Assembly: GCF_020740795.1 (NCBI RefSeq)
Contig: NC_067310.1
Location: 365,940-429,939 of the forward strand
Reading direction: 5' to 3'
Length of the DNA stretch: 64,000 bases
Source: Apus apus
Taxonomy: Eukaryota
Shown: positions 1 through 64,000 of the stretch, one piece after another
How positions within the stretch are numbered: position 1 is the stretch's first letter
How the letters are laid out: every line of letters starts with the position of its first letter
The notes under the pieces: generated by a model
Database searches by the model: none
The model's input: only the letters and a program-made list of their open reading frames with translations
Told to the model about the DNA's origin: nothing
Position numbers and translations under genes: made by a program

Positions 1-907
1 GGGGGAGGGAGAAAGCCCATGCGTTGAGTTGACCACAGGTAATAACTGAAGGATAAGAAAACCATGATCTTAATAATAAAGAACATGTGACGACAAGGAA
101 AATGGTGACAGAGAGAGAGAAACAAAACCCAAGACAGACCTGTGATGCACAGGAGCTTCCGGCTGCTGTTCAACCACGACCAGCCCCAGCCACCCCCCAG
201 CCCCCACCAGCTGCCCACAAACCCCAGGGAGGTGCAGGCAGCACAAGGGCTCATCCCATGCCCACACTCAGCAGCTGCCCCACTGCAACGCCCGGGCAGC
301 CCGGGACTCGCTCCAGCAATGGCGAGCTCCACGGACACTGCCCACTCCTGGGCTCTGCATCCTCTCCAGGGCCTCATCAGCCCTGCCCTCTTCCAGAGCA
401 TCTCGGGGATGGCACCAGGGGACAAGAGGCTGTGCCTCATGTCACGGGTGCTCCCAGCGCAGGAGGAGGGAGACGAGAGGTTGGGCATCAGGTCCAAGCT
501 TAGGTGAGACCCAACTTGCACGCAAAGCCACGCGGGGTTGAAGACAGGCTCCCAGCCACCCGTTCCCCTTCTGCCATCCCAGAGCCTGAGCAGACCTCTG
601 GAAGTCTCCCTCCTCCTGCCACCCGCTGGGGTCCCTCTTCCTCGCTGGGGTCCCTGTCCCTTCCCGGGGTCCCTTTCTGGGGTCAGGGAATGGGACTCAC
701 CGCTGTCTTTGTCACCTTCCCTGGGCTGCAACAGCTCTGTGCAGCCGGCTCCTGCCCTGCCTTTTGTCCCGTGTCAGAGGAGCCAGCCCCTCTCCTCCTA
801 TTCCCGGAAATGAGGGTGAGTCAGAGCGAAAGTGAAAGGGATAAGGATGGGAGAGGAAACGCCTCAGGCGCCTCAGCATCAGAGCACGAAAACTCGGAGC
901 AGACCAG
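1..907 (+). repeat. GBP promoter block 'a' (one of 5 copies)
   Basis: Near-identical copies at 6200-7107 (-), 24746-25673 (-) and 53474-54400 (+), plus a partial copy at 23535-23835 (-). The block runs from ~0.76 to ~1.7 kb upstream of each GBP ATG. Confidence 0.85.
801..837 (-). promoter_or_regulatory. ISRE plus GAS module of a GBP copy lying just left of the window on the minus strand
   Basis: ttcccggaa at 801-809 and gaaagtgaaa at 828-837, in the same orientation as the copy-3 promoter. Confidence 0.45.
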
Positions 908-2089
908 ACAAAGATGGTTAAATAACTGAAGGTATGAGAATGAAAAACAAGAGCTGCAAAAGCAAAGCCTCAGCAGCTCCCACCCAGCTGCCCAGCCAGT
1001 TGGAGAGTGACACCTGCCTTGGGACACATTCCCCAACCCCTTCTTTGATCCCACTTTATTATTGCCCAGCATGACATCAGCTCGTGTGGAAGGATAGTGA
1101 GATACTGGAGCAGCTTGTGCAGAGAGGCTGAGGATGGCCCAGAGAGGCTGTGGATGGCCCCGAGAAGTTGGAGATGGCCCTGTATGATTTCTGAAGGTCC
1201 TGGATCCACAGTCCCCTCTTGCAGACACTGTTCAGCTCTTGTTGCACCCATGTCCCTTGCACTGCCCTGGCACACAGACCTGCTCCTCTGCCCCCCCTTG
1301 AACCAGCCTCACCCCCATCTCCCATGAGCAGCTCGTTTGCCCATCATCCCCTCCTGGACATGGCCCTGGCCCTCTTCCCCTCATGTCCTGGAGCCCTTGG
1401 AGATCCATCCTCCCCCTGAACATCCCAATATCCCCTTGCAGAAATACCAGCTCCCCGTTCCCCTCCTGTCCCCATCCTCCCCATTTTCCCTTGCCTGTTT
1501 CTTTCCATATTGTGTGGGCACACCCCTCTGACCAGGGGGTTGTTTACTTCATCCTTGAGTCTTCCTCACAGGAACCTTTGGCCGAGTTCTGTCTCTTCTC
1601 CCATTTCTCTCGGCTGACTCTGCAGCAGAACTGGTTACAGGAGGCATCCCTAGTCTCAGCTGAACGGCTTCTTTCTTCTTCAAGGACCCTTGTATTTCTT
1701 CCCTAAAACTCCAGACCAGCTCACACAAAAGGCTTTCACACTCACTAGCAGTAGGCCCAGATGAGAGATTTACACCCTACAAGCAGTGAACTGTTTGAAG
1801 TCAGAGTTTGGGTAATGCTCTGTTTCATGCAGCTGTCCACGATCACAAGAAATGCTTCTACAGATACATGAGCAGCAAAAAGAGGACTAGGAAGAATGTC
1901 CACCCTTTTTCAGATGCAGCAGGAAACACAGTGATGAGGGGTGAGGAGAAGGCTGAGGTATCAACGGCACCTTTGCCTCAGTCTTTAGTGGTAGGACCAG
2001 TTCCTTGCTGGGTGCACAGGCCCCTGAACTGGCAGACAGGGACACAGAGCAGTTTGAAACCTCATCATCCAAGAGGGGACAGGCAGTGA

Positions 2090-2365
2090 CCTGCTGCACC
2101 ACTTGGATGTCCACAGGTCCATGGGGCCGGATGGGATCCAGCCGAGGGGTCTGAGGGAGCTGGCAGAAGTGCTCCCCAAGCTCCTTTCCATCACTTTCCA
2201 GCAGTTCTGGCTGACTAGGGAGGTGCCAGTAGACTGGAGACTGGTCAATGTGACCCCAGCTACAAGAAGAGCCATAAGGAGGATCCAGGGACTTGCAGGC
2301 CTATCGGCCTGACCTCTGTGCTGGGGAAGTTCTGGAGCAGATCATGCTGAGGGCCATCACATGGT
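2090..2365 (+). mobile_element. CR1 ORF2 fragment
   Basis: HRSMGPDGIQPRGLRELAEVLPKLLSITFQQFWLTREVPVDWRLVNVTP…; mirror copy at 22100-22375 (-). Confidence 0.65.
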
Positions 2366-2811
2366 CCCCTCTCCTTTCAGCCCTCTGCTGACCAAGGTGC
2401 GTGTTTATTTCCATAATGCATGGGCACCCCCCCATATCCCCATGCTCTCCCATCAACATGCCCCCGCCCATGGACCTTCAAAGGTCTCCTCCAGCCCACG
2501 TAATTCTGTGAGTCCATAACTGGACGTGTTCCAGGTCAGGCTGCTCCAGCAGCTTGGAGCAACCTCATCTGGTTGAAGCTGTCCTTGCCCCTGGGCAGGA
2601 GGGGCTCCATCCCGAGGACGGACGGAGCTGGTGGCAGCTCCATCACCCAGGGCAGCAGGTCAGTGGTTGCCATGACACCATAAGCAGCCAATCAGCAGTT
2701 TCCATGTCACCATGATGTCACCATGGGCTGCCCAGGGGTATCCAAGGGGCCACGGGGTGGTGTGTCTTACACTCTGGAGAAGCTGTCGCCCCTAAGAAGC
2801 AACTTGCCAGC

Positions 2812-2884
2812 ATGAGGTGGACTGAGGTGGAGTTCTGGGATGGGATGGAGCCCACTTTCATGATGCCCAGCATCACAGCTGAAG
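2812..2884 (+). CDS. CCDC81-like exon 1
   Basis: ATG at 2812, donor gtacag at 2885. Confidence 0.5.
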
Positions 2885-4843
2885 GTACAGCCCTCCAGCC
2901 GCTGCAGGAACGTTGTGGCGAACAAGGGTGGCACTGCAGCCATCTCAGGGGTGTCACTGTCTGGGCATGACACTGGGCATCTGCCACGGCAGCATGGCTC
3001 GGGAGATAGTGGAGGGCTGAGAGCTGGTGGACATGGAGGATGACCTGGTTCTCCTTTGCTTTCCAGAGCGAACAGCCATCTGGGACACGGTGGCTGGCTC
3101 CATTCAAGATCAGCTCCTGCTGCACAAGGTAGGTCAACACCTACATCCTCCTCATCCACCCAGAGGGGTGGGAAGTCCGCGTGGCCCCAGAGCATGCCCC
3201 GCAGTTCCTTTTCACGTCCTCCAAAAAGCAAGAAACTCACCCCAAAGGTCCCCACCCATGAACAAACAAGCCATGTGGTGTCACCTCTGGCAGGTGGTGT
3301 TGTGACAAAGGCTGGTCCTGTTTTCTGGGGACCTCCCAAATGCTTTTTTGGAGGAGAAAGGACTCGGCATGACCAAAGCACTCCCCACTGCCCCAGCTCA
3401 TGCCTCTGAAGAGCAGGAGTGGGCAGGATCCAACCTGAAGCACCATCCCTGGTCAGGCCCACCTCTAGATTTTCCCTCTGCACAATCTTCACCCTTTGGC
3501 TGTTCCGCTCTGCTCCAGGGGCTCCGAATTCCCAGCCTTGGCTCCTTTGACGCTGTCCCCAAACAGATCCAAGTTGGGGGTGAGGTTGTGACCATCCAGA
3601 GGCCTGTGTTTCACCTGGCCAGGAACCTCGTGGTTGTCCACAACCTACGGGACAACAAGTCCTACCTGCCTGGTAAGATGGTGAATGAAATCTCGGATGA
3701 TTGCATGGTCATTGCGTCCCATCCCTGGGTCTGAAACACCAGCAGAAGCTCCACAAGGTGAGCATCTCCATCCCTCTTGTGTGTTCTTGCAGGCAACAAG
3801 GAGCTGGAACCCCTCAAATGCTCCAAGGTGGCCACAGCCATCTCTGTGTCCCGACGGAAAGTGGAGGGCTGCATCCAAGGCACCGTGTCCCTCCTCTCTC
3901 ACTGTCTGGGGAAGGGGAAGAACGTCTCCCTCATCCTGAAGGGTGCTGGGGTGCTCCTCATAGAGGGCAGCAAGGTGCAAATGAAGTTCTACTATGACTT
4001 CCTGGACAGGATGTCTGGGAAGGAGAACTTGGAGAAAGCTGTTTCCCAGGTGAGCGTGTGGGTTTCTCCGTGGGGTGGGCAGTCCCACGGCAGTGTCCCA
4101 GCACTGCTGGCATGTGGCCCACCAGGACACGGCCACTTGGGCCAGGCGAGATCTATGGTGCTACCAACAGCTCTCACTCCTTTGACATTGAGGGCCTCAT
4201 CCCTGCTGAGGACGTCCTGCCATCTTTGTGCTCCTCCACTGCAGGTCCCCCAGCTGCTGAACATGACTGTGTCCCCGGTGGTGCCCGTGGCCTCACTGAC
4301 TTTCTCTGGCCATGTCATCATCTTTCCCGAGTGAGTATGTTGGTGGCTGGAGCCACTCTTTGTCATAGATGTCCAAGGTAGCGTTTGCTCCTCATGATGA
4401 CATGTGTCCTCCCATGGGGACACAAGGCAGCGACTCTTGTAGCTGTCCTGGGGTTGTAGTTGCTCCTGTGAGGCTGATGTGATGGGAAAGACAGAGGAAT
4501 TTAGGTGACACTTTCTTCTCCTGGTGTCCTGGAATCCTTTGTTGGGTGACTGCACTTCCTGGGATGGTCCTCAAGGTTGGGGCATGGTGGACTTGGGGAA
4601 AACCTGGTGGCCTTTTGGAGAACAATGCCAAAGCCTGCCTGTGAGAAGGAGATCCCAGTGAGCAGCAAGGGCTGGTGGTGCTCTGGGTCACGTCGGTGTC
4701 TTCCCCTTCTTTTCCAGGTTTGAAATGGAGGTTGTGTCCAAACCACCACCCAGGCCTCTTCTCAAGACCTTGGAACAAGACCCTGGTGAGGTCGAGGAGA
4801 TGAGGAGAGAGAGTTTTCCATCTCCTGGACAAGGTAGGAAAGG
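2812..4843 (+). CDS. CCDC81-like (HU-domain) gene, 5' part: at least 6 coding exons; 3' exons not identified
   Basis: Phase-consistent GT/AG exons: 2812-2884 (MRWTEVEFWDGMEPTFMMPSITAE), 3067-3128 (ERTAIWDTVAGSIQDQLLLHK), 3519-3672 (GLRIPSLGSFDAVPKQIQVGGEVVTIQRPVFHLARNLVVVHNLRDNKSYLPG), 3793-4049 (…SKVATAISVSRRKVEGCIQGTVSLLSHCLGKGKNVSLILKGAGVLLIEGSKVQMKFYYDFLDRMSGKENLEKAVSQ), 4245-4330 and 4718-4843. The IW…QL.LHKG…PGLGTF… and VEGC…KV.MKFY.DFL patterns recall the two HU domains of human CCDC81. Confidence 0.6.
3067..3128 (+). CDS. CCDC81-like exon 2
   Basis: Acceptor tttccag, donor gtaggt. Confidence 0.6.
3519..3672 (+). CDS. CCDC81-like exon 3 (HU domain 1)
   Basis: Acceptor ctgctccag, donor gtaaga. 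Confidence 0.65.
3793..4049 (+). CDS. CCDC81-like exon 4 (HU domain 2)
   Basis: Acceptor ttcttgcag, donor gtgagc. Confidence 0.65.
4245..4330 (+). CDS. CCDC81-like exon 5
   Basis: Acceptor ccactgcag, donor gtgagt. Confidence 0.55.
4718..4843 (+). CDS. CCDC81-like exon 6
   Basis: Acceptor ttttccag, donor gtagga. Confidence 0.5.
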
Positions 4844-6013
4844 TCAAAGCAGCTCCCGGCTCCTTTTGGTGACACAGGCAACCAAATTTTCCAGGGAAGT
4901 CGCCAGCCTTGTGTGTCACAACTTCTCTCCTTTCTGGTTCCAGTGGGTTTTCCTGGTTTTCCCTTTGCTCCTGGTCCAAGTCCAACTCACGAAGACTTTG
5001 GGAAAGTAACAGAGCCAAAGAAGAGGAGAATGTCTCAGGTCAGGTGAGGCTGGAGGCTTTGGGCAGTGCCTGGACGGGGTCCCTTGGCTCAGAGGTGGGT
5101 GATGCCCTATTCACAGAAACATTCAAGGTCAGGTTGGACAGGGGGCTCGGAGCAACCTGGTGTCGCGAGCCGGTATCGGGGGCTCCCGGCTGCCCCCCCA
5201 ATGTGGAGGGGTTTGTGAATGAGCCCGAGGGTCACACGTGGTGCTGCCTCTCACAGGGGAACGGCCGCTGTGGGACCGTGTTTTAGAGTGGAAGTTAGAA
5301 AGCATTAGGTAATGCAAAAAGTGCTGTGCCCTTAAAGCGTTGTGTCTGTGAGAGGGTTGTGGATCAAAGGAAAGGAAGCGTGACCCCCCTGTCCAGCCAG
5401 TGTTACTGTCCAGAGCCACTTGGCACCATGAGCCCCAAGTTAGGGCGGTAACTAGCAGGGCAATGCAGAACTTGTTGCCCATCCTTCCTGTCTTGTACCA
5501 CATCTGTTGTTTTGGTTTCATTTGTCCTTGAGCAGCAGGCCTGGTTTTGGTCCATTAGCTGGGTATAATCAGCAGATTTATGAGGGGAAGAAGAAGAACA
5601 GTGTCCCACACCTGGTCTTGTTGACGATGTCCTTGCCCATGGTCTAGCTGGACCTTCACAGTTCCTTCCAACCTCAAACACTCTGTGAGTCCATGATCAG
5701 AAGATTGCAAAGTCAGGTTGGATGGGGCTTGAAGTTACCTGGTGTGGTTGAAGATGTTTCTGCTCATTGCGGGGGCTTGGACCAGATGGACCTGCAAAGA
5801 TCCTCTCAACCCCCATGTGGCTCTCAGGGCAGGCAGGATGCAGCCTCAAGCCATCATGTCCTCAGGCAGATCTCTCCCATTGTGTCTTTGCAGGAAGCAA
5901 CTGGTGATATCGCGGGATTCCTCTGCCAAAAAGCAGCTGGTGACCAGCCAAGCCAAGGGCAAGCCTGCTTCCAAAGGCCGAGCATCGAAGCAGGTGGTGA
6001 AATCTGAGAGCTA

Positions 6014-6118
6014 CAGAGGAGGAGGAGGACGAGGAGAAGGAGGAAGAAAAGAAGGTGGAGGAGAAGGAGAGGCCAGGAGGACCAGGAGCAGGAGGGCAAG
6101 GAGGAGGGGAAGGCTGGG
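6014..6118. repeat. Purine-rich (GGA/GAG)n simple repeat
   Basis: aggaggaggaggacgaggagaaggaggaag…; unique to the upstream flank of the copy-1 promoter. Confidence 0.8.
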
Positions 6119-6269
6119 TGGAGAAAAACCTTGCTTAAACAGCAGTGCCGAAGACAACAAAGGCCCTGCCCAGCCATTCCCAGCCAGCCTTGATTTTTTT
6201 TGGTCTGCTCCGAGTTTTCGTGCTCTGATGCTGAGGCGCCTGAGGCGTTTCCTCTCCCATCCCTATCCC

Positions 6270-6306
6270 TTTCACTTTCGCTCTGACTCACCCTCATTTC
6301 CGGGAA
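6270..6306 (+). promoter_or_regulatory. ISRE plus GAS interferon-response module upstream of GBP copy 1
   Basis: TTTCACTTTC at 6270-6279 (reverse complement GAAAGTGAAAG) and palindromic TTCCGGGAA at 6298-6306. A putative non-coding exon 1 follows immediately. Confidence 0.55.
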
Positions 6307-6329
6307 TAGGAGGAGAGGGGCTGGCTCCT

Positions 6330-6406
6330 CTGACACGGGACAAAAGGCAGGGCAGGAGCCGGCTGCACAGAGCTGTTGCAGCCCAGGGAAGGTGACAAAG
6401 ACAGCG
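6330..6406 (+). other. Putative non-coding exon 1 (5' UTR) of GBP copy 1
   Basis: Strong donor acagcg|gtgagt at 6407, downstream of the ISRE/GAS pair. Intron 1 would run 6407-7846 to the acceptor of the ATG exon. The TSS is not determinable from sequence. Confidence 0.35.
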
Positions 6407-7865
6407 GTGAGTCCCATTCCCTGACCCCAGAAAGGGACCCCGGGAAGGGACAGGGACCCCAGCGAGGAAGAGGGACCCCAGCGGGTGGCAGGAGGAGGGA
6501 GACTTCCAGAGGTCTGCTCAGGCTCTGGGATGGCAGAAGGGGAACGGGTGGCTGGGAGCCTGTCTTCAACCCCGCGTGGCTTTGCGTGCAAGTTGGGTCT
6601 CACCTAAGCTTGGACCTGATGCCCAACCTCTCGTCTCCCTCCTCCTGCGCTGGGAGCACCCGTGACATGAGGCACAGCCTCTTGTCCCCTGGTGCCATCC
6701 CCGAGATGCTCTGGAAGAGGGCAGGGCTGATGAGGCCCTGGAGAGGATGCAGAGCCCAGGAGTGGGCAGTGTCCGTGGAGCTCGCCATTGCTGGAGCGAG
6801 TCCCGGGCTGCCCGGGCGTTGCAGTGGGGCAGCTGCTGAGCGTGGGCATGGGATGAGCCCTTGTGCTGCCTGCACCTCCCTGGGGTTTGTGGGCAGCTGG
6901 TGGGGGCTGGGGGGTGGCTGGGGCTGGTCGTGGTTGAACAGCAGCCGGAAGCTCCTGTGCATCACAGTTCTGTCTTGGGTTTTGTTTCTCTCTCTCTGTC
7001 ACCATTTTCCTTGTCGTCACATGTTCTTTATTATTAAGATCATGGTTTTCTTATCCTTCAGTTATTACCTGTGGTCAACTCAACGCATGGGCTTTCTCCC
7101 TCCCCCCACCACTGCGGGGCAGGGACTGTGCAGCTGGGGGGCCTCGGCTTTCAGCTGGGGTTTCAGGCAGCACGACCCCCAGCCCAGGGGCTGGCGGGGG
7201 GAGTGAGGAGCAGACAAGGGCTGGGCGCAGGGTCAGCCCTGCTGAGGGTGATGGGACCACCAACCCCAACACCGTTTCCAGCACAAATCCATGTTACATG
7301 TTACACCAGCATGGGAGCTGGGCAAGGTCAGGCAGCGGGGGATGTCCCCGTGAGAGGCACAGAGGGGGACGGGGGTTGGGTGGGGTTGGGCGGAAGAAAG
7401 GGAGGGAGAAATTCAGGAGCAGCTCCCCTGAGGTTCCGTGTCAGCCCGACCAACCCTTGGCCCGTGCTGCTGTGGCTCTCCAGTCCTTCTCCTGCCCTTC
7501 AGCCCTGCCTGAGGCCATTGCCCCATCCCACCCCCATATTTGCTCCGCAGACTTGGTGCTGGTGATGAGCAGGACGTGGGGCAGAGGTTTCCCACTGTCC
7601 CGCAGGGCCTTCAGGAGCGGAGCCATTCCTGCGGTGGGACACACGGGATGGGCCGTGCCCCTTGGCCAAGTGTCATCAGTGTCTTCACCACAGGGCTTGG
7701 GAGGGGCCAAAGGAGGAGCCGTGGAGGCAGGACCTTGGTGACAATGTGGTCTGCTTGCAAAGATGCCCTAGGAGGATCCTGCCTGTCCCTGCCTGCACTG
7801 TGGGGTGTCCTCACCACGTGAACCCCTCTGGCCCTCTCCTCTGCAGGCCGCCTTTCCCGTCAGCA

Positions 7866-8046
7866 ATGGCATCCACAGTCCACATGCCAGCGCCTGTCTG
7901 CCTCATTGAGAACAGCCCGACAAAGGGGCTGATGGTCCAGAGGGAGGCCCTGCAGCTGCTGTCCAAGGTCAGCCAGCCTGTGGTGGTGGTGGCCATCACA
8001 GGGCCGTACCGCACGGGCAAGTCCTACCTCATGAACAGGCTGGCTG
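7866..8046 (+). CDS. GBP: GBP copy 1, first coding exon (exon 2)
   Basis: Acceptor ctgcag at 7841-7846, ATG at 7866, [61 protein letters not shown], donor gtgaga at 8047. Confidence 0.85.
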
Positions 8047-11000
8047 GTGAGAGAAGAGGTGAGGGAGGTCCCTGCCCTGGACGGCCAAGGAACCTGGCTT
8101 CTCCTACTCGTCATTTGACACAGATGGGAGCCTTGTGTCCTCCCCACAGGCTTCTCCTTGGGCTCCAGCGTGCAGTCCCAGACCAAAGGTATCTGGATGT
8201 GGTGTGTACGTCACCCCCGCCGGCCTGGACACACTCTGGTGCTGCTGGACAGTGAAGGGCTGAGTGACGCAAAGAAGGTGTGTGAGAGGCAGGGTCTGCC
8301 TTTGTGGCTTCCCAGCACCTGGAGGAAGCTCTTGGGGGCCCAGCCATGGTGCCCAGAGTCAAGGCGTTCCCACTGCTCACGGTGGCCTTCAGCCGGTGTG
8401 CTGGGATGGGCCAGAGGCCACAAGGAAGGAGGTTGGGGGAGGCACGTTTCCAAATCCCTCTGCATTTCTGGAAAAGAGCAGTTGCACAGGAAGGAGGGGC
8501 TCAGGGAGCACTTGGGTAGACCCCGAGACTTCAGAGTTGAGGACAAGCCCAGCTACAGACAAGGCATGGTGATGGCATGGGGGTGCGTGTTGCCATGGCC
8601 CGTTGTGTAGGGGCATTCAGGCTCTGGGCATCTGGGGCTCTGCTCATACCTGGGGGACCTTGTTGATCAGAGCCAAGGGTTGTTGTTCCAGAGTGACACC
8701 AAGAACGACACGTGGATCTTTGTGCTGACCGTGCTGCTCTCCAGCACCATGATCTACAACAGCAAAGGCACCATTGACCAGAACGCCATGGACCAGCTGC
8801 AGTATCCTTGGTGGGACAGGAGCACCAGGGATGCCCTCCTCTCCCTGCGTGGTGGGCTAGGGCTTGGCAAATGCCAGTTCCTCAGAGGGCTGCAGAACCT
8901 TCTGCTCGTGCCCAGGGATGTGCTTGGAGACCTTAGGAGCCCCATGCTGTGGGCCTGAGGGCCGAGGGGTTTTCTCCCTCCTCCTTCTGGTGGGTCCAGG
9001 CTGTTCGGCGTCCCCGCCGAGTCTCCCCTCCTCCCTGTGACGTGCTGAGGGTTGCAGGATGGCAATGCCCCTGCATTCAGAGCTGAGGTCCCTGTTTCCT
9101 TAGCCAGCTCCCCAGCTACGTGACAAAGCTGACTGAGCGCATCAAGTTGAAAGCAGCACCCAAGAAGAGTGAAGATGAGCTGGAGGATTCCGACAAATTT
9201 GTCGGCTTCTTCCCGACTTTTGTCTGGGCTGTCCGGGATTTCACACTGCAGCTGCAGGTGGATGGGGAGGAAATCTCTGAGGATGGATACTTGGAGGACA
9301 TTCTGAAGCTCAAGGCTGGTAAGGGGGTGGTGCTGTGCTGCTGGAGACATCCAGCCCCAGACTCAGCAGCCACATTTCAGGATAATTCAACAGCATTCCA
9401 AGCCTGTGAACCTGCTCCGTGTCCTCCTACCCCCCAGGCAGCAGCCCCGAGACCCAGCTCTACAACCATCCCCGGGAATGCATCCGCCAGTTCTTTCCGG
9501 AACGCAAGTGCTTTGTTTTTGACCAACCAGCTGGGAGGAGGAAACTGCCCCTCTTGGAGGAACTTCCGGATGATGAGCTGGATCCTGATTTCCAGCAGCA
9601 GGTAGAGAAGTTCTGCAGCTACATCTGGGAGAAGTCTCCGCCTAAGACCGTCCCAGGTGGCCACATCGTAACTGGGAACCGTGAGTACTGCTGCCCAAGG
9701 GGTGGGTGGCCAGCGGCTCTTGGGACTGTGTCTGGGGGAGGATCAAGTGCCAAGGGTGCGGGTGGGGAAAGGGAGAGATGTTTTCCTGCCTGCTGTCCCT
9801 GCCCCGGGGTTTGGAGCTTTGGGACGTTGCAGGTGTGGTGGGAAAGAGTTAGGAAAAGCAGTTCAGGAGGCCTGGGGCAGGGAGGCAGCGTGGGTACAGC
9901 AGGAGACAGGGCTGGGTGGGTGCCTGCGTTTGTCGGGGCTGCAGATCTCTCGCCCTGGGTCCTCCTTGGCAGTGCTGGGGAAACTGGCAGAGACCTACCT
10001 GGAGGTCATCCGGAGCGGGGCAGTGCCATGCCTGGAGAGCGCGGTGTTTGTCCTGGCCAAGGCTGAGAACGCGGCGGCGGTGGAGGAGGCTGTGAGGTTG
10101 TACCAGGAGCTGATGGAGCAGCGGGCGAAGCTGCCAACGGAGACTCTTGAGCAGCTGCTGGAGCTGCATGCCCAGTGTGAGCGGGAGGCCCTGGAGCTGT
10201 TCATGGCACGGGCATTCAAGGAGGACATCGAGCACGCCCAGATCGAGCTCGCGGTAGGTGGTGCCCAGCCCAGCCAGAATTCCCCCAGGGACACCGTCAT
10301 CCCCTTGGCTTTGGGAACATGGCATGGTCCTGGGCAGGGGGCTCTCCCTGCCTCCTGCCAGAGGACACGGCCATGCCCTCTCCAGAGGAGGCTCGGCCCC
10401 AGCGCCTGCCCTGGCTGTCTGGCAGCCGTCCCTGCTGTGCCCCCTCTTCTCCCAGGGTCAGCAGCTGTGCTGCCAGGGGACGGAGCTCAGCCCTGGCCCC
10501 TCTCCTGCGGCAGCCCCGCTGCAGCTCTGCCCCGCCTGGAAGCTGCAGCCTTCCATGCTCCCCCTGTCCTGCCTGCTAATGCTGTCCCTGGGTGCTGTGA
10601 AGCCTGTGGTCCCTGGCCTGTCCCCTGCTCCTGGGCACCTTTGGCCAGAGATGTCCGTGGGCGTGCAATGCCCTCCCCATCTGTCCCCTCCCAGCTGTTC
10701 ACCCCACGGACGGGAGATCCCAATTCCCACATCCTCCTGGCTCGATGTGTGCCCTGCCTGAGCGCGGTGGGTGCAGCTCAGCCAGGGCTGATGTCTTCCC
10801 TCTGCCCCTGCACGCACAGCGCCGGGTCGAGGCCATCAAGGTGAAGTTCTCCATGGACAACGAGCAGGCATCCCAGGACAAGTGTGAGGCTGCTCTCACG
10901 GACCTCTCCCAAGCCCTGGACAAACGAGTCCGTGATGGTGTCTACAGCGTGTCAGGGGGTTACGAGCAGTTCAGAGGAGACCAGCAGGCAGTGGTGGAGA

Positions 11001-11929
11001 AGTACAGGGATCTGCCTGGCAAGGGAGTGAAGGTAGGACCAAGAGCAGCTCTCCTTCAAGAGCAAAAGGCTCAATGTCCCATCCCCTTCCCCAAGACGCC
11101 GTTCTCCCCAGCTGCTGCTTCCCCTCTTGACTCCTCTTCTCCCTGGGCTCCTACAGGCTGATGCTGTCCTGCTGCAGTTCCTCCAAAGGACACAGACTCT
11201 GGCCCAACACATCCGCAACACAGACCGCTCCCTGACAGAGAAGGACAAGGAGATGAAAAGTAACTTCTGGGCTGGAGAAATGACGCTGCCTGTAGAGGGC
11301 CAAGCACAATGGAGAGGGACAGCAGTACTCCTCGGGGGCTTGCGGGCTCAGCTCCTGCCCTGGCAACACCTCTGTTTCTCTGTCACCAGGTGCACAAGAG
11401 CAGAATGAGAGAGCTGAGCAGGAGAGGGAAGTCCAGAGGAAGAAGGAGGCTGAAGAGAAGCAGAAGTTGCAGGACCAGCTACGCAAAACCAACGAGCATG
11501 AGCGTCAGCTGAGAAAGAAGCTGGAGGATTCCTACAAGAAGCAGCTGGAGGAGCAGGAGAAGATAATCAGACATAAATTAGAGGTACCGGTGGGGGGGGA
11601 GGGAGGGAATGTGCAGGTGCCAAGGGGTGGCCAGCAGGCAGGAATGGCACAGGGGTCCCAGCAGGGTCCCTCTTGTTGCTTCTTTGCTCTGTGCCCCTCT
11701 CACGGCACACACCGTGCCCTTGGTGACAACCTGCCTGTCTTCCCAGGAGGAGATGGCATTGAGACAAGAGGGCTTCTCTGACAGAGCTGACCACATGAGC
11801 CAGGTGACCCGTAGGCTGGAGGAGGAAAAAGGCAGCATCTGGAATACTTTATTGTCTGTGGTTGAAACATTTGTACCCCTTGTGAAAGTCGTGAGAATGG
11901 GCATATCTGCCCTTTCAAAACTCTTTTGA
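7866..11929 (+). CDS. GBP: Guanylate-binding protein (GBP1-like interferon-inducible dynamin-family GTPase), paralog copy 1; 10 coding exons, 612 aa, apparently intact
   Basis: The spliced translation aligns with human GBP1 from memory over its whole length ([16 protein letters not shown]..., P-loop [27 protein letters not shown], long C-terminal coiled coil). All 9 introns have GT/AG, exon phases are consistent and the total is 1839 nt. Exons: 7866-8046, 8150-8277, 8692-8801, 9116-9318, 9438-9680, 9973-10253, 10820-11032, 11157-11259, 11390-11583, 11747-11929. Confidence 0.9.
8150..8277 (+). CDS. GBP: GBP copy 1 exon 3
   Basis: Acceptor ccccacag then (G)[42 protein letters not shown], donor gtgtgt at 8278. 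Confidence 0.85.
8692..8801 (+). CDS. GBP: GBP copy 1 exon 4
   Basis: Acceptor ttgttccag then [36 protein letters not shown], donor gtatcc at 8802. Confidence 0.8.
9116..9318 (+). CDS. GBP: GBP copy 1 exon 5
   Basis: (H)[68 protein letters not shown], donor gtaagg at 9319. The acceptor is ambiguous: ag at 9114-9115 is preferred because it keeps the human-like length, and the alternative is ag at 9102-9103. Confidence 0.7.
9438..9680 (+). CDS. GBP: GBP copy 1 exon 6
   Basis: Acceptor cccccag then [81 protein letters not shown], donor gtgagt at 9681. Confidence 0.85.
9973..10253 (+). CDS. GBP: GBP copy 1 exon 7
   Basis: Acceptor cttggcag then [93 protein letters not shown], donor gtaggt at 10254. 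Confidence 0.85.
10820..11032 (+). CDS. GBP: GBP copy 1 exon 8
   Basis: Acceptor cacgcacag then [71 protein letters not shown], donor gtagga at 11033. Confidence 0.85.
11157..11259 (+). CDS. GBP: GBP copy 1 exon 9
   Basis: Acceptor ctcctacag then [34 protein letters not shown], donor gtaact at 11260. Confidence 0.8.
11390..11583 (+). CDS. GBP: GBP copy 1 exon 10 (coiled-coil)
   Basis: Acceptor tgtcaccag then [65 protein letters not shown], donor gtaccg at 11584. Confidence 0.85.
11747..11929 (+). CDS. GBP: GBP copy 1 terminal coding exon
   Basis: Acceptor cttcccag then [60 protein letters not shown] and a stop codon ending at 11929. There is no CaaX box. Confidence 0.8.
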   Translation, partial: EEMALRQEGFSDRADHMSQVTRRLEEEKGSIWNTLLSVVETFVPLVKVVRMGISALSKLF

Positions 11930-12699
11930 AGATTTCCTTATGGCCCCAGGGGTTAACACAGTAAGAGAGCTGTTTGGTGTCCCTGCCTGCCATCCTGTGA
12001 CATTTCAAAAGCCCTTCCTGCAAGGTGCTTGCCAGAGAGTATGCAACTAACCTCCACCTGCACTTGGACCACACTCTCTAGTGCTTTCACGCAGGGCTTA
12101 TCCAGAGGAAGATGTTGTCCTCTTCCGTGCCAGAGCACTTGGTGTCTCCCTTGCCCTGAAGGCGTGGGGCACATCTCAAGCCAGGCTGGCCTGGGGCACA
12201 GAAAGGCCATGATGCCAGCAGGCCGGGCTGGGAGTGTTTTGCCAATATGCCAAAGGGGATCCCACTCACCTTTTCTGGAGACCTCCTTACCAGGGCTGCC
12301 TGAAACCCCCAGGCGAGCTTTGAGCTCATGTCCTCGGCTCACACTTCCCGCAGCAGCGTGAAGGAGGTGGAGGTGGTGAGCAAACCAGGGGTCCACGTGC
12401 TGAGCACTGTCTTCCCAGGTCACCTTCACGCCTGATGGAGCCTGCCTGTCCTGGAGGTGGCTGCACACCCGCCTGCCGATGGGAAGTGGGGAATTCAGCC
12501 CTTGTTCTGTTTTCTTTGCACACGCAGCTGTTGCTTTGCCTACTAAACTGCCCTTCCCTCAACCCCTGAGTTGCCTCCTTTCTTTTGCCCTGCCCATTCT
12601 CTCCTCCACCCCACCAGTGGTGTGGGGCTCAGCTGTCGAATGGGGGTCACCCATAGAGAACGGGGCTTCCCTCCTGCCCCCGGGGAATCAGACCTTCAG

Positions 12700-14400
12700 C
12701 TGCACCAGGAGAATCACAGTATCCTCCTGGTTGGAAAGATCGCTAAGATCATCTGGTCCAGTTGTCCACCAGGGGCCAGATAAGGAGTGGACCCTTCCAG
12801 TGCCTGACCAGTCTTTGGGTAAAGAGATGCTTCCAGATAGCCAGTCAGAACCTCCCCTGGGGCAACTTCAGGCCGCTTCCTCTGCTCCTGTTGGTGTTCA
12901 TTTGAAGAAGCAGGGACCCCAACTGTTCCAGTGAGGGAAGGTGTAAAAGATGTAGAGGTTTCTGAGTTCCCTATAGGCAGAGGGGCTGGTCCCAAGGCAG
13001 TTGCCCCAGAGGCACCAGCCCCTGGAAGGCCCTTCCTGCTGTGTGGACACTCCATCCCTGCAGGGGAGGTCCATGGAGCACAGCGCTGCTCACCCAGGAA
13101 GGTCCTGGGGAGCCTGCTGAGGACACAGCCCTGGCTCAGTTCCTCCACCTGCTCTTGTGCTGGTGCAGATTTCCCTCTCAGCCCTCCCAACTGGGAGAGC
13201 CTGTATCCCTGCAAGACTCCAGCCCTGGGACCCATCCCACCACGTCTCTGCGATCCCAGCCGCATCGTAGCCCTGCAGCAGCTCACAGGACTCTCGCTCC
13301 TCACGGTTATTCCCCTACCCTGTGCACTAATGCACAGACCCTTGGGAGAGGCACCCCAGCTCCTGGAGCTCCTGGAGAGGGTTATGGGCCTTTGCCATCA
13401 TGGTCCCATGTTGACACTTTTCTGCTTACACACGAGTGTTGGAGGTGACCTGCTTAAGGTGTGGTTGGTCGGTTTTGTGATGCCACCCCGTCACATCAGC
13501 CCAGGGCCTGTGCTCATTGCCCCTGCCTCACTCCCTCAAATGGCTGCTGGATACTCTCTCCCTCTCATCCCTAGATTCCCTTGCCCCTTGGTGAGGTGGA
13601 TCCCGTCTCTCCCTGGTAGACCCTGATCTGCACGCAGGGTCCTGTTGTAGAGCCCCAAACCCCGCTGCCAGCACCAGGTCCTCAGCTGCTGAGCTGCATT
13701 AGCAGTGCTCTCCGGCTCCCACCCTTGCCCTTTAGGACCAGCAGACATTCCCTCCAAGCCCTGGACACCTGGGATGTGGTGACAGGTGAGTTGCCGTCAG
13801 GCCTTGTCCCTGCCATGAGTGGGCACCAACAGGTGTCCCCAAGGCAGCGAAGGGGAGCTGATCCACTGACCTGTCCTCCCAGTAAGAGACGTCCTGCTAC
13901 GAGGCAGCAGCAAGAGGGACGGGACCCACTTCCACGCCACCCGTGATCTCTCTTGCATGACCATTATAAAGAGAACATGAGAACCTGGGACAAGAAACCC
14001 ACTGCTGTTCTCCACGTACACATACATGAGCTGCTAGGCGGAACAATTACAGGAGAAGGTCCTTCCAGGAAGAGGGCTGCTCCAGTCTCCAGCAACCAGT
14101 CCTCCAACCAGAATGGACGGACTCTAGATCTCAGTGCTTCAACCTCAAATGCTCAACATGAGAGGCGCCCTGCCTCTAGCCAGGAGGAGGAAAGAGACAA
14201 TTGAGTTTACTGGACTGTGCGGATTCGGTGGCCTGGCACATTAGAACCACAAAAGTATAAAGCCCTGGTGGACACTGGTGTGCAGTTCACCCTAATGCCA
14301 GAGGCTGACAGTGGACTATCATGTCCTGAATGAGGTGACACCACCGCTCAGTGCTGCTGTGCCAGACATGCCAGAGTTTCAGTACGAGCTGGAGTTGAAA
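12700..14400 (+). mobile_element. Degraded ERV: 5' internal region through protease (…KALVDTGVQFTLMP…) and start of RT (DYHVLNEVTPPLSAAVPD)
   Basis: Retroviral protease DTG-type motif and RT N-terminus at 14230-14400; upstream sequence shares an interspersed avian repeat. Copies at 31260-33123 (+) and 46022-47900 (-). Confidence 0.5.
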
Positions 14401-16368
14401 GCAATCAGGCAAGGAAGGCAAGAGACCAGCATGGCTCAGTCAAGACCTTCTGGCCAAACTAAAGACAAGATGGAACTGCAGAGGCACTGGAGGAGGGGAC
14501 AGGTATTCTGGGAAGAGTATAGGGACACTGCCTGGCTTTGTAGGGATGAGGTCAGGGAGGCCAAGGCACAGCTGGAGCTGGACTTGGCAAGGGATGTGAA
14601 GAAAAACAAGAAGGGCTTCTACAGGTACATAAAGCAGCAAAGGAAGTTTAAAGAAAGTGTCCCGTCCCGATGGGCAGCAATGCTGATCTAGGAACAACAG
14701 ACAAGAATGCTGAGGTTATCAGCAACTTTTTTGCTTCAGTTTTCACTGGCAACCCCTCTCCTCATGCCTCTCAAGTTGATGGCCCACAGGACGGAGACCA
14801 GGGAGACAAAGTTCCTCCCACCGTAAGTGAAGACAAGGTTCATGACCAGCTGAGGAACCTGGACATACACAAGTCCATGGGACCTGATGAGATGCCTCCC
14901 AGAGTCCTGAAGGAATTGGCTGATGCAGTTGACAAGCCACTCTCCGTGATATCTGAAAAGTCCTGGCAGTCAGGTGAAGTCCCTGGTGACTGGAAAAAGG
15001 GAAACATTACGCCCATTTTAAAAAGGGTAGAAAGGAGGACTCTGGGAACTAGGGACTTGTCAGCCTCACCTCTGTGCCTGGGAAGAATCATGGAACAGAT
15101 CCTCCTAGAAGACACGCTAAGGCACATGGAGAATGGGGAGGTGATTCAGGACAGCCAGCACGGCTTTACTAGGGACAAATCCTGCCTGACCAACCTAGTG
15201 GCTTTCTACAATTGAGTGATTGCACCAGTGGACAAGGGAAGACTTACAGATGTCATCTATCTGGACTTCTGCAAGGCCTTTGACACGGACCCCCACAACA
15301 TCCTTCTCTCTAAGTTGAGGAGACACGGGTTTGAGGGGCGGACATTTCAGTGGATAAGGAACTGGCTGGATGGTCACATCCAGAGGGCAGTGCTCAATGG
15401 CTCGATGTCTAGATGGAAAGTGGTGACAAGTGGTGTTCTTCAGGGGTCCATACTGGGACCACTGCTGTTTAATATGTTCATTAACAATATTGACAGTGGC
15501 ATTGAGAGCAACCTCAGGCAGTCTGCTGATGGCATCAGGCTGGGTGGTGCAGTTGACATGCCAGAGGGACCTGGACAAGCTGGAGAAGTGGACCCAAGTG
15601 AACCTCCTGAGGTTCAACAACGCCAAGTGCACCCTGCACCTCAGCCAGGGCAACCACAGATACCAATACAGGCTGGGGAACGACATGCTAGTGAGCAGCC
15701 CTGTGGAAGACCAGGGGGTACTAGTGGATCCAAAGCTGGACATGAGCCACCAATGTGCAATTGCAGCCCAGAAGGCCAACCACATCAAAAGAAGCATGGC
15801 CAGCAGCTCGAGAGGTGATTCTGCCCCTCTACTCTGCTCTGGGGAGACCTCACCTGGAGTGCTGGCTCCATCTCTGGAGCCCTCAACACAGGAAGGATGT
15901 GGACCTGTTGGAGCATGTCCAGAGGAAGGCAAAGAAAATGATTCAAGGGCTGGAGCACCTCTCTTAGGAAGACAGGCTGAGGGAGCTGGGGTTGTTCAGC
16001 CTGGAGAAGAGAAGACTCTGGGGAGACCATATATATAGTGATCTTCCAGTACCTGAAAGGGGCCTATAAGAAGGCTGGGGAAGAGCTGTTCACAGGGCAT
16101 GTAACTATAGGACAAGGGGTGATGCTTTCCAACTAAAGAGGCTAGATTTAGGTTGGACATTAGGAAAAAGTTCTTTAGTATGAGGGTGGTGGATCATTAG
16201 TTGCCTAGAGAGGGGGTGGGGACCCCACACCTGGAGACATTCAAGATCAGGCTTGATGGGGCTCTGAGCAATCTGTTCCAGTGTGAGATGTCCCTGCTTA
16301 TTGTAGGGGGGTTGGACCAGATAACCTTTAGAGGTCCTTTCCAACCCAAGACATTATATGATTCGACA
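14400..16368 (+). mobile_element. CR1 LINE, 5'-truncated (~2 kb of ORF2 RT through the 3' end), nested in ERV pol
   Basis: The ORF2-like translation (…WLCRDEVREAKAQLELDLARDVKKNKKGFYRYI…[17 protein letters not shown]…FADD…FKIRLDGALSNLFQ) runs to the 3' terminus …ccaacccaagacattatatgattcgacag. Confidence 0.8.
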
Positions 16369-17470
16369 GTTCTGGAGCCGGAGCTACAGAGGTTCCAAGG
16401 CCAACTACACGACACCTGAGAAGGAGAAACTTGCAGCATATGAAGGAGTAAGAGCCGCTTCGGCAGTGATCGGCACTGAAGTGCAGCTCCTGCTCCTCCC
16501 GGCGCCCCCATTGCTGGGGCTGGGCTGGGTGTCCAAGAACAATGTTTCTCCTACTCATCAAGCCACCTACATGGAGTTAATGGACTGCTTTAATTACCCA
16601 GCGAGCCAAAATGATCCAGGTATCGTAGAAGCAATTCCAAACTGGCCAGAAGGCATGCATTTTGGAATGCCACCACAAGAAGTGGTGAGACGGGCTCAAG
16701 AAGCTCCACCATAAGCTCATCTACCGTTGACTGAGAAACAGTTGGCTCTTTTCATGGATGGCTCCTGTTGTCTTGTAGGGAACCACCAAAAGTGGAAAGC
16801 TGCTGCGTTGGGTCCTACACAACTGGTTGCAGAGGCAGCTAAAGGAGAAGGTGAATCGAGTCAGTTTGCAGAGCTCAAAGCCATCCAGCTGGCTTTGGAC
16901 ACTGCTGAGTGAGAGGGGTGGCAAAGACTCTCTCTCTACACTGACTCGTGGATGGCAGCAAATGCCCTGTGGGGTTGGCTAAAGCAGGGGCAGCAGAACA
17001 ACTGGAGTGAAAAGGTCAACCTCTTTGGGTTGCTGACCTGTGGAAAGACACTGCGGCTGGGATAGAGAAACTGGTGGTAAAAGTGCATCATGGAGATGCA
17101 CACGTGCCTCTGAGTCGAGCCACTGAGGAACATGGACACAACCAACGAGCAGGTGAGGCTGCTCAACTGTTCCAAAGAGACTTGGTCTGGGAACATAAGG
17201 GTGAGCTCTTTCTGGCTCGATGGGCCCGTGACACTTCAGGTCATCAGGGCAGAGATGCAACATACAGATGGGCTCGTGACCGAGGGGTGGACTTAACCAT
17301 GGACACTATTGAGCAGGTGATCCACGACTGTGAGACGTGCTGCAATTAAGCAGGTGAAATGGTTGAAACCTTTGTGGTATGAGAGCAGGTGGTCAAAGTG
17401 CAGGTATGGGGAGGCCTGGCAAATTGACTGCATCACACTGCCTCGGACCTTCCAGGGTAAGCGCTGTGTG
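16369..17470 (+). mobile_element. ERV pol 3' part (RT connection, RNase H, integrase zinc finger and start of core), continuing the ERV interrupted by CR1
   Basis: …TDGSCCLVGNHQKWKAAALGPTQLVAEAAKGEGESSQFAELKAIQLALDTAE (RNase H); HHCC …HQGRDATYRWARDRGVDLTMDTIEQVIHDCETC; IKQVKWLKPLWYESRWSKCRYGEAWQIDC…. Copies at 35092-36200 (+) and 57060-58158 (-). Confidence 0.7.
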
Positions 17471-18200
17471 CTTACAGTTGTGGAAACTGTCCTGGTTTGA
17501 GCCAGGATGAAGCCAATTTTCCTTTTTACTGACTTTTTTTCCTTCAGTAAGCTTTCTTTTAACTAGCAACATTCTGTTCTAGCTAGGCTGATAAGACATT
17601 GGAATGTTTTTCTAACTGCTGGGGCTTCAGGGTCGCACCTTCACTCTGCCAGCTCAGACACTATGGGGAGATCTATGACCCCCCCCGTAGGAGGATGAAT
17701 TAGACAGACAGCAAAACTGGCCAGAGATATTCCGTTCCATATATCTACGTGAGCTCAGAGGAAGGTCAGAGAACACAGAAGACAACTTCCTTCCTTCTTC
17801 TTCCCCCCTTCTCTTCCGTCCATGGCCGGCATCCAGGGAGGGCTCTGTCCATCCATCACCATCGACCCTTAGGCTCGAGCTCTCCTGACCCTCATCACTC
17901 TCCGCTTTCTCCAGCAGCAGCTCCGGGATTTTCTCGGAACTGTTCCAGCTCAAGGGGAGTGTGGTGGGAGTTGCTGGGGGTGGGGGGGAGGCGAGAGGCT
18001 CTTGCACATACCTGAACATATCTGTATATAATTGTATATATTTTCTTATATCATTAGTGTTTAATTAAAGCTGTGTAGTTTAGTTTTCAATCCAGCCAAG
18101 TCTCTCTTTTTCTCTCTCTCCTTCCCTACCTGGGTGGGAGGGGGAGGGGATCGAGAGCATTGTTGTCGGACCTGAGTCAAACGCTGACAGAAACACAGGC
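17470..18200 (+). mobile_element. ERV LTR-like sequence (3' LTR of the degraded provirus)
   Basis: Begins tgtcctggtttgagccagg…. Related copies at 56340-57060 (-) and 40440-41160, with pieces at 42120-42230. Confidence 0.5.
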
Positions 18201-18775
18201 AGGGTGGCTGGAAACATCTCCTGTGCCTTATGTCACAGTCCAGAACGGCAGCCTGGGCCTTGTCATGAGGGTTCCAAACCTGACCCCAGGGTTCGAGGTG
18301 TCACCTCGAACAATCCCTGCCCTACTTCTGCTGGGCACACTAATGCTGATGCAGGGCAGGATGCTGGTGGTCTTCTTGTCCAGCGGGGCACATGCTGGCT
18401 CATATCCAGCCACTGTACCAGCACCCAAGTACAGGACCCAGCACTGAGCCTTGTTAAACTTAGTCCATGGATCCAGCCTGTCCATGTCCCTCTGCACAGC
18501 CTCAACCCATGGATCCAGCCTGTCCAGATCGCTTTGCAGAGCCTTCCTACCCTCAGGCAGATCAACACTCCCACCCAACTTAGTATCATCTGTACATTTG
18601 CTGAGGGTACCCTCAATCCCCTCATCCAGCCTGCCCTGAGAGCCACATGGGGGTTGAGAGGATCTTTGCAGGTCCATCTGGTCCAAGCCCCCGCAATGAG
18701 CAGAAACATCTTCAACCACACCAGGTAACTTCAAGCCCCATCCAACCTGACTTTGCAATCTTCTGATCATGGACT
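18200..18775 (-). mobile_element. CR1-family RT fragment at the b/c block junction
   Basis: Minus-strand ORF …[28 protein letters not shown]…[14 protein letters not shown]…; the inverted-repeat boundary lies inside it. The 3'-end-like piece is mirrored at 5690-5870. Confidence 0.65.
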
Positions 18776-19619
18776 CACAGAGTGTTTGAGGTTGGAAGGA
18801 ACTGTGAAGGTCCAGCTAGACCATGGGCAAGGACATCGTCAACAAGACCAGGTGTGGGACACTGTTCTTCTTCTTCCCCTCATAAATCTGCTGATTATAC
18901 CCAGCTAATGGACCAAAACCAGGCCTGCTGCTCAAGGACAAATGAAACCAAAACAACAGATGTGGTACAAGACAGGAAGGATGGGCAACAAGTTCTGCAT
19001 TGCCCTGCTAGTTACCGCCCTAACTTGGGGCTCATGGTGCCAAGTGGCTCTGGACAGTGACACTGGCTGGACAGGGGGGTCACGCTCCCTTTCCTTTGAT
19101 CCACAACCCTCTCACAGACACAACGCTTTAAGGGCACAGCACTTTTTGCATTACCTAATGCTTTCTAACTTCCACTCTAAAACACGGTCCCACAGCGGCC
19201 GTTCCCCTGTGAGAGGCAGCACCACGTGTGACCCTCGGGCTCATTCACAAACCCCTCCACATTGGGGGGGCAGCCGGGAGCCCCCGATACCGGCTCGCGA
19301 CACCAGGTTGCTCCGAGCCCCCTGTCCAACCTGACCTTGAATGTTTCTGTGAATAGGGCATCACCCACCTCTGAGCCAAGGGACCCCGTCCAGGCACTGC
19401 CCAAAGCCTCCAGCCTCACCTGACCTGAGACATTCTCCTCTTCTTTGGCTCTGTTACTTTCCCAAAGTCTTCGTGAGTTGGACTTGGACCAGGAGCAAAG
19501 GGAAAACCAGGAAAACCCACTGGAACCAGAAAGGAGAGAAGTTGTGACACACAAGGCTGGCGACTTCCCTGGAAAATTTGGTTGCCTGTGTCACCAAAAG
19601 GAGCCGGGAGCTGCTTTGA

Positions 19620-21652
19620 CCTTTCCTACCTTGTCCAGGAGATGGAAAACTCTCTCTCCTCATCTCCTCGACCTCACCAGGGTCTTGTTCCAAGGTCTTG
19701 AGAAGAGGCCTGGGTGGTGGTTTGGACACAACCTCCATTTCAAACCTGGAAAAGAAGGGGAAGACACCGACGTGACCCAGAGCACCACCAGCCCTTGCTG
19801 CTCACTGGGATCTCCTTCTCACAGGCAGGCTTTGGCATTGTTCTCCAAAAGGCCACCAGGTTTTCCCCAAGTCCACCATGCCCCAACCTTGAGGACCATC
19901 CCAGGAAGTGCAGTCACCCAACAAAGGATTCCAGGACACCAGGAGAAGAAAGTGTCACCTAAATTCCTCTGTCTTTCCCATCACATCAGCCTCACAGGAG
20001 CAACTACAACCCCAGGACAGCTACAAGAGTCGCTGCCTTGTGTCCCCATGGGAGGACACATGTCATCATGAGGAGCAAACGCTACCTTGGACATCTATGA
20101 CAAAGAGTGGCTCCAGCCACCAACATACTCACTCGGGAAAGATGATGACATGGCCAGAGAAAGTCAGTGAGGCCACGGGCACCACCGGGGACACAGTCAT
20201 GTTCAGCAGCTGGGGGACCTGCAGTGGAGGAGCACAAAGATGGCAGGACGTCCTCAGCAGGGATGAGGCCCTCAATGTCAAAGGAGTGAGAGCTGTTGGT
20301 AGCACCATAGATCTCGCCTGGCCCAAGTGGCCGTGTCCTGGTGGGCCACATGCCAGCAGTGCTGGGACACTGCCGTGGGACTGCCCACCCCACGGAGAAA
20401 CCCACACGCTCACCTGGGAAACAGCTTTCTCCAAGTTCTCCTTCCCAGACATCCTGTCCAGGAAGTCATAGTAGAACTTCATTTGCACCTTGCTGCCCTC
20501 TATGAGGAGCACCCCAGCACCCTTCAGGATGAGGGAGACGTTCTTCCCCTTCCCCAGACAGTGAGAGAGGAGGGACACGGTGCCTTGGATGCAGCCCTCC
20601 ACTTTCCGTCAGGGACACAGAGATGGCTGTGGCCACCTTGGAGCATTTGAGGGGTTCCAGCTCCTTGTTGCCTGCAAGAACACACAAGAGGGATGGAGAT
20701 GCTCACCTTGTGGAGCTTCTGCTGGTGTTTCAGACCCAGGGATGGGACGCAATGACCATGCAATCATCCGAGATTTCATTCACCATCTTACCAGGCAGGT
20801 AGGACTTGTTGTCCCGTAGGTTGTGGACAACCACGAGGTTCCTGGCCAGGTGAAACACAGGCCTCTGGATGGTCACAACCTCACCCCCAACTTGGATCTG
20901 TTTGGGGACAGCGTCAAAGGAGCCAAGGCTGGGAATTCGGAGCCCCTGGAGCAGAGCGGAACAGCCAAAGGGTGAAGATTGTGCAGAGGGAAAATCTAGA
21001 GGTGGGCCTGACCAGGGATGGTGCTTCAGGTTGGATCCTGCCCACTCCTGCTCTTCAGAGGCATGAGCTGGGGCAGTGGGGAGTGCTTTGGTCATGCCGA
21101 GTCCTTTCTCCTCCAAAAAAGCATTTGGGAGGTCCCCAGAAAACAGGACCAGCCTTTGTCACAACACCACCTGCCAGAGGTGACACCACATGGCTTGTTT
21201 GTTCATGGGTGGGGACCTTTGGGGTGAGTTTCTTGCTTTTTGGAGGACGTGAAAAGGAACTGCGGGGCATGCTCTGGGGCCACGCGGACTTCCCACCCCT
21301 CTGGGTGGATGAGGAGGATGTAGGTGTTGACCTACCTTGTGCAGCAGGAGCTGATCTTGAATGGAGCCAGCCACCGTGTCCCAGATGGCTGTTCGCTCTG
21401 GAAAGCAAAGGAGAACCAGGTCATCCTCCATGTCCACCAGCTCTCAGCCCTCCACTATCTCCCGAGCCATGCTGCCGTGGCAGATGCCCAGTGTCATGCC
21501 CAGACAGTGACACCCCTGAGATGGCTGCAGTGCCACCCTTGTTCACCACAACGTTCCTGCAGCGGCTGGAGGGCTGTACCTTCAGCTGTGATGCTGGGCA
21601 TCATGAAAGTGGGCTCCATCCCATCCCAGAACTCCACCTCAGTCCACCTCAT
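19620..21652 (-). pseudogene. CCDC81-like inverted duplicate with a 1-bp frameshift in HU-domain exon 4
   Basis: Mirror of 2812-4843 (coordinate sum ~24463/24464). The ORF track shows AISVS|LTESGG… in place of AISVSRRKVEGCIQG…, which is a 1-bp insertion near 20600. The other exons are conserved. Confidence 0.55.
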
Positions 21653-23624
21653 GCTGGCAAGTTGCTTCTCAGGGGAGACAGCTTCTCCAGAGTGTAAGAC
21701 ACACCACCCCGTGGCCCCTTGGATACCCCTGGGCAGCCCATGGTGACATCATGGTGACATGGAAACTGCTGATTGGCTGCTTATGGTGTCATGGCAACCA
21801 CTGACCTGCTGCCCTGGGTGATGGAGCTGCCACCAGCTCCGTCCGTCCTCGGGATGGAGCCCCTCCTGCCCAGGGGCAAGGACAGCTTCAACCAGATGAG
21901 GTTGCTCCAAGCTGCTGGAGCAGCCTGACCTGGAACACGTCCAGTTATGGACTCACAGAATTACGTGGGCTGGAGGAGACCTTTGAAGGTCCATGGGCGG
22001 GGGCATGTTGATGGGAGAGCATGGGGATATGGGGGGGTGCCCATGCATTATGGAAATAAACACGCACCTTGGTCAGCAGAGGGCTGAAAGGAGAGGGGAC
22101 CATGTGATGGCCCTCAGCATGATCTGCTCCAGAACTTCCCCAGCACAGAGGTCAGGCCGATAGGCCTGCAAGTCCCTGGATCCTCCTTATGGCTCTTCTT
22201 GTAGCTGGGGTCACATTGACCAGTCTCCAGTCTACTGGCACCTCCCTAGTCAGCCAGAACTGCTGGAAAGTGATGGAAAGGAGCTTGGGGAGCACTTCTG
22301 CCAGCTCTCTCAGACCCCTCGGCTGGATCCCATCCGGCCCCATGGACCTGTGGACATCCAAGTGGTGCAGCAGGTCACTGCCTGTCCCCTCTTGGATGAT
22401 GAGGTTTCAAACTGCTCTGTGTCCCTGTCTGCCAGTTCAGGGGCCTGTGCACCCAGCAAGGAACTGGTCCTACCACTAAAGACTGAGGCAAAGGTGCCGT
22501 TGATACCTCAGCCTTCTCCTCACCCCTCATCACTGTGTTTCCTGCTGCATCTGAAAAAGGGTGGACATTCTTCCTAGTCCTCTTTTTGCTGCTCATGTAT
22601 CTGTAGAAGCATTTCTTGTGATCGTGGACAGCTGCATGAAACAGAGCATTACCCAAACTCTGACTTCAAACAGTTCACTGCTTGTAGGGTGTAAATCTCT
22701 CATCTGGGCCTACTGCTAGTGAGTGTGAAAGCCTTTTGTGTGAGCTGGTCTGGAGTTTTAGGGAAGAAATACAAGGGTCCTTGAAGAAGAAAGAAGCCGT
22801 TCAGCTGAGACTAGGGATGCCTCCTGTAACCAGTTCTGCTGCAGAGTCAGCCGAGAGAAATGGGAGAAGAGACAGAACTCGGCCAAAGGTTCCTGTGAGG
22901 AAGACTCAAGGATGAAGTAAACAACCCCCTGGTCAGAGGGGTGTGCCCACACAATATGGAAAGAAACAGGCAAGGGAAAATGGGGAGGATGGGGACAGGA
23001 GGGGAACGGGGAGCTGGTATTTCTGCAAGGGGATATTGGGATGTTCAGGGGGAGGATGGATCTCCAAGGGCTCCAGGACATGAGGGGAAGAGGGCCAGGG
23101 CCATGTCCAGGAGGGGATGATGGGCAAACGAGCTGCTCATGGGAGATGGGGGTGAGGCTGGTTCAAGGGGGGGCAGAGGAGCAGGTCTGTGTGCCAGGGC
23201 AGTGCAAGGGACATGGGTGCAACAAGAGCTGAACAGTGTCTGCAAGAGGGGACTGTGGATCCAGGACCTTCAGAAATCATACAGGGCCATCTCCAACTTC
23301 TCGGGGCCATCGACAGCCTCTCTGGGCCATCCTCAGCCTCTCTGCACAAGCTGCTTCAGTATCTCACCACCCTTCCACACGAGCTGATGTCATGCTGGGC
23401 AATAATAAAGTGGGATCAAAGAAGGGGTTGGGGAATGTGTCCCAAGGCAGGTGTCACTCTCCAACTGGCTGGGCAGCTGGGTGGGAGCTGCTGAGGCTTT
23501 GCTTTTGCAGCTCTTGTTTTTCATTCTCATACCTTCAGTTATTTAACCATCTTTGTCTGGTCTGCTCCGAGTTTTCGTGCTCTGATGCTGAGGCGCCTGA
23601 GGCGTTTCCTCTCCCATCCTTATC

Positions 23625-23663
23625 CCTTTCACTTTCGCTCTGACTCACCCTCATTTCCGGGAA
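23625..23663 (+). promoter_or_regulatory. Orphan duplicate ISRE plus GAS module, 1.2 kb upstream of the copy-2 module
   Basis: cctttcactttcgctc…ttccgggaa inside a partial tandem duplicate of the promoter block, followed by a CR1 fragment rather than a gene. Confidence 0.45.
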
Positions 23664-23839
23664 TAGGAGGAGAGGGGCTGGCTCCTCTGACACGGGACAA
23701 AAGGCAGGGCAGGAGCCGGCTGCACAGAGCTGTTGCAGCCCAGGGAAGGTGACAAAGACAGCGGTGAGTCCCATTCCCTGACCCCAGAAAGGGACCCCGG
23801 GAAGGGACCCCGGGAAGGGACAGGGACCCCAGCGAGGAA

Positions 23840-24140
23840 GAAGGAACACTCATCCAAGCCACAAGCAGCCAGTTTCTCCAGGAGAATGATGTGGGAAAGA
23901 GAGTCAAAGGCCTTCCTAAAGTCCAGGGAAATGACAGGCACAGCCTTTCGTGCATTCACGAGACAGGTCACGTTGTCATAGAAGGAGGGCAAGCTGGTCC
24001 AGCAGGACATTCCTTTCATGAACCCATGCTGGCTGGGCCTGATCACCTGCTTGTCCTACCCGTGCTGTGTGATGGCCCTCAGGATAATCTTCTCCAGAAA
24101 TTCCCCAGCACAGAGGTCAGGCTGATAGGCCTGCAAGTCC
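23840..24140 (-). mobile_element. CR1 RT fragment at the tandem-duplication junction
   Basis: …IRPSQHGFMKGMSCWTSLPSFYDNVTCLVNARKAVPVISLDFRKAFDSLSHIILLEKL…. Confidence 0.65.
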
Positions 24141-24835
24141 CCGAATTCTCCTTCCATGCATTATGGAAAGAAACAGGCAAGGGAAAATGGGGAGGATGGG
24201 GACAGGAGGGGAACAGGGAGCTGGTATTTCTGCAAGGGGATATTGGGATGTCCAGGGGGAAGGATGGATCCCCAAGGGCTCCAGGACATGAGGGGAAGAG
24301 GGCCGGGGCCATGTCCAGGAGGGGATGATGGGCAAACGAGCTGCTCATGGGAGATGGGGGTGAGGCTGGTTCAGCGGGGGGGCAGAGGAGCAGGTCTGTG
24401 TGCCAGGACAGTGCAAGGGACATGGGTGCAACAAGAGCTGAACAGTGTCTGCAAGAGGGGACTGTGGATCCAGGACCTTCAGAAATCATACAGGGCCATC
24501 TCCAACTTCTCGGGGCCATCGACAGCCTCTCTGGGCCATCCTCAGCCTCTCTGCACAAGCTGCTTCAGTATCTCACCACCCTTCCACACGAGCTGATGTC
24601 ATGCTGGGCAATAATAAAGTGGGATCAAAGAAGGGGTTGGGGAATGTGTCCCAAGGCAGGTGTCACTCTCCAACTGGCTGGGCAGCTGGGTGGGAGCTGC
24701 TGAGGCTTTGCTTTTGCAGCTCTTGTTTTTCATTCTCATACCTTCAGTTATTTAACCATCTTTGTCTGGTCTGCTCCGAGTTTTCGTGCTCTGATGCTGA
24801 GGCGCCTGAGGCGTTTCCTCTCCCATCCTTATCCC

Positions 24836-24872
24836 TTTCACTTTCGCTCTGACTCACCCTCATTTCCGGGAA
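24836..24872 (+). promoter_or_regulatory. ISRE plus GAS module upstream of GBP copy 2
   Basis: Identical module at an offset of +18566. Confidence 0.55.
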
Positions 24873-24895
24873 TAGGAGGAGAGGGGCTGGCTCCT

Positions 24896-24972
24896 CTGAC
24901 ACGGGACAAAAGGCAGGGCAGGAGCCGGCTGCACAGAGCTGTTGCAGCCCAGGGAAGGTGACAAAGACAGCG
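24896..24972 (+). other. Putative non-coding exon 1 of GBP copy 2
   Basis: Same as copy 1 at an offset of +18566. Confidence 0.35.
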
Positions 24973-26431
24973 GTGAGTCCCATTCCCTGACCCCAGAAAG
25001 GGACCCCGGGAAGGGACAGGGACCCCAGCGAGGAAGAGGGACCCCAGCGGGTGGCAGGAGGAGGGAGACTTCCAGAGGTCTGCTCAGGCTCTGGGATGGC
25101 AGAAGGGGAACGGGTGGCTGGGAGCCTGTCTTCAACCCCGCGTGGCTTTGCGTGCAAGTTGGGTCTCACCTAAGCTTGGACCTGATGCCCAACCTCTCGT
25201 CTCCCTCCTCCTGCGCTGGGAGCACCCGTGACATGAGGCACAGCCTCTTGTCCCCTGGTGCCATCCCCGAGATGCTCTGGAAGAGGGCAGGGCTGATGAG
25301 GCCCTGGAGAGGATGCAGAGCCCAGGAGTGGGCAGTGTCCGTGGAGCTCGCCATTGCTGGAGCGAGTCCCGGGCTGCCCGGGCGTTGCAGTGGGGCAGCT
25401 GCTGAGTGTGGGCATGGGATGAGCCCTTGTGCTGCCTGCACCTCCCTGGGGTTTGTGGGCAGCTGGTGGGGGCTGGGGGGTGGCTGGGGCTGGTCGTGGT
25501 TGAACAGCAGCCGGAAGCTCCTGTGCATCACAGGTCTGTCTTGGGTTTTGTTTCTCTCTCTCTGTCACCATTTTCCTTGTCGTCACATGTTCTTTATTAT
25601 TAAGATCATTGTTTTCTTATCCTTCAGTTATTACCTGTGGTCAACTCAACGCATGGGCTTTCTCCCTCCCCCCACCACTGCGGGGCAGGGACTGTGCAGC
25701 TGGGGGGCCTCGGTTTTCAGCTGGGGTTTCAGGCAGCACGACCCCCAGCCCAGGGGCTGGCGGGGGGAGTGAGGAGCAGACAAGGGCTGGGCGCAGGGTC
25801 AGCCCTGCTGAGGGTGATGGGACCACCAACCCCAACACCGTTTCCAGCACAAATCCATGTTACATGTTACACCAGCATGGGAGCTGGGCAAGGTCAGGCA
25901 GCGGGGGATGTCCCCGTGAGAGGCACAGAGGGGGACGGGGGTTGGGTGGGGTTGGGCGGAAGAAAGGGAGGGAGAAATTCAGGAGCAGCTCCCCTGAGGT
26001 TCCGTGTCAGCCCGACCAACCCTTGGCCCGTGCTGCTGTGGCTCTCCAGTCCTTCTCCTGCCCTTCAGCCCTGCCTGAGGCCATTGCCCCATCCCACCCC
26101 CATATTTGCTCCGCAGACTTGGTGCTGGTGATGAGCAGGACGTGGGGCAGAGGTTTCCCACTGTCCCGCAGGGCCTTCAGGAGCGGAGCCATTCCTGCGG
26201 TGGGACACACGGGATGGGCCGTGCCCCTTGGCCAAGTGTCATCAGTGTCTTCACCACAGGGCTTGGGAGGGGCCAAAGGAGGAGCCGTGGAGGCAGGACC
26301 TTGGTGACAATGTGGTCTGCTTGCAAAGATGCCCTAGGAGGATCCTGCCTGTCCCTGCCTGCACTGTGGGGTGTCCTCACCACGTGAACCCCTCTGGCCC
26401 TCTCCTCTGCAGGCCGCCTTTCCCGTCAGCA

Positions 26432-26612
26432 ATGGCATCCACAGTCCACATGCCAGCGCCTGTCTGCCTCATTGAGAACAGCCCGACAAAGGGGCTGATG
26501 GTCCAGAGGGAGGCCCTGCAGCTGCTGTCCAAGGTCAGCCAGCCTGTGGTGGTGGTGGCCATCACAGGGCCGTACCGCACGGGCAAGTCCTACCTCATGA
26601 ACAGGCTGGCTG
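26432..26612 (+). CDS. GBP: GBP copy 2 exon 2 (ATG exon)
   Basis: ATG at 26432, donor gtgaga at 26613; identical to the copy 1 exon. Confidence 0.85.
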
Positions 26613-29600
26613 GTGAGAGAAGAGGTGAGGGAGGTCCCTGCCCTGGACGGCCAAGGAACCTGGCTTCTCCTACTCGTCATCTGACACAGATGGGAGCCTT
26701 GTTTCCTCCCCACAGGCTTCTCCTTGGGCTCCAGCGTGCAGTCCCAGACCAAAGGTATCTGGATGTGGTGTGTACGTCACCCCCGCCGGCCTGGACACAC
26801 TCTGGTGCTGCTGGACAGTGAAGGGCTGAGTGACGCAAAGAAGGTGTGTGAGAGGCAGGGTCTGCCTTTGTGGCTTCCCAGCACCTGGAGGAAGCTCTTG
26901 GGGGCCCAGCCATGGTGCCCAGAGTCAAGGCGTTCCCACTGCTCACGGTGGCCTTCAGCCGGTGTGCTGGGATGGGCCAGAGGCCACAAGGAAGGAGGTT
27001 GGGGGAGGCACGTTTCCAAATCCCTCTGCATTTCTGGAAAAGAGCAGTTGCACAGGAAGGAGGGGCTCAGGGAGCACTTGGGTAGACCCCGAGACTTCAG
27101 AGTTGAGGACAAGCCCAGCTACAGACAAGGCATGGTGATGGCATGGGGGTGCGTGTTGCCATGGCCCGTTGTGTAGGGGCATTCAGGCTCTGGGCATCTG
27201 GGGCTCTGCTCATACCTGGGGGACCTTGTTGATCAGAGCCAAGGGTTGTTGTTCCAGAGTGACACCAAGAACGACACGTGGATCTTTGTGCTGACCGTGC
27301 TGCTCTCCAGCACCATGATCTACAACAGCAAAGGCACCATTGACCAGAACGCCATGGACCAGCTGCAGTATCCTTGGTGGGACAGGAGCACCAGGGATGC
27401 CCTCCTCTCCCTGCGTGGTGGGCTAGGGCTTGGCAAATGCCAGTTCCTCAGAGGGCTGCAGAACCTTCTGCTGGTGCCCAGGGATGTGCTTGGAGACCTT
27501 AGGAGCCCCATGCTGTGGGCCTGAGGGCCGAGGGGTTTTCTCCCTCCTCCTTCTGGTGGGTCCAGGCTGTTCGGCGTCCCCGCCGAGTCTCCCCTCCTCC
27601 CTGTGACGTGCTGAGGGTTGCAGGATGGCAATGCCCCTGCATTCAGAGCTGAGGTCCCTGTTTCCTTAGCCAGCTCCCCAGCTACGTGACAAAGCTGACT
27701 GAGCGCATCAAGTTGAAAGCAGCACCCAAGAAGAGTGAAGATGAGCTGGATGATTCCCACACATTTGTCAGCTTCTTCCCGACTTTTGTCTGGGCTGTCC
27801 GGGATTTCACACTGCAGCTGCAGGTGGATGGGGAGGAAATCTCTGAGGATGGATACTTGGAGGACATTCTGAAGCTCAAGGCTGGTAAGGGGGTGGTGCT
27901 GTGCTGCTGGAGACATCCAGCCCCAGACTCAGCAGCCACATTTCAGGATAATTCAACAGCATTCCAAGCCTGTGAACCTGCTCCGTGTCCTCCTACCCCC
28001 CAGGCAGCAGCCCCGAGACCCAGCTCTACAACCATCCCCGGGAATGCATCCGCCAGTTCTTTCCGGAACGCAAGTGCTTTGTTTTTGACCAACCAGCTGG
28101 GAGGAGGAAACTGCCCCTCTTGGAGGAACTTCCGGATGATGAGCTGGATCCTGATTTCCAGCAGCAGGTAGAGAAGTTCTGCAGCTACATCTGGGAGAAG
28201 TCTCCGCCTAAGACCGTCCCAGGTGGCCACATCGTAACTGGGAACCGTGAGTACTGCTGCCCAAGGGGTGGGTGGCCAGCGGCTCTTGGGACTGTGTCTG
28301 GGGGAGGATCAAGTGCCAAGGGTGCGGGTGGGGAAAGGGAGAGATGTTTTCCTGCCTGCTGTCCCTGCCCCGGGGTTTGGAGCTTTGGGACGTTGCAGGT
28401 GTGGTGGGAAAGAGTTAGGAAAAGCAGTTCAGGAGGCCTGGGGCAGGGAGGCAGCGTGGGTACAGCAGGAGACAGGGCTGGGTGGGTGCCTGCGTTTGTC
28501 GGGGCTGCAGATCTCTCGCCCTGGGTCTTCCTTGGCAGTGCTGGGGAAACTGGCAGAGACCTACCTGGAGGTCATCCGGAGCGGGGCAGTGCCATGCCTG
28601 GAGAGCGCGGTGTTTGTCCTGGCCAAGGCTGAGAACGCGGCGGCGGTGGAGGAGGCTGTGAGGTTGTACCAGGAGCTGATGGAGCAGCGGGCGAAGCTGC
28701 CAACGGAGACTCTTGAGCAGCTGCTGGAGCTGCATGCCCAGTGTGAGCGGGAGGCCCTGGAGCTGTTCATGGCACGGGCATTCAAGGAGGACATCGAGCA
28801 CGCCCAGATCGAGCTCGCGGTAGGTGGTGCCCAGCCCAGCCAGAATTCCCCCAGGGACACCGTCATCCCCTTGGCTTTGGGAACATGGCATGGTCCTGGG
28901 CAGGGGGCTCTCCCTGCCTCCTGCCAGAGGACACGGCCATGCCCTCTCCAGAGGAGGCTCGGCCCCAGCGCCTGCCCTGGCTGTCTGGCAGCCGTCCCTG
29001 CTGTGCCCCCTCTTCTCCCAGGGTCAGCAGCTGTGCTGCCAGGGGACGGAGCTCAGCCCTGGCCCCTCTCCTGCGGCAGCCCCGCTGCAGCTCTGCCCCG
29101 CCTGGAAGCTGCAGCCTTCCATGCTCCCCCTGTCCTGCCTGCTAATGCTGTCCCTGGGTGCTGTGAAGCCTGTGGTCCCTGGCCTGTCCCCTGCTCCTGG
29201 GCACCTTTGGCCAGAGATGTCCGTGGGCGTGCAATGCCCTCCCCATCTGTCCCCTCCCAGCTGTTCACCCCACGGACGGGAGATCCCAATTCCCACGTCC
29301 TCCTGGCTCGATGTGTGCCCTGCCTGAGCGCGGTGGGTGCAGCTCAGCCAGGGCTGGTGTCTTCCCTCTGCCCCTGCACGCACAGCGCCGGGTCGAGGCC
29401 ATCAAGGTGAAGTTCTCCATGGACAACGAGCAGGCATCCCAGGACAAGTGTGAGGCTGCTCTCACGGACCTCTCCCAAGCCCTGGACAAACGAGTCCGTG
29501 ATGGTGTCTACAGCGTGTCAGGGGGTTACGAGCAGTTCAGAGGAGACCAGCAGGCAGTGGTGGAGAAGTACAGGGATCTGCCTGGCAAGGGAGTGAAGGT

Positions 29601-30491
29601 AGGACCAAGAGCAGCTCTCCTTCAAGAGCAAAAGGCTCAATGTCCCATCCCCTTCCCCAAGACGCCGTTCTCCCCAGCTGCTGCTTCCCCTCTTGACTCC
29701 TCTTCTCCCTGGGCTCCTACAGGCTGATGCTGTCCTGCTGCAGTTCCTCCAAAGGACACAGACTCTGGCCCAACACATCCGCAACACAGACCGCTCCCTG
29801 ACAGAGAAGGACAAGGAGATGAAAAGTAACTTCTGGGCTGGAGAAATGACGCTGCCTGTAGAGGGCCAAGCACAATGGAGAGGGACAGCAGTACTCCTCG
29901 GGGGCTTGCGGGCTCAGCTCCTGCCCTGGCAACACCTCTGTTTCTCTGTCACCAGGTGCACAAGAGCAGAATGAGAGAGCTGAGCAGGAGAGGGAAGTCC
30001 AGAGGAAGAAGGAGGCTGAAGAGAAGCAGAAGTTGCAGGACCAGCTACGCAAAACCAACGAGCATGAGCGTCAGCTGAGAAAGAAGCTGGAGGATTCCTA
30101 CAAGAAGCAGCTGGAGGAGCAGGAGAAGATAATCAGACATAAATTAGAGGTACCGGTGGGGGAGGGAGGGAAGTGAAGGTGCCAAGGGGTGGCCAGCAGG
30201 CAGGAATGGCACAGGGGTCCCAGCAGGGTCCCTCTTGTTGCTTCTTTGCTCTGTGCCCCTCTCACGACACGCACTGTGCCCTTGGTGACAACCTGCCTGT
30301 CTTCCCAGGAGGAGAGAGCACTGAGACAAGAGGGCTTCTTTGACAGAGCTGACCACATGAGCCAGGTGACCCGTAGGCTGGAGGAGGAAAAAGGCAGCAT
30401 CACTCATAATTTATTGTCTGTGGTTGAAACATTTGTACCCCTGGCGAGAGCTGTGAGAAGGGCCATATCTGCCTTTTCGAAACGCTTTTGA
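26432..30491 (+). CDS. GBP: GBP paralog copy 2 (intact, 10 coding exons, 612 aa)
   Basis: Direct repeat of copy 1 at an offset of +18566, all splice sites checked in sequence. Exons 2-10 are nearly identical to copy 1; the terminal exon is diverged (…[60 protein letters not shown]). Exons: 26432-26612, 26716-26843, 27258-27367, 27682-27884, 28004-28246, 28539-28819, 29386-29598, 29723-29825, 29956-30149, 30309-30491. Confidence 0.88.
26716..26843 (+). CDS. GBP: GBP copy 2 exon 3
   Basis: Acceptor cacag at 26714-26715, donor gtgtgt at 26844. Confidence 0.85.
27258..27367 (+). CDS. GBP: GBP copy 2 exon 4
   Basis: Acceptor ttccag, donor gtatcc at 27368. Confidence 0.8.
27682..27884 (+). CDS. 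GBP: GBP copy 2 exon 5
   Basis: …[25 protein letters not shown]…, donor gtaagg at 27885; same acceptor ambiguity as copy 1. Confidence 0.7.
28004..28246 (+). CDS. GBP: GBP copy 2 exon 6
   Basis: Acceptor ccccag, donor gtgagt at 28247. Confidence 0.85.
28539..28819 (+). CDS. GBP: GBP copy 2 exon 7
   Basis: Acceptor ttggcag, donor gtaggt at 28820. Confidence 0.85.
29386..29598 (+). CDS. GBP: GBP copy 2 exon 8
   Basis: Acceptor cacag, donor gtagga at 29599. Confidence 0.85.
29723..29825 (+). CDS. GBP: GBP copy 2 exon 9
   Basis: Acceptor ctacag, donor gtaact at 29826. Confidence 0.8.
29956..30149 (+). CDS. GBP: GBP copy 2 exon 10
   Basis: Identical in sequence to copy 1 exon 10; donor gtaccg at 30150. 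Confidence 0.85.
30309..30491 (+). CDS. GBP: GBP copy 2 terminal exon (diverged C-terminus ...SAFSKRF*)
   Basis: Acceptor cttcccag at 30307-30308, stop tga at 30489-30491. Confidence 0.8.
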   Translation, partial: EERALRQEGFFDRADHMSQVTRRLEEEKGSITHNLLSVVETFVPLARAVRRAISAFSKRF

Positions 30492-33122
30492 AGATTTCCT
30501 TATGGCCCCAGGGGTAACACAGTGAGAGAGCTTTTTGCTTTCCCTACCTGCCATCCTGTGACATTTCAAAAGCACTGCAAGGTGCTTGCCAGAGAGTATG
30601 CAACTAACCTCCACCTGCACTTGGACCACACTCTCTAGTGCATTCACACAGGGCTTCTCCAGATGAAGATGTTGTCCTCTTCCGTGCCAGAGCACTTGGT
30701 GTCTCCCTTGCCCTGAAGGCGTGGGGCACATCTCAAGCCAGGCTGGCCTGGGGCACAGAAAGGCCATGATGCCAGCAGGCCGGGCTGGGAGTGTTTTGCC
30801 AATGTGCCAAAGGGGATCCCACTCACCTTTTCTGGAGACCTCCTTACCAGGGCTGCCTGAAACCCCCAGGCGAGCTTTGAGCTCATGTCCTCGGCTCACA
30901 CTTCCCGCAGCAGCGTGAAGGAGGTGGAGGTGGTGAGCAAACCAGGGGTCCACGTGCTGAGCACTGTCTTCCCAGGTCACCTTCACGCCTGATGGAGCCT
31001 GCCTGTCCTGGAGGTGGCTGCACACCCGCCTGCCGATGGGAAGTGGGGAATTCAGCCCTTGTTCTGTTTTCTTTGCACACGCAGCTGTTGCTTTGCCTAC
31101 TAAACTGCCCTTCCCTCAACCCCTGAGTTGCCTCCTTTCTTTTGCCCTGCCCATTCTCTCCTCCACCCCACCAGTGGTGTGGGGCTCAGCTGTCGAATGG
31201 GGGTCACCCATAGAGAACGGGGCTTCCCTCCTGCCCCCGGGGAATCAGACCTCCAGCTGCACCAGGAGAATCACAGTATCCTCCTGGTTGGAAAGACCGC
31301 TAAGATCATCTGGTCCAGTTGTCCACCAGGGGCCAGATAAGGAGTGGAAGGAACAACACATCCCACCCAAGTGAACAACAACAAAGCCCACAACCACTCA
31401 CCCCACAAACCACAGAAACCACACCATGCCCTCTCTAGCATGCCCTGAAGTGCCACATCAACATGTTTCTCAAATGCCTCCAGGGATGGTGACTCCACCA
31501 CCTCCCTGGGCAGACCCTTCCAGTGCCTGACCAGTCTTTGGGTAAAGAGATGCTTCCAGATAGCCAGTCAGAACCTCCCCTGGGGCAACTTCAGGCCGCT
31601 TCCTCTGCTCCTGTTGGTGTTCATTTGAAGAAGCAGGGACCCCAACTGTTCCAGTGAGGGAAGGTGTAAAAGATGTAGAGGTTTCTGAGTTCCCTATAGG
31701 CAGAGGGGCTGGTCCCAAGGCAGTTGCCCCAGAGGCACCAGCCCCTGGAAGGCCCTTCCTGCTGTGTGGACACTCCATCCCTGCAGGGGAGGTCCATGGA
31801 GCACAGCGCTGCTCACCCAGGAAGGTCCTGGGGAGCCTGCTGAGGACACAGCCCTGGCTCAGTTCCTCCACCTGCTCTTGTGCTGGTGCAGATTTCCCTC
31901 TCAGCCCTCCCAACTGGGAGAGCCTGTATCCCTGCAAGACTCCAGCCCTGGGACCCATCCCACCACGTCTCTGCGATCCCAGCCGCATCGTAGCCCTGCA
32001 GCAGCTCACAGGACTCTCGCTCCTCACGGTTATTCCCCTACCCTGTGCACTAATGCACAGACCCTTGGGAGAGGCACCCCAGCTCCTGGAGCTCCTGGAG
32101 AGGGTTATGGGCCTTTGCCATCATGGTCCCATGTTGACACTTTTCTGCTTACACACGAGTGTTGGAGGTGACCTGCTTAAGGTGTGGTTGGTCGGTTTTG
32201 TGATGCCACCCCGTCACATCAGCCCAGGGCCTGTGCTCATTGCCCCTGCCTCACTCCCTCAAATGGCTGCTGGATACTCTCTCCCTCTCATCCCTAGATT
32301 CCCTTGCCCCTTGGTGAGGTGGATCCCGTCTCTCCCTGGTAGACCCTGATCTGCACGCAGGGTCCTGTTGTAGAGCCCCAAACCCCGCTGCCAGCACCAG
32401 GTCCTCAGCTGCTGAGCTGCATTAGCAGTGCTCTCCGGCTCCCACCCTTGCCCTTTAGGACCAGCAGACATTCCCTCCAAGCCCTGGACACCTGGGATGT
32501 GGTGACAGGTGAGTTGCCGTCAGGCCTTGTCCCTGCCATGAGTGGGCACCAACAGGTGTCCCCAAGGCAGCGAAGGGGAGCTGATCCACTGACCTGTCCT
32601 CCCAGTAAGAGACGTCCTGCTACGAGGCAGCAGCAAGAGGGACGGGACCCACTTCCACGCCACCCGTGATCTCTCTTGCATGACCATTATAAAGAGAACA
32701 TGAGAACCTGGGACAAGAAACCCACTGCTGTTCTCCACGTACACATACATGAGCTGCTAGGCGGAACAATTACAGGAGAAGGTCCTTCCAGGAAGAGGGC
32801 TGCTCCAGTCTCCAGCAACCAGTCCTCCAACCAGAATGGACGGACTCTAGATCTCAGTGCTTCAACCTCAAATGCTCAACATGAGAGGCGCCCTGCCTCT
32901 AGCCAGGAGGAGGAAAGAGACAATTGAGTTTACTGGACTGTGCGGATTCGGTGGCCTGGCACATTAGAACCACAAAAGTATAAAGCCCTGGTGGACACTG
33001 GTGCGCAGTTCACCCTAATGCCAGAGGCTGACAGTGGACTATCATGTCCTGAATGAGGTGACACCACCGCTCAGTGCTGCTGTGCCAGACATGCCAGAGT
33101 TTCAGTACGAGCTGGAGTTGAA

Positions 33123-35091
33123 AGCAATCAGGCAAGGAAGGCAAGAGACCAGCATGGCTCAGTCAAGACCTTCTGGCCAAACTAAAGACAAGATGGAACT
33201 GCAGAGGCACTGGAGGAGGGGACAGGTATTCTGGGAAGAGTATAGGGACACTGCCTGGCTTTGTAGGGATGAGGTCAGGGAGGCCAAGGCACAGCTGGAG
33301 CTGGACTTGGCAAGGGATGTGAAGAAAAACAAGAAGGGCTTCTACAGGTACATAAAGCAGCAAAGGAAGTTTAAAGAAAGTGTCCCGTCCCGATGGGCAG
33401 CAATGCTGATCTAGGAACAACAGACAAGAATGCTGAGGTTATCAGCAACTTTTTTGCTTCAGTTTTCACTGGCAACCCCTCTCCTCATGCCTCTCAAGTT
33501 GATGGCCCACAGGACGGAGACCAGGGAGACAAAGTTCCTCCCACCGTAAGTGAAGACAAGGTTCATGACCAGCTGAGGAACCTGGACATACACAAGTCCA
33601 TGGGACCTGATGAGATGCCTCCCAGAGTCCTGAAGGAATTGGCTGATGCAGTTGACAAGCCACTCTCCGTGATATCTGAAAAGTCCTGGCAGTCAGGTGA
33701 AGTCCCTGGTGACTGGAAAAAGGGAAACATTACGCCCATTTTAAAAAGGGTAGAAAGGAGGACTCTGGGAACTAGGGACTTGTCAGCCTCACCTCTGTGC
33801 CTGGGAAGAATCATGGAACAGATCCTCCTAGAAGACACGCTAAGGCACATGGAGAATGGGGAGGTGATTCAGGACAGCCAGCATGGCTTTACTAGGGACA
33901 AATCCTGCCTGACCAACCTAGTGGCTTTCTACAATTGAGTGATTGCACCAGTGGACAAGGGAAGACTTACAGATGTCATCTATCTGGACTTCTGCAAGGC
34001 CTTTGACACGGACCCCCACAACATCCTTCTCTCTAAGTTGAGGAGACACGGGTTTGAGGGGCGGACATTTCAGTGGATAAGGAACTGGCTGGATGGTCAC
34101 ATCCAGAGGGCAGTGCTCAATGGCTCGATGTCTAGATGGAAAGTGGTGACAAGTGGTGTTCTTCAGGGGTCCATACTGGGACCACTGCTGTTTAATATGT
34201 TCATTAACAATATTGACAGTGGCATTGAGAGCAACCTCAGGCAGTCTGCTGATGGCATCAGGCTGGGTGGTGCAGTTGACATGCCAGAGGGACCTGGACA
34301 AGCTGGAGAAGTGGACCCAAGTGAACCTCCTGAGGTTCAACAACGCCAAGTGCACCCTGCACCTCAGCCAGGGCAACCACAGATACCAATACAGGCTGGG
34401 GGACAACATGCTAGTGAGCAGCCCTGTGGAAGACCAGGGGGTACTAGTGGATCCAAAGCTGGACATGAGCCACCAATGTGCAATTGCAGCCCAGAAGGCC
34501 AACCACATCAAAAGAAGCATGGCCAGCAGCTCGAGAGGTGATTCTGCCCCTCTACTCTGCTCTGGGGAGACCTCACCTGGAGTGCTGGCTCCATCTCTGG
34601 AGCCCTCAACACAGGAAGGATGTGGACCTGTTGGAGCATGTCCAGAGGAAGGCAAAGAAAATGATTCAAGGGCTGGAGCACCTCTCTTAGGAAGACAGGC
34701 TGAGGGAGCTGGGGTTGTTCAGCCTGGAGAAGAGAAGACTCTGGGGAGACCATATATATAGTGATCTTCCAGTACCTGAAAGGGGCCTATAAGAAGGCTG
34801 GGGAAGAGCTGTTCACAGGGCATGTAACTATAGGACAAGGGGTGATGCTTTCCAACTAAAGAGGCTAGATTTAGGTTGGACATTAGGAAAAAGTTCTTTA
34901 GTATGAGGGTGGTGGATCATTAGTTGCCTAGAGAGGGGGTGGGGACCCCACACCTGGAGACATTCAAGATCAGGCTTGATGGGGCTCTGAGTAATCTGTT
35001 CCAGTGTGAGATGTCCCTGCTTATTGTAGGGGGGTTGGACCAGATAACCTTTAGAGGTCCTTTCCAACCCAAGACATTATATGATTCGACA
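33123..35091 (+). mobile_element. CR1 LINE (copy in repeat unit 2)
   Basis: Offset +18723 from 14400-16368. Confidence 0.8.
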
Positions 35092-36323
35092 GTTCTGGAG
35101 CCGGAGCTACAGAGGTTCCAAGGCCAACTACACGACACCTGAGAAGGAGAAACTTGCAGCATATGAAGGAGTAAGAGCCGCTTCGGCAGTGATCGGCACT
35201 GAAGTGCAGCTCCTGCTCCTCCCGGCGCCCCCATTGCTGGGGCTGGGCTGGGTGTCCAAGAACAATGTTTCTCCTACTCATCAAGCCACCTACATGGAGT
35301 TAATGGACTGCTTTAATTACCCAGCGAGCCAAAATGATCCAGGTATCGTAGAAGCAATTCCAGACTGGCCAGAAGGCACACACTTTGGAACGCCACCACA
35401 AGAAGTGGTGAGACGGGCTCAAGAAGCTCCACCATATGCTCATCTACCAGAGACTGGGAAACAATTTGCTCTTGTCACGGATGGCTCCTGTTGTCTTGTA
35501 GGGAACCACCAAAAGTGGAAAGCTGCTGCGTTGGGTCCTACACAACTGGTTGCAGAGGCAGCTAAAGGAGAAGGTGAATCGAGTCAGTTTGCAGAGCTCA
35601 AAGCCATCCAGCTGGCTTTGGACACTGCTGAGTGAGAGGGGTGGCAAAGACTCTCTCTCTACACTGACTCGTGGATGGCAGCAAATGCCCTGTGGGGTTG
35701 GCTAAAGCAGGGGCAGCAGAACAACTGGAGTGAAAAGGTCAACCTCTTTGGGTTGCTGACCTGTGGAAAGACACTGCGGCTGGGATAGAGAAACTGGTGG
35801 TAAAAGTGCATCATGGAGATGCACACGTGCCTCTGAGTCGAGCCACTGAGGAACATGGACACAACCAACGAGCAGGTGAGGCTGCTCGACTGTTCCAAAG
35901 AGACTTGGTCTGGGAACATAAGGGTGAGCTCTTTCTGGCTCGATGGGCCCGTGACACTTCAGGTCATCAGGGCAGAGATGCAACATACAGATGGGCTCGT
36001 GACCGAGGGGTGGACTTAACCATGGACACTATTGAGCAGGTGATCCACGACTGTGAGACGTGCTGCAATTAAGCAGGTGAAATGGTTGAAACCTTTGTGG
36101 TATGAGAGCAGGTGGTCAAAGTGCAGGTATGGGGAGGCCTGGCAAATTGACTGCATCACACTGCCTCAGACCTTCCAGGGTAAGCGCTGTGTGCTTACAG
36201 TTGTGGAAACTGTCCTGGTTTGAGCCAGGATGAAGCCAATTTTCCTTTTTACTGACTTTTTTTCCTTCAGTAAGCTTTCTTTTAACTAGAGACGTTCTAC
36301 AGAGTTCTTTTAACTGGAGACGG

Positions 36324-37260
36324 TTATGGGGCTTTGCCATCATGGTCCCATGTTGGCACTTTCAGATTACCTTGAGGTACACATTGCACTCTATCATCTT
36401 CCATCATCACACACCAGGTATGTCCAAGTCCCTGAGCAAAAGCAACACCCTGGAGAAGTTTATTTTTGCCTGGAGCAGGATAGACCCAGACACTTGTACT
36501 CAGCAGGTTTCTTTCACATATCAGAGGGACTTTATCCCCATCTGCAGTATATAAAAGGTCTGACTGAGCAGGACCAGTCCGACTGATGGATCCCCTGGTA
36601 TTGACTAACCAGGTGGTCTTTGCCAAATGTTTGTCCCAATTACTGAAAGTTCCACCACCCTTTCCTTTCAGGGTGGCTTTCAACAGACCATTGCACCTTT
36701 CAGTTTTCCCTGGGGTTTGTGCAAAGTACAGATATTGTATATCCATGCAATACCATATTCTTTTGTCAGTCACAAGACTGTTTTTGAAATGAGTCCCATT
36801 GTCTGACTCAAGTTTTTCTGGAGTACCATGTCTCCACAGAACTTGATTCTCAAGGCCCAGGATAGTATTCCTGGGTGTGACATAAGGCACAGGAGATGTT
36901 TCCAGCCACCCTGCCTGTGTTTCCACAACTGTAAGCACATGGCACTTACCCTGCCAGGTCTGAGGCAGTGTGTTGCAGTCAATTTGCCAGGCCTCCCCAT
37001 ACCTGCACTTTGACCACCTGCTCTCATACCACAAAGGTTTCAACCATTTCACCTGCTTAATTGCAGCACGTCTCACAGTCGTGGATCACCTGCTCAATAG
37101 TGTCCATGGTTAAGTCCACCCCTCGGTCACGAGCCCATCTGTATGTTGCATCTCTGCCCTGATGACCTGAAGTGTCACGGGCCCATCGAGCCAGAAAGAG
37201 CTCACCCTTATGTTCCCAGTCCAAGTCTGTCATGATCCGGTATTCAGATATGTAATCGGC
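36324..37260 (-). mobile_element. ERV integrase, inverted duplicate with an open 250-aa core ORF
   Basis: ORF 36324-37076 (-) is …WQIDCNTLP…VETQAGW…ESDNGTHF…, preceded by zinc-finger sequence at 37077-37260. This is the inverted partner of the plus-strand IN start at 36060-36200. Confidence 0.65.
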
Positions 37261-37770
37261 AATAACCAGCCAGGAAAAGAATTTAGAAATTAATCAATTT
37301 ATTTGAGGTAGGTGAGCAAACTATGCTCTGCCAATGGCGCGCACGCGGCTCTGCACAGGGGTCCCTTTTATACATTTATTTTTCCCACGTTCGGAGGGTC
37401 CACCTCTCTTGGAAAATTCCATCCTTGTCCTGCCGTTTTTGGGAGGTCCTCCCCCCTCTTGGCAAATTCCATTCCCTTTCCCGCCGTTGCAGAGGGGGGG
37501 AGGGTCTGTCTCTTTCTCTCGGTAAATTCCATTCTCTGCGTTGTTGTTGTTCTCCGGGGCTTGCATAGTCAATCAAGATGTTATATAACTTATAGTTTTA
37601 TCTACCTGATATGGCCATCAGCATTTAATAAAAAAGTATGACTTCCAACGTTAACCATTACATAACAGAACATAACTACAAATATTTAATAAACATTGCA
37701 GCCTGACAATCCAGCCATATACATTCACATTTGATCAGCAAATTAAATTCCTGATTCACCTATAACAGGA
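37260..37770. mobile_element. LTR-like repeat (paired with 42290-42770)
   Basis: Shared segments gcaataaccagccag…aatttagaa…atttgaggta.gtgagcaaac and …ttcacatttgatcagcaaatta…ttcacctataaca. Confidence 0.45.
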
Positions 37771-38049
37771 TATGTGGCAATTTTTTATGATCTTGCCAGG
37801 ACAAAACAAAGGTAACACAACCTCGGGTGCACAAATGGGCACCGGGGCTGGCGTGCAGTCTTATGAGAGATTGGGCAGAACCCCCTTGCTTTCTAACACT
37901 TCTCACCGCAGTGGGAGGCTGGGGCAGCTGGATTTTGCCTTCCCTCTCCTGGTATAAGCCGCATGGCAGCTGCACCCTTTGTTGCCTGGCAGGACCTGAG
38001 AAGAAGTTTAAAGGTGATCCCAAATGGTGAAATTAAGACACAGAGGAGG

Positions 38050-38680
38050 TCAGATGTCACACGCACAACAAGCTTTTATTTTATTCTCAAAAACTTCTTC
38101 TGGCATGTCACCCCACACAACGATGTCATGCATGTACTGCAGGTGTTCTGGAGCTCCACCCTTCTCCAGTGCAGTGTGGATCAGTCCATGGCCAATGGTT
38201 GAGCTGTGTTTCCAGCCCTGGGGCAGTTGATTCCAGGTGTACTCGACTCCCCTGCAGGTGAAAGCCAACTGTGGCCTGCACTCTGGTGTTAGAGGAACAG
38301 AGAAGAAGGCACGACCAATGTCCACGGCGGCAACACCACCTGGCTGCTTTTGACTCCAGCTCGTACTGAAGCTCTAGCATGTCTGGCACAGCAGCACTGA
38401 GCGGTGGTGTCACCTCATTCAGGACATGATAGTCCACTGTCAGCCTCCACTGGCCATCAGGCCTCCTCACTGGCCAGACAGGACTGTTGAAGGGTGAGTG
38501 AGTCCTGCTGATCACTCCTTGGCTCTCCAACTGCCGATTCAGCTTGTGAATGGGGATCACAGAGTCTCTGTTGGTGCGATATTGTCGTCTGTGCACTGTT
38601 GAAGTGGCAGTTGGCACCTGCTGGTCTTCAACCTTCAGCAACCCCACTAGAGAAGGGTCATGTGAAAGGCCAGGCAAAGT
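38050..38680 (-). mobile_element. ERV RT fragment (frameshifted)
   Basis: …SPFNSPVWPVRRPDGQWRLTVDYHVLNEVTPPLSAAVPDM… and …LDIGRAFFSVPL…YTWNQLPQGWKHSSTI… in different frames. Confidence 0.6.
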
Positions 38681-38789
38681 AGGCAGCTGTTCAGTGTCCT
38701 CAGTCTCTACAGCTGCTCTACCAAAGGCCCACCGGTGCCCTGTTGGGTCACGGAAATACCCTTTTTTGGATAGGCTATGTTAAGAATGC

Positions 38790-39460
38790 ACGGAGCATCT
38801 GGGCCAGTCACTCTAGGGTGCAAGGGCTGATTGGTGACAGCCAACACAACTTCACTAAGGACAAGTCCTGCCTGACTAATTTGGTGGCCTTTTACGATGG
38901 GGTCACAGCCTTGGTGGACCAAGGCAGAGCAACAGACATCATCTACCTGTGCAAAGTGTTCGACACTGTCCCACACAACATTCTGCTCTCAGAACTGGAA
39001 CCTTGCAGTTTTGATGGATGGACCACTTGTTGCATAAGGAACTGGCTGGATGGTCACATCCAAAGAGTTGTGATCACTGGCTTGATGTTCCATTGGACAC
39101 AAGTGACAAGTGGTGTTCCTCAAGGGTCCGTACTCAGACCAGTAATGTTTCACATCTTTGTCACCAACATGGACAGTGGTATTGAGTGCATCCTCAGCAA
39201 GTTTGTTGATGACACCAAACTGCGTGGTGAAGTCAACATGCTGGAGGGAAAGAATGCCAACCAGAGGGACCCTGACAGACTCAAGAAGGGGGATCGTGCT
39301 AACTAGATGAAGTGCAACCAGGCCAAGTGCAAGGTTCTGGGTCCCTGGGTCAAGGCAATCCCACACATTAATACAGGTTGGGAGGAGAACAGATTGAGGG
39401 CAGCCCTGTGGAGAAGGACTTGGGGGTGATGGATGAGAAGCTCAACATGACAGTTCAGTA
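38790..39460 (+). mobile_element. CR1 RT fragment
   Basis: …[50 protein letters not shown]…FVDDTKLRGEVNMLEGK…. Confidence 0.7.
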
Positions 39461-41643
39461 ACTGAAGGAATGAGAATGAAAAACAAGAGCTGCAAAAGCA
39501 AAGCCTCAACAGCTCCCACCCAGCTGCTGGGCCAGTCTGAGCTCTCCCTGCACCTGTGTGTCTTGCACTCTCTCTTGTCCACATCACAGGTATCAGCCCC
39601 ACTACCAAAGCATTGGAACAAGCAACAAAGAAGTGGCTCACCTTCATGGTGGGTAAAGGCCTTTCTCATGAGGCGCAGTTCCTTTAGAGGGAAAGGTTGG
39701 ACAAAATCATCATTGTCATCTGCTTGAGAGAGGCCTGCTCCTCCATGTGCTCGAGAAGGGCCTGCTGCTCCTTTATCTGTTTTCAAAGTGTCTGCTCCTG
39801 CAGTTACTTCTTTTAACATTGCTTTTAAAAAGGGCTCCTCTACTGTTAAACGTGTTCTTGTGGTCTCTGGTGGCTGTTTCTTTGCTCTGCTCCTAGTCAC
39901 AGGATTAACTGTAACTTTTGTTTGTTTGGATTGAACGGGAGTGGCCTTAGTCTTAGCAGCAGTGCTGGCAGCAGCCTTGCCTGTGGGGAAGTGGATTGTG
40001 ATCACTCTAGGCGTCCACAGTACATTCTAAACATTCAGCAGAAGCATCCCTGCTGAACCAATGCCATTTAGACCAAAGTTGGGAGATTCAGTCTGAGAGA
40101 AAATTGAGAGGTAAAACTGGCCCTGCCGTTACCAACACAGACCTTTCTGTTCACATAAAAATCTCTACTATACAGTGCCACCCTATAGATCAGGATCAAA
40201 ACCCCCTGTGGTCACTCACATGATAGATTATGGCTTTGGCTATAGCCGTGTTGATAAACCATAGAACAATAACAAGAGCAGCTCCACAGAGCAGTATGAT
40301 CCTGGCTGCACATCACATGTACGACTGCGTGTTGGGAGAAAGGTCCAGCAGAAACACTGCAGAAAGTGTCTGTTCAGTTTTCAACCTGTCAGTATATTCA
40401 CCAGAAGCGTTGCCCATTGCTATCTGATGGATACCTCCTATCAGAGATGCAATTTTAAACATTCACCAATTAGTGAGAATTTATAGCCTGGGCTTAAAAT
40501 TGTGCCCCATATTGGGCGCCAATAAATTTGTTGTCACGGGTTGACTCAGGATGAGCGATTAACCAGAGGCAACGATGCTCTCAGAACCCCTCCCCCTTCC
40601 ACCCAGGTAGCGAAAGAGAGAGAAAATTGAAGAGAGAGACACTCTGGATTGAAAATTAAAGTAAACAGCTTTAATTAAATACTAATGGTGAAAGAAAATA
40701 TGTACAATCCTATACAAGTATGTTCAGGAATGTGTAAAACGCTCTTGCTTCCCCCTACCTCCAGCAACTCCCCTGATATCTCCTGAACTGTAAACATCCC
40801 TGAAATGTCCCGGAGAGGGACAGGGAGAGGGAAGAGCAGACAGGAGCTGAGAGGAGAGCGATGAGGGGCAGGGATGCATGAGCCTGGGGATCGACCGGGA
40901 TGGACAGACTGAGTCCTGACCAGATGCTGGCCATGGACAGGAGAGAAGAGGATGTGGGGAACGGTCCGTCTTCTCTCCCCCCACATAAGACTAAACAAAA
41001 TGCCTTTCACGCCAGCAAAGCAAGAGTGGCGTCTTTTTACTGATTTAGCCAAGGACAGACTGGAACAGGCCTCTTGTTCTACCAGATAACTCCACAGCGG
41101 GAAAGACAGCATGAGGGTTGTGATGACTGGCAGAAGGATGGACAATAGGTTGGAGACTGCCTCTAACAGAGCATGTACCTGGCTAGTGCTAATTGGCTAA
41201 TTTGAACAGAGGTACTTTCTCAAACAGTGATTTCTGCTTTATAAAAGAGGGCAAGATCGGCAGGCTGGTGCTCTCTGCCTGCCCAGGAGGAGACCCTGCT
41301 GCAGGACCTGGACCTGCCTGGAACGCCAGCCCCGCTGTCCAGAGGAGCCGAGAGGGAAGGGGGGGCTGCCCCGCGACCGCTGCCCAGAGAAGCGGAAAGG
41401 GGGGGGAGGGGGGCCGCCTGTGCCCGCTCCTCGGGGCCCCTGCCTGCCCAGCCTGAACCAAACCAGACCAAAGTAAGAGATTGCCCAGCCGGCATTCGCC
41501 ACCTACTTCGGGACTAGAGCCGTGCTTGCCGCAGCTGCTGCTGCTGGGAGGGGTCGCCCCGGTTCCCGGGAAGCCCCCCCACGGATCTCCTGCCGAGCCT
41601 GCCAGCGCATCCCGGGAACCACGCGCTACGGAAGGCGGGTAAA

Positions 41644-41724
41644 TACACACACAGACACACAGACACACACACAGACACACAGACACACAGACACACAGAC
41701 ACACACACACACACACACACACAC
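41644..41724. repeat. (CA)n/(CAGA)n microsatellite
   Basis: acacacacagacacacagacacac…acacacacac. Confidence 0.9.
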
Positions 41725-42289
41725 TCTAACTTTCCTGCCGGGCTCAACTCCTACCCTTTTCACTCCATTGATTTTACACTCCTCCTTGGAGTGTGCCTTT
41801 AATAAGACCATAATACCTGTGAATCCCTTTTCCAATACACACCTAGACAACCTCTCCTGAACCTTGATCCCTTAATTTGTGTTGACCCTTAATAAACTGA
41901 TTAATTCATAAACTAAACATTGGTCTCAGTAACAATTTGTGAGCGTGGTGGTAGGGTATTCTAATCTACCCTCTAAGATTCGGCCCCGCAGTGGCCGTCC
42001 CTCTGTGAGAGGTGAATGCCACATGTGACCCTCAGTCTCATTCACAAACCTCTCCACACTGGGTGGGGAAGTTGCGGAAACATCCTGACAGCCGGGAACC
42101 CCCCAGTACCGGCCCGCGACAGAGAAGAAGCAGGAAGGAAGTTGTCTTCTGTGATCTCTGACCTTCCTCTGAGCTTATGTAGATACAGGGAATGGAAAAC
42201 TGGTTAATTTGCTGTCTGTCTAGTCCACTCCTCCATAAAGAAGAAGAGGCTGCAGTTTCAACAAGTAGAGCAACATGACTGTAATTGGC

Positions 42290-42770
42290 AATAACCAGCC
42301 AGAAAAAGAATTTAGAATTAATTTATTTATTTGAGGTAAGTGAGCAAACAGCGCTGGGCACGCCGGGAATCACTGCTCCACCAAGACGCGCGCTCGGCTC
42401 CTCACGGGGTCCTTTCTTATACAATTCTTTTTTCCCCGCCGTTGCAAAGCTCCACCCCTTCTTGGAAAACTCCATCCTCTGTGTTGTGGTTGCCGCTCTT
42501 CAGGACATGCGCAGTCACTCAAAATGTTATATAACTTTTGGTTCGATACACTTGATTATATAACAGGGTATAGCTTCCAACATTAACCCTCACATAACCA
42601 TTACATAACATTCAACACTTTACAAACATGAACGTAACTCCTAACACTTAACAAACATAACTTCCAGCATTTAACAAACATTGCAGTTTAACATTCAACC
42701 ATACACATTCACATTTGATCAGCAAATTAACTTCATGATTCACCTATAACAATGACCATGGCATCTAAAC
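42290..42770. mobile_element. LTR-like repeat (partner of 37260-37770)
   Basis: As above; abuts the 3' end of the GBP fragment. Confidence 0.45.
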
Positions 42771-42893
42771 AGAAGCATAAAAATTCAAATTCCAGCATTA
42801 TCAGTCATCTAGATGGGAAACCTTGGGATACTTAAAAGAGAACTCATTGAAGGAAAAAAAATCAGAAAAAAGGAAAATTGGCATAATTGTGAC

Positions 42894-43930
42894 TCAAAAC
42901 AAGATACAGGTGTTATCATTTTGCTGCTGCAGCCTACCGGTCACCTGGCACATGTGGTCAGCTCTGTCAGAGAAGCCCGCTTGTCTCAGTGCTCTCTCAT
43001 TCTGGAAAGAAAGACAAATTGTCAGAGGGGGCATGGTGCATGCCGTGAGAGGGGCAAAGACCAAAGAAGCAACAAGAGGGACCCTGCTGGGACCTCTGTG
43101 CCATTCCTGCCTGCTGGCCACCCCTTGGCACCTGCACATTCCGCCCCCCCCCCCCACCCCGAGTACCTCTAATTTATGTCTGATTATCCTCTCCTGCTCC
43201 TCCAGCTGCTTCTTGTAGGAATCCTCCAGCTGCTTTCTCAGCTGACGCTCGTGCTCTTTGGTTTTGCGTAGCTGGTCCTGCAACTTCTGCTTCTCTTCAG
43301 CCTCCTTCTTCCTCTGGACTTCCCTCTCCTGCTCAGCTCTCTCATTCTGCTCTTGTGCACCTGGTGACAGAGAAACAGAGGTGTTGCCAGGGCAGGAGCT
43401 GAGCCCGCAAGCCCCCGAGGAGTACTGCTGTCCCTCTCCATTGTGCCTGGCCCTCTACAGGCAGCGTCATTTCTCCAGCCCAGAAGTTACTTTTCATCTC
43501 CTTGTCCTTCTCTGTCAGGGAGAGCTCTGTGTTGCGGATGTGTTGGGCCAGAGTCTGTGTCCTTTGGAGGAACTGCAGCAGGACAGCATCAGCCTGTAGG
43601 AGCCCAGGGAGAAGAGGAGTCAAGAGGGAAACCAGCAGCTGGGGAGAACGGCATCTTGGGGAAGGGGATGGGACATTGAGCCTTTTGCTCTTGAAGGAGA
43701 GCTGCTCTTGGTCCTACCTTCACTCCCTTGCCAGGCAGATCCCTGTACTTCTCCACCACTGCCTGCTGGTCTCCTCTGAACTGCTCGTAACCCCCTGACA
43801 CGCTGTAGACACCATCACGGACTCGTTTGTCCAGGGCTTGGGAGAGGTCCGTGAGAGCAGCCTCACACTTGTCCTGGGATGCCTGCTCGTTGTCCATGGA
43901 GAACTTCACCTTGATGGCCTCGACCCGGCG
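42894..43930 (-). pseudogene. GBP: 5'-truncated GBP gene fragment (exons 8-11 only; exons 2-7 and promoter absent)
   Basis: Exon 8' is 43718-43930 ([10 protein letters not shown]…GKGVK), exon 9' is 43491-43593, exon 10' is 43167-43360, and the terminal exon 42894-43001 is diverged (…[35 protein letters not shown]). The 5' breakpoint at ~44081 lies inside a CR1 3' end. The 3' side abuts LTR-like sequence at 42290-42770. Confidence 0.75.
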
Positions 43931-44081
43931 CTGTGCGTGCAGGGGCAGAGGGAAGACACCAGCCCTGGCCGAGCCGCACCCACCGCGCTCAGGCAGGGCA
44001 CACATCGAGCCAGGAGGACGTGGGAATTGGGATCTCCCGTCCGTGGGGTGAACAGCTGGGAGGGGACAGATGGGGAGGGCG

Positions 44082-46022
44082 TTAGGACCTCTAAAGGTTA
44101 TCTGGTCCAACCCCCCTACAATAAGCAGGGACATCTCACACTGGAACAGATTACTCAGAGCCCCATCAAGCCTGATCTTGAATGTCTCCAGGTGTGGGGT
44201 CCCCACCCCCTCTCTAGGCAACTAATGATCCACCACCCTCATACTAAAGAACTTTTTCCTAATGTCCAACCTAAATCTAGCCTCTTTAGTTGGAAAGCAT
44301 CACCCCTTGTCCTATAGTTACATGCCCTGTGAACAGCTCTTCCCCAGCCTTCTTATAGGCCCCTTTCAGGTACTGGAAGATCACTATATATATGGTCTCC
44401 CCAGAGTCTTCTCTTCTCCAGGCTGAACAACTCCAGCTCCCTCAGCCTGTCTTCCTAAGAGAGGTGCTCCAGCCCTTGAATCATTTTCTTTGCCTTCCTC
44501 TGGACATGCTCCAACAGGTCCACATCCTTCCTGTGTTGAGGGCTCCAGAGATGGAGCCAGCACTCCAGGTGAGGTCTCCCCAGAGCAGAGTAGAGGGGCA
44601 GAATCACCTCTCGAGCTGCTGGCCATGCTTCTTTTGATGTGGTTGGCCTTCTGGGCTGCAATTGCACATTGGTGGCTCATGTCCAGCTTTGGATCCACTA
44701 GTACCCCCTGGTCTTCCACAGGGCTGCTCACTAGCATGTTGTCCCCCAGCCTGTATTGGTATCTGTGGTTGCCCTGGCTGAGGTGCAGGGTGCACTTGGC
44801 GTTGTTGAACCTCAGGAGGTTCACTTGGGTCCACTTCTCCAGCTTGTCCAGGTCCCTCTGGCATGTCAACTGCACCACCCAGCCTGATGCCATCAGCAGA
44901 CTGCCTGAGGTTGCTCTCAATGCCACTGTCAATATTGTTAATGAACATATTAAACAGCAGTGGTCCCAGTATGGACCCCTGAAGAACACCACTTGTCACC
45001 ACTTTCCATCTAGACATCGAGCCATTGAGCACTGCCCTCTGGATGTGACCATCCAGCCAGTTCCTTATCCACTGAAATGTCCGCCCCTCAAACCCGTGTC
45101 TCCTCAACTTAGAGAGAAGGATGTTGTGGGGGTCCGTGTCAAAGGCCTTGCAGAAGTCCAGATAGATGACATCTGTAAGTCTTCCCTTGTCCACTGGTGC
45201 AATCACTCAATTGTAGAAAGCCACTAGGTTGGTCAGGCAGGATTTGTCCCTAGTAAAGCCATGCTGGCTGTCCTGAATCACCTCCCCATTCTCCATGTGC
45301 CTTAGCGTGTCTTCTAGGAGGATCTGTTCCATGATTCTTCCCAGGCACAGAGGTGAGGCTGACAAGTCCCTAGTTCCCAGAGTCCTCCTTTCTACCCTTT
45401 TTAAAATGGGCGTAATGTTTCCCTTTTTCCAGTCACCAGGGACTTCACCTGACTGCCAGGACTTTTCAGATATCACGGAGAGTGGCTTGTCAACTGCATC
45501 AGCCAATTCCTTCAGGACTCTGGGAGGCATCTCATCAGGTCCCATGGACTTGTGTATGTCCAGGTTCCTCAGCTGGTCATGAACCTTGTCTTCACTTACG
45601 GTGGGAGGAACTTTGTCTCCCTGGTCTCCGTCCTGTGGGCCATCAACTTGAGAGGCATGAGGAGAGGGGTTGCCAGTGAAAACTGAAGCAAAAAAGTTGC
45701 TGATAACCTCAGCATTCTTGTCTGTTGTTCCTAGATCAGCATTGCTGCCCATCGGGACGGGACACTTTCTTTAAACTTCCTTTGCTGCTTTTTGTACCTG
45801 TAGAAGCCCTTCTTGTTTTTCTTCACATCCCTTGCCAAGTCCAGCTCCAGCTGTGCCTTGGCCTCCCTGACCTCATCCCTACAAAGCCAGGCAGTGTCCC
45901 TATACTCTTCCCAGAATACCTGTCCCCTCCTCCAGTGCCTCTGCAGTTCCATCTTGTCTTTAGTTTGGCCAGAAGGTCTTGACTGAGCCATGCTGGTCTC
46001 TTGCCTTCCTTGCCTGATTGCT
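44082..46022 (-). mobile_element. CR1 LINE (inverted copy, missing the last ~30 bp at the palindrome breakpoint)
   Basis: Mirror of 33123-35091, truncated at ggtcct|aacgc where it abuts GBP intron sequence. Confidence 0.75.
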
Positions 46023-48653
46023 TTCAACTCCAGCTCGTACTGAAACTCTGGCATGTCTGGCACAGCAGCACTGAGCGGTGGTGTCACCTCATTCAGGACA
46101 TGATAGTCCACTGTCAGCCTCTGGCATTAGGGTGAACTGCGCACCAGTGTCCACCAGGGCTTTATACTTTTGTGGTTCTAATGTGCCAGGCCACCGAATC
46201 CGCACAGTCCAGTAAACTCAATTGTCTCTTTCCTCCTCCTGGCTAGAGGCAGGGCGCCTCTCATGTTGAGCATTTGAGGTTGAAGCACTGAGATCTAGAG
46301 TCCGTCCATTCTGGTTGGAGGACTGGTTGCTGGAGACTGGAGCAGCCCTCTTCCTGGAAGGACCTTCTCCTGTAATTGTTCCGCCTAGCAGCTCATGTAT
46401 GTGTACGTGGAGAACAGCAGTGGGTTTCTTGTCCCAGGTTCTCATGTTCTCTTTATAATGGTCATGCAAGAGAGATCACGGGTGGCGTGGAAGTGGGTCC
46501 CGTCCCTCTTGCTGCTGCCTCGTAGCAGGACGTCTCTTACTGGGAGGACAGGTCAGTGGATCAGCTCCCCTTCGCTGCCTTGGGGACACCTGTTGGTGCC
46601 CACTCATGGCAGGGACAAGGCCTGACGGCAACTCACCTGTCACCACATCCCAGGTGTCCAGGGCTTGGAGGGAATGTCTGCTGGTCCTAAAGGGCAAGGG
46701 TGGGAGCCGGAGAGCACTGCTAATGCAGCTCAGCAGCTGAGGACCTGGTGCTGGCAGCGGGGTTTGGGGCTCTACAACAGGACCCTGCGTGCAGATCAGG
46801 GTCTACCAGGGAGAGACGGGATCCACCTCACCAAGGGGCAAGGGAATCTAGGGATGAGAGGGAGAGAGTATCCAGCAGCCATTTGAGGGAGTGAGGCAGG
46901 GGCAATGAGCACAGGCCCTGGGCTGATGTGACGGGGTGGCATCACAAAACCGACCAACCACACCTTAAGCAGGTCACCTCCAACACTCGTGTGTAAGCAG
47001 AAAAGTGTCAACATGGGACCATGATGGCAAAGGCCCATAACCCTCTCCAGGAGCTCCAGGAGCTGGGGTGCCTCTCCCAAGGGTCTGTGCATTAGTGCAC
47101 AGGGTAGGGGAATAACCGTGAGGAGCGAGAGTCCTGTGAGCTGCTGCAGGGCTACGATGCGGCTGGGATCGCAGAGACGTGGTGGGATGGGTCCCAGGGC
47201 TGGAGTCTTGCAGGGATACAGGCTCTCCCAGTTGGGAGGGCTGAGAGGGAAATCTGCACCAGCACAAGAGCAGGTGGAGGAACTGAGCCAGGGCTGTGTC
47301 CTCAGCAGGCTCCCCAGGACCTTCCTGGGTGAGCAGCGCTGTGCTCCATGGACCTCCCCTGCAGGGATGGAGTGTCCACACAGCAGGAAGGGCCTTCCAG
47401 GGGCTGGTGCCTCTGGGGCAACTGCCTTGGGACCAGCCCCTCTGCCTATAGGGAACTCAGAAACCTCTACATCTTTTACACCTTCCCTCACTGGAACAGT
47501 TGGGGTCCCTGCTTCTTCAAATGAACACCAACAGGAGCAGAGGAAGCGGCCTGAAGTTGCCCCAGGGGAGGTTCTGACTGGCTATCTGGAAGCATCTCTT
47601 TACCCAAAGACTGGTCAGGCACTGGAAGGGTCTGCCCAGGGAGGTGGTGGAGTCACCATCCCTGGAGGCATTTGAGAAACATGTTGATGTGGCACTTCAG
47701 GGCATGCTAGAGAGGGCATGGTGTGGTTTCTGTGGTTTGTGGGGTGAGTGGTTGTGGGCTTTGTTGTTGTTCACTTGGGTGGGATGTGTTGTTCCTTCCA
47801 CTCCTTATCTGGCCCCTGGTGGACAACTGGACCAGATGATCTTAGCGGTCTTTCCAACCAGGAGGATACTGTGATTCTCCTGGTGCAGCTGGAGGTCTGA
47901 TTCCCCGGGGGCAGGAGGGAAGCCCCGTTCTCTATGGGTGACCCCCATTCGACAGCTGAGCCCCACACCACTGGTGGGGTGGAGGAGAGAATGGGCAGGG
48001 CAAAAGAAAGGAGGCAACTCAGGGGTTGAGGGAAGGGCAGTTTAGTAGGCAAAGCAACAGCTGCGTGTGCAAAGAAAACAGAACAAGGGCTGAATTCCCC
48101 ACTTCCCATCGGCAGGCGGGTGTGCAGCCACCTCCAGGACAGGCAGGCTCCATCAGGCGTGAAGGTGACCTGGGAAGACAGTGCTCAGCACGTGGACCCC
48201 TGGTTTGCTCACCACCTCCACCTCCTTCACGCTGCTGCGGGAAGTGTGAGCCGAGGACATGAGCTCAAAGCTCGCCTGGGGGTTTCAGGCAGCCCTGGTA
48301 AGGAGGTCTCCAGAAAAGGTGAGTGGGATCCCCTTTGGCACATTGGCAAAACACTCCCAGCCCGGCCTGCTGGCATCATGGCCTTTCTGTGCCCCAGGCC
48401 AGCCTGGCTTGAGATGTGCCCCACGCCTTCAGGGCAAGGGAGACACCAAGTGCTCTGGCACGGAAGAGGACAACATCTTCATCTGGAGAAGCCCTGTGTG
48501 AATGCACTAGAGAGTGTGGTCCAAGTGCAGGTGGAGGTTAGTTGCATACTCTCTGGCAAGCACCTTGCAGTGCTTTTGAAATGTCACAGGATGGCAGGTA
48601 GGGAAAGCAAAAAGCTCTCTCACTGTGTTACCCCTGGGGCCATAAGGAAATCT

Positions 48654-48836
48654 TCAAAAGCGTTTCGAAAAGGCAGATATGGCCCTTCTCACAGCTCTCG
48701 CCAGGGGTACAAATGTTTCAACCACAGACAATAAATTATGAGTGATGCTGCCTTTTTCCTCCTCCAGCCTACGGGTCACCTGGCTCATGTGGTCAGCTCT
48801 GTCAAAGAAGCCCTCTTGTCTCAGTGCTCTCTCCTC
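48654..48836 (-). CDS. GBP: GBP copy 3 terminal exon
   Basis: Stop complement tca at 48654-48656; protein ends ...[10 protein letters not shown]. Confidence 0.8.
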   Translation of the reverse strand, partial: EERALRQEGFFDRADHMSQVTRRLEEEKGSITHNLLSVVETFVPLARAVRRAISAFSKRF

Positions 48837-51800
48837 CTGGGAAGACAGGCAGGTTGTCACCAAGGGCACAGTGCGTGTCGTGAGAGGGGCACAGAGCAAA
48901 GAAGCAACAAGAGGGACCCTGCTGGGACCCCTGTGCCATTCCTGCCTGCTGGCCACCCCTTGGCACCTTCACTTCCCTCCCTCCCCCACCGGTACCTCTA
49001 ATTTATGTCTGATTATCTTCTCCTGCTCCTCCAGCTGCTTCTTGTAGGAATCCTCCAGCTTCTTTCTCAGCTGACGCTCATGCTCGTTGGTTTTGCGTAG
49101 CTGGTCCTGCAACTTCTGCTTCTCTTCAGCCTCCTTCTTCCTCTGGACTTCCCTCTCCTGCTCAGCTCTCTCATTCTGCTCTTGTGCACCTGGTGACAGA
49201 GAAACAGAGGTGTTGCCAGGGCAGGAGCTGAGCCCGCAAGCCCCCGAGGAGTACTGCTGTCCCTCTCCATTGTGCTTGGCCCTCTACAGGCAGCGTCATT
49301 TCTCCAGCCCAGAAGTTACTTTTCATCTCCTTGTCCTTCTCTGTCAGGGAGCGGTCTGTGTTGCGGATGTGTTGGGCCAGAGTCTGTGTCCTTTGGAGGA
49401 ACTGCAGCAGGACAGCATCAGCCTGTAGGAGCCCAGGGAGAAGAGGAGTCAAGAGGGGAAGCAGCAGCTGGGGAGAACGGCGTCCTGGGGAAGGGGATGG
49501 GACATTGAGCCTTTTGCTCTTGAAGGAGAGCTGCTCTTGGTCCTACCTTCACTCCCTTGCCAGGCAGATCCCTGTACTTCTCCACCACTGCCTGCTGGTC
49601 TCCTCTGAACTGCTCGTAACCCCCTGACACGCTGTAGACACCATCACGGACTCGTTTGTCCAGGGCTTGGGAGAGGTCCGTGAGAGCAGCCTCACACTTG
49701 TCCTGGGATGCCTGCTCGTTGTCCATGGAGAACTTCACCTTGATGGCCTCGACCCGGCGCTGTGCGTGCAGGGGCAGAGGGAAGACACCAGCCCTGGCTG
49801 AGCTGCACCCACCGCGCTCAGGCAGGGCACACATCGAGCCAGGAGGACGTGGGAATTGGGATCTCCCGTCCGTGGGGTGAACAGCTGGGAGGGGACAGAT
49901 GGGGAGGGCATTGCACGCCCACGGACATCTCTGGCCAAAGGTGCCCAGGAGCAGGGGACAGGCCAGGGACCACAGGCTTCACAGCACCCAGGGACAGCAT
50001 TAGCAGGCAGGACAGGGGGAGCATGGAAGGCTGCAGCTTCCAGGCGGGGCAGAGCTGCAGCGGGGCTGCCGCAGGAGAGGGGCCAGGGCTGAGCTCCGTC
50101 CCCTGGCAGCACAGCTGCTGACCCTGGGAGAAGAGGGGGCACAGCAGGGACGGCTGCCAGACAGCCAGGGCAGGCGCTGGGGCCGAGCCTCCTCTGGAGA
50201 GGGCATGGCCTGTGTCCTCTGGCAGGAGGCAGGGAGAGCCCCCTGCCCAGGACCATGCCATGTTCCCAAAGCCAAGGGGATGACGGTGTCCCTGGGGGAA
50301 TTCTGGCTGGGCTGGGCACCACCTACCGCGAGCTCGATCTGGGCGTGCTCGATGTCCTCCTTGAATGCCCGTGCCATGAACAGCTCCAGGGCCTCCCGCT
50401 CACACTGGGCATGCAGCTCCAGCAGCTGCTCAAGAGTCTCCGTTGGCAGCTTCGCCCGCTGCTCCATCAGCTCCTGGTACAACCTCACAGCCTCCTCCAC
50501 CGCCGCCGCGTTCTCAGCCTTGGCCAGGACAAACACCGCGCTCTCCAGGCATGGCACTGCCCCGCTCCGGATGACCTCCAGGTAGGTCTCTGCCAGTTTC
50601 CCCAGCACTGCCAAGGAGGACCCAGGGCGAGAGATCTGCAGCCCCGACAAACGCAGGCACCCACCCAGCCCTGTCTCCTGCTGTACCCACGCTGCCTCCC
50701 TGCCCCAGGCCTCCTGAACTGCTTTTCCTAACTCTTTCCCACCACACCTGCAACGTCCCAAAGCTCCAAACCCCGGGGCAGGGACAGCAGGCAGGAAAAC
50801 ATCTCTCCCTTTCCCCACCCGCACCCTTGGCACTTGATCCTCCCCCAGACACAGTCCCAAGAGCCGCTGGCCACCCACCCCTTGGGCAGCAGTACTCACG
50901 GTTCCCAGTTACGATGTGGCCACCTGGGACGGTCTTAGGCGGAGACTTCTCCCAGATGTAGCTGCAGAACTTCTCTACCTGCTGCTGGAAATCAGGATCC
51001 AGCTCATCATCCGGAAGTTCCTCCAAGAGGGGCAGTTTCCTCCTCCCAGCTGGTTGGTCAAAAACAAAGCACTTGCGTTCCGGAAAGAACTGGCGGATGC
51101 ATTCCCGGGGATGGTTGTAGAGCTGGGTCTCGGGGCTGCTGCCTGGGGGGTAGGAGGACACGGAGCAGGTTCACAGGCTTGGAATGCTGTTGAATTATCC
51201 TGAAATGTGGCTGCTGAGTCTGGGGCTGGATGTCTCCAGCAGCACAGCACCACCCCCTTACCAGCCTTGAGCTTCAGAATGTCCTCCAAGTATCCATCCT
51301 CAGAGATTTCCTCCCCATCCACCTGCAGCTGCAGTGTGAAATCCCGGACAGCCCAGACAAAAGTCGGGAAGAAGCTGACAAATGTGTGGGAATCATCCAG
51401 CTCATCTTCACTCTTCTTGGGTGCTGCTTTCAACTTGATGCGCTCAGTCAGCTTTGTCACGTAGCTGGGGAGCTGGCTAAGGAAACAGGGACCTCAGCTC
51501 TGAATGCAGGGGCATTGCCATCCTGCAACCCTCAGCACGTCACAGGGAGGAGGGGAGACTCGGCGGGGACGCCGAACAGCCTGGACCCACCAGAAGGAGG
51601 AGGGAGAAAACCCCTCGGCCCTCAGGCCCACAGCATGGGGCTCCTAAGGTCTCCAAGCACATCCCTGGGCACGAGCAGAAGGTTCTGCAGCCCTCTGAGG
51701 AACTGGCATTTGCCAAGCCCTAGCCCACCACGCAGGGAGAGGAGGGCATCCCTGGTGCTCCTGTCCCACCAAGGATACTGCAGCTGGTCCATGGCGTTCT

Positions 51801-52714
51801 GGTCAATGGTGCCTTTGCTGTTGTAGATCATGGTGCTGGAGAGCAGCACGGTCAGCACAAAGATCCACGTGTCGTTCTTGGTGTCACTCTGGAACAACAA
51901 CCCTTGGCTCTGATCAACAAGGTCCCCCAGGTATGAGCAGAGCCCCAGATGCCCAGAGCCTGAATGCCCCTACACAACGGGCCATGGCAACACGCACCCC
52001 CATGCCATCACCATGCCTTGTCTGTAGCTGGGCTTGTCCTCAACTCTGAAGTCTCGGGGTCTACCCAAGTGCTCCCTGAGCCCCTCCTTCCTGTGCAACT
52101 GCTCTTTTCCAGAAATGCAGAGGGATTTGGAAACGTGCCTCCCCCAACCTCCTTCCTTGTGGCCTCTGGCCCATCCCAGCACACCGGCTGAAGGCCACCG
52201 TGAGCAGTGGGAACGCCTTGACTCTGGGCACCATGGCTGGGCCCCCAAGAGCTTCCTCCAGGTGCTGGGAAGCCACAAAGGCAGACCCTGCCTCTCACAC
52301 ACCTTCTTTGCGTCACTCAGCCCTTCACTGTCCAGCAGCACCAGAGTGTGTCCAGGCCGGCGGGGGTGACGTACACACCACATCCAGATACCTTTGGTCT
52401 GGGACTGCACGCTGGAGCCCAAGGAGAAGCCTGTGGGGAGGAAACAAGGCTCCCATCTGTGTCAGATGACGAGTAGGAGAAGCCAGGTTCCTTGGCCGTC
52501 CAGGGCAGGGACCTCCCTCACCTCTTCTCTCACCAGCCAGCCTGTTCATGAGGTAGGACTTGCCCGTGCGGTACGGCCCTGTGATGGCCACCACCACCAC
52601 AGGCTGGCTGACCTTGGACAGCAGCTGCAGGGCCTCCCTCTGGACCATCAGCCCCTTTGTCGGGCTGTTCTCAATGAGGCAGACAGGCGCTGGCATGTGG
52701 ACTGTGGATGCCAT
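48654..52714 (-). CDS. GBP: GBP paralog copy 3 (intact, inverted twin of copy 2)
   Basis: Reverse complement of copy 2 (coordinate sum 79146, or 79145 after a 1-bp intronic indel). The ORF-track proteins match copy 2, including the copy-2-type terminal exon. Exons, low to high: 48654-48836, 48996-49189, 49320-49422, 49547-49759, 50327-50607, 50900-51142, 51262-51464, 51779-51888, 52303-52430, 52534-52714. The ATG is the complement of 52712-52714. Confidence 0.88.
48996..49189 (-). CDS. GBP: GBP copy 3 exon 10
   Basis: Mirror of 29956-30149. Confidence 0.85.
49320..49422 (-). CDS. GBP: GBP copy 3 exon 9
   Basis: Mirror of 29723-29825. Confidence 0.8.
49547..49759 (-). CDS. GBP: GBP copy 3 exon 8
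   Basis: Mirror of 29386-29598. Confidence 0.85.
50327..50607 (-). CDS. GBP: GBP copy 3 exon 7
   Basis: Mirror of 28539-28819; acctac|cgcgag boundary checked. Confidence 0.85.
50900..51142 (-). CDS. GBP: GBP copy 3 exon 6
   Basis: Mirror of 28004-28246. Confidence 0.85.
51262..51464 (-). CDS. GBP: GBP copy 3 exon 5
   Basis: Mirror of 27682-27884; boundary cacgtag|ct checked. Confidence 0.7.
51779..51888 (-). CDS. GBP: GBP copy 3 exon 4
   Basis: Mirror of 27258-27367. Confidence 0.8.
52303..52430 (-). CDS. GBP: GBP copy 3 exon 3
   Basis: Mirror of 26716-26843; both boundaries checked in sequence. Confidence 0.85.
52534..52714 (-). CDS. GBP: GBP copy 3 exon 2 (ATG exon)
   Basis: cat at 52712-52714; donor complement ac at 52532-52533. 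Confidence 0.85.
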
Positions 52715-54173
52715 TGCTGACGGGAAAGGCGGCCTGCAGAGGAGAGGGCCAGAGGGGTTCACGTGGTGAGGACACCCCACAGTGCAGGCAGGGACAGGCA
52801 GGATCCTCCTAGGGCATCTTTGCAAGCAGACCACATTGTCACCAAGGTCCTGCCTCCACGGCTCCTCCTTTGGCCCCTCCCAAGCCCTGTGGTGAAGACA
52901 CTGATGACACTTGGCCAAGGGGCACGGCCCATCCCGTGTGTCCCACCGCAGGAATGGCTCCGCTCCTGAAGGCCCTGCGGGACAGTGGGAAACCTCTGCC
53001 CCACGTCCTGCTCATCACCAGCACCAAGTCTGCGGAGCAAATATGGGGGTGGGATGGGGCAATGGCCTCAGGCAGGGCTGAAGGGCAGGAGAAGGACTGG
53101 AGAGCCACAGCAGCACGGGCCAAGGGTTGGTCGGGCTGACACGGAACCTCAGGGGAGCTGCTCCTGAATTTCTCCCTCCCTTTCTTCCGCCCAACCCCAC
53201 CCAACCCCCGTCCCCCTCTGTGCCTCTCACGGGGACATCCCCCGCTGCCTGACCTTGCCCAGCTCCCATGCTGGTGTTACATGTAACATGGATTTGTGCT
53301 GGAAATGGTGTTGGGGTTGGTGGTCCCATCACCCTCAGCAGGGCTGACCCTGCGCCCAGCCCTTGTCTGCTCCTCACTCCCCCCGCCAGCCCCTGGGCTG
53401 GGGGTCGTGCTGCCTGAAACCCCAGCTGAAAACCGAGGCCCCCCAGCTGCACAGTCCCTGCCCCGCAGTGGTGGGGGGAGGGAGAAAGCCCATGCGTTGA
53501 GTTGACCACAGGTAATAACTGAAGGATAAGAAAACCATGATCTTAATAATAAAGAACATGTGACGACAAGGAAAATGGTGACAGAGAGAGAGAAACAAAA
53601 CCCAAGACAGACCTGTGATGCACAGGAGCTTCCGGCTGCTGTTCAACCACGACCAGCCCCAGCCACCCCCCAGCCCCCACCAGCTGCCCACAAACCCCAG
53701 GGAGGTGCAGGCAGCACAAGGGCTCATCCCATGCCCACGCTCAGCAGCTGCCCCACTGCAACGCCCGGGCAGCCCGGGACTCGCTCCAGCAATGGCGAGC
53801 TCCACGGACACTGCCCACTCCTGGGCTCTGCATCCTCTCCAGGGCCTCATCAGCCCTGCCCTCTTCCAGAGCATCTCGGGGATGGCACCAGGGGACAAGA
53901 GGCTGTGCCTCATGTCACGGGTGCTCCCAGCGCAGGAGGAGGGAGACGAGAGGTTGGGCATCAGGTCCAAGCTTAGGTGAGACCCAACTTGCACGCAAAG
54001 CCACGCGGGGTTGAAGACAGGCTCCCAGCCACCCGTTCCCCTTCTGCCATCCCAGAGCCTGAGCAGACCTCTGGAAGTCTCCCTCCTCCTGCCACCCGCT
54101 GGGGTCCCTCTTCCTCGCTGGGGTCCCTGTCCCTTCCCGGGGTCCCTTTCTGGGGTCAGGGAATGGGACTCAC

Positions 54174-54250
54174 CGCTGTCTTTGTCACCTTCCCTGGGCT
54201 GCAACAGCTCTGTGCAGCCGGCTCCTGCCCTGCCTTTTGTCCCGTGTCAG
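54174..54250 (-). other. Putative non-coding exon 1 of GBP copy 3
   Basis: Mirror of 24896-24972; donor complement actcac|cgctg. Confidence 0.35.
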
Positions 54251-54273
54251 AGGAGCCAGCCCCTCTCCTCCTA

Positions 54274-54310
54274 TTCCCGGAAATGAGGGTGAGTCAGAGC
54301 GAAAGTGAAA
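54274..54310 (-). promoter_or_regulatory. ISRE plus GAS module upstream of GBP copy 3
   Basis: ttcccggaa at 54274-54282 and gaaagtgaaa at 54301-54310. Confidence 0.55.
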
Positions 54311-55469
54311 GGGATAAGGATGGGAGAGGAAACGCCTCAGGCGCCTCAGCATCAGAGCACGAAAACTCGGAGCAGACCAGACAAAGATGGTTAAATAACT
54401 GAAGGTATGAGAATGAAAAACAAGAGCTGCAAAAGCAAAGCCTCAGCAGCTCCCACCCAGCTGCCCAGCCAGTTGGAGAGTGACACCTGCCTTGGGACAC
54501 ATTCCCCAACCCCTTCTTTGATCCCACTTTATTATTGCCCAGCATGACATCAGCTCGTGTGGAAGGATAGTGAGATACTGGAGCAGCTTGTGCAGAGAGG
54601 CTGAGGATGGCCCAGAGAGGCTGTGGATGGCCCCGAGAAGTTGGAGATGGCCCTGTATGATTTCTGAAGGTCCTGGATCCACAGTCCCCTCTTGCAGACA
54701 CTGTTCAGCTCTTGTTGCACCCATGTCCCTTGCACTGCCCTGGCACACAGACCTGCTCCTCTGCCCCCCCGCTGAACCAGCCTCACCCCCATCTCCCATG
54801 AGCAGCTCGTTTGCCCATCATCCCCTCCTGGACATGGCCCCGGCCCTCTTCCCCTCATGTCCTGGAGCCCTTGGAGATCCATCCTCCCCCTGAACATCCC
54901 AATATCCCCTTGCAGAAATACCAGCTCCCCGTTCCCCTCCTGTCCCCATCCTCCCCATTTTCCCTTGCCTGTTTCTTTCCATATTGTGTGGGCACACCCC
55001 TCTGACCAGGGGGTTGTTTACTTCATCCTTGAGTCTTCCTCACAGGAACCTTTGGCCGAGTTCTGTCTCTTCTCCCATTTCTCTCGGCTGACTCTGCAGC
55101 AGAACTGGTTACAGGAGGCATCCCTAGTCTCAGCTGAACGGCTTCTTTCTTCTTCAAGGACCCTTGTATTTCTTCCCTAAAACTCCAGACCAGCTCACAC
55201 AAAAGGCTTTCACACTCACTAGCAGTAGGCCCAGATGAGAGATTTACACCCTACAAGCAGTGAACTGTTTGAAGTCAGAGTTTGGGTAATGCTCTGTTTC
55301 ATGCAGCTGTCCACGATCACAAGAAATGCTTCTACAGATACATGAGCAGCAAAAAGAGGACTAGGAAGAATGTCCACCCTTTTTCAGATGCAGCAGGAAA
55401 CACAGTGATGAGGGGTGAGGAGAAGGCTGTCCCCATCCTCCCCATTTTCCCTTGCCTGTTTCTTTCCAT

Positions 55470-56300
55470 AATGCATGGAAGGAGAATTCGGGGACTTGCA
55501 GGCCTATCAGCCTGACCTCTGTGCTGGGGAATTTCTGGAGAAGATTATCCTGAGGGCCATCACACAGCACGGGTAGGACAAGCAGGTGATCGTGATCAGG
55601 CCCAGCCAGCATGGGTTCATGAAAGGAATGTCCTGCTGGACCAGCTTGCCCTCCTTCTATGACAAGGTGACCTGTCTCGTGAATGCACGAAAGGCTGTGC
55701 CTGTCATTTCCCTGGACTTTAGGAAGGCCTTTGACTCTCTTTCCCACATCATTCTCCTGGAGAAACTGGCTGCTTGTGGCTTGGGTGAGTGTTCACTTCA
55801 CTGGGTCAAGCATTGTCTGATGGCCTGGCCCAAAAAGTTGTGATGGATGGAGTTCAATCCAGCAGTGAACAATCACCAGTGGTGTCCCCATGGCTCGGTG
55901 CTGGGGCCAGTTCTCTTTAATGTCTTCATCAATGGTCTGGATGAGGGGATTGAGGGTACCCTCAGCAAATTTGCAGATGATACTAAGTTGGGTGGGAGTG
56001 TTGATCTGCCTGAGGGTAGGAAGGCTCTGCAAAGCAATCTGGACAGGCTGGATCCATGGACTAAGTTTAACAAGGCTCAGTGCTGGGTCCTGTACTTGGG
56101 TGCTGGTACAGTGGCTGGATATGAGCCAGCATGTGCCCCGCTGGACAAGAAGACCACCAGCATCCTGCCCTGCATCAGCATTAGTGTGCCCAGCAGAAGT
56201 AGGGCAGGGATTGTTCGAGGTGACACCTCGAACCCTGGGGTCAGGTTTGGAACCCTCATGACAAGGCCCAGGCTGCCGTTCTGGACTGTGACATAAGGCA
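55470..56300 (+). mobile_element. CR1 RT segment (contiguous)
   Basis: …HGFMKGMSCWTSLPSFYDKVTCLVNARKAVPVISLDFRKAFDSLSHIILLEKL…[44 protein letters not shown]…. Confidence 0.7.
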
Positions 56301-58157
56301 CAGGAGATGTTTCCAGCCACCCTGCCTGTGTTTCTGTCAGCGTTTGACTCAGGTCCGACAACAATGCTCTCGATCCCCTCCCCCTCCCACCCAGGTAGGG
56401 AAGGAGAGAGAGAAAAAGAGAGACTTGGCTGGATTGAAAACTAAACTACACAGCTTTAATTAAACACTAATGATATAAGAAAATATATACAATTATATAC
56501 AGATATGTTCAGGTATGTGCAAGAGCCTCTCGCCTCCCCCCCACCCCCAGCAACTCCCACCACACTCCCCTTGAGCTGGAACAGTTCCGAGAAAATCCCG
56601 GAGCTGCTGCTGGAGAAAGCGGAGAGTGATGAGGGTCAGGAGAGCTCGAGCCTAAGGGTCGATGGTGATGGATGGACAGAGCCCTCCCTGGATGCCGGCC
56701 ATGGACGGAAGAGAAGGGGGGAAGAAGAAGGAAGGAAGTTGTCTTCTGTGTTCTCTGACCTTCCTCTGAGCTCACGTAGATATATGGAACGGAATATCTC
56801 TGGCCAGTTTTGCTGTCTGTCTAATTCATCCTCCTACGGGGGGGGTCATAGATCTCCCCATAGTGTCTGAGCTGGCAGAGTGAAGGTGCGACCCTGAAGC
56901 CCCAGCAGTTAGAAAAACATTCCAATGTCTTATCAGCCTAGCTAGAACAGAATGTTGCTAGTTAAAAGAAAGCTTACTGAAGGAAAAAAAGTCAGTAAAA
57001 AGGAAAATTGGCTTCATCCTGGCTCAAACCAGGACAGTTTCCACAACTGTAAGCACACAGCGCTTACCCTGGAAGGTCCGAGGCAGTGTGATGCAGTCAA
57101 TTTGCCAGGCCTCCCCATACCTGCACTTTGACCACCTGCTCTCATACCACAAAGGTTTCAACCATTTCACCTGCTTAATTGCAGCACGTCTCACAGTCGT
57201 GGATCACCTGCTCAATAGTGTCCATGGTTAAGTCCACCCCTCGGTCACGAGCCCATCTGTATGTTGCATCTCTGCCCTGATGACCTGAAGTGTCACGGGC
57301 CCATCGAGCCAGAAAGAGCTCACCCTTATGTTCCCAGACCAAGTCTCTTTGGAACAGTTGAGCAGCCTCACCTGCTCGTTGGTTGTGTCCATGTTCCTCA
57401 GTGGCTCGACTCAGAGGCACGTGTGCATCTCCATGATGCACTTTTACCACCAGTTTCTCTATCCCAGCCGCAGTGTCTTTCCACAGGTCAGCAACCCAAA
57501 GAGGTTGACCTTTTCACTCCAGTTCTGCTGCCCCTGCTTTAGCCAACCCCACAGGGCATTTGCTGCCATCCACGAGTCAGTGTAGAGAGAGAGTCTTTGC
57601 CACCCCTCTCACTCAGCAGTGTCCAAAGCCAGCTGGATGGCTTTGAGCTCTGCAAACTGACTCGATTCACCTTCTCCTTTAGCTGCCTCTGCAACCAGTT
57701 GTGTAGGACCCAACGCAGCAGCTTTCCACTTTTGGTGGTTCCCTACAAGACAACAGGAGCCATCCGTGACAAGAGCAAATTGTTTCCCAGTCTCTGGTAG
57801 ATGAGCATATGGTGGAGCTTCTTGAGCCCGTCTCACCACTTCTTGTGGTGGCGTTCCAAAGTGTGTGCCTTCTGGCCAGTCTGGAATTGCTTCTACGATA
57901 CCTGGATCATTTTGGCTCGCTGGGTAATTAAAGCAGTCCATTAACTCCATGTAGGTGGCTTGATGAGTAGGAGAAACATTGTTCTTGGACACCCAGCCCA
58001 GCCCCAGCAATGGGGGCGCCGGGAGGAGCAGGAGCTGCACTTCAGTGCCGATCACTGCCGAAGCGGCTCTTACTCCTTCATATGCTGCAAGTTTCTCCTT
58101 CTCAGGTGTCGTGTAGTTGGCCTTGGAACCTCTGTAGCTCCGGCTCCAGAACTGTCG

Positions 58158-58808
58158 AATCATATAATGTCTTGGGTTGGAAAGGACCTCTAAAGGTTAT
58201 CTGGTCCAACCCCCCTACAATAAGCAGGGACATCTCACACTGGAACAGATTACTCAGAGCCCCATCAAGCCTGATCTTGAATGTCTCCAGGTGTGGGGTC
58301 CCCACCCCCTCTCTAGGCAACTAATGATCCACCACCCTCATACTAAAGAACTTTTTCCTAATGTCCAACCTAAATCTAGCCTCTTTAGTTGGAAAGCATC
58401 ACCCCTTGTCCTATAGTTACATGCCCTGTGAACAGCTCTTCCCCAGCCTTCTTATAGGCCCCTTTCAGGTACTGGAAGATCACTATATATATGGTCTCCC
58501 CAGAGTCTTCTCTTCTCCAGGCTGAACAACTCCAGCTCCCTCAGCCTGTCTTCCTAAGAGAGGTGCTCCAGCCCTTGAATCATTTTCTTTGCCTTCCTCT
58601 GGACATGCTCCAACAGGTCCACATCCTTCCTGTGTTGAGGGCTCCAGAGATGGAGCCAGCACTCCAGGTGAGGTCTCCCCAGAGCAGAGTAGAGGGGCAG
58701 AATCACCTCTCGAGCTGCTGGCCATGCTTCTTTTGATGTGGTTGGCCTTCTGGGCTGCAATTGCACATTGGTGGCTCATGTTCAGCTTTGGATCCACTAG
58801 TACCCCCT
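58158..58808 (-). mobile_element. CR1 3' portion (inverted, internally truncated copy)
   Basis: 3' end tcgaatcatataatgtcttgggttggaaaggacc plus the C-terminal part of the RT ORF. Confidence 0.7.
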
Positions 58809-59636
58809 TATCTTCCAGGGCTGGAGGGAATACCTGCTGATCCTAAAGGGCAAGGGTGGGAGCCGGAGAGCACTGCTAATGCAGCTCAGCAGCTGAGGAC
58901 CTGGTGCTGGCAGTGGGGTTTGGGGCTCTACAACAGGACCCTGCGTGCAGATCAGGGTCTACCAGGGAGAGACGGGATCCACCTCACCAAGGGGCAAGGG
59001 AATCTAGGGATGAGAGGGAGAGAGTATCCAGCAGCCATTTGAGGGAGTGAGGCAGAGGCAATGAGCACAGGCCCTGGGCTGATGTGACGGGGTGGCATCA
59101 CAAAACCGACCAACTGTACCTTAAGCAGGTCACCTCCAACACTTGTGTGTAAACAGGAAAGTGCCAACATGAGACCATGATGGAAAAGCCCCATAACCCT
59201 CTCCAGGAGCTCCAGGAGCTGGGGTGCCTCTCCCAGGGGTCTGTGCATTATTCCCAGCTAACAAACTGAAACAGACTTGCTTCTCAAGGACAACTGAACC
59301 CAAAACAATGGATGTGGTCTGGGACAGAAAGGATGGGTGACTGTCGCAAGCCGGTACCAGGGGGTGAGTGGCTGTCAGGATATTTTTATGACTAGCCCCC
59401 CCGATGTGGAGGGGTTTGTGAATAAGACCGTGGGTCACACGCGGCGCTGCCTTTCACTGAGGAACGGCCACCGCGGGGCCGTATTTCAGGGGGGTAGTTA
59501 GAAAGCACCCACCCCACCCCGTTCAGAAATTGCCTCTAAAACCAAAGTTTACTCCACTAATTAATTGGTTTCTTAAGGGTTAACACAAACTGAGGGATGA
59601 TGTTTGGGGAAAATGGAAATGTAAATGGCTACCAGG

Positions 59637-59694
<58 letters not shown>

Positions 59695-59696
59695 GA
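59637..59696. repeat. (GATA)n microsatellite
   Basis: About 14 perfect GATA units. Confidence 0.9.
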
Positions 59697-61262
59697 GATA
59701 TACAGTGAGAAAGTGTCCTTTAGGGAGGTAATGCAAAAGGTCCTGTGCTTTTGAGGGAGAATGTTGAGGACCAAAGGAAGGAGGGAAGGGCCCACCTGCT
59801 GCAGTTGCCACCTTTGATACCCCCTGACCCACCTGTCCAGTCAGTGTCACTGCCCAGAGCCAACGAGCGCCCATCAGCCCCACGTTAGGGCGGTGACTGC
59901 CAGGGGCACAGGGTGGCTTGTCGCCCATCCTTTCTGTCCCGGGCCACAGCTGTTGTTTTGGGTTCAGTTGTCCTTGAGAAGCAAGTCTAGTTTAGTCCCT
60001 TAGCTGGGGATAATCAGGAGAGGCCTTCGCTGGCTGAAAAGTCATTTTGTTTAGACTGATGTGGGGAAGAAAAGAACAGTTTCCCACATCTCACCCCGTG
60101 GCTTTTAAGGCAGCAAGGTGTAAAGTGAAGTTTTATGTGCATAAATACATTGTATCTGGATTCCTGCCCAAATCCTTCTCCTTCTCATTTGATCCTTCCC
60201 CTCCTTGAGTGTTAGCTGGAATATATATGTATGAACAAGGGAACAATTCCCATACTGTATAAGTATATACAATCATATGTCTAACAATCTAACATATCTT
60301 CAAAAGCTCCATGATCACTGATGATTACTAGTTTTAACAAATAACTTATACGCAGTACTAATAAAACATTGTAAACACTCAAATTTACAAATCATCTAGT
60401 CTAAACCACATTCTTACTAGCATGTCAGACTCTTATTATTTTTGGCAGTCATTAGATCGTTCAATTGTTATTCTTGAACCAGAAGAGAGCATTTATATTA
60501 TCATTCACCCTTGGATCCCGGCTGCAGTATCAGACTTGATCAGTGGGAATCTTGAGTGAAGTCATCTTGCTTGAGCACAGTTCATTCACGAAGGACATAA
60601 CGCTGGGTACACATGGGTACAAGACTAGGAATAGAATAATTGCAGTTATTATAAAACAAACTCAGTTTTCAATTCTATTGGAAAAATAAAAGGAAAATAG
60701 ATTATTTAGGGAATTCCCACATTTGAATCAAGTTCTTGTCACTTCAGTGAGTTCTGTAATAATGTTCTGAATTATTTCCATCCAAGATAATATATTGCAA
60801 ACAGCAACTCAAAGGCAAGTACAGAAGGAGACAATATTACAGAGCACCTTGTTTAGGCCATGGGGTGATCAGTCCCACAGCGGTCACCAAGTAACTCCTC
60901 CGGAGTCCAGTAGCAGGTTGATCAGGTGTGGTCCTGTCACCAGGATGTCTCTGGCTCTTTAAGCTGTCATGCTTTGCAATATATTGACTAACATCATTAG
61001 ACATAAATACACAGAGATACAAACATACATACAAAACCGAAACACCTGTTTACTCAACATGAATTATCCACCTTGTACTGATTTTATGTTGTTTGTCATT
61101 TAAATCAGATGCAACCCATGTATTTGAATTCACCGGTGTTTGTAAGGTGAGCTCAACCTTATCAATATTTGGCAAGTTTGCCAGAACAATATGTCCAGGA
61201 TGGAGAGGAGTTTTAGATTGCTTAAAAGACCTTTCATTTTTTCTGTGATCTTGAGTGGGTAA

Positions 61263-64000
61263 CTAAGGGAAAAAAGCATTCAGGTGGGGCCACCCATTCA
61301 CTCCCCACATATTGTTTATAGTAGTGACTGCACACCTTAACCTTTCATCCCATTTCGAGTCCTGTGGGCGAATAAGGCTTTTAATTAACCCATTAGTGCG
61401 TTCCACTATTCCATTGGCTTGTGGGTAGCATGGGACATGAAATGTCCATTTAATACCTTCCCTCTTAGCCCACTGTTGTACAAGGTGTGAGGTGAAGTGA
61501 GTTCCATTGTCAGACTGGATATTTGTGGGTTTAGGTAGAATTCCAAAGACCTTTTCTAAGAAGCAAATCATGTTTTCACCATTTGCCTTAGAAACAGCTT
61601 TGGCACAGGTCAATCCTGACACCACTTCCACAATCACAATGACATATTGTTTGTTTCCTGATCTTCGGAAGGGACCGATGTGTTCCACCTGCCATGTGGA
61701 CCACAAGGGTTTTCCTTCCCTGATATGCAGAGTGTCAGTTGTTAGGGGATGTTCCCCAAGTCTAATTTTGCAAAGATCACATGAGGAAATAACTGTTTTG
61801 CACTGCTCACGGGTGACAGGCCACCCACGAGCTTGTGCCTTTTTGTCTAGATCAAAGATTCCTGAATGGCCCCTCTTACAGTGAAGCCATTCGAGCAATC
61901 TTTTCCATTCCTGATTTTCTCATTCCGTGATAGCTGATCGGATTTCCTTCACATCAGTCCTAGCTAGCTCATCAACATAGTTATTCCACTTACTGGCTTA
62001 ATCCTTTAGAGCAGCTTGGTGTGAAGGTACCCATCCTACATGAAAATTAGGATTCTTTTTGGCAATTTTCAGAATTTTTTGCCACTTCTCTTTATGCCAG
62101 ACAGGCACTCTGTTAATTTCCCAATTGTTACTTTCCCAGAAAGTAATCCATTCCACACAGCCTTTAAAAACCGCAAAGGAATCTGTGTCAATGTGCACAG
62201 CATCCTTCGAGGCTTTTTCTTTTAGGAAAACATTAAGAACAGCGTCCAATTCTCCCACTTGGGCACTGCCCTTATCTTGGTTTATGATTTGTTTGCCTGT
62301 GGCAGGTTTAACTGCAGCAGATTTGAACAACCAAGTTTTCCCTTCTCTTCGGGATGAAGCATCTGTGAACCAAGCATTAACCATTTCACTTCTATATTCT
62401 GGGGCTTCTTTGATAGGACTGGGAACTGTCATTATCAGATCCTTTTCATTTGTAGATTCAATTTGTTCCTGGATTTTCAATTGTTTATCTGGGCCTTCTT
62501 CAAGTTGGAATAGTCCAGAATAGTACTCAATTTGACTATACCATTTTCTGATTGTACCCTTTCGGGATATTCCTTCTGGAGGGGCCTTTCCAGACAGTAC
62601 TTGGTTAACTACCTTGAAAGGGCCTCGAAGAATTACCTTTTGTTTTTTAATGATCTTGCTGATTTCTTTTAGTGCTGTACACACTGTTAGCAATCCCTTT
62701 TCCAGAACAGAATATTGTTTTTCTGAATCCTTCAATGACTGAGAGTAAAAGCCAATTGGTTGAGTACTCCCAGTAGGTCCCTGTTGCCAAAAATGGTATG
62801 ATAAGGCACTGGCTGAAAACCCCCACTCTATTATTACTGGATCCTCCGGGTGAAGGGGCCCCAGAGTTTGGTATGTCTGCGCCTCCAATAATAACAGTTC
62901 AAGGGCCTCATCATGAGATTGATCCCATTCCCAGTGACGATTTTTCTTTAATAGATCAAAAAGAGGACGTGCTATGATGGATAGGTCTGGGATGTGCTTT
63001 CTCCAATACTGAAGGGTTCCTAGTATTCCTTGTAGTTCTTTCTTATTGGTGGGTGCCTTTATCTCCCCTAAGTAAGATAAAGTATAGGAAGGAATATTCC
63101 AGGTCCTCCCTTTCCATCTTATTCCCAGAAATTTTGCCTCTTGGGATGGAGGTTGCTTTTTCTCTTCAGGGATTTCTATTTACATATCGGTTAGATGCTT
63201 GATGATAGCATCATAAACTGCTTTTACCTCCCCCTCACTCTGGCCCCCTACCAGCACATCATCTATGTATTGATAGACTTTTACCTTGGAATTATTTCTG
63301 ATTTCTGGAATGTTTTCCAGTTCACACGCAAGCGCGTGATGAGCTAGTGTGGGTGAGTGTTTATATCCCTGGGGCAACCTTGTGAAAGTGTACTGCACCC
63401 CATCCCAAGGGAAGGCAAAATACTTCTGGTCCTCAGGATCAATAGGGATTTGGAAGAACATATCCTTTATGTCCAGGGAGGCCAGCACTGGGTGTGCTGC
63501 TTCCTGGATCTCTAACACCAGATCAGCAATGTTAGGTACAGCAGCTGTGAGTGCATCTGTATTGGCCTTCAATTTCCTGTAGTCGACTGTCATTCTCCAT
63601 TTACCATTGGGTTTTCTTACAGGCCACATTGGGGAGTTAAATGGTGAATGACAGGGCACAATAATGCCCTTTTGTTTTAGATCAGAAATGACTTCTTTGA
63701 TGCCTTCCTTAGCAGCAACAGGAATGGAATATTGTTTCATATTTGTGATCCTGCTTTGTGGCAGACGGGGAGCATGTTGTAGCAACCTCAGCTTTAGTGT
63801 GGGTGTGCCAAAATCCCAGTAGCGACCATTCTCATCTCTCCACGCTCGGCCCAAGAGAACATCCATTCCTAACAAATTGTAAGGAATGTCACCCACAATC
63901 ATTTCAGTCCGAATCAGTTCTTCCTCTCCTGGTAGATTTAAAGTGACTTTAGCTGTTTTTTGTAAAGCAGAGTTACCAAATGCTCCACTTACATATATTG
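61263..64000 (-). mobile_element. Distinct, relatively intact ERV pol (protease end, RT, RNase H, integrase); continues beyond the window end
   Basis: Long minus-strand ORFs: 63180-63902 RT (…LDIKDMFFQIPI…YTFTRLPQGYKHSPT…YIDDVLV…), 61998-62888 RNase H (…TDASSRREGK…GELDAVL…), 61263-61898 integrase (HHCC, …VEHIGPF…SDNGTHF…YPQANGIVER…). Confidence 0.75.

Follow-up and report, generated by a model that had tools for sequence, protein, structure and literature searches.

Probable recent amplification of a GBP1-like gene in the common swift, with two protein types among near-identical copies

Guanylate-binding proteins (GBPs) are front-line cell-autonomous defence proteins. In mammals their genes form clusters (human chr1 GBP1-7; mouse, muroid, bat and lagomorph Gbp) for which the literature documents gene gain and loss together with recent duplication or concerted evolution (PMC8863968, PMC10864436, PMC10859415, PMC12486975). 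The swift locus described here resembles these clusters in family, domain order and P-loop and switch I/II motifs, in its interferon-type promoter elements, and in its clustered paralogs, which evolve by repeated gain and loss and by recent duplication or concerted evolution. It differs in that its copies diverge far less from one another (99.8% identity or more, introns included) and are partly palindromic, and in that mosaic patches are evident, whereas the mammalian studies (PMC8863968, PMC10864436, PMC10859415, PMC12486975) reported no gene conversion by GARD. Outside swifts, the closest proteins are the GBP1-like proteins of other birds (chicken GBP1; Nyctibius grandis, Colius striatus, Strix), at ~64-71% identity; they equal the swift proteins in length and share the AVRD motif. 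Chicken GBP1 has been described as interferon-induced and antiviral (PMC11545081). Nyctibius, Colius and Strix carry multi-copy GBP1-like genes on one contig; the Nyctibius paralogs each fall into a separate 90%-identity cluster, whereas those of the swift barely differ among themselves. Our literature search found no papers on GBP clusters in birds or on the assembly of the swift genome, and to our knowledge almost nothing comparable to the mammalian turnover has been described for birds.

A second described system is that of sex-chromosome palindromes ('amplicons'), with which the swift locus shares inverted arms of more than 10 kb at above 99.8% identity, a unique spacer, one gene per arm and differences concentrated at the outer arm end. 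However, the swift arms are small, the gene is an immune effector rather than a germline gene, and the scaffold is unplaced; 'ampliconic' is used here as a descriptive word and not as a class assignment.

We analysed a 64,000-nucleotide stretch of the common swift (Apus apus) genome, hereafter the window. An exon-by-exon rebuild yielded three intact GBP genes (Table 1), each with 10 coding exons and a 616-residue product. A preliminary description made from the sequence had counted three intact reading frames as well, but of 612 codons; the correct length is 616 codons plus stop. All introns are of the GT-AG type, the splice sites of 27/27 introns are intact, and the rebuilt exons of the three copies are in frame and free of internal stops; disabling lesions, which the preliminary description had named as one thing that would speak against it, were not found. 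The copy 1 product is identical to XP_051497528/529 and the copy 2 product to XP_051497525/530/531, while the coding sequence of copy 3 is identical to that of copy 2. RefSeq labels the matching Apus apus models "guanylate-binding protein 1-like". The swift proteins are thus 100% identical to Apus apus RefSeq entries, whereas identity to the proteins of other birds does not exceed 71%.

Table 1. Features of the window, with positions counted from its first nucleotide.
Feature	Position	Strand	Details
Promoter and 5' block of copy 0	1..912	-	gene body left of the window; GAS TTCCCGGAA 801-809, ISRE GAAAGTGAAAG 828-838
Copy 0/copy 1 head-to-head spacer	913..6194	+	CCDC81-like exons (HU domain 2), 3396-3950, + strand
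GBP copy 1 unit	6195..12791	+	coding span 7866..11929; ISRE 6269-6279, GAS 6298-6306; putative non-coding exon 1 ends ~6407 (GTGAGT donor)
Copy 1 coding exons	7866-8058, 8150-8277, 8692-8801, 9116-9318, 9438-9680, 9973-10253, 10820-11032, 11157-11259, 11390-11583, 11747-11929	+	
Copy 1 3' flank, duplicated along with the gene	12790..18502	+	from repeats, ORFs and Pfam; CR1 LINE reverse-transcriptase remnants ~14296-16035 (Pfam RVT_1), ERV pol/integrase-like remnants ~16325-17346 (Pfam rve)
Inverted duplicate of spacer 656-5840	18623..23808	-	99.77%; second CCDC81-like exon set 21068-20513, 1-nt frameshift near 20613
Orphan GBP promoter stub	23552..23851	+	product of a 1.2-kb tandem duplication; ISRE 23626-23636, GAS 23655-23663
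Left arm of the palindrome, carrying GBP copy 2	24162..35061	+	coding span 26432..30491; ISRE 24835-24845, GAS 24864-24872
Copy 2 coding exons	26432-26624, 26716-26843, 27258-27367, 27682-27884, 28004-28246, 28539-28819, 29386-29598, 29723-29825, 29956-30149, 30309-30491	+	
Palindrome spacer, 9,022 bp	35062..44083		transposon-rich: ERV integrase/RT and CR1 remnants; (AC)40 microsatellite 41645-41724; GBP 3' fragment at right end
GBP 3' remnant, exons 7'-10'	42894..43930	-	right end of the palindrome spacer; AATAAA at 42331
Remnant exons	7' 43930-43718, 8' 43593-43491, 9' 43360-43167, shortened 10' 43001-42894	-	
Right arm of the palindrome, carrying GBP copy 3	44084..54983	-	coding span 52714..48654; GAS 54274-54282, ISRE 54301-54311
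Copy 3 coding exons	52714-52522, 52430-52303, 51888-51779, 51464-51262, 51142-50900, 50607-50327, 49759-49547, 49422-49320, 49189-48996, 48836-48654	-	
Third, partial inverted copy of the 3' flank	56022..59250	-	self-BLAST: 56022-58823 = 18502-15696, 98.9%; 58814-59250 = 13765-13328, 96%

The identity of the genes as GBPs is secure from their sequence: the proteins match Pfam GBP (PF02263, 1.7e-106, residues 21-281) and GBP_C (PF02841, 2.1e-89, residues 285-576) and are collinear with human GBP1 structures (E 7e-181, swift residues 1-574 against human GBP1 residues 1-573). As had been claimed, all three copies carry the GTPase motifs, namely the P-loop G46-P-Y-R49-T-G-K52-S53 (GPYRTGKS), whose internal arginine corresponds to human R48, switch I T76 (human T75) and switch II D98-S-E-G101 (DSEG); G46, G51, K52, S53, T76, D98 and G101 are invariant across 33 homologs. 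At G4 the swift proteins read A182-V-R-D185 instead of the mammalian T(V/L)RD, which we scored as a G4 motif with the R-D pair retained and Ala in place of Thr. Ala takes the place of Thr in every aligned bird and turtle homolog, and other GBPs have A, I or V at this position (PMC12486975). The full-length products end in ...ALSKLF or ...AFSKRF, with no Cys at -4, and thus lack the C-terminal CaaX box of the prenylated GBP subgroup of mammals (GBP1/2/5); 'GBP1-like' is therefore a label of similarity and not of orthology to mammalian GBP1. Instead, like their counterparts in other birds and in turtles, they have a hydrophobic or amphipathic tail that resembles a helix. The best 19-residue Kyte-Doolittle mean of this tail is 2.2-2.65, transmembrane-like, in most other birds, as against 1.6 in swift copy 1 and 1.09 in copies 2 and 3. 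In an AlphaFold2 model (mean pLDDT 70; residues 126-189 below 50, too low for placing the exon 4 patch described below) the tail is helical at low confidence only. By analogy with described GBPs, the swift proteins would be dynamin-like, interferon-induced GTPases that assemble on pathogen-associated or host membranes via the C-terminal tail.

Self-BLAST and a repeat search gave four main repeat relationships in the window. Copies 1 and 2 form a direct repeat in two parts (6195-12791 = 24761-31348, 99.06% identity; 12790-17566 = 31513-36289, 99.56%); the direct repeat proposed earlier is thereby upheld, but the 18.57 kb given for it is the offset between the copies, which share ~11.4 kb of sequence. 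The two parts abut at 12790/12791, where copy 1 lacks 164 bp that are present in copies 2 and 3. Copies 2 and 3 lie tail to tail in a palindrome (24162-35061 = 54983-44084) with arms of 10,901 bp at 99.83% identity and 17 mismatches around the 9,022-bp spacer, which bears out the palindrome of about 11 kb noticed previously. At the left edge, 1-1955 is repeated directly at 53474-55429 (99.8%) and 1-912 matches 6195-7106 in inverted orientation (99.5%), and a further 5.2-kb inverted duplication relates 656-5840 to 23808-18623. The blocks between 4.8 and 10.9 kb in length, which are 99.06-99.83% identical, qualify as segmental duplications (at least 1 kb and at least 90% within one genome), and the copy 2/3 pair has the long inverted arms above 99% and the unique spacer of a palindrome or amplicon. 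The genes do not strictly alternate in orientation, contrary to the preliminary description, their order by strand being -, +, +, (fragment -), -. Within the head-to-head spacer, the CCDC81-like ORF 3306-3731 matches Pfam PF18289 at 7.3e-23 and was also found by tblastn with partial bird CCD81 proteins. Rfam at gathering thresholds returned no structured RNA matches in the window.

Near-identical repeats are the hardest regions to assemble, and a locus with ~11-kb arms that are 99.8-99.95% identical, taken from an unplaced 688-kb scaffold, could in principle reflect copies created or mis-joined by the assembler, the true locus having fewer GBP genes. We regard such an artefact as very improbable. 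The window contains no N runs, and the copies differ by substitutions and not by homopolymer indels. Moreover, copy 1 has its private 164-bp deletion and a 0.5-kb block that is 8% divergent, the 9-kb palindrome spacer is unique and holds its own older GBP fragment, and the junctions differ from copy to copy. Haplotype duplication would be expected to leave copies in the same orientation at the ends of contigs, and not a nest of inverted copies.

Each copy is preceded by a candidate interferon-responsive promoter, predicted from the presence of ISRE and GAS motifs. In a five-way alignment, the ISRE GAAAGTGAAAG and a GAS TTCCSGGAA, 20 bp apart, are perfectly conserved in 5/5 promoter blocks. The ISRE pattern occurs five times in the window, only in these blocks (expected 1.0; 0/100 shuffles reach 5). 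One of the five is an orphan, a stub with putative exon 1 and its donor in which similarity ends ~40 bp into intron 1. Another is the leftward-pointing block at 1-912, a direct match of 53474-54385 (99.8%), which by its sequence has the same ISRE/GAS promoter and putative non-coding exon 1 as the other copies. This agrees with the suggestion that a further minus-strand copy lies just outside the window. RefSeq has the two protein types under five single-gene accessions, all on one unplaced 688,416-bp scaffold; given these accessions and the leftward block, further GBP copies beyond the window are likely.

Outside a few short patches, exons, introns and embedded CR1 and ERV elements are similarly alike between copies, at about 99.8-99.95%. 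Copies 2 and 3 differ by 17 substitutions over 10.9 kb, and the outer 1.7 kb of the arm holds 12 of these; the background between copies 1 and 2 is 22 substitutions over 10.7 kb (0.2%), at the same rate in introns and transposons. This per-copy comparison sustains the earlier suggestion that near-identical introns mean very recent amplification or ongoing conversion: equal similarity of exons, introns and transposons argues for segmental duplication of very recent date, for homogenisation across whole arms, or for both. Three copies from a single genome do not suffice to tell recent duplication from homogenisation over long tracts. An old cluster, whose ancient duplicates are held at 99.8-99.95% by ongoing gene conversion from which the patches escaped, possibly through selection separating the tail types, would account for the two age classes in the window (96% for the remnant and 58814-59250, 99% or more for the units), for the 100% identity of exon 7' of the 96%-class remnant to the full copies, which amounts to local homogenisation, and for the concentration of copy 2/3 differences at the outer arm end, as arm-to-arm conversion predicts. 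We nevertheless find this history doubtful. The directly repeated copies 1 and 2 are equally alike in introns, 3' flank, CR1 and ERV over 11 kb, which far exceeds usual ectopic tracts, the tails give no sign of selection separating them, and in the ERV patch copy 1 stands apart from two others and looks imported rather than relic.

The differences between copy 1 and copies 2/3 cluster in three short patches, in exon 4, around exon 10 and in the ERV. These mosaic patches, which the preliminary description did not contain, are conversion-like. The exon 10 patch has 33 substitutions in 494 bp (simulated maximum 15; 0/5000 simulations reach 33), and the exon 4 patch has 4 substitutions in 20 bp, a density reached in 6/20000 simulations. 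In the ERV patch (16640-16755; 14 substitutions in 116 bp) copy 1 is the outlier, because the third copy agrees with copy 2 at 14/14 sites. The copy 1 version of the exon 4 patch is common to the chimney swift and close to other birds, so the version in copies 2 and 3 is the derived one. The paralog-specific coding variants fall at copy 1 positions 9185-9204 and 11754-11922 and create two protein types with 16 residue differences, 4 in a patch of the G domain just before G4 and 12 in the C-terminal tail. The pattern is directly visible in the alignments and fits short-tract ectopic conversion, a mechanism that we infer; clustered multi-nucleotide mutation could alternatively have produced the 20-bp exon 4 patch. 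Donors of the three patches are absent from the window, and the remnant was ruled out as donor of the exon 10 patch, since its sites split evenly, 4 agreeing with copy 1 and 4 with copy 2. The exon 4 patch ('DDSHTFVS'; human residues 166-173) does not overlap a known pathogen-effector interface. Positive selection in the tail is unsupported, with an exon 10 dN/dS of ~0.8 (Nei-Gojobori; 14 nonsynonymous, 5 synonymous) and a whole-CDS Fisher's test giving p = 1.

The same dN/dS, in the sole diverged exon, is what one would expect of neutral, short-lived duplicates that add no function and are heading to decay, the two protein types being by-products of conversion. Such a fate would also suit the untidy, turnover-prone region, with its orphan promoter, remnant and frameshifted CCDC81-like copy, and the lack of a canonical poly(A) signal near the stop codons (no AATAAA or ATTAAA within 2.6 kb downstream of those of copies 1 and 2). 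We consider it unlikely, since the three ORFs, the splice sites of all 27 introns and all promoter motifs are intact, and the coding exons carry no background substitution, though just ~3 would be expected.

In our preferred reading, to which we assign a probability of roughly 0.8, a single interferon-inducible GBP1-like gene was amplified very recently and specifically in the lineage of the common swift. The unit copied, in direct and inverted orientation, is ~11 kb long and comprises the ISRE and GAS promoter, a putative non-coding exon 1, all 10 coding exons, and the 3' flank together with its old CR1 and ERV insertions. The resulting pairs are head-to-head (copies 0/1), direct (copies 1/2) and tail-to-tail (copies 2/3), with debris in the form of an orphan promoter and a 3' gene remnant of greater age. 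The copies would have arisen no more than roughly a million years ago by segmental duplication, through either template switching or recombination between non-allelic sites, and may since have been kept alike by arm-wide conversion. Short conversion tracts from more diverged relatives, pasted into single copies, would then have given the two GBP variants. The earlier observation of the cluster is thus confirmed and its interpretation supported.

The single GBP fragment reported previously is present, with its exons on the minus strand. All its splice sites are AG/GT, it belongs overall to the 96% class, and its reading frame ends in ...NDNTCILF*, a CaaX-type terminus. The AATAAA behind it is the only canonical one near any of these GBP genes. 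The CILF ending occurs only in predicted alternative isoforms that use the remnant: the RefSeq models X2 and X3 (591 aa) splice copy 3 exon 8 or 9 onto the remnant exons. These models suggest that the remnant downstream of copy 3 might not be dead, so that one locus would encode two isoforms, a GBP with the hydrophobic tail typical of birds and a prenylatable one, but we think this quite improbable. If the remnant transcripts were real, lipid anchoring would have been re-invented by exon capture after a partial duplication, with the two full-length tail types counting as third and fourth targeting variants.

The swift GBP genes are already in RefSeq, the locus is a fairly ordinary example of defence-family expansion, and it leaves the understanding of GBPs or segmental duplications unchanged. 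In practice it calls for caution when the swift GBP region is annotated, mapped with short reads or analysed for expression. By analogy, extra, slightly different GBP copies would raise dose and breadth. In the swift, a bird GBP expansion appears to have been caught very early, with copies that are 99.8% or more alike yet encode two proteins differing in the membrane-targeting tail, and the locus could be used, as a natural experiment of small scale, to study the origin of new GBP specificities.

To find exons, we searched the window by tblastn with a human GBP1 query whose sequence was approximate and served as a guide only, and exon borders were then set from splice sites. This recovered GBP exons in three complete sets and one incomplete set, in vertebrate DNA of 52-62% GC across the first 59 kb; the window contains no N runs. 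The GBP product matched the Pfam domains GBP (1.7e-106) and GBP_C (2.1e-89), and aligned end to end with human GBP1 structures (residues 1-574, E 6.8e-181); its best homology match (97%) was 'guanylate-binding protein 1-like [Apus apus]', with any other bird at or below 71%. By every sequence test applied the locus is a GBP family member, and it lies outside the prenylated GBP1/2/5 subgroup. Its gene models are already present in RefSeq: the copy 1 product is 100% identical to XP_051497528/529 and the products of copies 2 and 3 to XP_051497525/530/531, all on one 688,416-bp scaffold. The preliminary description of three intact 612-codon genes was thus right as to the three intact copies but not as to length, the RefSeq-identical products having 616 residues.

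Self-BLAST together with a repeat search of the window established a nested structure, and the locus qualifies as a segmental duplication that includes a palindrome (Table). Copies 2 and 3 lie in inverted arms of 10,901 bp separated by a 9,022-bp spacer, in agreement with the ~11-kb palindrome reported before. Copies 1 and 2 do form a direct repeat, but the 18.57 kb given for it is the offset, not the repeat length; likewise, 'alternating' orientation applies only loosely, because the genes run -, +, +, (fragment -), -, the fragment being a 3' GBP remnant at the right end of the palindrome spacer. At the left edge, positions 1-912 repeat the promoter block of copy 1 in inverted orientation, and the longer stretch 1-1955 corresponds to 53474-55429 on the upstream side of copy 3. 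The 3' flanks of copies 2 (31349-31512) and 3 (47796-47633) contain 164 bp missing from copy 1 (12790/12791), an indel that is a structural marker telling copy 1 from the other two. Finally, the fragment (42919-44080) and a segment at 58814-59250 form an age class of ~96% identity to the main units, which is the mark of an earlier duplication round at the same locus.

Features of the GBP locus and its surroundings, in window positions
Feature	Position	Strand or orientation	Description
Copy 1	7866-11929	+	10 coding exons, all introns GT-AG, 616-aa product
Copy 2	26432-30491	+	Exons as in copy 1
Copy 3	52714-48654	-	Exons as in copy 1
Fragment	Inner end of right arm	-	Exons 7', 8', 9' and shortened exon 10'
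Copy 1/copy 2 (offset 18,566 bp)	6195-12791 = 24761-31348	direct	99.06%
Copy 1/copy 2	12790-17566 = 31513-36289	direct	99.56%
Copy 2/copy 3, tail-to-tail palindrome	24162-35061 = 54983-44084	inverted	99.83%, 17 mismatches, 2 gaps
5.2-kb spacer between copy 1 and the implied copy left of the window, repeated upstream of copy 2	656-5840 = 23808-18623	inverted	99.77%
Upstream tandem duplication	22952-23808 = 24159-25017	direct	98.95%
Third partial copy of 3' flank	56022-58823 = 18502-15696	inverted	98.93%
Patch 1	9185-9204		4 substitutions in 20 bp; exon 4; all 4 alter the amino acid
Patch 2	11614-12107		33 substitutions in 494 bp; intron 9 end, exon 10, 3' UTR start
Patch 3	16640-16755		14 substitutions in 116 bp; ERV remnant
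CCDC81-like exons (two)	3396-3950	+	Spacer between GBP copies; HU domain 2, Pfam PF18289 (7e-23)
CCDC81-like duplicate	21068-20513	-	Inverted; 1-nt frameshift near 20613
Endogenous retrovirus pol region	61266-63998	-	Protease, RT, RNase H, integrase; AT-rich, ~40% GC
(AC)40	41645-41724		Microsatellite, palindrome spacer
(GATA)16	59637-59700		Microsatellite

Substitutions were counted from a three-way alignment of the units, the ~11-kb blocks of gene plus flanks. The coding sequences of copies 2 and 3 are identical, and 12 of the 17 substitutions in the 10.9 kb compared fall in the outer 1.7 kb, the inner 9.2 kb being 99.95% identical. Between copies 1 and 2 the 11.4 kb compared contain 73 differences, 51 of them inside three short patches; elsewhere there are 22 substitutions over 10.7 kb (0.2%), none in coding exons. 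Under random placement the maximum was 15 substitutions per 500 bp (exceeded in 0 of 5000 simulations), and four in 20 bp arose in 6 of 20000 trials. The ERV patch has a third copy in the window; at each of the 14 sites this copy has the same base as copy 2, indicating that copy 1 changed there. At the exon 4 patch copy 1 reads EDSDKFVG, the same as chimney swift and near the bird consensus EDSEKFVL, and it is therefore copies 2 and 3 (DDSHTFVS) that changed. These three blocks, 8-20% divergent, look like short conversion tracts from more distant relatives, and the mosaicism suggests conversion at the locus; the fragment as donor of the exon 10 block was ruled out by sequence comparison. A further sign of local homogenisation is fragment exon 7, 100% identical to the full genes though the fragment belongs to the 96% class.

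Similarity between copies is no lower in introns, 3' flank, and CR1 and ERV remnants than in exons, which fits the earlier reading of near-identical introns as recent amplification or conversion. The best explanation for such even near-identity across 11 kb, most of it non-coding, is that the segment was duplicated very recently; homogenisation along the whole palindrome arms is an alternative or additional cause. The bird mutation rate is roughly 2e-9 per site per year, at which 0.05-0.2% divergence means an age well below one million years. That near-identical copies instead reflect an assembly artefact is improbable, since they differ by substitutions without indel noise, lie in inverted orientation around a unique 9-kb spacer and have dissimilar upstream junctions, and copy 1 carries a deletion and a divergent block of its own.

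Of 616 residues, 16 distinguish the two resulting protein types. Four changes from copy 1 to copies 2/3 (E167D, D170H, K171T and G174S) lie in the G domain directly upstream of the G4 motif; this exon 4 patch showed no overlap with the known IpaH9.8 contact surface of human GBP1, and the structure model is weak around it, so that its position is not readable from the model. The remaining twelve lie between residues 559 and 615. We make no claim of selection on exon 10, because its dN/dS is ~0.8. Bird and turtle relatives have a hydrophobic, transmembrane-like C-terminal segment and no CaaX box. Most sauropsid 'GBP1-like' proteins of the clade have this ending; among some turtle paralogs, by contrast, the final residues are CVVC or CVIC. 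Tail-anchored GBPs did not come up in the literature searched. The best 19-residue Kyte-Doolittle window scores 2.2-2.65 in most other birds, 1.6 in swift copy 1 and 1.09 in copies 2 and 3, so membrane affinity may not be equal between the two swift types.

The fragment keeps every splice site intact, and its exon 10' ends in ...GRLQQQNDNTCILF before the stop codon, the final CILF having the form of a prenylation box. An AATAAA at 42331, 562 bp 3' of that stop, is the sole canonical signal near any GBP 3' end: neither AATAAA nor ATTAAA occurs in the 2.6 kb past the stops of copies 1 and 2 (11930-14500, 30492-33100), where we found only the weak variants ACTAAA (+610) and TATAAA (~+2.0-2.2 kb). 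In RefSeq isoforms X2 and X3 (591 aa), fragment exons follow exons 1-8 or 1-9 of copy 3. It is unlikely that these predicted CILF-ending transcripts are real and the fragment recruited.

The window has five matches to the motif GAAANNGAAAS (expected 1.0), all of them inside the five promoter blocks, and in every block a GAS element (TTCCSGGAA) lies 20 bp away. The blocks are identical across the ISRE/GAS motifs and a putative non-coding exon 1 with a GTGAGT donor. ISRE plus GAS is the classical interferon-responsive layout of GBP promoters, and judging from these motifs the swift copies would be interferon-induced. Upstream of copy 2, the tandem duplication of 1.2 kb (22952-25367) produced an orphan stub (23552-23851) with a second ISRE/GAS promoter, putative exon 1 and donor, and no gene body; it could give an orphan interferon-induced transcript. 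The block at 1-912 faces leftward, in support of the further minus-strand copy proposed to lie left of the window. RefSeq has five single-gene accessions for the two protein types, two for that of copy 1 and three for that of copy 2, which suggests two full genes beyond the window.

Among the other elements, the CCDC81-like sequence is probably an unannotated gene remnant, since its matches are limited to three partial bird 'CCD81' proteins. The pol region contains three long ORFs (272, 393 and 218 aa) with at least one in-frame stop between them; this retrovirus continues beyond the right edge and has no relation to the ERV remnant within the GBP units. The (AC)40 tract is a possible length marker for assembly validation.

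Across mammals, and within muroids, bats and lagomorphs, GBP families are documented to evolve by gene gain and loss, by recent duplication and possibly by concerted evolution (PMC8863968, PMC10864436, PMC10859415, PMC12486975). For chicken GBP1, interferon induction and antiviral activity have been described (PMC11545081). Our literature search turned up nothing on the structure of GBP clusters in birds; the homology search returned multiple GBP1-like proteins on one contig in several other birds. Overall, the clustered arrangement first described is confirmed and its interpretation supported, and to it our results add patchy mosaic divergence, two tail variants, ISRE/GAS modules, an orphan promoter and a possibly recruited fragment.

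What the first reader, a model, noticed from the sequence alone, without database searches (positions are those of the whole stretch)
6270..6406. Canonical ISRE + GAS interferon-response module conserved upstream of every GBP copy, followed by a probable non-coding exon 1
GAAAGTGAAAG (an IRF/ISGF3 ISRE) lies 18 bp from palindromic TTCCCGGAA (a STAT1 GAS). A strong gtgagt donor follows ~100 bp downstream and pairs with the acceptor of the ATG exon 1.44 kb away. This matches the known organisation of mammalian GBP1 promoters, which have adjacent ISRE and GAS elements and a 5'-UTR exon. The module is identical in all 5 copies, and homology between copies ends ~90 bp upstream of it.
Basis: partly seen in the sequence, partly recalled or inferred. 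Interest (0 to 1): 0.55.

Follow-up and report, generated by a model that had tools for sequence, protein, structure and literature searches.

The report
Interferon-responsive promoter of swift GBP genes
This is the ordinary interferon-responsive promoter and short non-coding first exon of recently duplicated guanylate-binding-protein (GBP) genes in the common swift, a known kind of element that matters mainly as a correct annotation, not as a discovery.

Summary
CTTTCACTTTC (GAAAGTGAAAG on the other strand) lies at 6269-6279, 18 bp from TTCCGGGAA at 6298-6306. A GTGAGT donor follows at 6407 and a CAG acceptor precedes exon 2 at 7847 (ATG 7866). The 38-bp module is exact in five places.

The window is Apus apus. 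Genes D and E, spliced by my model, equal NCBI 'GBP1-like [Apus apus]' at 616/616 residues.

Identity between the copies proves nothing, because they lie in ~99%-identical segmental duplications. Other species give the real support. ISRE, GAS and the donor GTGAGTCCC are kept at the matching position in potoo, condor, goshawk and ruddy duck. The ISRE is also kept in a turtle. Pairwise identity among birds is 94.5% for the ISRE, 80% for the GAS and 100% for the donor, against 53-59% for the flanks. A duck-like GBP mRNA aligns spliced onto the ruddy duck genome. Its first exon starts 13 nt after the GAS, joins the ATG exon, and is homologous to swift 6334-6406.

Corrections:
- Only three complete GBP genes are present.
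- One module points off the window.
- One module is an orphan tandem copy.
- A 3' GBP fragment has no module.
- Homology ends just upstream of the module only for copy B.

Verdict: a new member of a known kind, of low interest. Interferon induction itself is inferred.

The parts
6269..6279 (-). ISRE / IRF-E core. It reads GAAAGTGAAAG on the - strand and CTTTCACTTTC on the gene's sense strand. This is copy B.
   Evidence: It is the only kind of GAAANNGAAA in the window. CTTTC-NN-TTTC is invariant in 5 birds plus a turtle, with 94.5% pairwise identity among birds.
6284..6290 (+). TGACTCA, an AP-1/TRE-like heptamer in the ISRE-GAS spacer. With the proximal GAAA it reads TGAGTCA-N4-GAAA on the - strand.
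   Evidence: Kept in Nyctibius and Gymnogyps, TGACTCG in Accipiter and Chrysemys, absent in Oxyura. AICE1 consensus taken from PMC13635746. Function is untested.
6298..6306 (+). GAS (TTCCGGGAA, matching TTCNNNGAA), a predicted STAT1 homodimer site.
   Evidence: Homologous sites are TTCTCGGAA (Nyctibius), TTCCCAGAA (Accipiter, Oxyura) and TTTCCGGAA (Gymnogyps, one base shorter). The site is lost in the Chrysemys copy. Pairwise identity among birds is 80%.
6340..6347 (+). Conserved A-rich, TATA-like block ACAAAAGG (GATAAAAGG in condor, GATATAAGG in duck). Its role is uncertain because it lies inside the duck mRNA contig.
6320..6406 (+). Non-coding exon 1 of GBP gene B. The 3' end at 6406 is firm. 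The 5' end is approximate: homology to the mRNA runs from 6334, and the duck mRNA 5' end corresponds to about 6320.
   Evidence: Duck-like mRNA 5'UTR nt 13-84 aligns to 6334-6406 (E 3.5e-7), and in this window only to the exon-1 copies. Spliced alignment of that mRNA on the Oxyura genome. Donor GTGAGTCCC is 100% conserved in 5 birds.
6407..7846 (+). Intron 1 (1,440 bp, GT..AG).
   Evidence: The acceptor tctcctctgcag| plus a 19-nt leader before the ATG is conserved in the hummingbird, potoo, condor and goshawk loci. The Oxyura duck has the same cag acceptor and leader length with a diverged tract. Contains a kB-like palindrome GGGATGTCCC at 7339.
7847..8058 (+). Exon 2 of gene B, with the ATG at 7866. 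It encodes the N-terminus and P-loop of the GBP GTPase.
   Evidence: Choosing the donor at 8058/8059 is supported by the exact match of the D/E model to NCBI protein P0074.
7866..11929 (+). GBP gene B coding region: 10 coding exons, 616 aa.
   Evidence: Pfam GBP 1.7e-106 and GBP_C 2.1e-89. 97% identical to Apus apus GBP1-like P0074.
701..838 (-). Copy A: the module (801-838) and exon 1 (773-701), pointing leftwards. Its ATG exon would lie off the window.
23552..23808 (+). Copy C: an orphan tandem copy of the promoter, exon 1 (23691-23763), the donor and 44 bp of intron. It lies 1.2 kb upstream of D's module. Its breakpoint is in a short tandem repeat.
24835..24972 (+). Copy D: the module (24835-24872) and exon 1 (24900-24972) of GBP gene D (CDS 26432-30491).
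   Evidence: The D protein matches P0074 at 616/616.
54174..54311 (-). Copy E: the module (54311-54274) and exon 1 (54246-54174) of GBP gene E (CDS 52714-48654).
   Evidence: The E protein matches P0074 at 616/616.

Best explanation
The segment 6269-6406 is the proximal promoter and non-coding first exon of a guanylate-binding-protein gene of the common swift, Apus apus. Recent segmental duplication has produced five copies of it.

Proposed mechanism:
1. Interferon-gamma activates STAT1 homodimers, which bind the GAS TTCCGGGAA (6298-6306).
2. IRF1, itself induced by STAT1, binds the IRF-E/ISRE GAAAGTGAAAG (6269-6279). After type I interferon, an ISGF3-like complex binds the same element.
3. 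Together they drive RNA polymerase II initiation within a few tens of bases downstream, between about 6320 and 6375.
4. The transcript starts with an untranslated exon of roughly 35-90 nt that ends at 6406.
5. That exon is spliced (GTGAGT...CAG, 1,440-bp intron) to exon 2 at 7847, and translation begins at 7866.

Shown here:
- The motifs and splice signals are present.
- The downstream gene is a GBP.
- ISRE, GAS and the donor are conserved across birds.
- The homologous exon is transcribed and spliced to the ATG exon in a duck.

Inferred:
- Factor binding and interferon inducibility.
- The exact start site.
- Use of the junction in the swift.
- Activity of each individual copy.
For: - The gene is a GBP (Pfam GBP and GBP_C). 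The species is Apus apus (D/E match P0074 at 616/616).
- Motifs, spacing and splice signals are at the stated coordinates.
- No other GAAANNGAAA occurs in the 64 kb.
- Homologous ISRE+GAS+exon 1 lie upstream of GBP genes in Nyctibius (L004 5607/5637), Accipiter (L006 8568/8597), Gymnogyps (L005 8671) and Oxyura (L008 5779/5812). The ISRE is kept in Chrysemys (L007 7121).
- Footprint among 5 birds: ISRE 94.5%, GAS 80%, donor 100% pairwise identity, against 53-59% in flanks and spacer.
- mRNA contig L001 aligns spliced on Oxyura. Nt 1-78 match 5834-5911 at 98.7%, then exon 2 from about 6328. The genomic donor is GAAG|GTGAGTCCC, and the mRNA 5' end lies 13 nt after the GAS.
- The same 5'UTR matches the swift window only at the five exon-1 copies (E 3.5e-7) and the three ATG exons.
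- The exon-2 acceptor and 19-nt leader are conserved across the bird genomes compared.
- Human GBP1 has ISRE then GAS on the same strand (PMC3532225). Both elements are functionally required there (review PMC7025589).
Against: - No swift transcript, CAGE or interferon-treatment data could be consulted. Inducibility and the swift junction rest on homology.
- The transcription start is unresolved. The conserved TATA-like block (6340-6347) lies inside the duck mRNA contig, so either it is not a TATA box or the contig includes upstream-initiated reads.
- The ISRE ends in GAAAGG rather than the ISGF3-preferred GAAACT, so it looks more like an IRF1-type IRF-E.
- IRF9 has not been identified in chickens (PMC5281639), so an ISGF3 role in birds is uncertain.
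- The GAS is one base shorter in Gymnogyps and lost in the turtle copy examined.
- A second duck mRNA (L002) starts from an alternative exon inside intron 1, so exon 1 need not be the only start.
- The 99%-identical copies could in part be assembly artefacts.
Confidence: 0.85

Rival explanations
1. The motif pair is a chance or neutral feature that looks conserved only because it was copied five times with the surrounding DNA. The real promoter lies elsewhere.
For: The copies are embedded in duplications that are 98.8-99.8% identical. Within-window identity therefore carries no information. Shuffled sequence gives about 1 ISRE-like and 0.35 GAS-like hits per 64 kb.
Against: The same two motifs, in the same order and strand, lie directly upstream of the homologous exon 1 in four other bird orders. 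The ISRE is also kept in a turtle. Motifs are 80-95% conserved against 53-59% for the flanks. In the duck the mRNA starts 13 nt after the GAS.
Confidence: 0.04
2. Transcription in the swift mainly starts inside intron 1 or just upstream of the ATG exon, from an alternative first exon like the duck's exon 1b. The 6320-6406 exon would then be minor or unused.
For: Duck mRNA contig L002 begins with a different 30-nt leader that maps to Oxyura 6180-6209 inside intron 1, with donor GTACAG. It encodes the same protein as L001.
Against: A strong polypyrimidine-CAG acceptor precedes the ATG exon in the swift and in the other birds compared, which marks it as an internal exon. The swift sequence that I judged by eye to be homologous to exon 1b (about 7700-7722, read) has CC where the duck has the GT donor. 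No ISRE core exists anywhere in intron 1.
Confidence: 0.08
3. The module is a transposable-element-derived interferon enhancer, for example an ERV LTR carrying STAT/IRF sites, that spread to the GBP copies.
For: The window is rich in ERV and CR1 fragments. LTR-borne STAT1/IRF1 sites are known to regulate immune genes in mammals (my own knowledge).
Against: The module occurs only at GBP 5' ends in the window. It is orthologously placed, together with exon 1, in birds that diverged tens of millions of years ago and in a turtle. No ERV- or CR1-like ORF or repeat boundary adjoins it.
Confidence: 0.02
4. The promoter works chiefly as an AP-1-IRF composite element (TGAGTCA-N4-GAAA) bound by BATF/JUN with IRF4 or IRF8. 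This would give cell-type-restricted expression, with classical STAT1/IRF1 interferon induction secondary.
For: On the - strand, 6276-6290 reads TGAGTCAGAGCGAAA, an exact match to the AICE1 consensus TGAnTCA-n4-GAAA (PMC13635746). TGACTCA or TGACTCG is kept in Neoaves and the turtle.
Against: The spacing is 6 rather than 4 in potoo, condor and goshawk. The heptamer is absent in the duck. The spacer as a whole is no better conserved than the flanks (55.6%). A heptamer match has modest information (10 TGASTCA in the window).
Confidence: 0.1

Closest known systems
Human GBP1 promoter (ISRE overlapping or adjacent to the GAS; Lew et al. 1991, cited in PMC2387175; review PMC7025589)
   Same: The ISRE lies 5' of the GAS, both just upstream of the start site. 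The ISRE has its TTTC strand on the sense strand (human CTTTCAGTTTC-ATA-TTACTCTAA, PMC3532225; swift CTTTCACTTTC-N18-TTCCGGGAA). The gene product is a GBP-family GTPase. From my own knowledge, human GBP1 also has a non-coding first exon with the ATG in exon 2.
   Different: The spacer is 18 bp in the swift (19-22 bp in most other birds compared) against 3 bp in human. The swift GAS is the palindromic TTCCGGGAA type, while the human one is TTACTCTAA. No c-Rel/NF-kB site was seen near the swift module; the only kB-like site is in intron 1. The swift spacer carries TGACTCA. None of the swift elements has been tested functionally.
Mouse Gbp2 and chicken GBP interferon-inducible promoters (Briken et al. 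1995; Schwemmle et al. 1996, J Biol Chem 271:10304, cited in PMC2387175)
   Same: These are interferon-inducible GBP genes with IRF1-dependent induction through an ISRE/IRF-E. That description comes from my own recollection, because the papers are not held in the library. Chicken GBP-like genes are listed as interferon-stimulated genes in PMC4974698.
   Different: I could not read the chicken promoter sequence or fetch a galliform locus. The nearest galloanseran comparison is therefore the Oxyura duck (L008).
IRF1 promoter GAS (GATTTCCCCGAAAT) and generic ISRE/IRF-E elements of interferon-stimulated genes
   Same: TTCNNNGAA palindromic half-sites for STAT1 dimers, and GAAANNGAAA tandem IRF half-sites.
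   Different: These are single elements in other genes. The combination next to a non-coding exon 1 of a GBP gene is what defines the present case.

Membership tests
GBP (guanylate-binding protein, dynamin-superfamily GTPase) gene | An N-terminal GBP GTPase domain followed by the C-terminal helical GBP_C domain. | tested here: met
   Pfam PF02263 at 1.7e-106 (residues 21-281) and PF02841 at 2.1e-89 (residues 285-576). 97-100% identical to NCBI Apus apus GBP1-like.
Interferon-responsive ISRE+GAS promoter (GBP1 type) | An ISRE/IRF-E consensus GAAANNGAAA(C/G). | tested here: met
   GAAAGTGAAAG at 6269-6279. Invariant core in 5 birds plus a turtle. The 3' flank is GG rather than the CT of ISGF3-optimal sites.
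Interferon-responsive ISRE+GAS promoter (GBP1 type) | A GAS consensus TTCNNNGAA next to the ISRE. | tested here: met
   TTCCGGGAA at 6298-6306, 18 bp from the ISRE. A canonical GAS is at the homologous place in Nyctibius, Accipiter and Oxyura, and a one-base-shorter variant in Gymnogyps.
Interferon-responsive ISRE+GAS promoter (GBP1 type) | The elements lie within about 200 bp upstream of the transcription start site. | tested here: inconclusive
   No swift transcript data. In the duck the mRNA contig starts 13 nt after the GAS. By homology the swift start would lie between about 6320 and 6375. A contig end is not a mapped start site.
Interferon-responsive ISRE+GAS promoter (GBP1 type) | Transcription is induced by interferon and depends on the two elements. 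STAT1 and IRF1/ISGF3 bind them. | not testable with these tools
   This needs interferon-treated cells, reporters, EMSA or ChIP. It is inferred from the human GBP1 literature (PMC7025589).
Non-coding 5'UTR first exon | Consensus donor and acceptor flanking an intron, with no ATG-initiated conserved coding sequence in the exon. | tested here: met
   G|GTGAGT at 6406/6407 and a pyrimidine tract-CAG|G at 7846/7847. The donor is 100% conserved in 5 birds. The acceptor is conserved. By my own reading there is no ATG in 6320-6406.
Non-coding 5'UTR first exon | Transcript evidence that the exon is joined to the ATG exon. | tested here: inconclusive
   Met in a related species only. Anseriform mRNA L001 splices the homologous exon to exon 2 on the Oxyura genome and matches swift 6334-6406 plus 7859-7899.
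AP-1-IRF composite element (AICE1) | TGAnTCA separated by exactly 4 nt from GAAA. | tested here: inconclusive
   Met in the swift (TGAGTCA-GAGC-GAAA on the - strand). Spacing is also 4 in the turtle, but with CGAGTCA. Spacing is 6 in three other Neoaves, and the heptamer is absent in the duck. I do not file the element as an AICE.

The most novel reading that the evidence does not exclude
The sauropsid GBP promoter could be a tripartite IRF / AP-1 / STAT element rather than the bipartite ISRE+GAS of mammals. A TGACTCA heptamer sits between the ISRE and the GAS. In the swift it forms an exact AICE1 (TGAGTCA-N4-GAAA) with the proximal IRF half-site. It is kept or nearly kept in Neoaves and a turtle. 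It could add AP-1/BATF-IRF4/8 input, that is, inflammatory or myeloid/lymphoid-specific control, to interferon control. This might matter in birds, where IRF9 has not been identified in chickens and the make-up of ISGF3 is unclear.
Probability: 0.12. Interest if true: 0.4.

Novelty: new member of a known kind. Interest (0 to 1): 0.15.

Why it matters
The finding gives a correct 5' end for the swift GBP genes: promoter, untranslated exon 1 and a 1.44-kb intron 1. It also shows that the ISRE-GAS-exon 1 architecture of GBP genes is shared by birds of five orders, and in part by a turtle, with the same element order as in humans. That helps with annotation, with designing avian interferon reporters, and with studying how a recently amplified immune gene cluster carries its regulation along when it duplicates. 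Examples here include an orphan tandem promoter copy and a promoter (copy B) cut off about 70 bp upstream of the ISRE. It does not change what is known about interferon-regulated transcription.

Tried and rejected
- A 61-aa exon-2 query returned only exon-sized fragments at 81% identity or less. The full spliced protein was needed to identify the species.
- Look-ups of P0074 (Apus), P0096 (Heliangelus), P0184 (turkey), P0189 (guineafowl) and P0193 (alligator) found no record. No galliform, second hummingbird or crocodilian promoter could therefore be compared.
- The Phaethornis locus L003 has only 1,017 bp upstream of the ATG. It shows no homology to the swift promoter, so it does not reach the promoter and is uninformative.
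- Lew et al. 1991 and Schwemmle et al. 1996 are not held. Statements about them are marked as cited through other papers or as my recollection.
- My first gene model used the donor at 8046/8047 and a wrong end for exon 4. It was corrected to 8058 and 8801, and validated by the exact match to P0074.
- My first reading of the mRNA alignment placed 'GACTGCG' in exon 1. The duck genome shows that ACTGCG belongs to exon 2 and that exon 1 ends at GGTGAAG.
- A transposable-element origin and a pure-chance explanation were considered and rejected on the cross-species evidence.
- An Rfam scan of the whole window found nothing.
- No NF-kB consensus lies near the module.

Full report
**What is in the sequence.** On the + strand, 6269-6279 reads CTTTCACTTTC, the reverse complement of GAAAGTGAAAG. 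One hundred bases further on, the sequence GACAGCG|GTGAGT places a donor after 6406. The tract ctctcctctgcag|G ends an intron at 7846. Exon 2 then carries a 19-nt leader and an ATG at 7866 that opens a GBP reading frame. The gene runs on the + strand, so the ISRE lies with its TTTC strand on the sense strand.

**The gene and the species.**
- I assembled ten coding exons for the gene downstream of 6269: 7866-8058, 8150-8277, 8692-8801, 9116-9318, 9438-9680, 9973-10253, 10820-11032, 11157-11259, 11390-11583 and 11747-11929.
- The 616-aa product matches Pfam GBP (1.7e-106) and GBP_C (2.1e-89).
- Its best database relative is NCBI 'guanylate-binding protein 1-like [Apus apus]' at 97%.
- Applying the same exon model to the two other complete genes in the window (26432-30491 + and 52714-48654 -) gives proteins identical to that NCBI protein at 616 of 616 residues.
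- The window is therefore common swift DNA, and the exon model agrees with the public annotation.

**The five copies.** The 38-bp module is exact at 801-838(-), 6269-6306(+), 23626-23663(+), 24835-24872(+) and 54274-54311(-). Shuffles expect none. Even the relaxed core GAAANNGAAA occurs nowhere else in the 64 kb.

These are not five independent events. A self-comparison shows a mosaic of direct and inverted duplications that are 98.8-99.8% identical. They span 257 bp for B against the short copy C and 0.9-10.9 kb for the other pairs, for example 24162-35061 against 54983-44084 at 99.83%. The region 6201-6451 is identical in all five copies except for one C/T difference, which is no better than the surrounding kilobases. 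Identity among the copies is therefore uninformative.

The copies map as follows:
- Three modules serve complete genes (B, D and E).
- Copy A points leftwards, and its ATG exon would fall off the window.
- Copy C is a 257-bp orphan (promoter, exon 1, donor and 44 bp of intron). It lies 1.2 kb upstream of D's own module and has no ATG exon of its own.
- A GBP 3' fragment (exons 8-11, 43930-42876 -) has no module.

Copies A, C, D and E continue identical to one another for 0.67 to 5 kb.

**Independent evidence from other species.** I fetched GBP loci with upstream sequence from five other species.

| Species (locus) | ISRE | GAS |
|---|---|---|
| Nyctibius grandis (L004) | CTTTCACTTTC at 5607 | TTCTCGGAA at 5637 |
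| Gymnogyps californianus (L005) | CTTTCACTTTC at 8671 | TTTCCGGAA, one base shorter than canonical |
| Accipiter gentilis (L006) | CTTTCGCTTTC at 8568 | TTCCCAGAA at 8597 |
| Oxyura jamaicensis (L008) | CTTTCGCTTTC at 5779 | TTCCCAGAA at 5812 |
| Chrysemys picta, turtle (L007) | CTTTCGGTTTC at 7121 | lost (TTCCTGGCT) |

- In every bird the pair is followed by a segment alignable to swift 6307-6406 and by the same donor GTGAGTCCC.
- In the turtle the ISRE is followed by TCTGACTCG, the degenerate GAS, a GGCAAAAGG block and a donor.
- Pairwise identity among the five birds is 94.5% over the ISRE, 80% over the GAS and 100% over the donor. It is 53% just upstream, 56% in the spacer and 59% just downstream.
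- This is the footprint expected of functional elements, and it does not depend on the swift duplications.

**Transcript evidence for exon 1.**
- A full-length GBP protein known only from Logan RNA-seq assemblies (P0176) is 86% identical to the Oxyura GBP, so it comes from an anseriform.
- Its mRNA contig L001 aligns on the Oxyura genome in spliced fashion. Nt 1-78 match 5834-5911 at 98.7%. Nt 74-291 match 6324-6541, which contains the ATG at 6347, and the following exons continue in order.
- The genome reads ...GAGAAGGTGAAG|GTGAGTCCC at the donor and ...cccctgcag|ACTGTG at the acceptor. The mRNA reads GGTGAAG|ACTGCG.
- The contig's 5' end lies 13 nt downstream of the duck GAS.
- Searched against the swift window, this 5'UTR finds exactly the five predicted exon-1 copies (6334-6406 and its counterparts, E 3.5e-7) and then the three ATG exons.
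- The pyrimidine tract-CAG acceptor and 19-nt leader before the ATG are conserved in the other bird genomes compared.

The homologous exon is therefore transcribed and joined to the ATG exon in a duck. In the swift the same signals are in place, separated by 1,440 bp.

**What remains uncertain.**
- The start site is not mapped. A conserved A-rich block (swift ACAAAAGG 6340-6347, condor ATAAAAGG, duck ATATAAGG) looks like a TATA element, but it lies inside the duck mRNA contig. Initiation is therefore either at about 6320 (TATA-less) or at about 6372, with some upstream reads in the contig.
- A second duck contig (L002, same protein) starts from a 30-nt exon inside intron 1 (Oxyura 6180-6209, donor GTACAG). 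Alternative starts therefore exist in ducks. The swift stretch I judged by eye to be homologous (about 7700-7722) has CC where the duck has GT.
- No swift RNA could be retrieved.
- Interferon induction and factor binding are inferred from human GBP1. There both elements respond to interferon, and the ISRE is strictly required for induction (review PMC7025589).
- The swift ISRE ends in GAAAGG rather than GAAACT, so it resembles an IRF1-type IRF-E.
- IRF9 has not been identified in chickens (PMC5281639). IRF1 and STAT1 input is therefore the safer prediction for birds.

**Comparison with the known.** The human GBP1 oligonucleotide TACTTTCAGTTTCATATTACTCTAAAT (PMC3532225) has the ISRE on the same strand, followed by the GAS after 3 bp. 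In the swift the order and strand are the same. The spacer, however, is 18 bp (19-22 bp in most other birds compared), and the GAS is the palindromic TTCCGGGAA type. No NF-kB site lies near the module. The only kB-like sequence, GGGATGTCCC, is in intron 1. The element belongs to the known class of ISRE+GAS promoters of GBP genes. It is a newly described member, not a new kind.

**The least ordinary reading.** The spacer contains TGACTCA (6284-6290). With the proximal IRF half-site, the - strand reads TGAGTCA-GAGC-GAAA. This matches the AP-1-IRF composite element consensus TGAnTCA-n4-GAAA (PMC13635746). The heptamer is kept in potoo and condor, is TGACTCG in goshawk and turtle, and is absent in the duck. 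Its spacing from GAAA is 6 in the three other Neoaves. The spacer overall is no better conserved than the flanks. I give a functional tripartite element a probability of about 0.12.

**Verdict.** The element is an ordinary interferon-type GBP promoter with an untranslated first exon. Interest is low (0.15).

Noticed in passing
window 1-64000; for example 24162-35061 against 54983-44084 (inverted, 99.83%), 656-5840 against 23808-18623 (inverted, 99.77%) and 6195-12791 against 24761-31348 (direct, 99.06%): The GBP cluster is a mosaic of very recent direct and inverted segmental duplications. There are three complete genes, and a fourth promoter points off the window. This is either a real recent amplification or gene conversion, or partly an assembly duplication.
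   Followed up: partly
window 23552-23808: This is an orphan tandem copy of the promoter, exon 1 and donor, 1.2 kb upstream of gene D's own promoter. Its downstream breakpoint lies inside a 13/19-bp tandem repeat, the counterpart of 6423-6483. It could act as a second promoter for gene D, with an identical first exon.
   Followed up: partly
window 42876-43930 (-): A truncated GBP copy holds only exons 8-11. Exons 8-10 are 94-100% identical at protein level, and the last exon is diverged (52%). No 5' exons and no promoter module are present, so it is probably a pseudogene fragment.
   Followed up: partly
window 11595-12194 against 30150-30750; also exon 5 at 9116-9318: Genes B and D differ at 62 positions in 6.6 kb. 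Thirty-nine of these are packed into 600 bp covering the last exon and the start of the 3'UTR, so the C-terminal tail is only about 80% identical. Exon 5 differs at four amino-acid positions (E/D, D/H, K/T, G/S). I infer that its few nucleotide differences are nonsynonymous, but I did not inspect them individually. This mosaic suggests gene conversion from another paralogue or selection on the tail. Neither protein ends in a CaaX box.
   Followed up: partly
window 6284-6290 (and the other four copies): A TGACTCA AP-1-like heptamer lies between the ISRE and the GAS. It forms TGAGTCA-N4-GAAA (the AICE1 consensus) with the proximal IRF half-site. It is partly conserved in other birds and a turtle, with variable spacing.
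   Followed up: partly
window 7339-7348, 25905-25914 and 53232-53241: A palindromic NF-kB-like site, GGGATGTCCC, lies in intron 1 of each complete gene, about 930 bp downstream of exon 1.
   Followed up: no
window 5840-6200, including the (GAG)n array at 6016-6107: The sequence directly upstream of copy B's homology break is unique to B. It contains a purine-rich GAG microsatellite. B's promoter therefore keeps only about 70 bp of the ancestral upstream region.
   Followed up: no
window about 14650-17500, 36300-39300, 55800-58200 and 61200-63900: These regions hold ORF fragments of CR1-type LINE reverse transcriptase and of endogenous retrovirus pol (RT, RNase H, integrase). Some of them lie inside the duplicated blocks.
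   Followed up: no
L008 (Oxyura jamaicensis) 6180-6209: A second duck GBP mRNA contig (L002) starts with an alternative 30-nt first exon located inside intron 1, with donor GTACAG. It encodes the same protein as L001.
   Followed up: partly
L007 (Chrysemys picta) 5965-6014: A second ISRE (GAAACCGAAAG) and GAS (TTCCGGGAA) pair lies 1.1 kb upstream of the turtle GBP promoter. It is on the opposite strand, and its GAS lies upstream of its ISRE. It may be a divergent or rearranged paralogous promoter.
   Followed up: no

Follow-up and report, generated by a model that had tools for sequence, protein, structure and literature searches.

The 64,000-nucleotide stretch of the swift (Apus apus) genome analysed here, referred to as the window, carries two guanylate-binding protein (GBP) genes in the opposed arms of a near-perfect palindrome, and the question raised by this locus is why the two arms are so alike. 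The arms may have been copied recently, they may be older and kept alike by gene conversion, or one of them may be a product of assembly. The original prediction took the high arm identity as the signature of palindrome gene conversion. The reading favoured here is that the palindrome is probably genuine, an inverted segmental duplication of very recent date within an array of GBP1-like units of about 14 kb that was itself amplified recently, and that it is mainly recency that explains the identity.

A BLAST self-comparison of the window aligned positions 24162-35061 (arm 1, plus strand) in inverted orientation with 54983-44084 (arm 2, minus strand) over 10,901 columns, with 17 mismatches and 2 gap openings (99.826% identity). 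The arms accordingly differ by 17 substitutions and two 1-bp indels, 19 differences in total, no indel across the 10.9 kb being larger than 1 bp, and a separate repeat search of the window recovered this inverted repeat in two blocks, with a 1-bp indel between them. As a sequence structure the palindrome is real, and a match of 10.9 kb cannot have arisen by chance. Beyond 24161/54984 and 35062/44083 the arm-to-arm identity falls at once to background (30-45%), and the spacer between the arms (35062-44083) is 9,022 bp long. An 11-kb near-perfect palindrome had been predicted and is found in the predicted place (99.83% over 10,901 columns), with boundaries displaced by 2-30 bp from those first given (24140-35091 and 44082-55000). 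The arms had however been said to differ by 1-bp indels only, and the arm-to-arm mismatch count proposed as a check revealed the 17 substitutions as well. The outermost 420 bp of the arms account for nine of the 19 differences (clustering P ~1e-8), while the remaining 10.5 kb are 99.91% identical, i.e., divergence is 0.09% in bulk and 0.16% overall. Four of the sites in this outer-edge cluster fall in a tract shared with another copy. With inverted copies, arms of 10.9 kb at 99.83% identity and a spacer of 9,022 bp, the structure falls within the operational definition used for primate X palindromes, for which arms >8 kb and identity >99% are the thresholds (PMC8327919, Methods).

Arm 1 consists of an upstream region (T), the gene G2 and, downstream of it, a fragment of ERV pol that a CR1-like element interrupts, and arm 2 carries the same content inverted, with the gene G3. 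The coding region of G2 (26432-30491, plus strand) has 10 exons and encodes a 616-aa protein identical to XP_051497525/530/531, annotated in RefSeq as Apus apus "guanylate-binding protein 1-like"; that of G3 (52714-48654, minus strand) likewise has 10 exons and encodes the identical 616 aa. All 10 coding exons are intact in both genes and all introns are GT-AG. The tail-to-tail arrangement of the two GBP copies was thus correctly foreseen, and the predicted identity of the terminal-exon proteins extends to the whole product. The protein identical to the G2/G3 product (P0001) has precomputed Pfam matches to PF02263 and PF02841, corresponding to the N-terminal GBP GTPase domain and the helical GBP_C domain at the C-terminus, and motifs including VRD can be read directly in the sequence. 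About 1.6 kb upstream of the G2 ATG an ISRE/IRF-E-like core, GAAAGTGAAA, is found at 24836-24845 on the minus strand, as a match to the consensus only. It has a mirror copy at 54301-54310, and it recurs in the other T copies at 828, 6270 and 23627, so that the five matches (1.7 expected) amount to one per upstream T copy. No match to the strict ISRE consensus GAAANNGAAAST was found in the search, only the 10-nt core matching. The T region is 70-73% conserved relative to the great potoo. G2 and G3 are probably interferon-responsive GBP GTPase genes, and both are presumably expressed. As both arm genes are intact and identical, extra gene dosage would be the immediate effect of the duplication. 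The genes at the locus are already annotated in RefSeq.

The spacer contains retroviral RNase H, integrase and RT fragments, a further RT fragment, an (AC)40 microsatellite (tandem repeat 41645-41724) and the 3' fragment of an older GBP gene, with Pfam matches to RT_RNaseH_2, rve, two RVT_1 and GBP_C. ERV debris and a GBP fragment had been expected here; to call the spacer junk is nevertheless an overstatement, because annotated isoforms use exons within it. The older GBP fragment (42897-44080, minus strand) spans intron 6 to exon 10 and abuts arm 2. RefSeq isoforms X2 and X3 take their C-termini from its exon 9' (43283-43167) and exon 10' (43001-42897), terminal exons that occur only in this fragment, and the arm 2 gene is predicted to be one that can splice further into these old spacer exons. 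The inner breakpoint (44078-44090) could be read directly: the 3' tail of a CR1-like element (...TTTAGAGGTCCT) is joined at 44083/44084 to intron 6 of the older GBP fragment. The inner edge of arm 1 is not a breakpoint, as the sequence runs on there, the first 1.2 kb of the spacer (35062-36289) being colinear with the upstream unit G1 and with a further GBP fragment, F.

On the outer side the inverted homology resumes past the edge that had been claimed, with 97.6% identity between 23840-24205 and 55799-55427. The extension of arm 1 is a segment V (23840-24161, plus strand), which is part of a CR1-like RT (RVT_1) and matches the reverse complement of 55471-55799. The extension of arm 2 (54984-55799, minus strand) consists of a 487-bp segment (54984-55470), which is present on the arm 2 side only and lies between direct repeats of 44 bp, and of V (55471-55799) beyond it. 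Further out lies fragment F (56022-58823, minus strand), which repeats the tail of G1 (15696-18502) in inverted orientation and differs from it at about 5 sites in 2.6 kb when one patch and the edge are excluded. Together G3 and F make up a 14.7-kb minus-strand block (44084-58823) that is an inverted copy of plus-strand sequence 15696-35061. The block has 640-bp terminal direct repeats (44084-44726 and 58183-58823, spacing 14,099) and equals one repeat period plus 640 bp.

The palindrome is not the only repeat in the window. The GBP unit G1 (6195-17566, plus strand) repeats arm 1 and 1.2 kb of the spacer in direct orientation, and its coding region (7866-11929) encodes 616 aa identical to XP_051497528/529, with 16 residues different from G2/G3. 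G1, G2 and G3 are each an intact ORF with canonical splice sites, and differ chiefly in short patches that alter exon 4 and the C-terminal tail. Outside three short patches G1 is 99.8% identical to the arms (~0.17-0.22% divergence). A second palindrome (656-5840 and 18623-23808) has arms that are 99.77% identical (0.21% divergence). A partial GBP copy at the left edge of the window, which forms with G3 a direct repeat of 99.8% identity (0.15% divergence), suggests a further minus-strand unit, G0, beyond that edge. Since identity is high whatever the orientation, the locus is best regarded as a GBP array that is young and has units on both strands.

The outgroup material comprised a 1.6-kb contig (L001) of the chimney swift, Chaetura pelagica, and one great potoo locus. 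All Apus copies share 53 of about 58 differences from the chimney swift, with only 6 variable sites among three Apus copies in 1.64 kb, and the divergence between the arms is about 2.5% of that between swift and chimney swift for the same gene. In the potoo the GBP units form direct repeats with a period of ~14.7 kb, and a tandem array is therefore likely to be ancestral. GBP paralog groups are species-specific in swift and potoo, which fits lineage-specific turnover; for mammalian GBP genes gain and loss is the reported mode of evolution (PMC8863968). Our literature search found no paper on the Apus apus assembly and nothing relevant on GBP gene duplication and conversion in birds, and among the matches listed for avian GBP copy number none was relevant.

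The present structure probably arose from such a tandem array when the plus-strand segment from the G1 tail through G2 (15696-35061) was copied in inverted orientation and joined by non-homologous junctions beside the remnant of the older GBP paralog, which would have produced the minus-strand block. The arm identity would then mainly reflect how recent this copying was, with short ectopic conversion tracts among all copies superimposed on it. The arms lack indels larger than 1 bp, as expected for a young copy, which is one of the points in favour of recent duplication; it suffices to explain the similarity as well as palindrome-specific conversion does. The order of events would ideally be reflected in the divergences. 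A CR1-like RT that lies uninterrupted next to arm 2 is broken by the right arm of the second palindrome, which should therefore be younger than the G2/G3 copy, yet is nominally more diverged (0.21% against 0.09%). When the shared 4-site tract is removed, 7 substitutions in 5.1 kb compare with 9 in 10.5 kb, a difference that is not significant, and divergence was therefore rejected as a guide to event order.

An older palindrome or array, with arms that recurrent conversion between them holds near-identical as it does in sex-chromosome palindromes, is an unlikely alternative, although it retains several points in its favour. The arms exceed the thresholds for length and identity (PMC8327919), and they are the most similar pair in the window, the G1 branch being longer than in an equal three-way split (P ~8e-4), which arm-to-arm homogenisation also predicts. 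The differences pile up at the outer arm edge, where conversion would be least efficient. Mosaicism of the conversion type is present in the locus. With d = 9e-4 and a bird mutation rate of ~4.6e-9 for u, the required conversion rate c comes to ~1e-5 for each nucleotide and generation, a value that is not implausible. The calculation follows the steady-state formula c = 2u/d (10.1101/800185). Arm-to-arm conversion is however recognised by the presence of a palindrome in more than one species with arms more alike within than between species (10.1101/800185), and high arm identity does little to single it out here, the direct copy G1 being almost as alike (~0.17-0.22% against 0.09%). Arm identity no higher than that of background paralogs had been named as grounds for giving up the prediction, and this is nearly what was found, the arms still being the closest pair (0.09% against ~0.2%). 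The gap is ~2.4-fold and significant, and a later duplication explains it equally well. Since copies in direct orientation, at distances of 18.7 kb and 53 kb, nearly match the similarity of the arms, nothing in that similarity is specific to the palindromic configuration. Moreover, private indels or transposon insertions have not built up in the arms, the older GBP fragment next to them is still 1.4-13% diverged, and G1 and G2 are equally diverged within the arm and beyond it. An apparent switch of relationship at the inner arm boundary (1.3% between G1 and G2 past the arm, 0.16% between G2 and F) was considered as a trace of arm-limited conversion and rejected, because 14 of the 16 G1-G2 differences past the arm lie in one 116-bp patch (16640-16755), outside which the 2 differences in ~1,100 bp correspond to ~0.18%, equal to the value inside the arm. 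Incompatible site patterns do reveal short mosaic tracts among the copies, and the sole conversion tract that can be resolved in the arms links arm 1 to a neighbouring direct repeat and lowers the arm identity. What these tracts point to is conversion within the array at large, not exchange specific to the arm pair.

It is tempting to go further and regard the swift GBP array as a concertedly evolving immune-gene amplicon, in which opposed 14-kb units, those of this palindrome among them, would undergo continual homogenisation by conversion while short ectopic tracts shuffled distinct versions of exon 4 and the terminal exon, and the spacer exons would supply one arm gene with an alternative C-terminus, but we consider this quite improbable. 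The alternative C-terminus (...CILF) is possibly prenylatable.

That such palindromes carry a risk of rearrangement and mis-assembly is a reasonable concern. An assembly artefact, in which two haplotypes or under-collapsed reads were placed as an inverted duplicate by false duplication or a fold-back misjoin, is nonetheless very unlikely. In favour of an artefact, the arm divergence of 0.09-0.16% lies within the allelic range, and polishing might account for the two 1-bp indels. The locus is also rich in repeats, its contig is small (688 kb), and even vertebrate assemblies built from long reads are known to contain false duplications, whose hallmark is a gap between the copies (PMC9516828). 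Against this, the 64-kb window contains no N and hence no assembly gap. The two copies differ in their flanks, the junction sequences are unique and non-homologous, and the 9-kb spacer is mostly single-copy. The mirrored part ends at 58823 and not at a contig end, and the several further copies have structural differences of their own (166-bp, 487-bp and 5.2-kb indels). Some slight weight may also be given to the RefSeq isoforms that join G-type exons to minus-strand spacer exons, as these need a minus-strand GBP gene upstream of the fragment. The assembly at this locus therefore seems to be real.

If so, a recent inverted duplication here means that an innate-immunity gene family of birds has been caught in the middle of amplification, with at least three full, near-identical GBP1-like genes within 64 kb and in both orientations, and the locus would be well suited for telling recent duplication apart from concerted evolution in a setting other than a sex chromosome. 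GBP copy counts and variant calls from short reads in Apus apus should be treated with caution. Should the amplicon reading hold, the locus would be an autosomal or microchromosomal counterpart of the ampliconic palindromes of sex chromosomes that serves innate immunity. In other respects the locus is an ordinary recent segmental duplication.

The locus has parallels in three known systems. First, it resembles the palindromes of the mammalian X and Y and the avian W in its inverted arms of >8 kb with >99% identity around a non-duplicated spacer (PMC8327919; 10.1101/800185), a likeness of arm structure that implies neither sex linkage nor arm-to-arm conversion in the swift. The intact protein-coding gene family in the arms and the complex structure around centre and edges are also shared. 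In contrast to those palindromes, the swift arm gene is an innate-immunity GTPase and not a member of a testis-expressed family, and the palindrome is embedded in an array with direct repeats about as similar as the arms. Second, mammalian GBP clusters, which evolve by birth and death, likewise consist of an interferon-type family in which duplicates are lineage-specific, paralog groups are species-specific and pseudogene fragments occur (PMC8863968). By comparison the swift copies are much more recent, with DNA identity of at least 99.8% through introns and intergenic sequence, and some of the units are inverted; no palindromic arrangement of GBP genes is reported in the GBP literature examined. 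Third, as in inverted segmental duplications that arise through replication-based or end-joining mechanisms, the swift breakpoints lie in unrelated sequence (CR1-like tail and GBP intron) with little or no microhomology. To judge by the anatomy of the junctions alone, the block, which corresponds to one array period plus 640 bp, may have originated in the same way.

The palindrome is a genuine near-perfect inverted repeat, as originally predicted, and self-comparison of the window places its arms at 24162-35061 (arm 1) and 54983-44084 (arm 2), with 99.826% identity over 10,901 aligned columns, 17 mismatches and two gap openings. The boundaries of the original prediction were thus roughly right and need only small corrections, whereas its statement that the arms, where checked, differ by 1-bp indels alone understates the differences, given the 17 substitutions, 12 of which are transitions. 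A repeat search returned two perfect-looking blocks separated by a 1-bp indel, i.e., the same inverted repeat, and in global alignment with 300-bp margins identity drops to 30-45% directly beyond both arm limits. As the arms end at 35061 and 44084, the spacer is 35062-44083 (9,022 bp). Large palindromes have been defined operationally as having arms of more than 8 kb that are over 99% identical (PMC8327919), and the swift structure falls within this definition. The arm-to-arm differences are clustered, as the outermost 420 bp (24215-24579) account for 9 of the 19 (binomial P ~1e-8), leaving nine substitutions and one indel to the other 10.5 kb, which is 99.91% identical.

Splice-aware models guided by the 616-aa Apus apus guanylate-binding protein 1-like give each arm one gene of 10 coding exons with GT-AG introns, G2 in arm 1 (CDS 26432-30491, plus strand) and G3 in arm 2 (52714-48654, minus strand), which confirms that these GBP copies lie tail-to-tail. 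Identity had been claimed for the terminal exons; in fact the entire products match, each being 100% identical to the 616-aa XP_051497525/530/531 on a 688,416-bp contig. A protein joined from exon-like ORFs was 97% identical to guanylate-binding protein 1-like of Apus apus, with other birds next at no more than 74%. The proteins contain GBP and GBP_C domains with readable GTPase motifs. The arms include ~2.3 kb upstream of the ATG, part of which is the T region; T is conserved in great potoo, and each of its copies has one ISRE/IRF-E-like core by consensus match only. The likely effect of the duplication is a raised dosage of an interferon-type GBP, whose expression we infer. An ERV pol fragment broken up by a CR1-like RT element (ORFs, RVT_1) lies 3' of each arm gene. 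A 166-bp segment (31348-31512 and 47633-47798) is present in both arms and missing from the same-direction unit G1; no other sizeable indel separates G1 from the arms.

The spacer was described as junk, and it does hold retroviral and RT debris (Pfam matches of its ORFs to RT_RNaseH_2, rve (integrase), RVT_1 twice and GBP_C), an (AC)40 run (41645-41724) and a minus-strand GBP piece with exons 7-10 (42919-44080). The latter diverges from G3 by 1.4% in the first 900 bp and by ~13% in the terminal-exon region. It is, however, the only sequence encoding the terminal peptides of the 591-aa RefSeq isoforms X3 (XP_051497527) and X2 (XP_051497526), whose coding regions end with one or two exons of this piece: exon 9' (43283-43167) and exon 10' (43001-42897), each on the minus strand and with canonical splice sites. 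The annotated arm 2 gene therefore crosses the arm/spacer junction, so the spacer cannot all be called junk, nor are the arm genes equivalent. The resulting C-terminus, ...NDNTCILF, is CaaX-like and does not occur in any of the 616-aa proteins encoded by G1, G2 and G3; sauropsid homologs mostly have a hydrophobic tail unlike CILF, and this ending could be due to chance.

The palindrome belongs to a larger, young array. The G1 unit (6195-17566, plus strand) is a direct repeat of arm 1 and the first 1.2 kb of the spacer, and its CDS (7866-11929, plus strand) encodes 616 aa identical to XP_051497528/529. G1 is flanked by a second palindrome (656-5840 and 18623-23808; 5.2-kb arms, 99.77% identity), the 12.8-kb spacer of which holds the entire unit. 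Each arm of this second palindrome has a CCDC81 HU domain 2 exon, at 3777-4334 (plus) and in mirror position at 20129-20602 (minus; Pfam E = 1.4e-24). Positions 1-1955 are a direct copy of 53474-55429 (99.8% identity, 53.5-kb spacing), which suggests that a fourth, minus-strand GBP unit (G0) lies just left of the window and that the repeat structure is larger than the window shows. On the right, arm 2 is followed by an additional 487 bp (54984-55470) with 44-bp direct repeats at its two ends, and beyond the outer edge originally proposed inverted homology resumes, 55471-55799 mirroring 23840-24161 and fragment F (56022-58823) mirroring the G1 tail (15696-18502). Therefore 44084-58823 is an inverted copy of plus-strand 15696-35061. 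This minus-strand block has the same 640 bp at both ends, spaced by 14,099, i.e., one array period plus 640 bp. The second palindrome's right arm (18623-23808) also lies within the plus copy and appears to split a CR1-like RT whose counterpart beside arm 2 is uninterrupted (RVT_1 on ORFs of both pieces). Further right, the AT-richer end (GC ~40%) has a fairly well-kept minus-strand retroviral pol (61263-63902) unrelated to the GBP repeats, with long ORFs for RT (240 aa), RNase H (296 aa) and integrase (211 aa) and strong Pfam matches. The homologous GBP1-like locus of great potoo (Nyctibius grandis JABXNV010000038.1, 136004-159977) shows direct repeats with a ~14.7 kb period and 96% identity and shares the upstream T at 70-73%; this comparison fits a tandem array of ~14 kb units as the ancestral state.

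At the inner edge the arm 1 side continues colinearly with G1 and F, and the breakpoint is on the arm 2 side, where a CR1-like 3' tail (...TTTAGAGGTCCT) joins intron 6 of the spacer's older GBP fragment, the two sharing no more than 1-2 nt of microhomology. At the outer edge G2 diverges at 24161/24162, while G3, G0 and the second palindrome keep matching each other. Such unique, non-homologous junctions are in line with a duplication event, not with a simple fold-back.

It had been proposed that the arm identity is the signature of palindrome gene conversion. The arms are indeed the closest pair of copies, but the direct copy G1 is nearly as similar. In a three-way alignment (arm 1 coordinates 24761-35061) 54 substitutions are specific to G1, 4 to G2 and 5 to G3. 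Thirty-two G1-specific sites fall in one 500-bp bin holding a ~360-bp tract (intron 9 and exon 10) in which G1 is 92% identical to G2/G3, and four fall within 20 bp of exon 4 (27751-27770; mirrored in arm 2). The latter are nonsynonymous (D167E, H170D, T171K and S174G relative to G1), and the G2/G3 state is derived because G1 matches Chaetura; no other G1-specific difference was found in the 1.64 kb aligned to the chimney swift contig. Outside the patches G1 differs at ~17 sites in 9.8 kb (0.17%), and d(G1,G2) is ~0.22% vs ~0.09% for d(G2,G3), the G1 branch exceeding an equal share (P ~8e-4). Past the arm, G1 and G2 differ at 2 of ~1,100 sites, with a 116-bp patch of 14 substitutions set aside. 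Divergence is 0.21% in the second palindrome and 0.15% in the G0/G3 repeat. The three Apus copies are 96.1-96.3% identical to the chimney swift contig (exons 3-6) and have 53 fixed differences in common, so that the coalescence depth of all copies is a few percent of the distance between Apus and Chaetura, and copies outside the palindromic pair are near-identical too. Arm divergence is ~2.5% and G1 divergence ~6% of that distance. The Apus-Chaetura split dates back tens of millions of years, and on this loose date the duplication events would roughly be well under ~2 million years old. The absence of any private arm indel longer than 1 bp across 10.9 kb likewise favours youth, and a later inverted duplication explains the closest-pair status of the arms as well as homogenisation does.

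Conversion does act in the array. T sites 24305 and 24374 group G2 and G3 against G0 and X', the T copy that the second palindrome has in its right arm, and four T sites in 24521-24579 group G2 and X' against G3 and G0. These incompatible splits imply at least one exchange between copies, most simply between T' and T, which are neighbouring direct repeats 1.2 kb apart; as such an exchange explains 4 of the 17 arm differences, it lowered arm identity. Intron 9 and the terminal exon occur in three versions 8-14% apart (G1 type, 11593-11953; G2/G3 type, 30155-30520; spacer type, 42919-43155) within flanks merely 0.2-1.4% apart, and they account for 12 C-terminal tail residues of the 16 that separate G1 from G2/G3, the other four being in exon 4. 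The exon 4 tract is either a micro-conversion tract or a multi-nucleotide event. A third dense patch (16640-16755; 116 bp, 14 G1-specific substitutions) lies in the ERV pol fragment, where G2 and F agree, and probably reflects ectopic conversion from another ERV copy. All three patches resemble short tracts of ectopic conversion whose diverged donors lie beyond the window. Splits and patches together therefore show conversion to be active in the array. It is not implausible that the arms are also kept alike by steady-state conversion, for which c = 2u/d, on an assumed mutation rate, gives ~1e-5 per nucleotide per generation. Site patterns among the copies in the window yielded no evidence specific to arm-to-arm conversion, the accepted test for which compares paralogous with orthologous divergence where the palindrome occurs in more than one lineage (10.1101/800185).

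False duplications are recognized by gaps between copies, half read depth, discordant linked reads and 1-copy k-mers (PMC9516828). That the palindrome is such an assembly artefact is improbable, as the window has no N and no gap between copies, flanks differ between copies and junctions are unique, the spacer is mostly single-copy, and the mirrored sequence ends at 58823, short of any contig end. The locus is most likely a recent inverted segmental duplication within an array of immune genes; that gene conversion maintains it is a less likely reading.

In form the swift palindrome is like the amplicons of sex chromosomes. The GBP copies of swift and potoo form paralog groups specific to each species, the potoo group having at least five distinct GBP1-like paralogs that are mutually 87-95% identical on a 648-kb contig. 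The swift locus fits these groups and also the gain-and-loss dynamics that mammalian GBP clusters show (PMC8863968).
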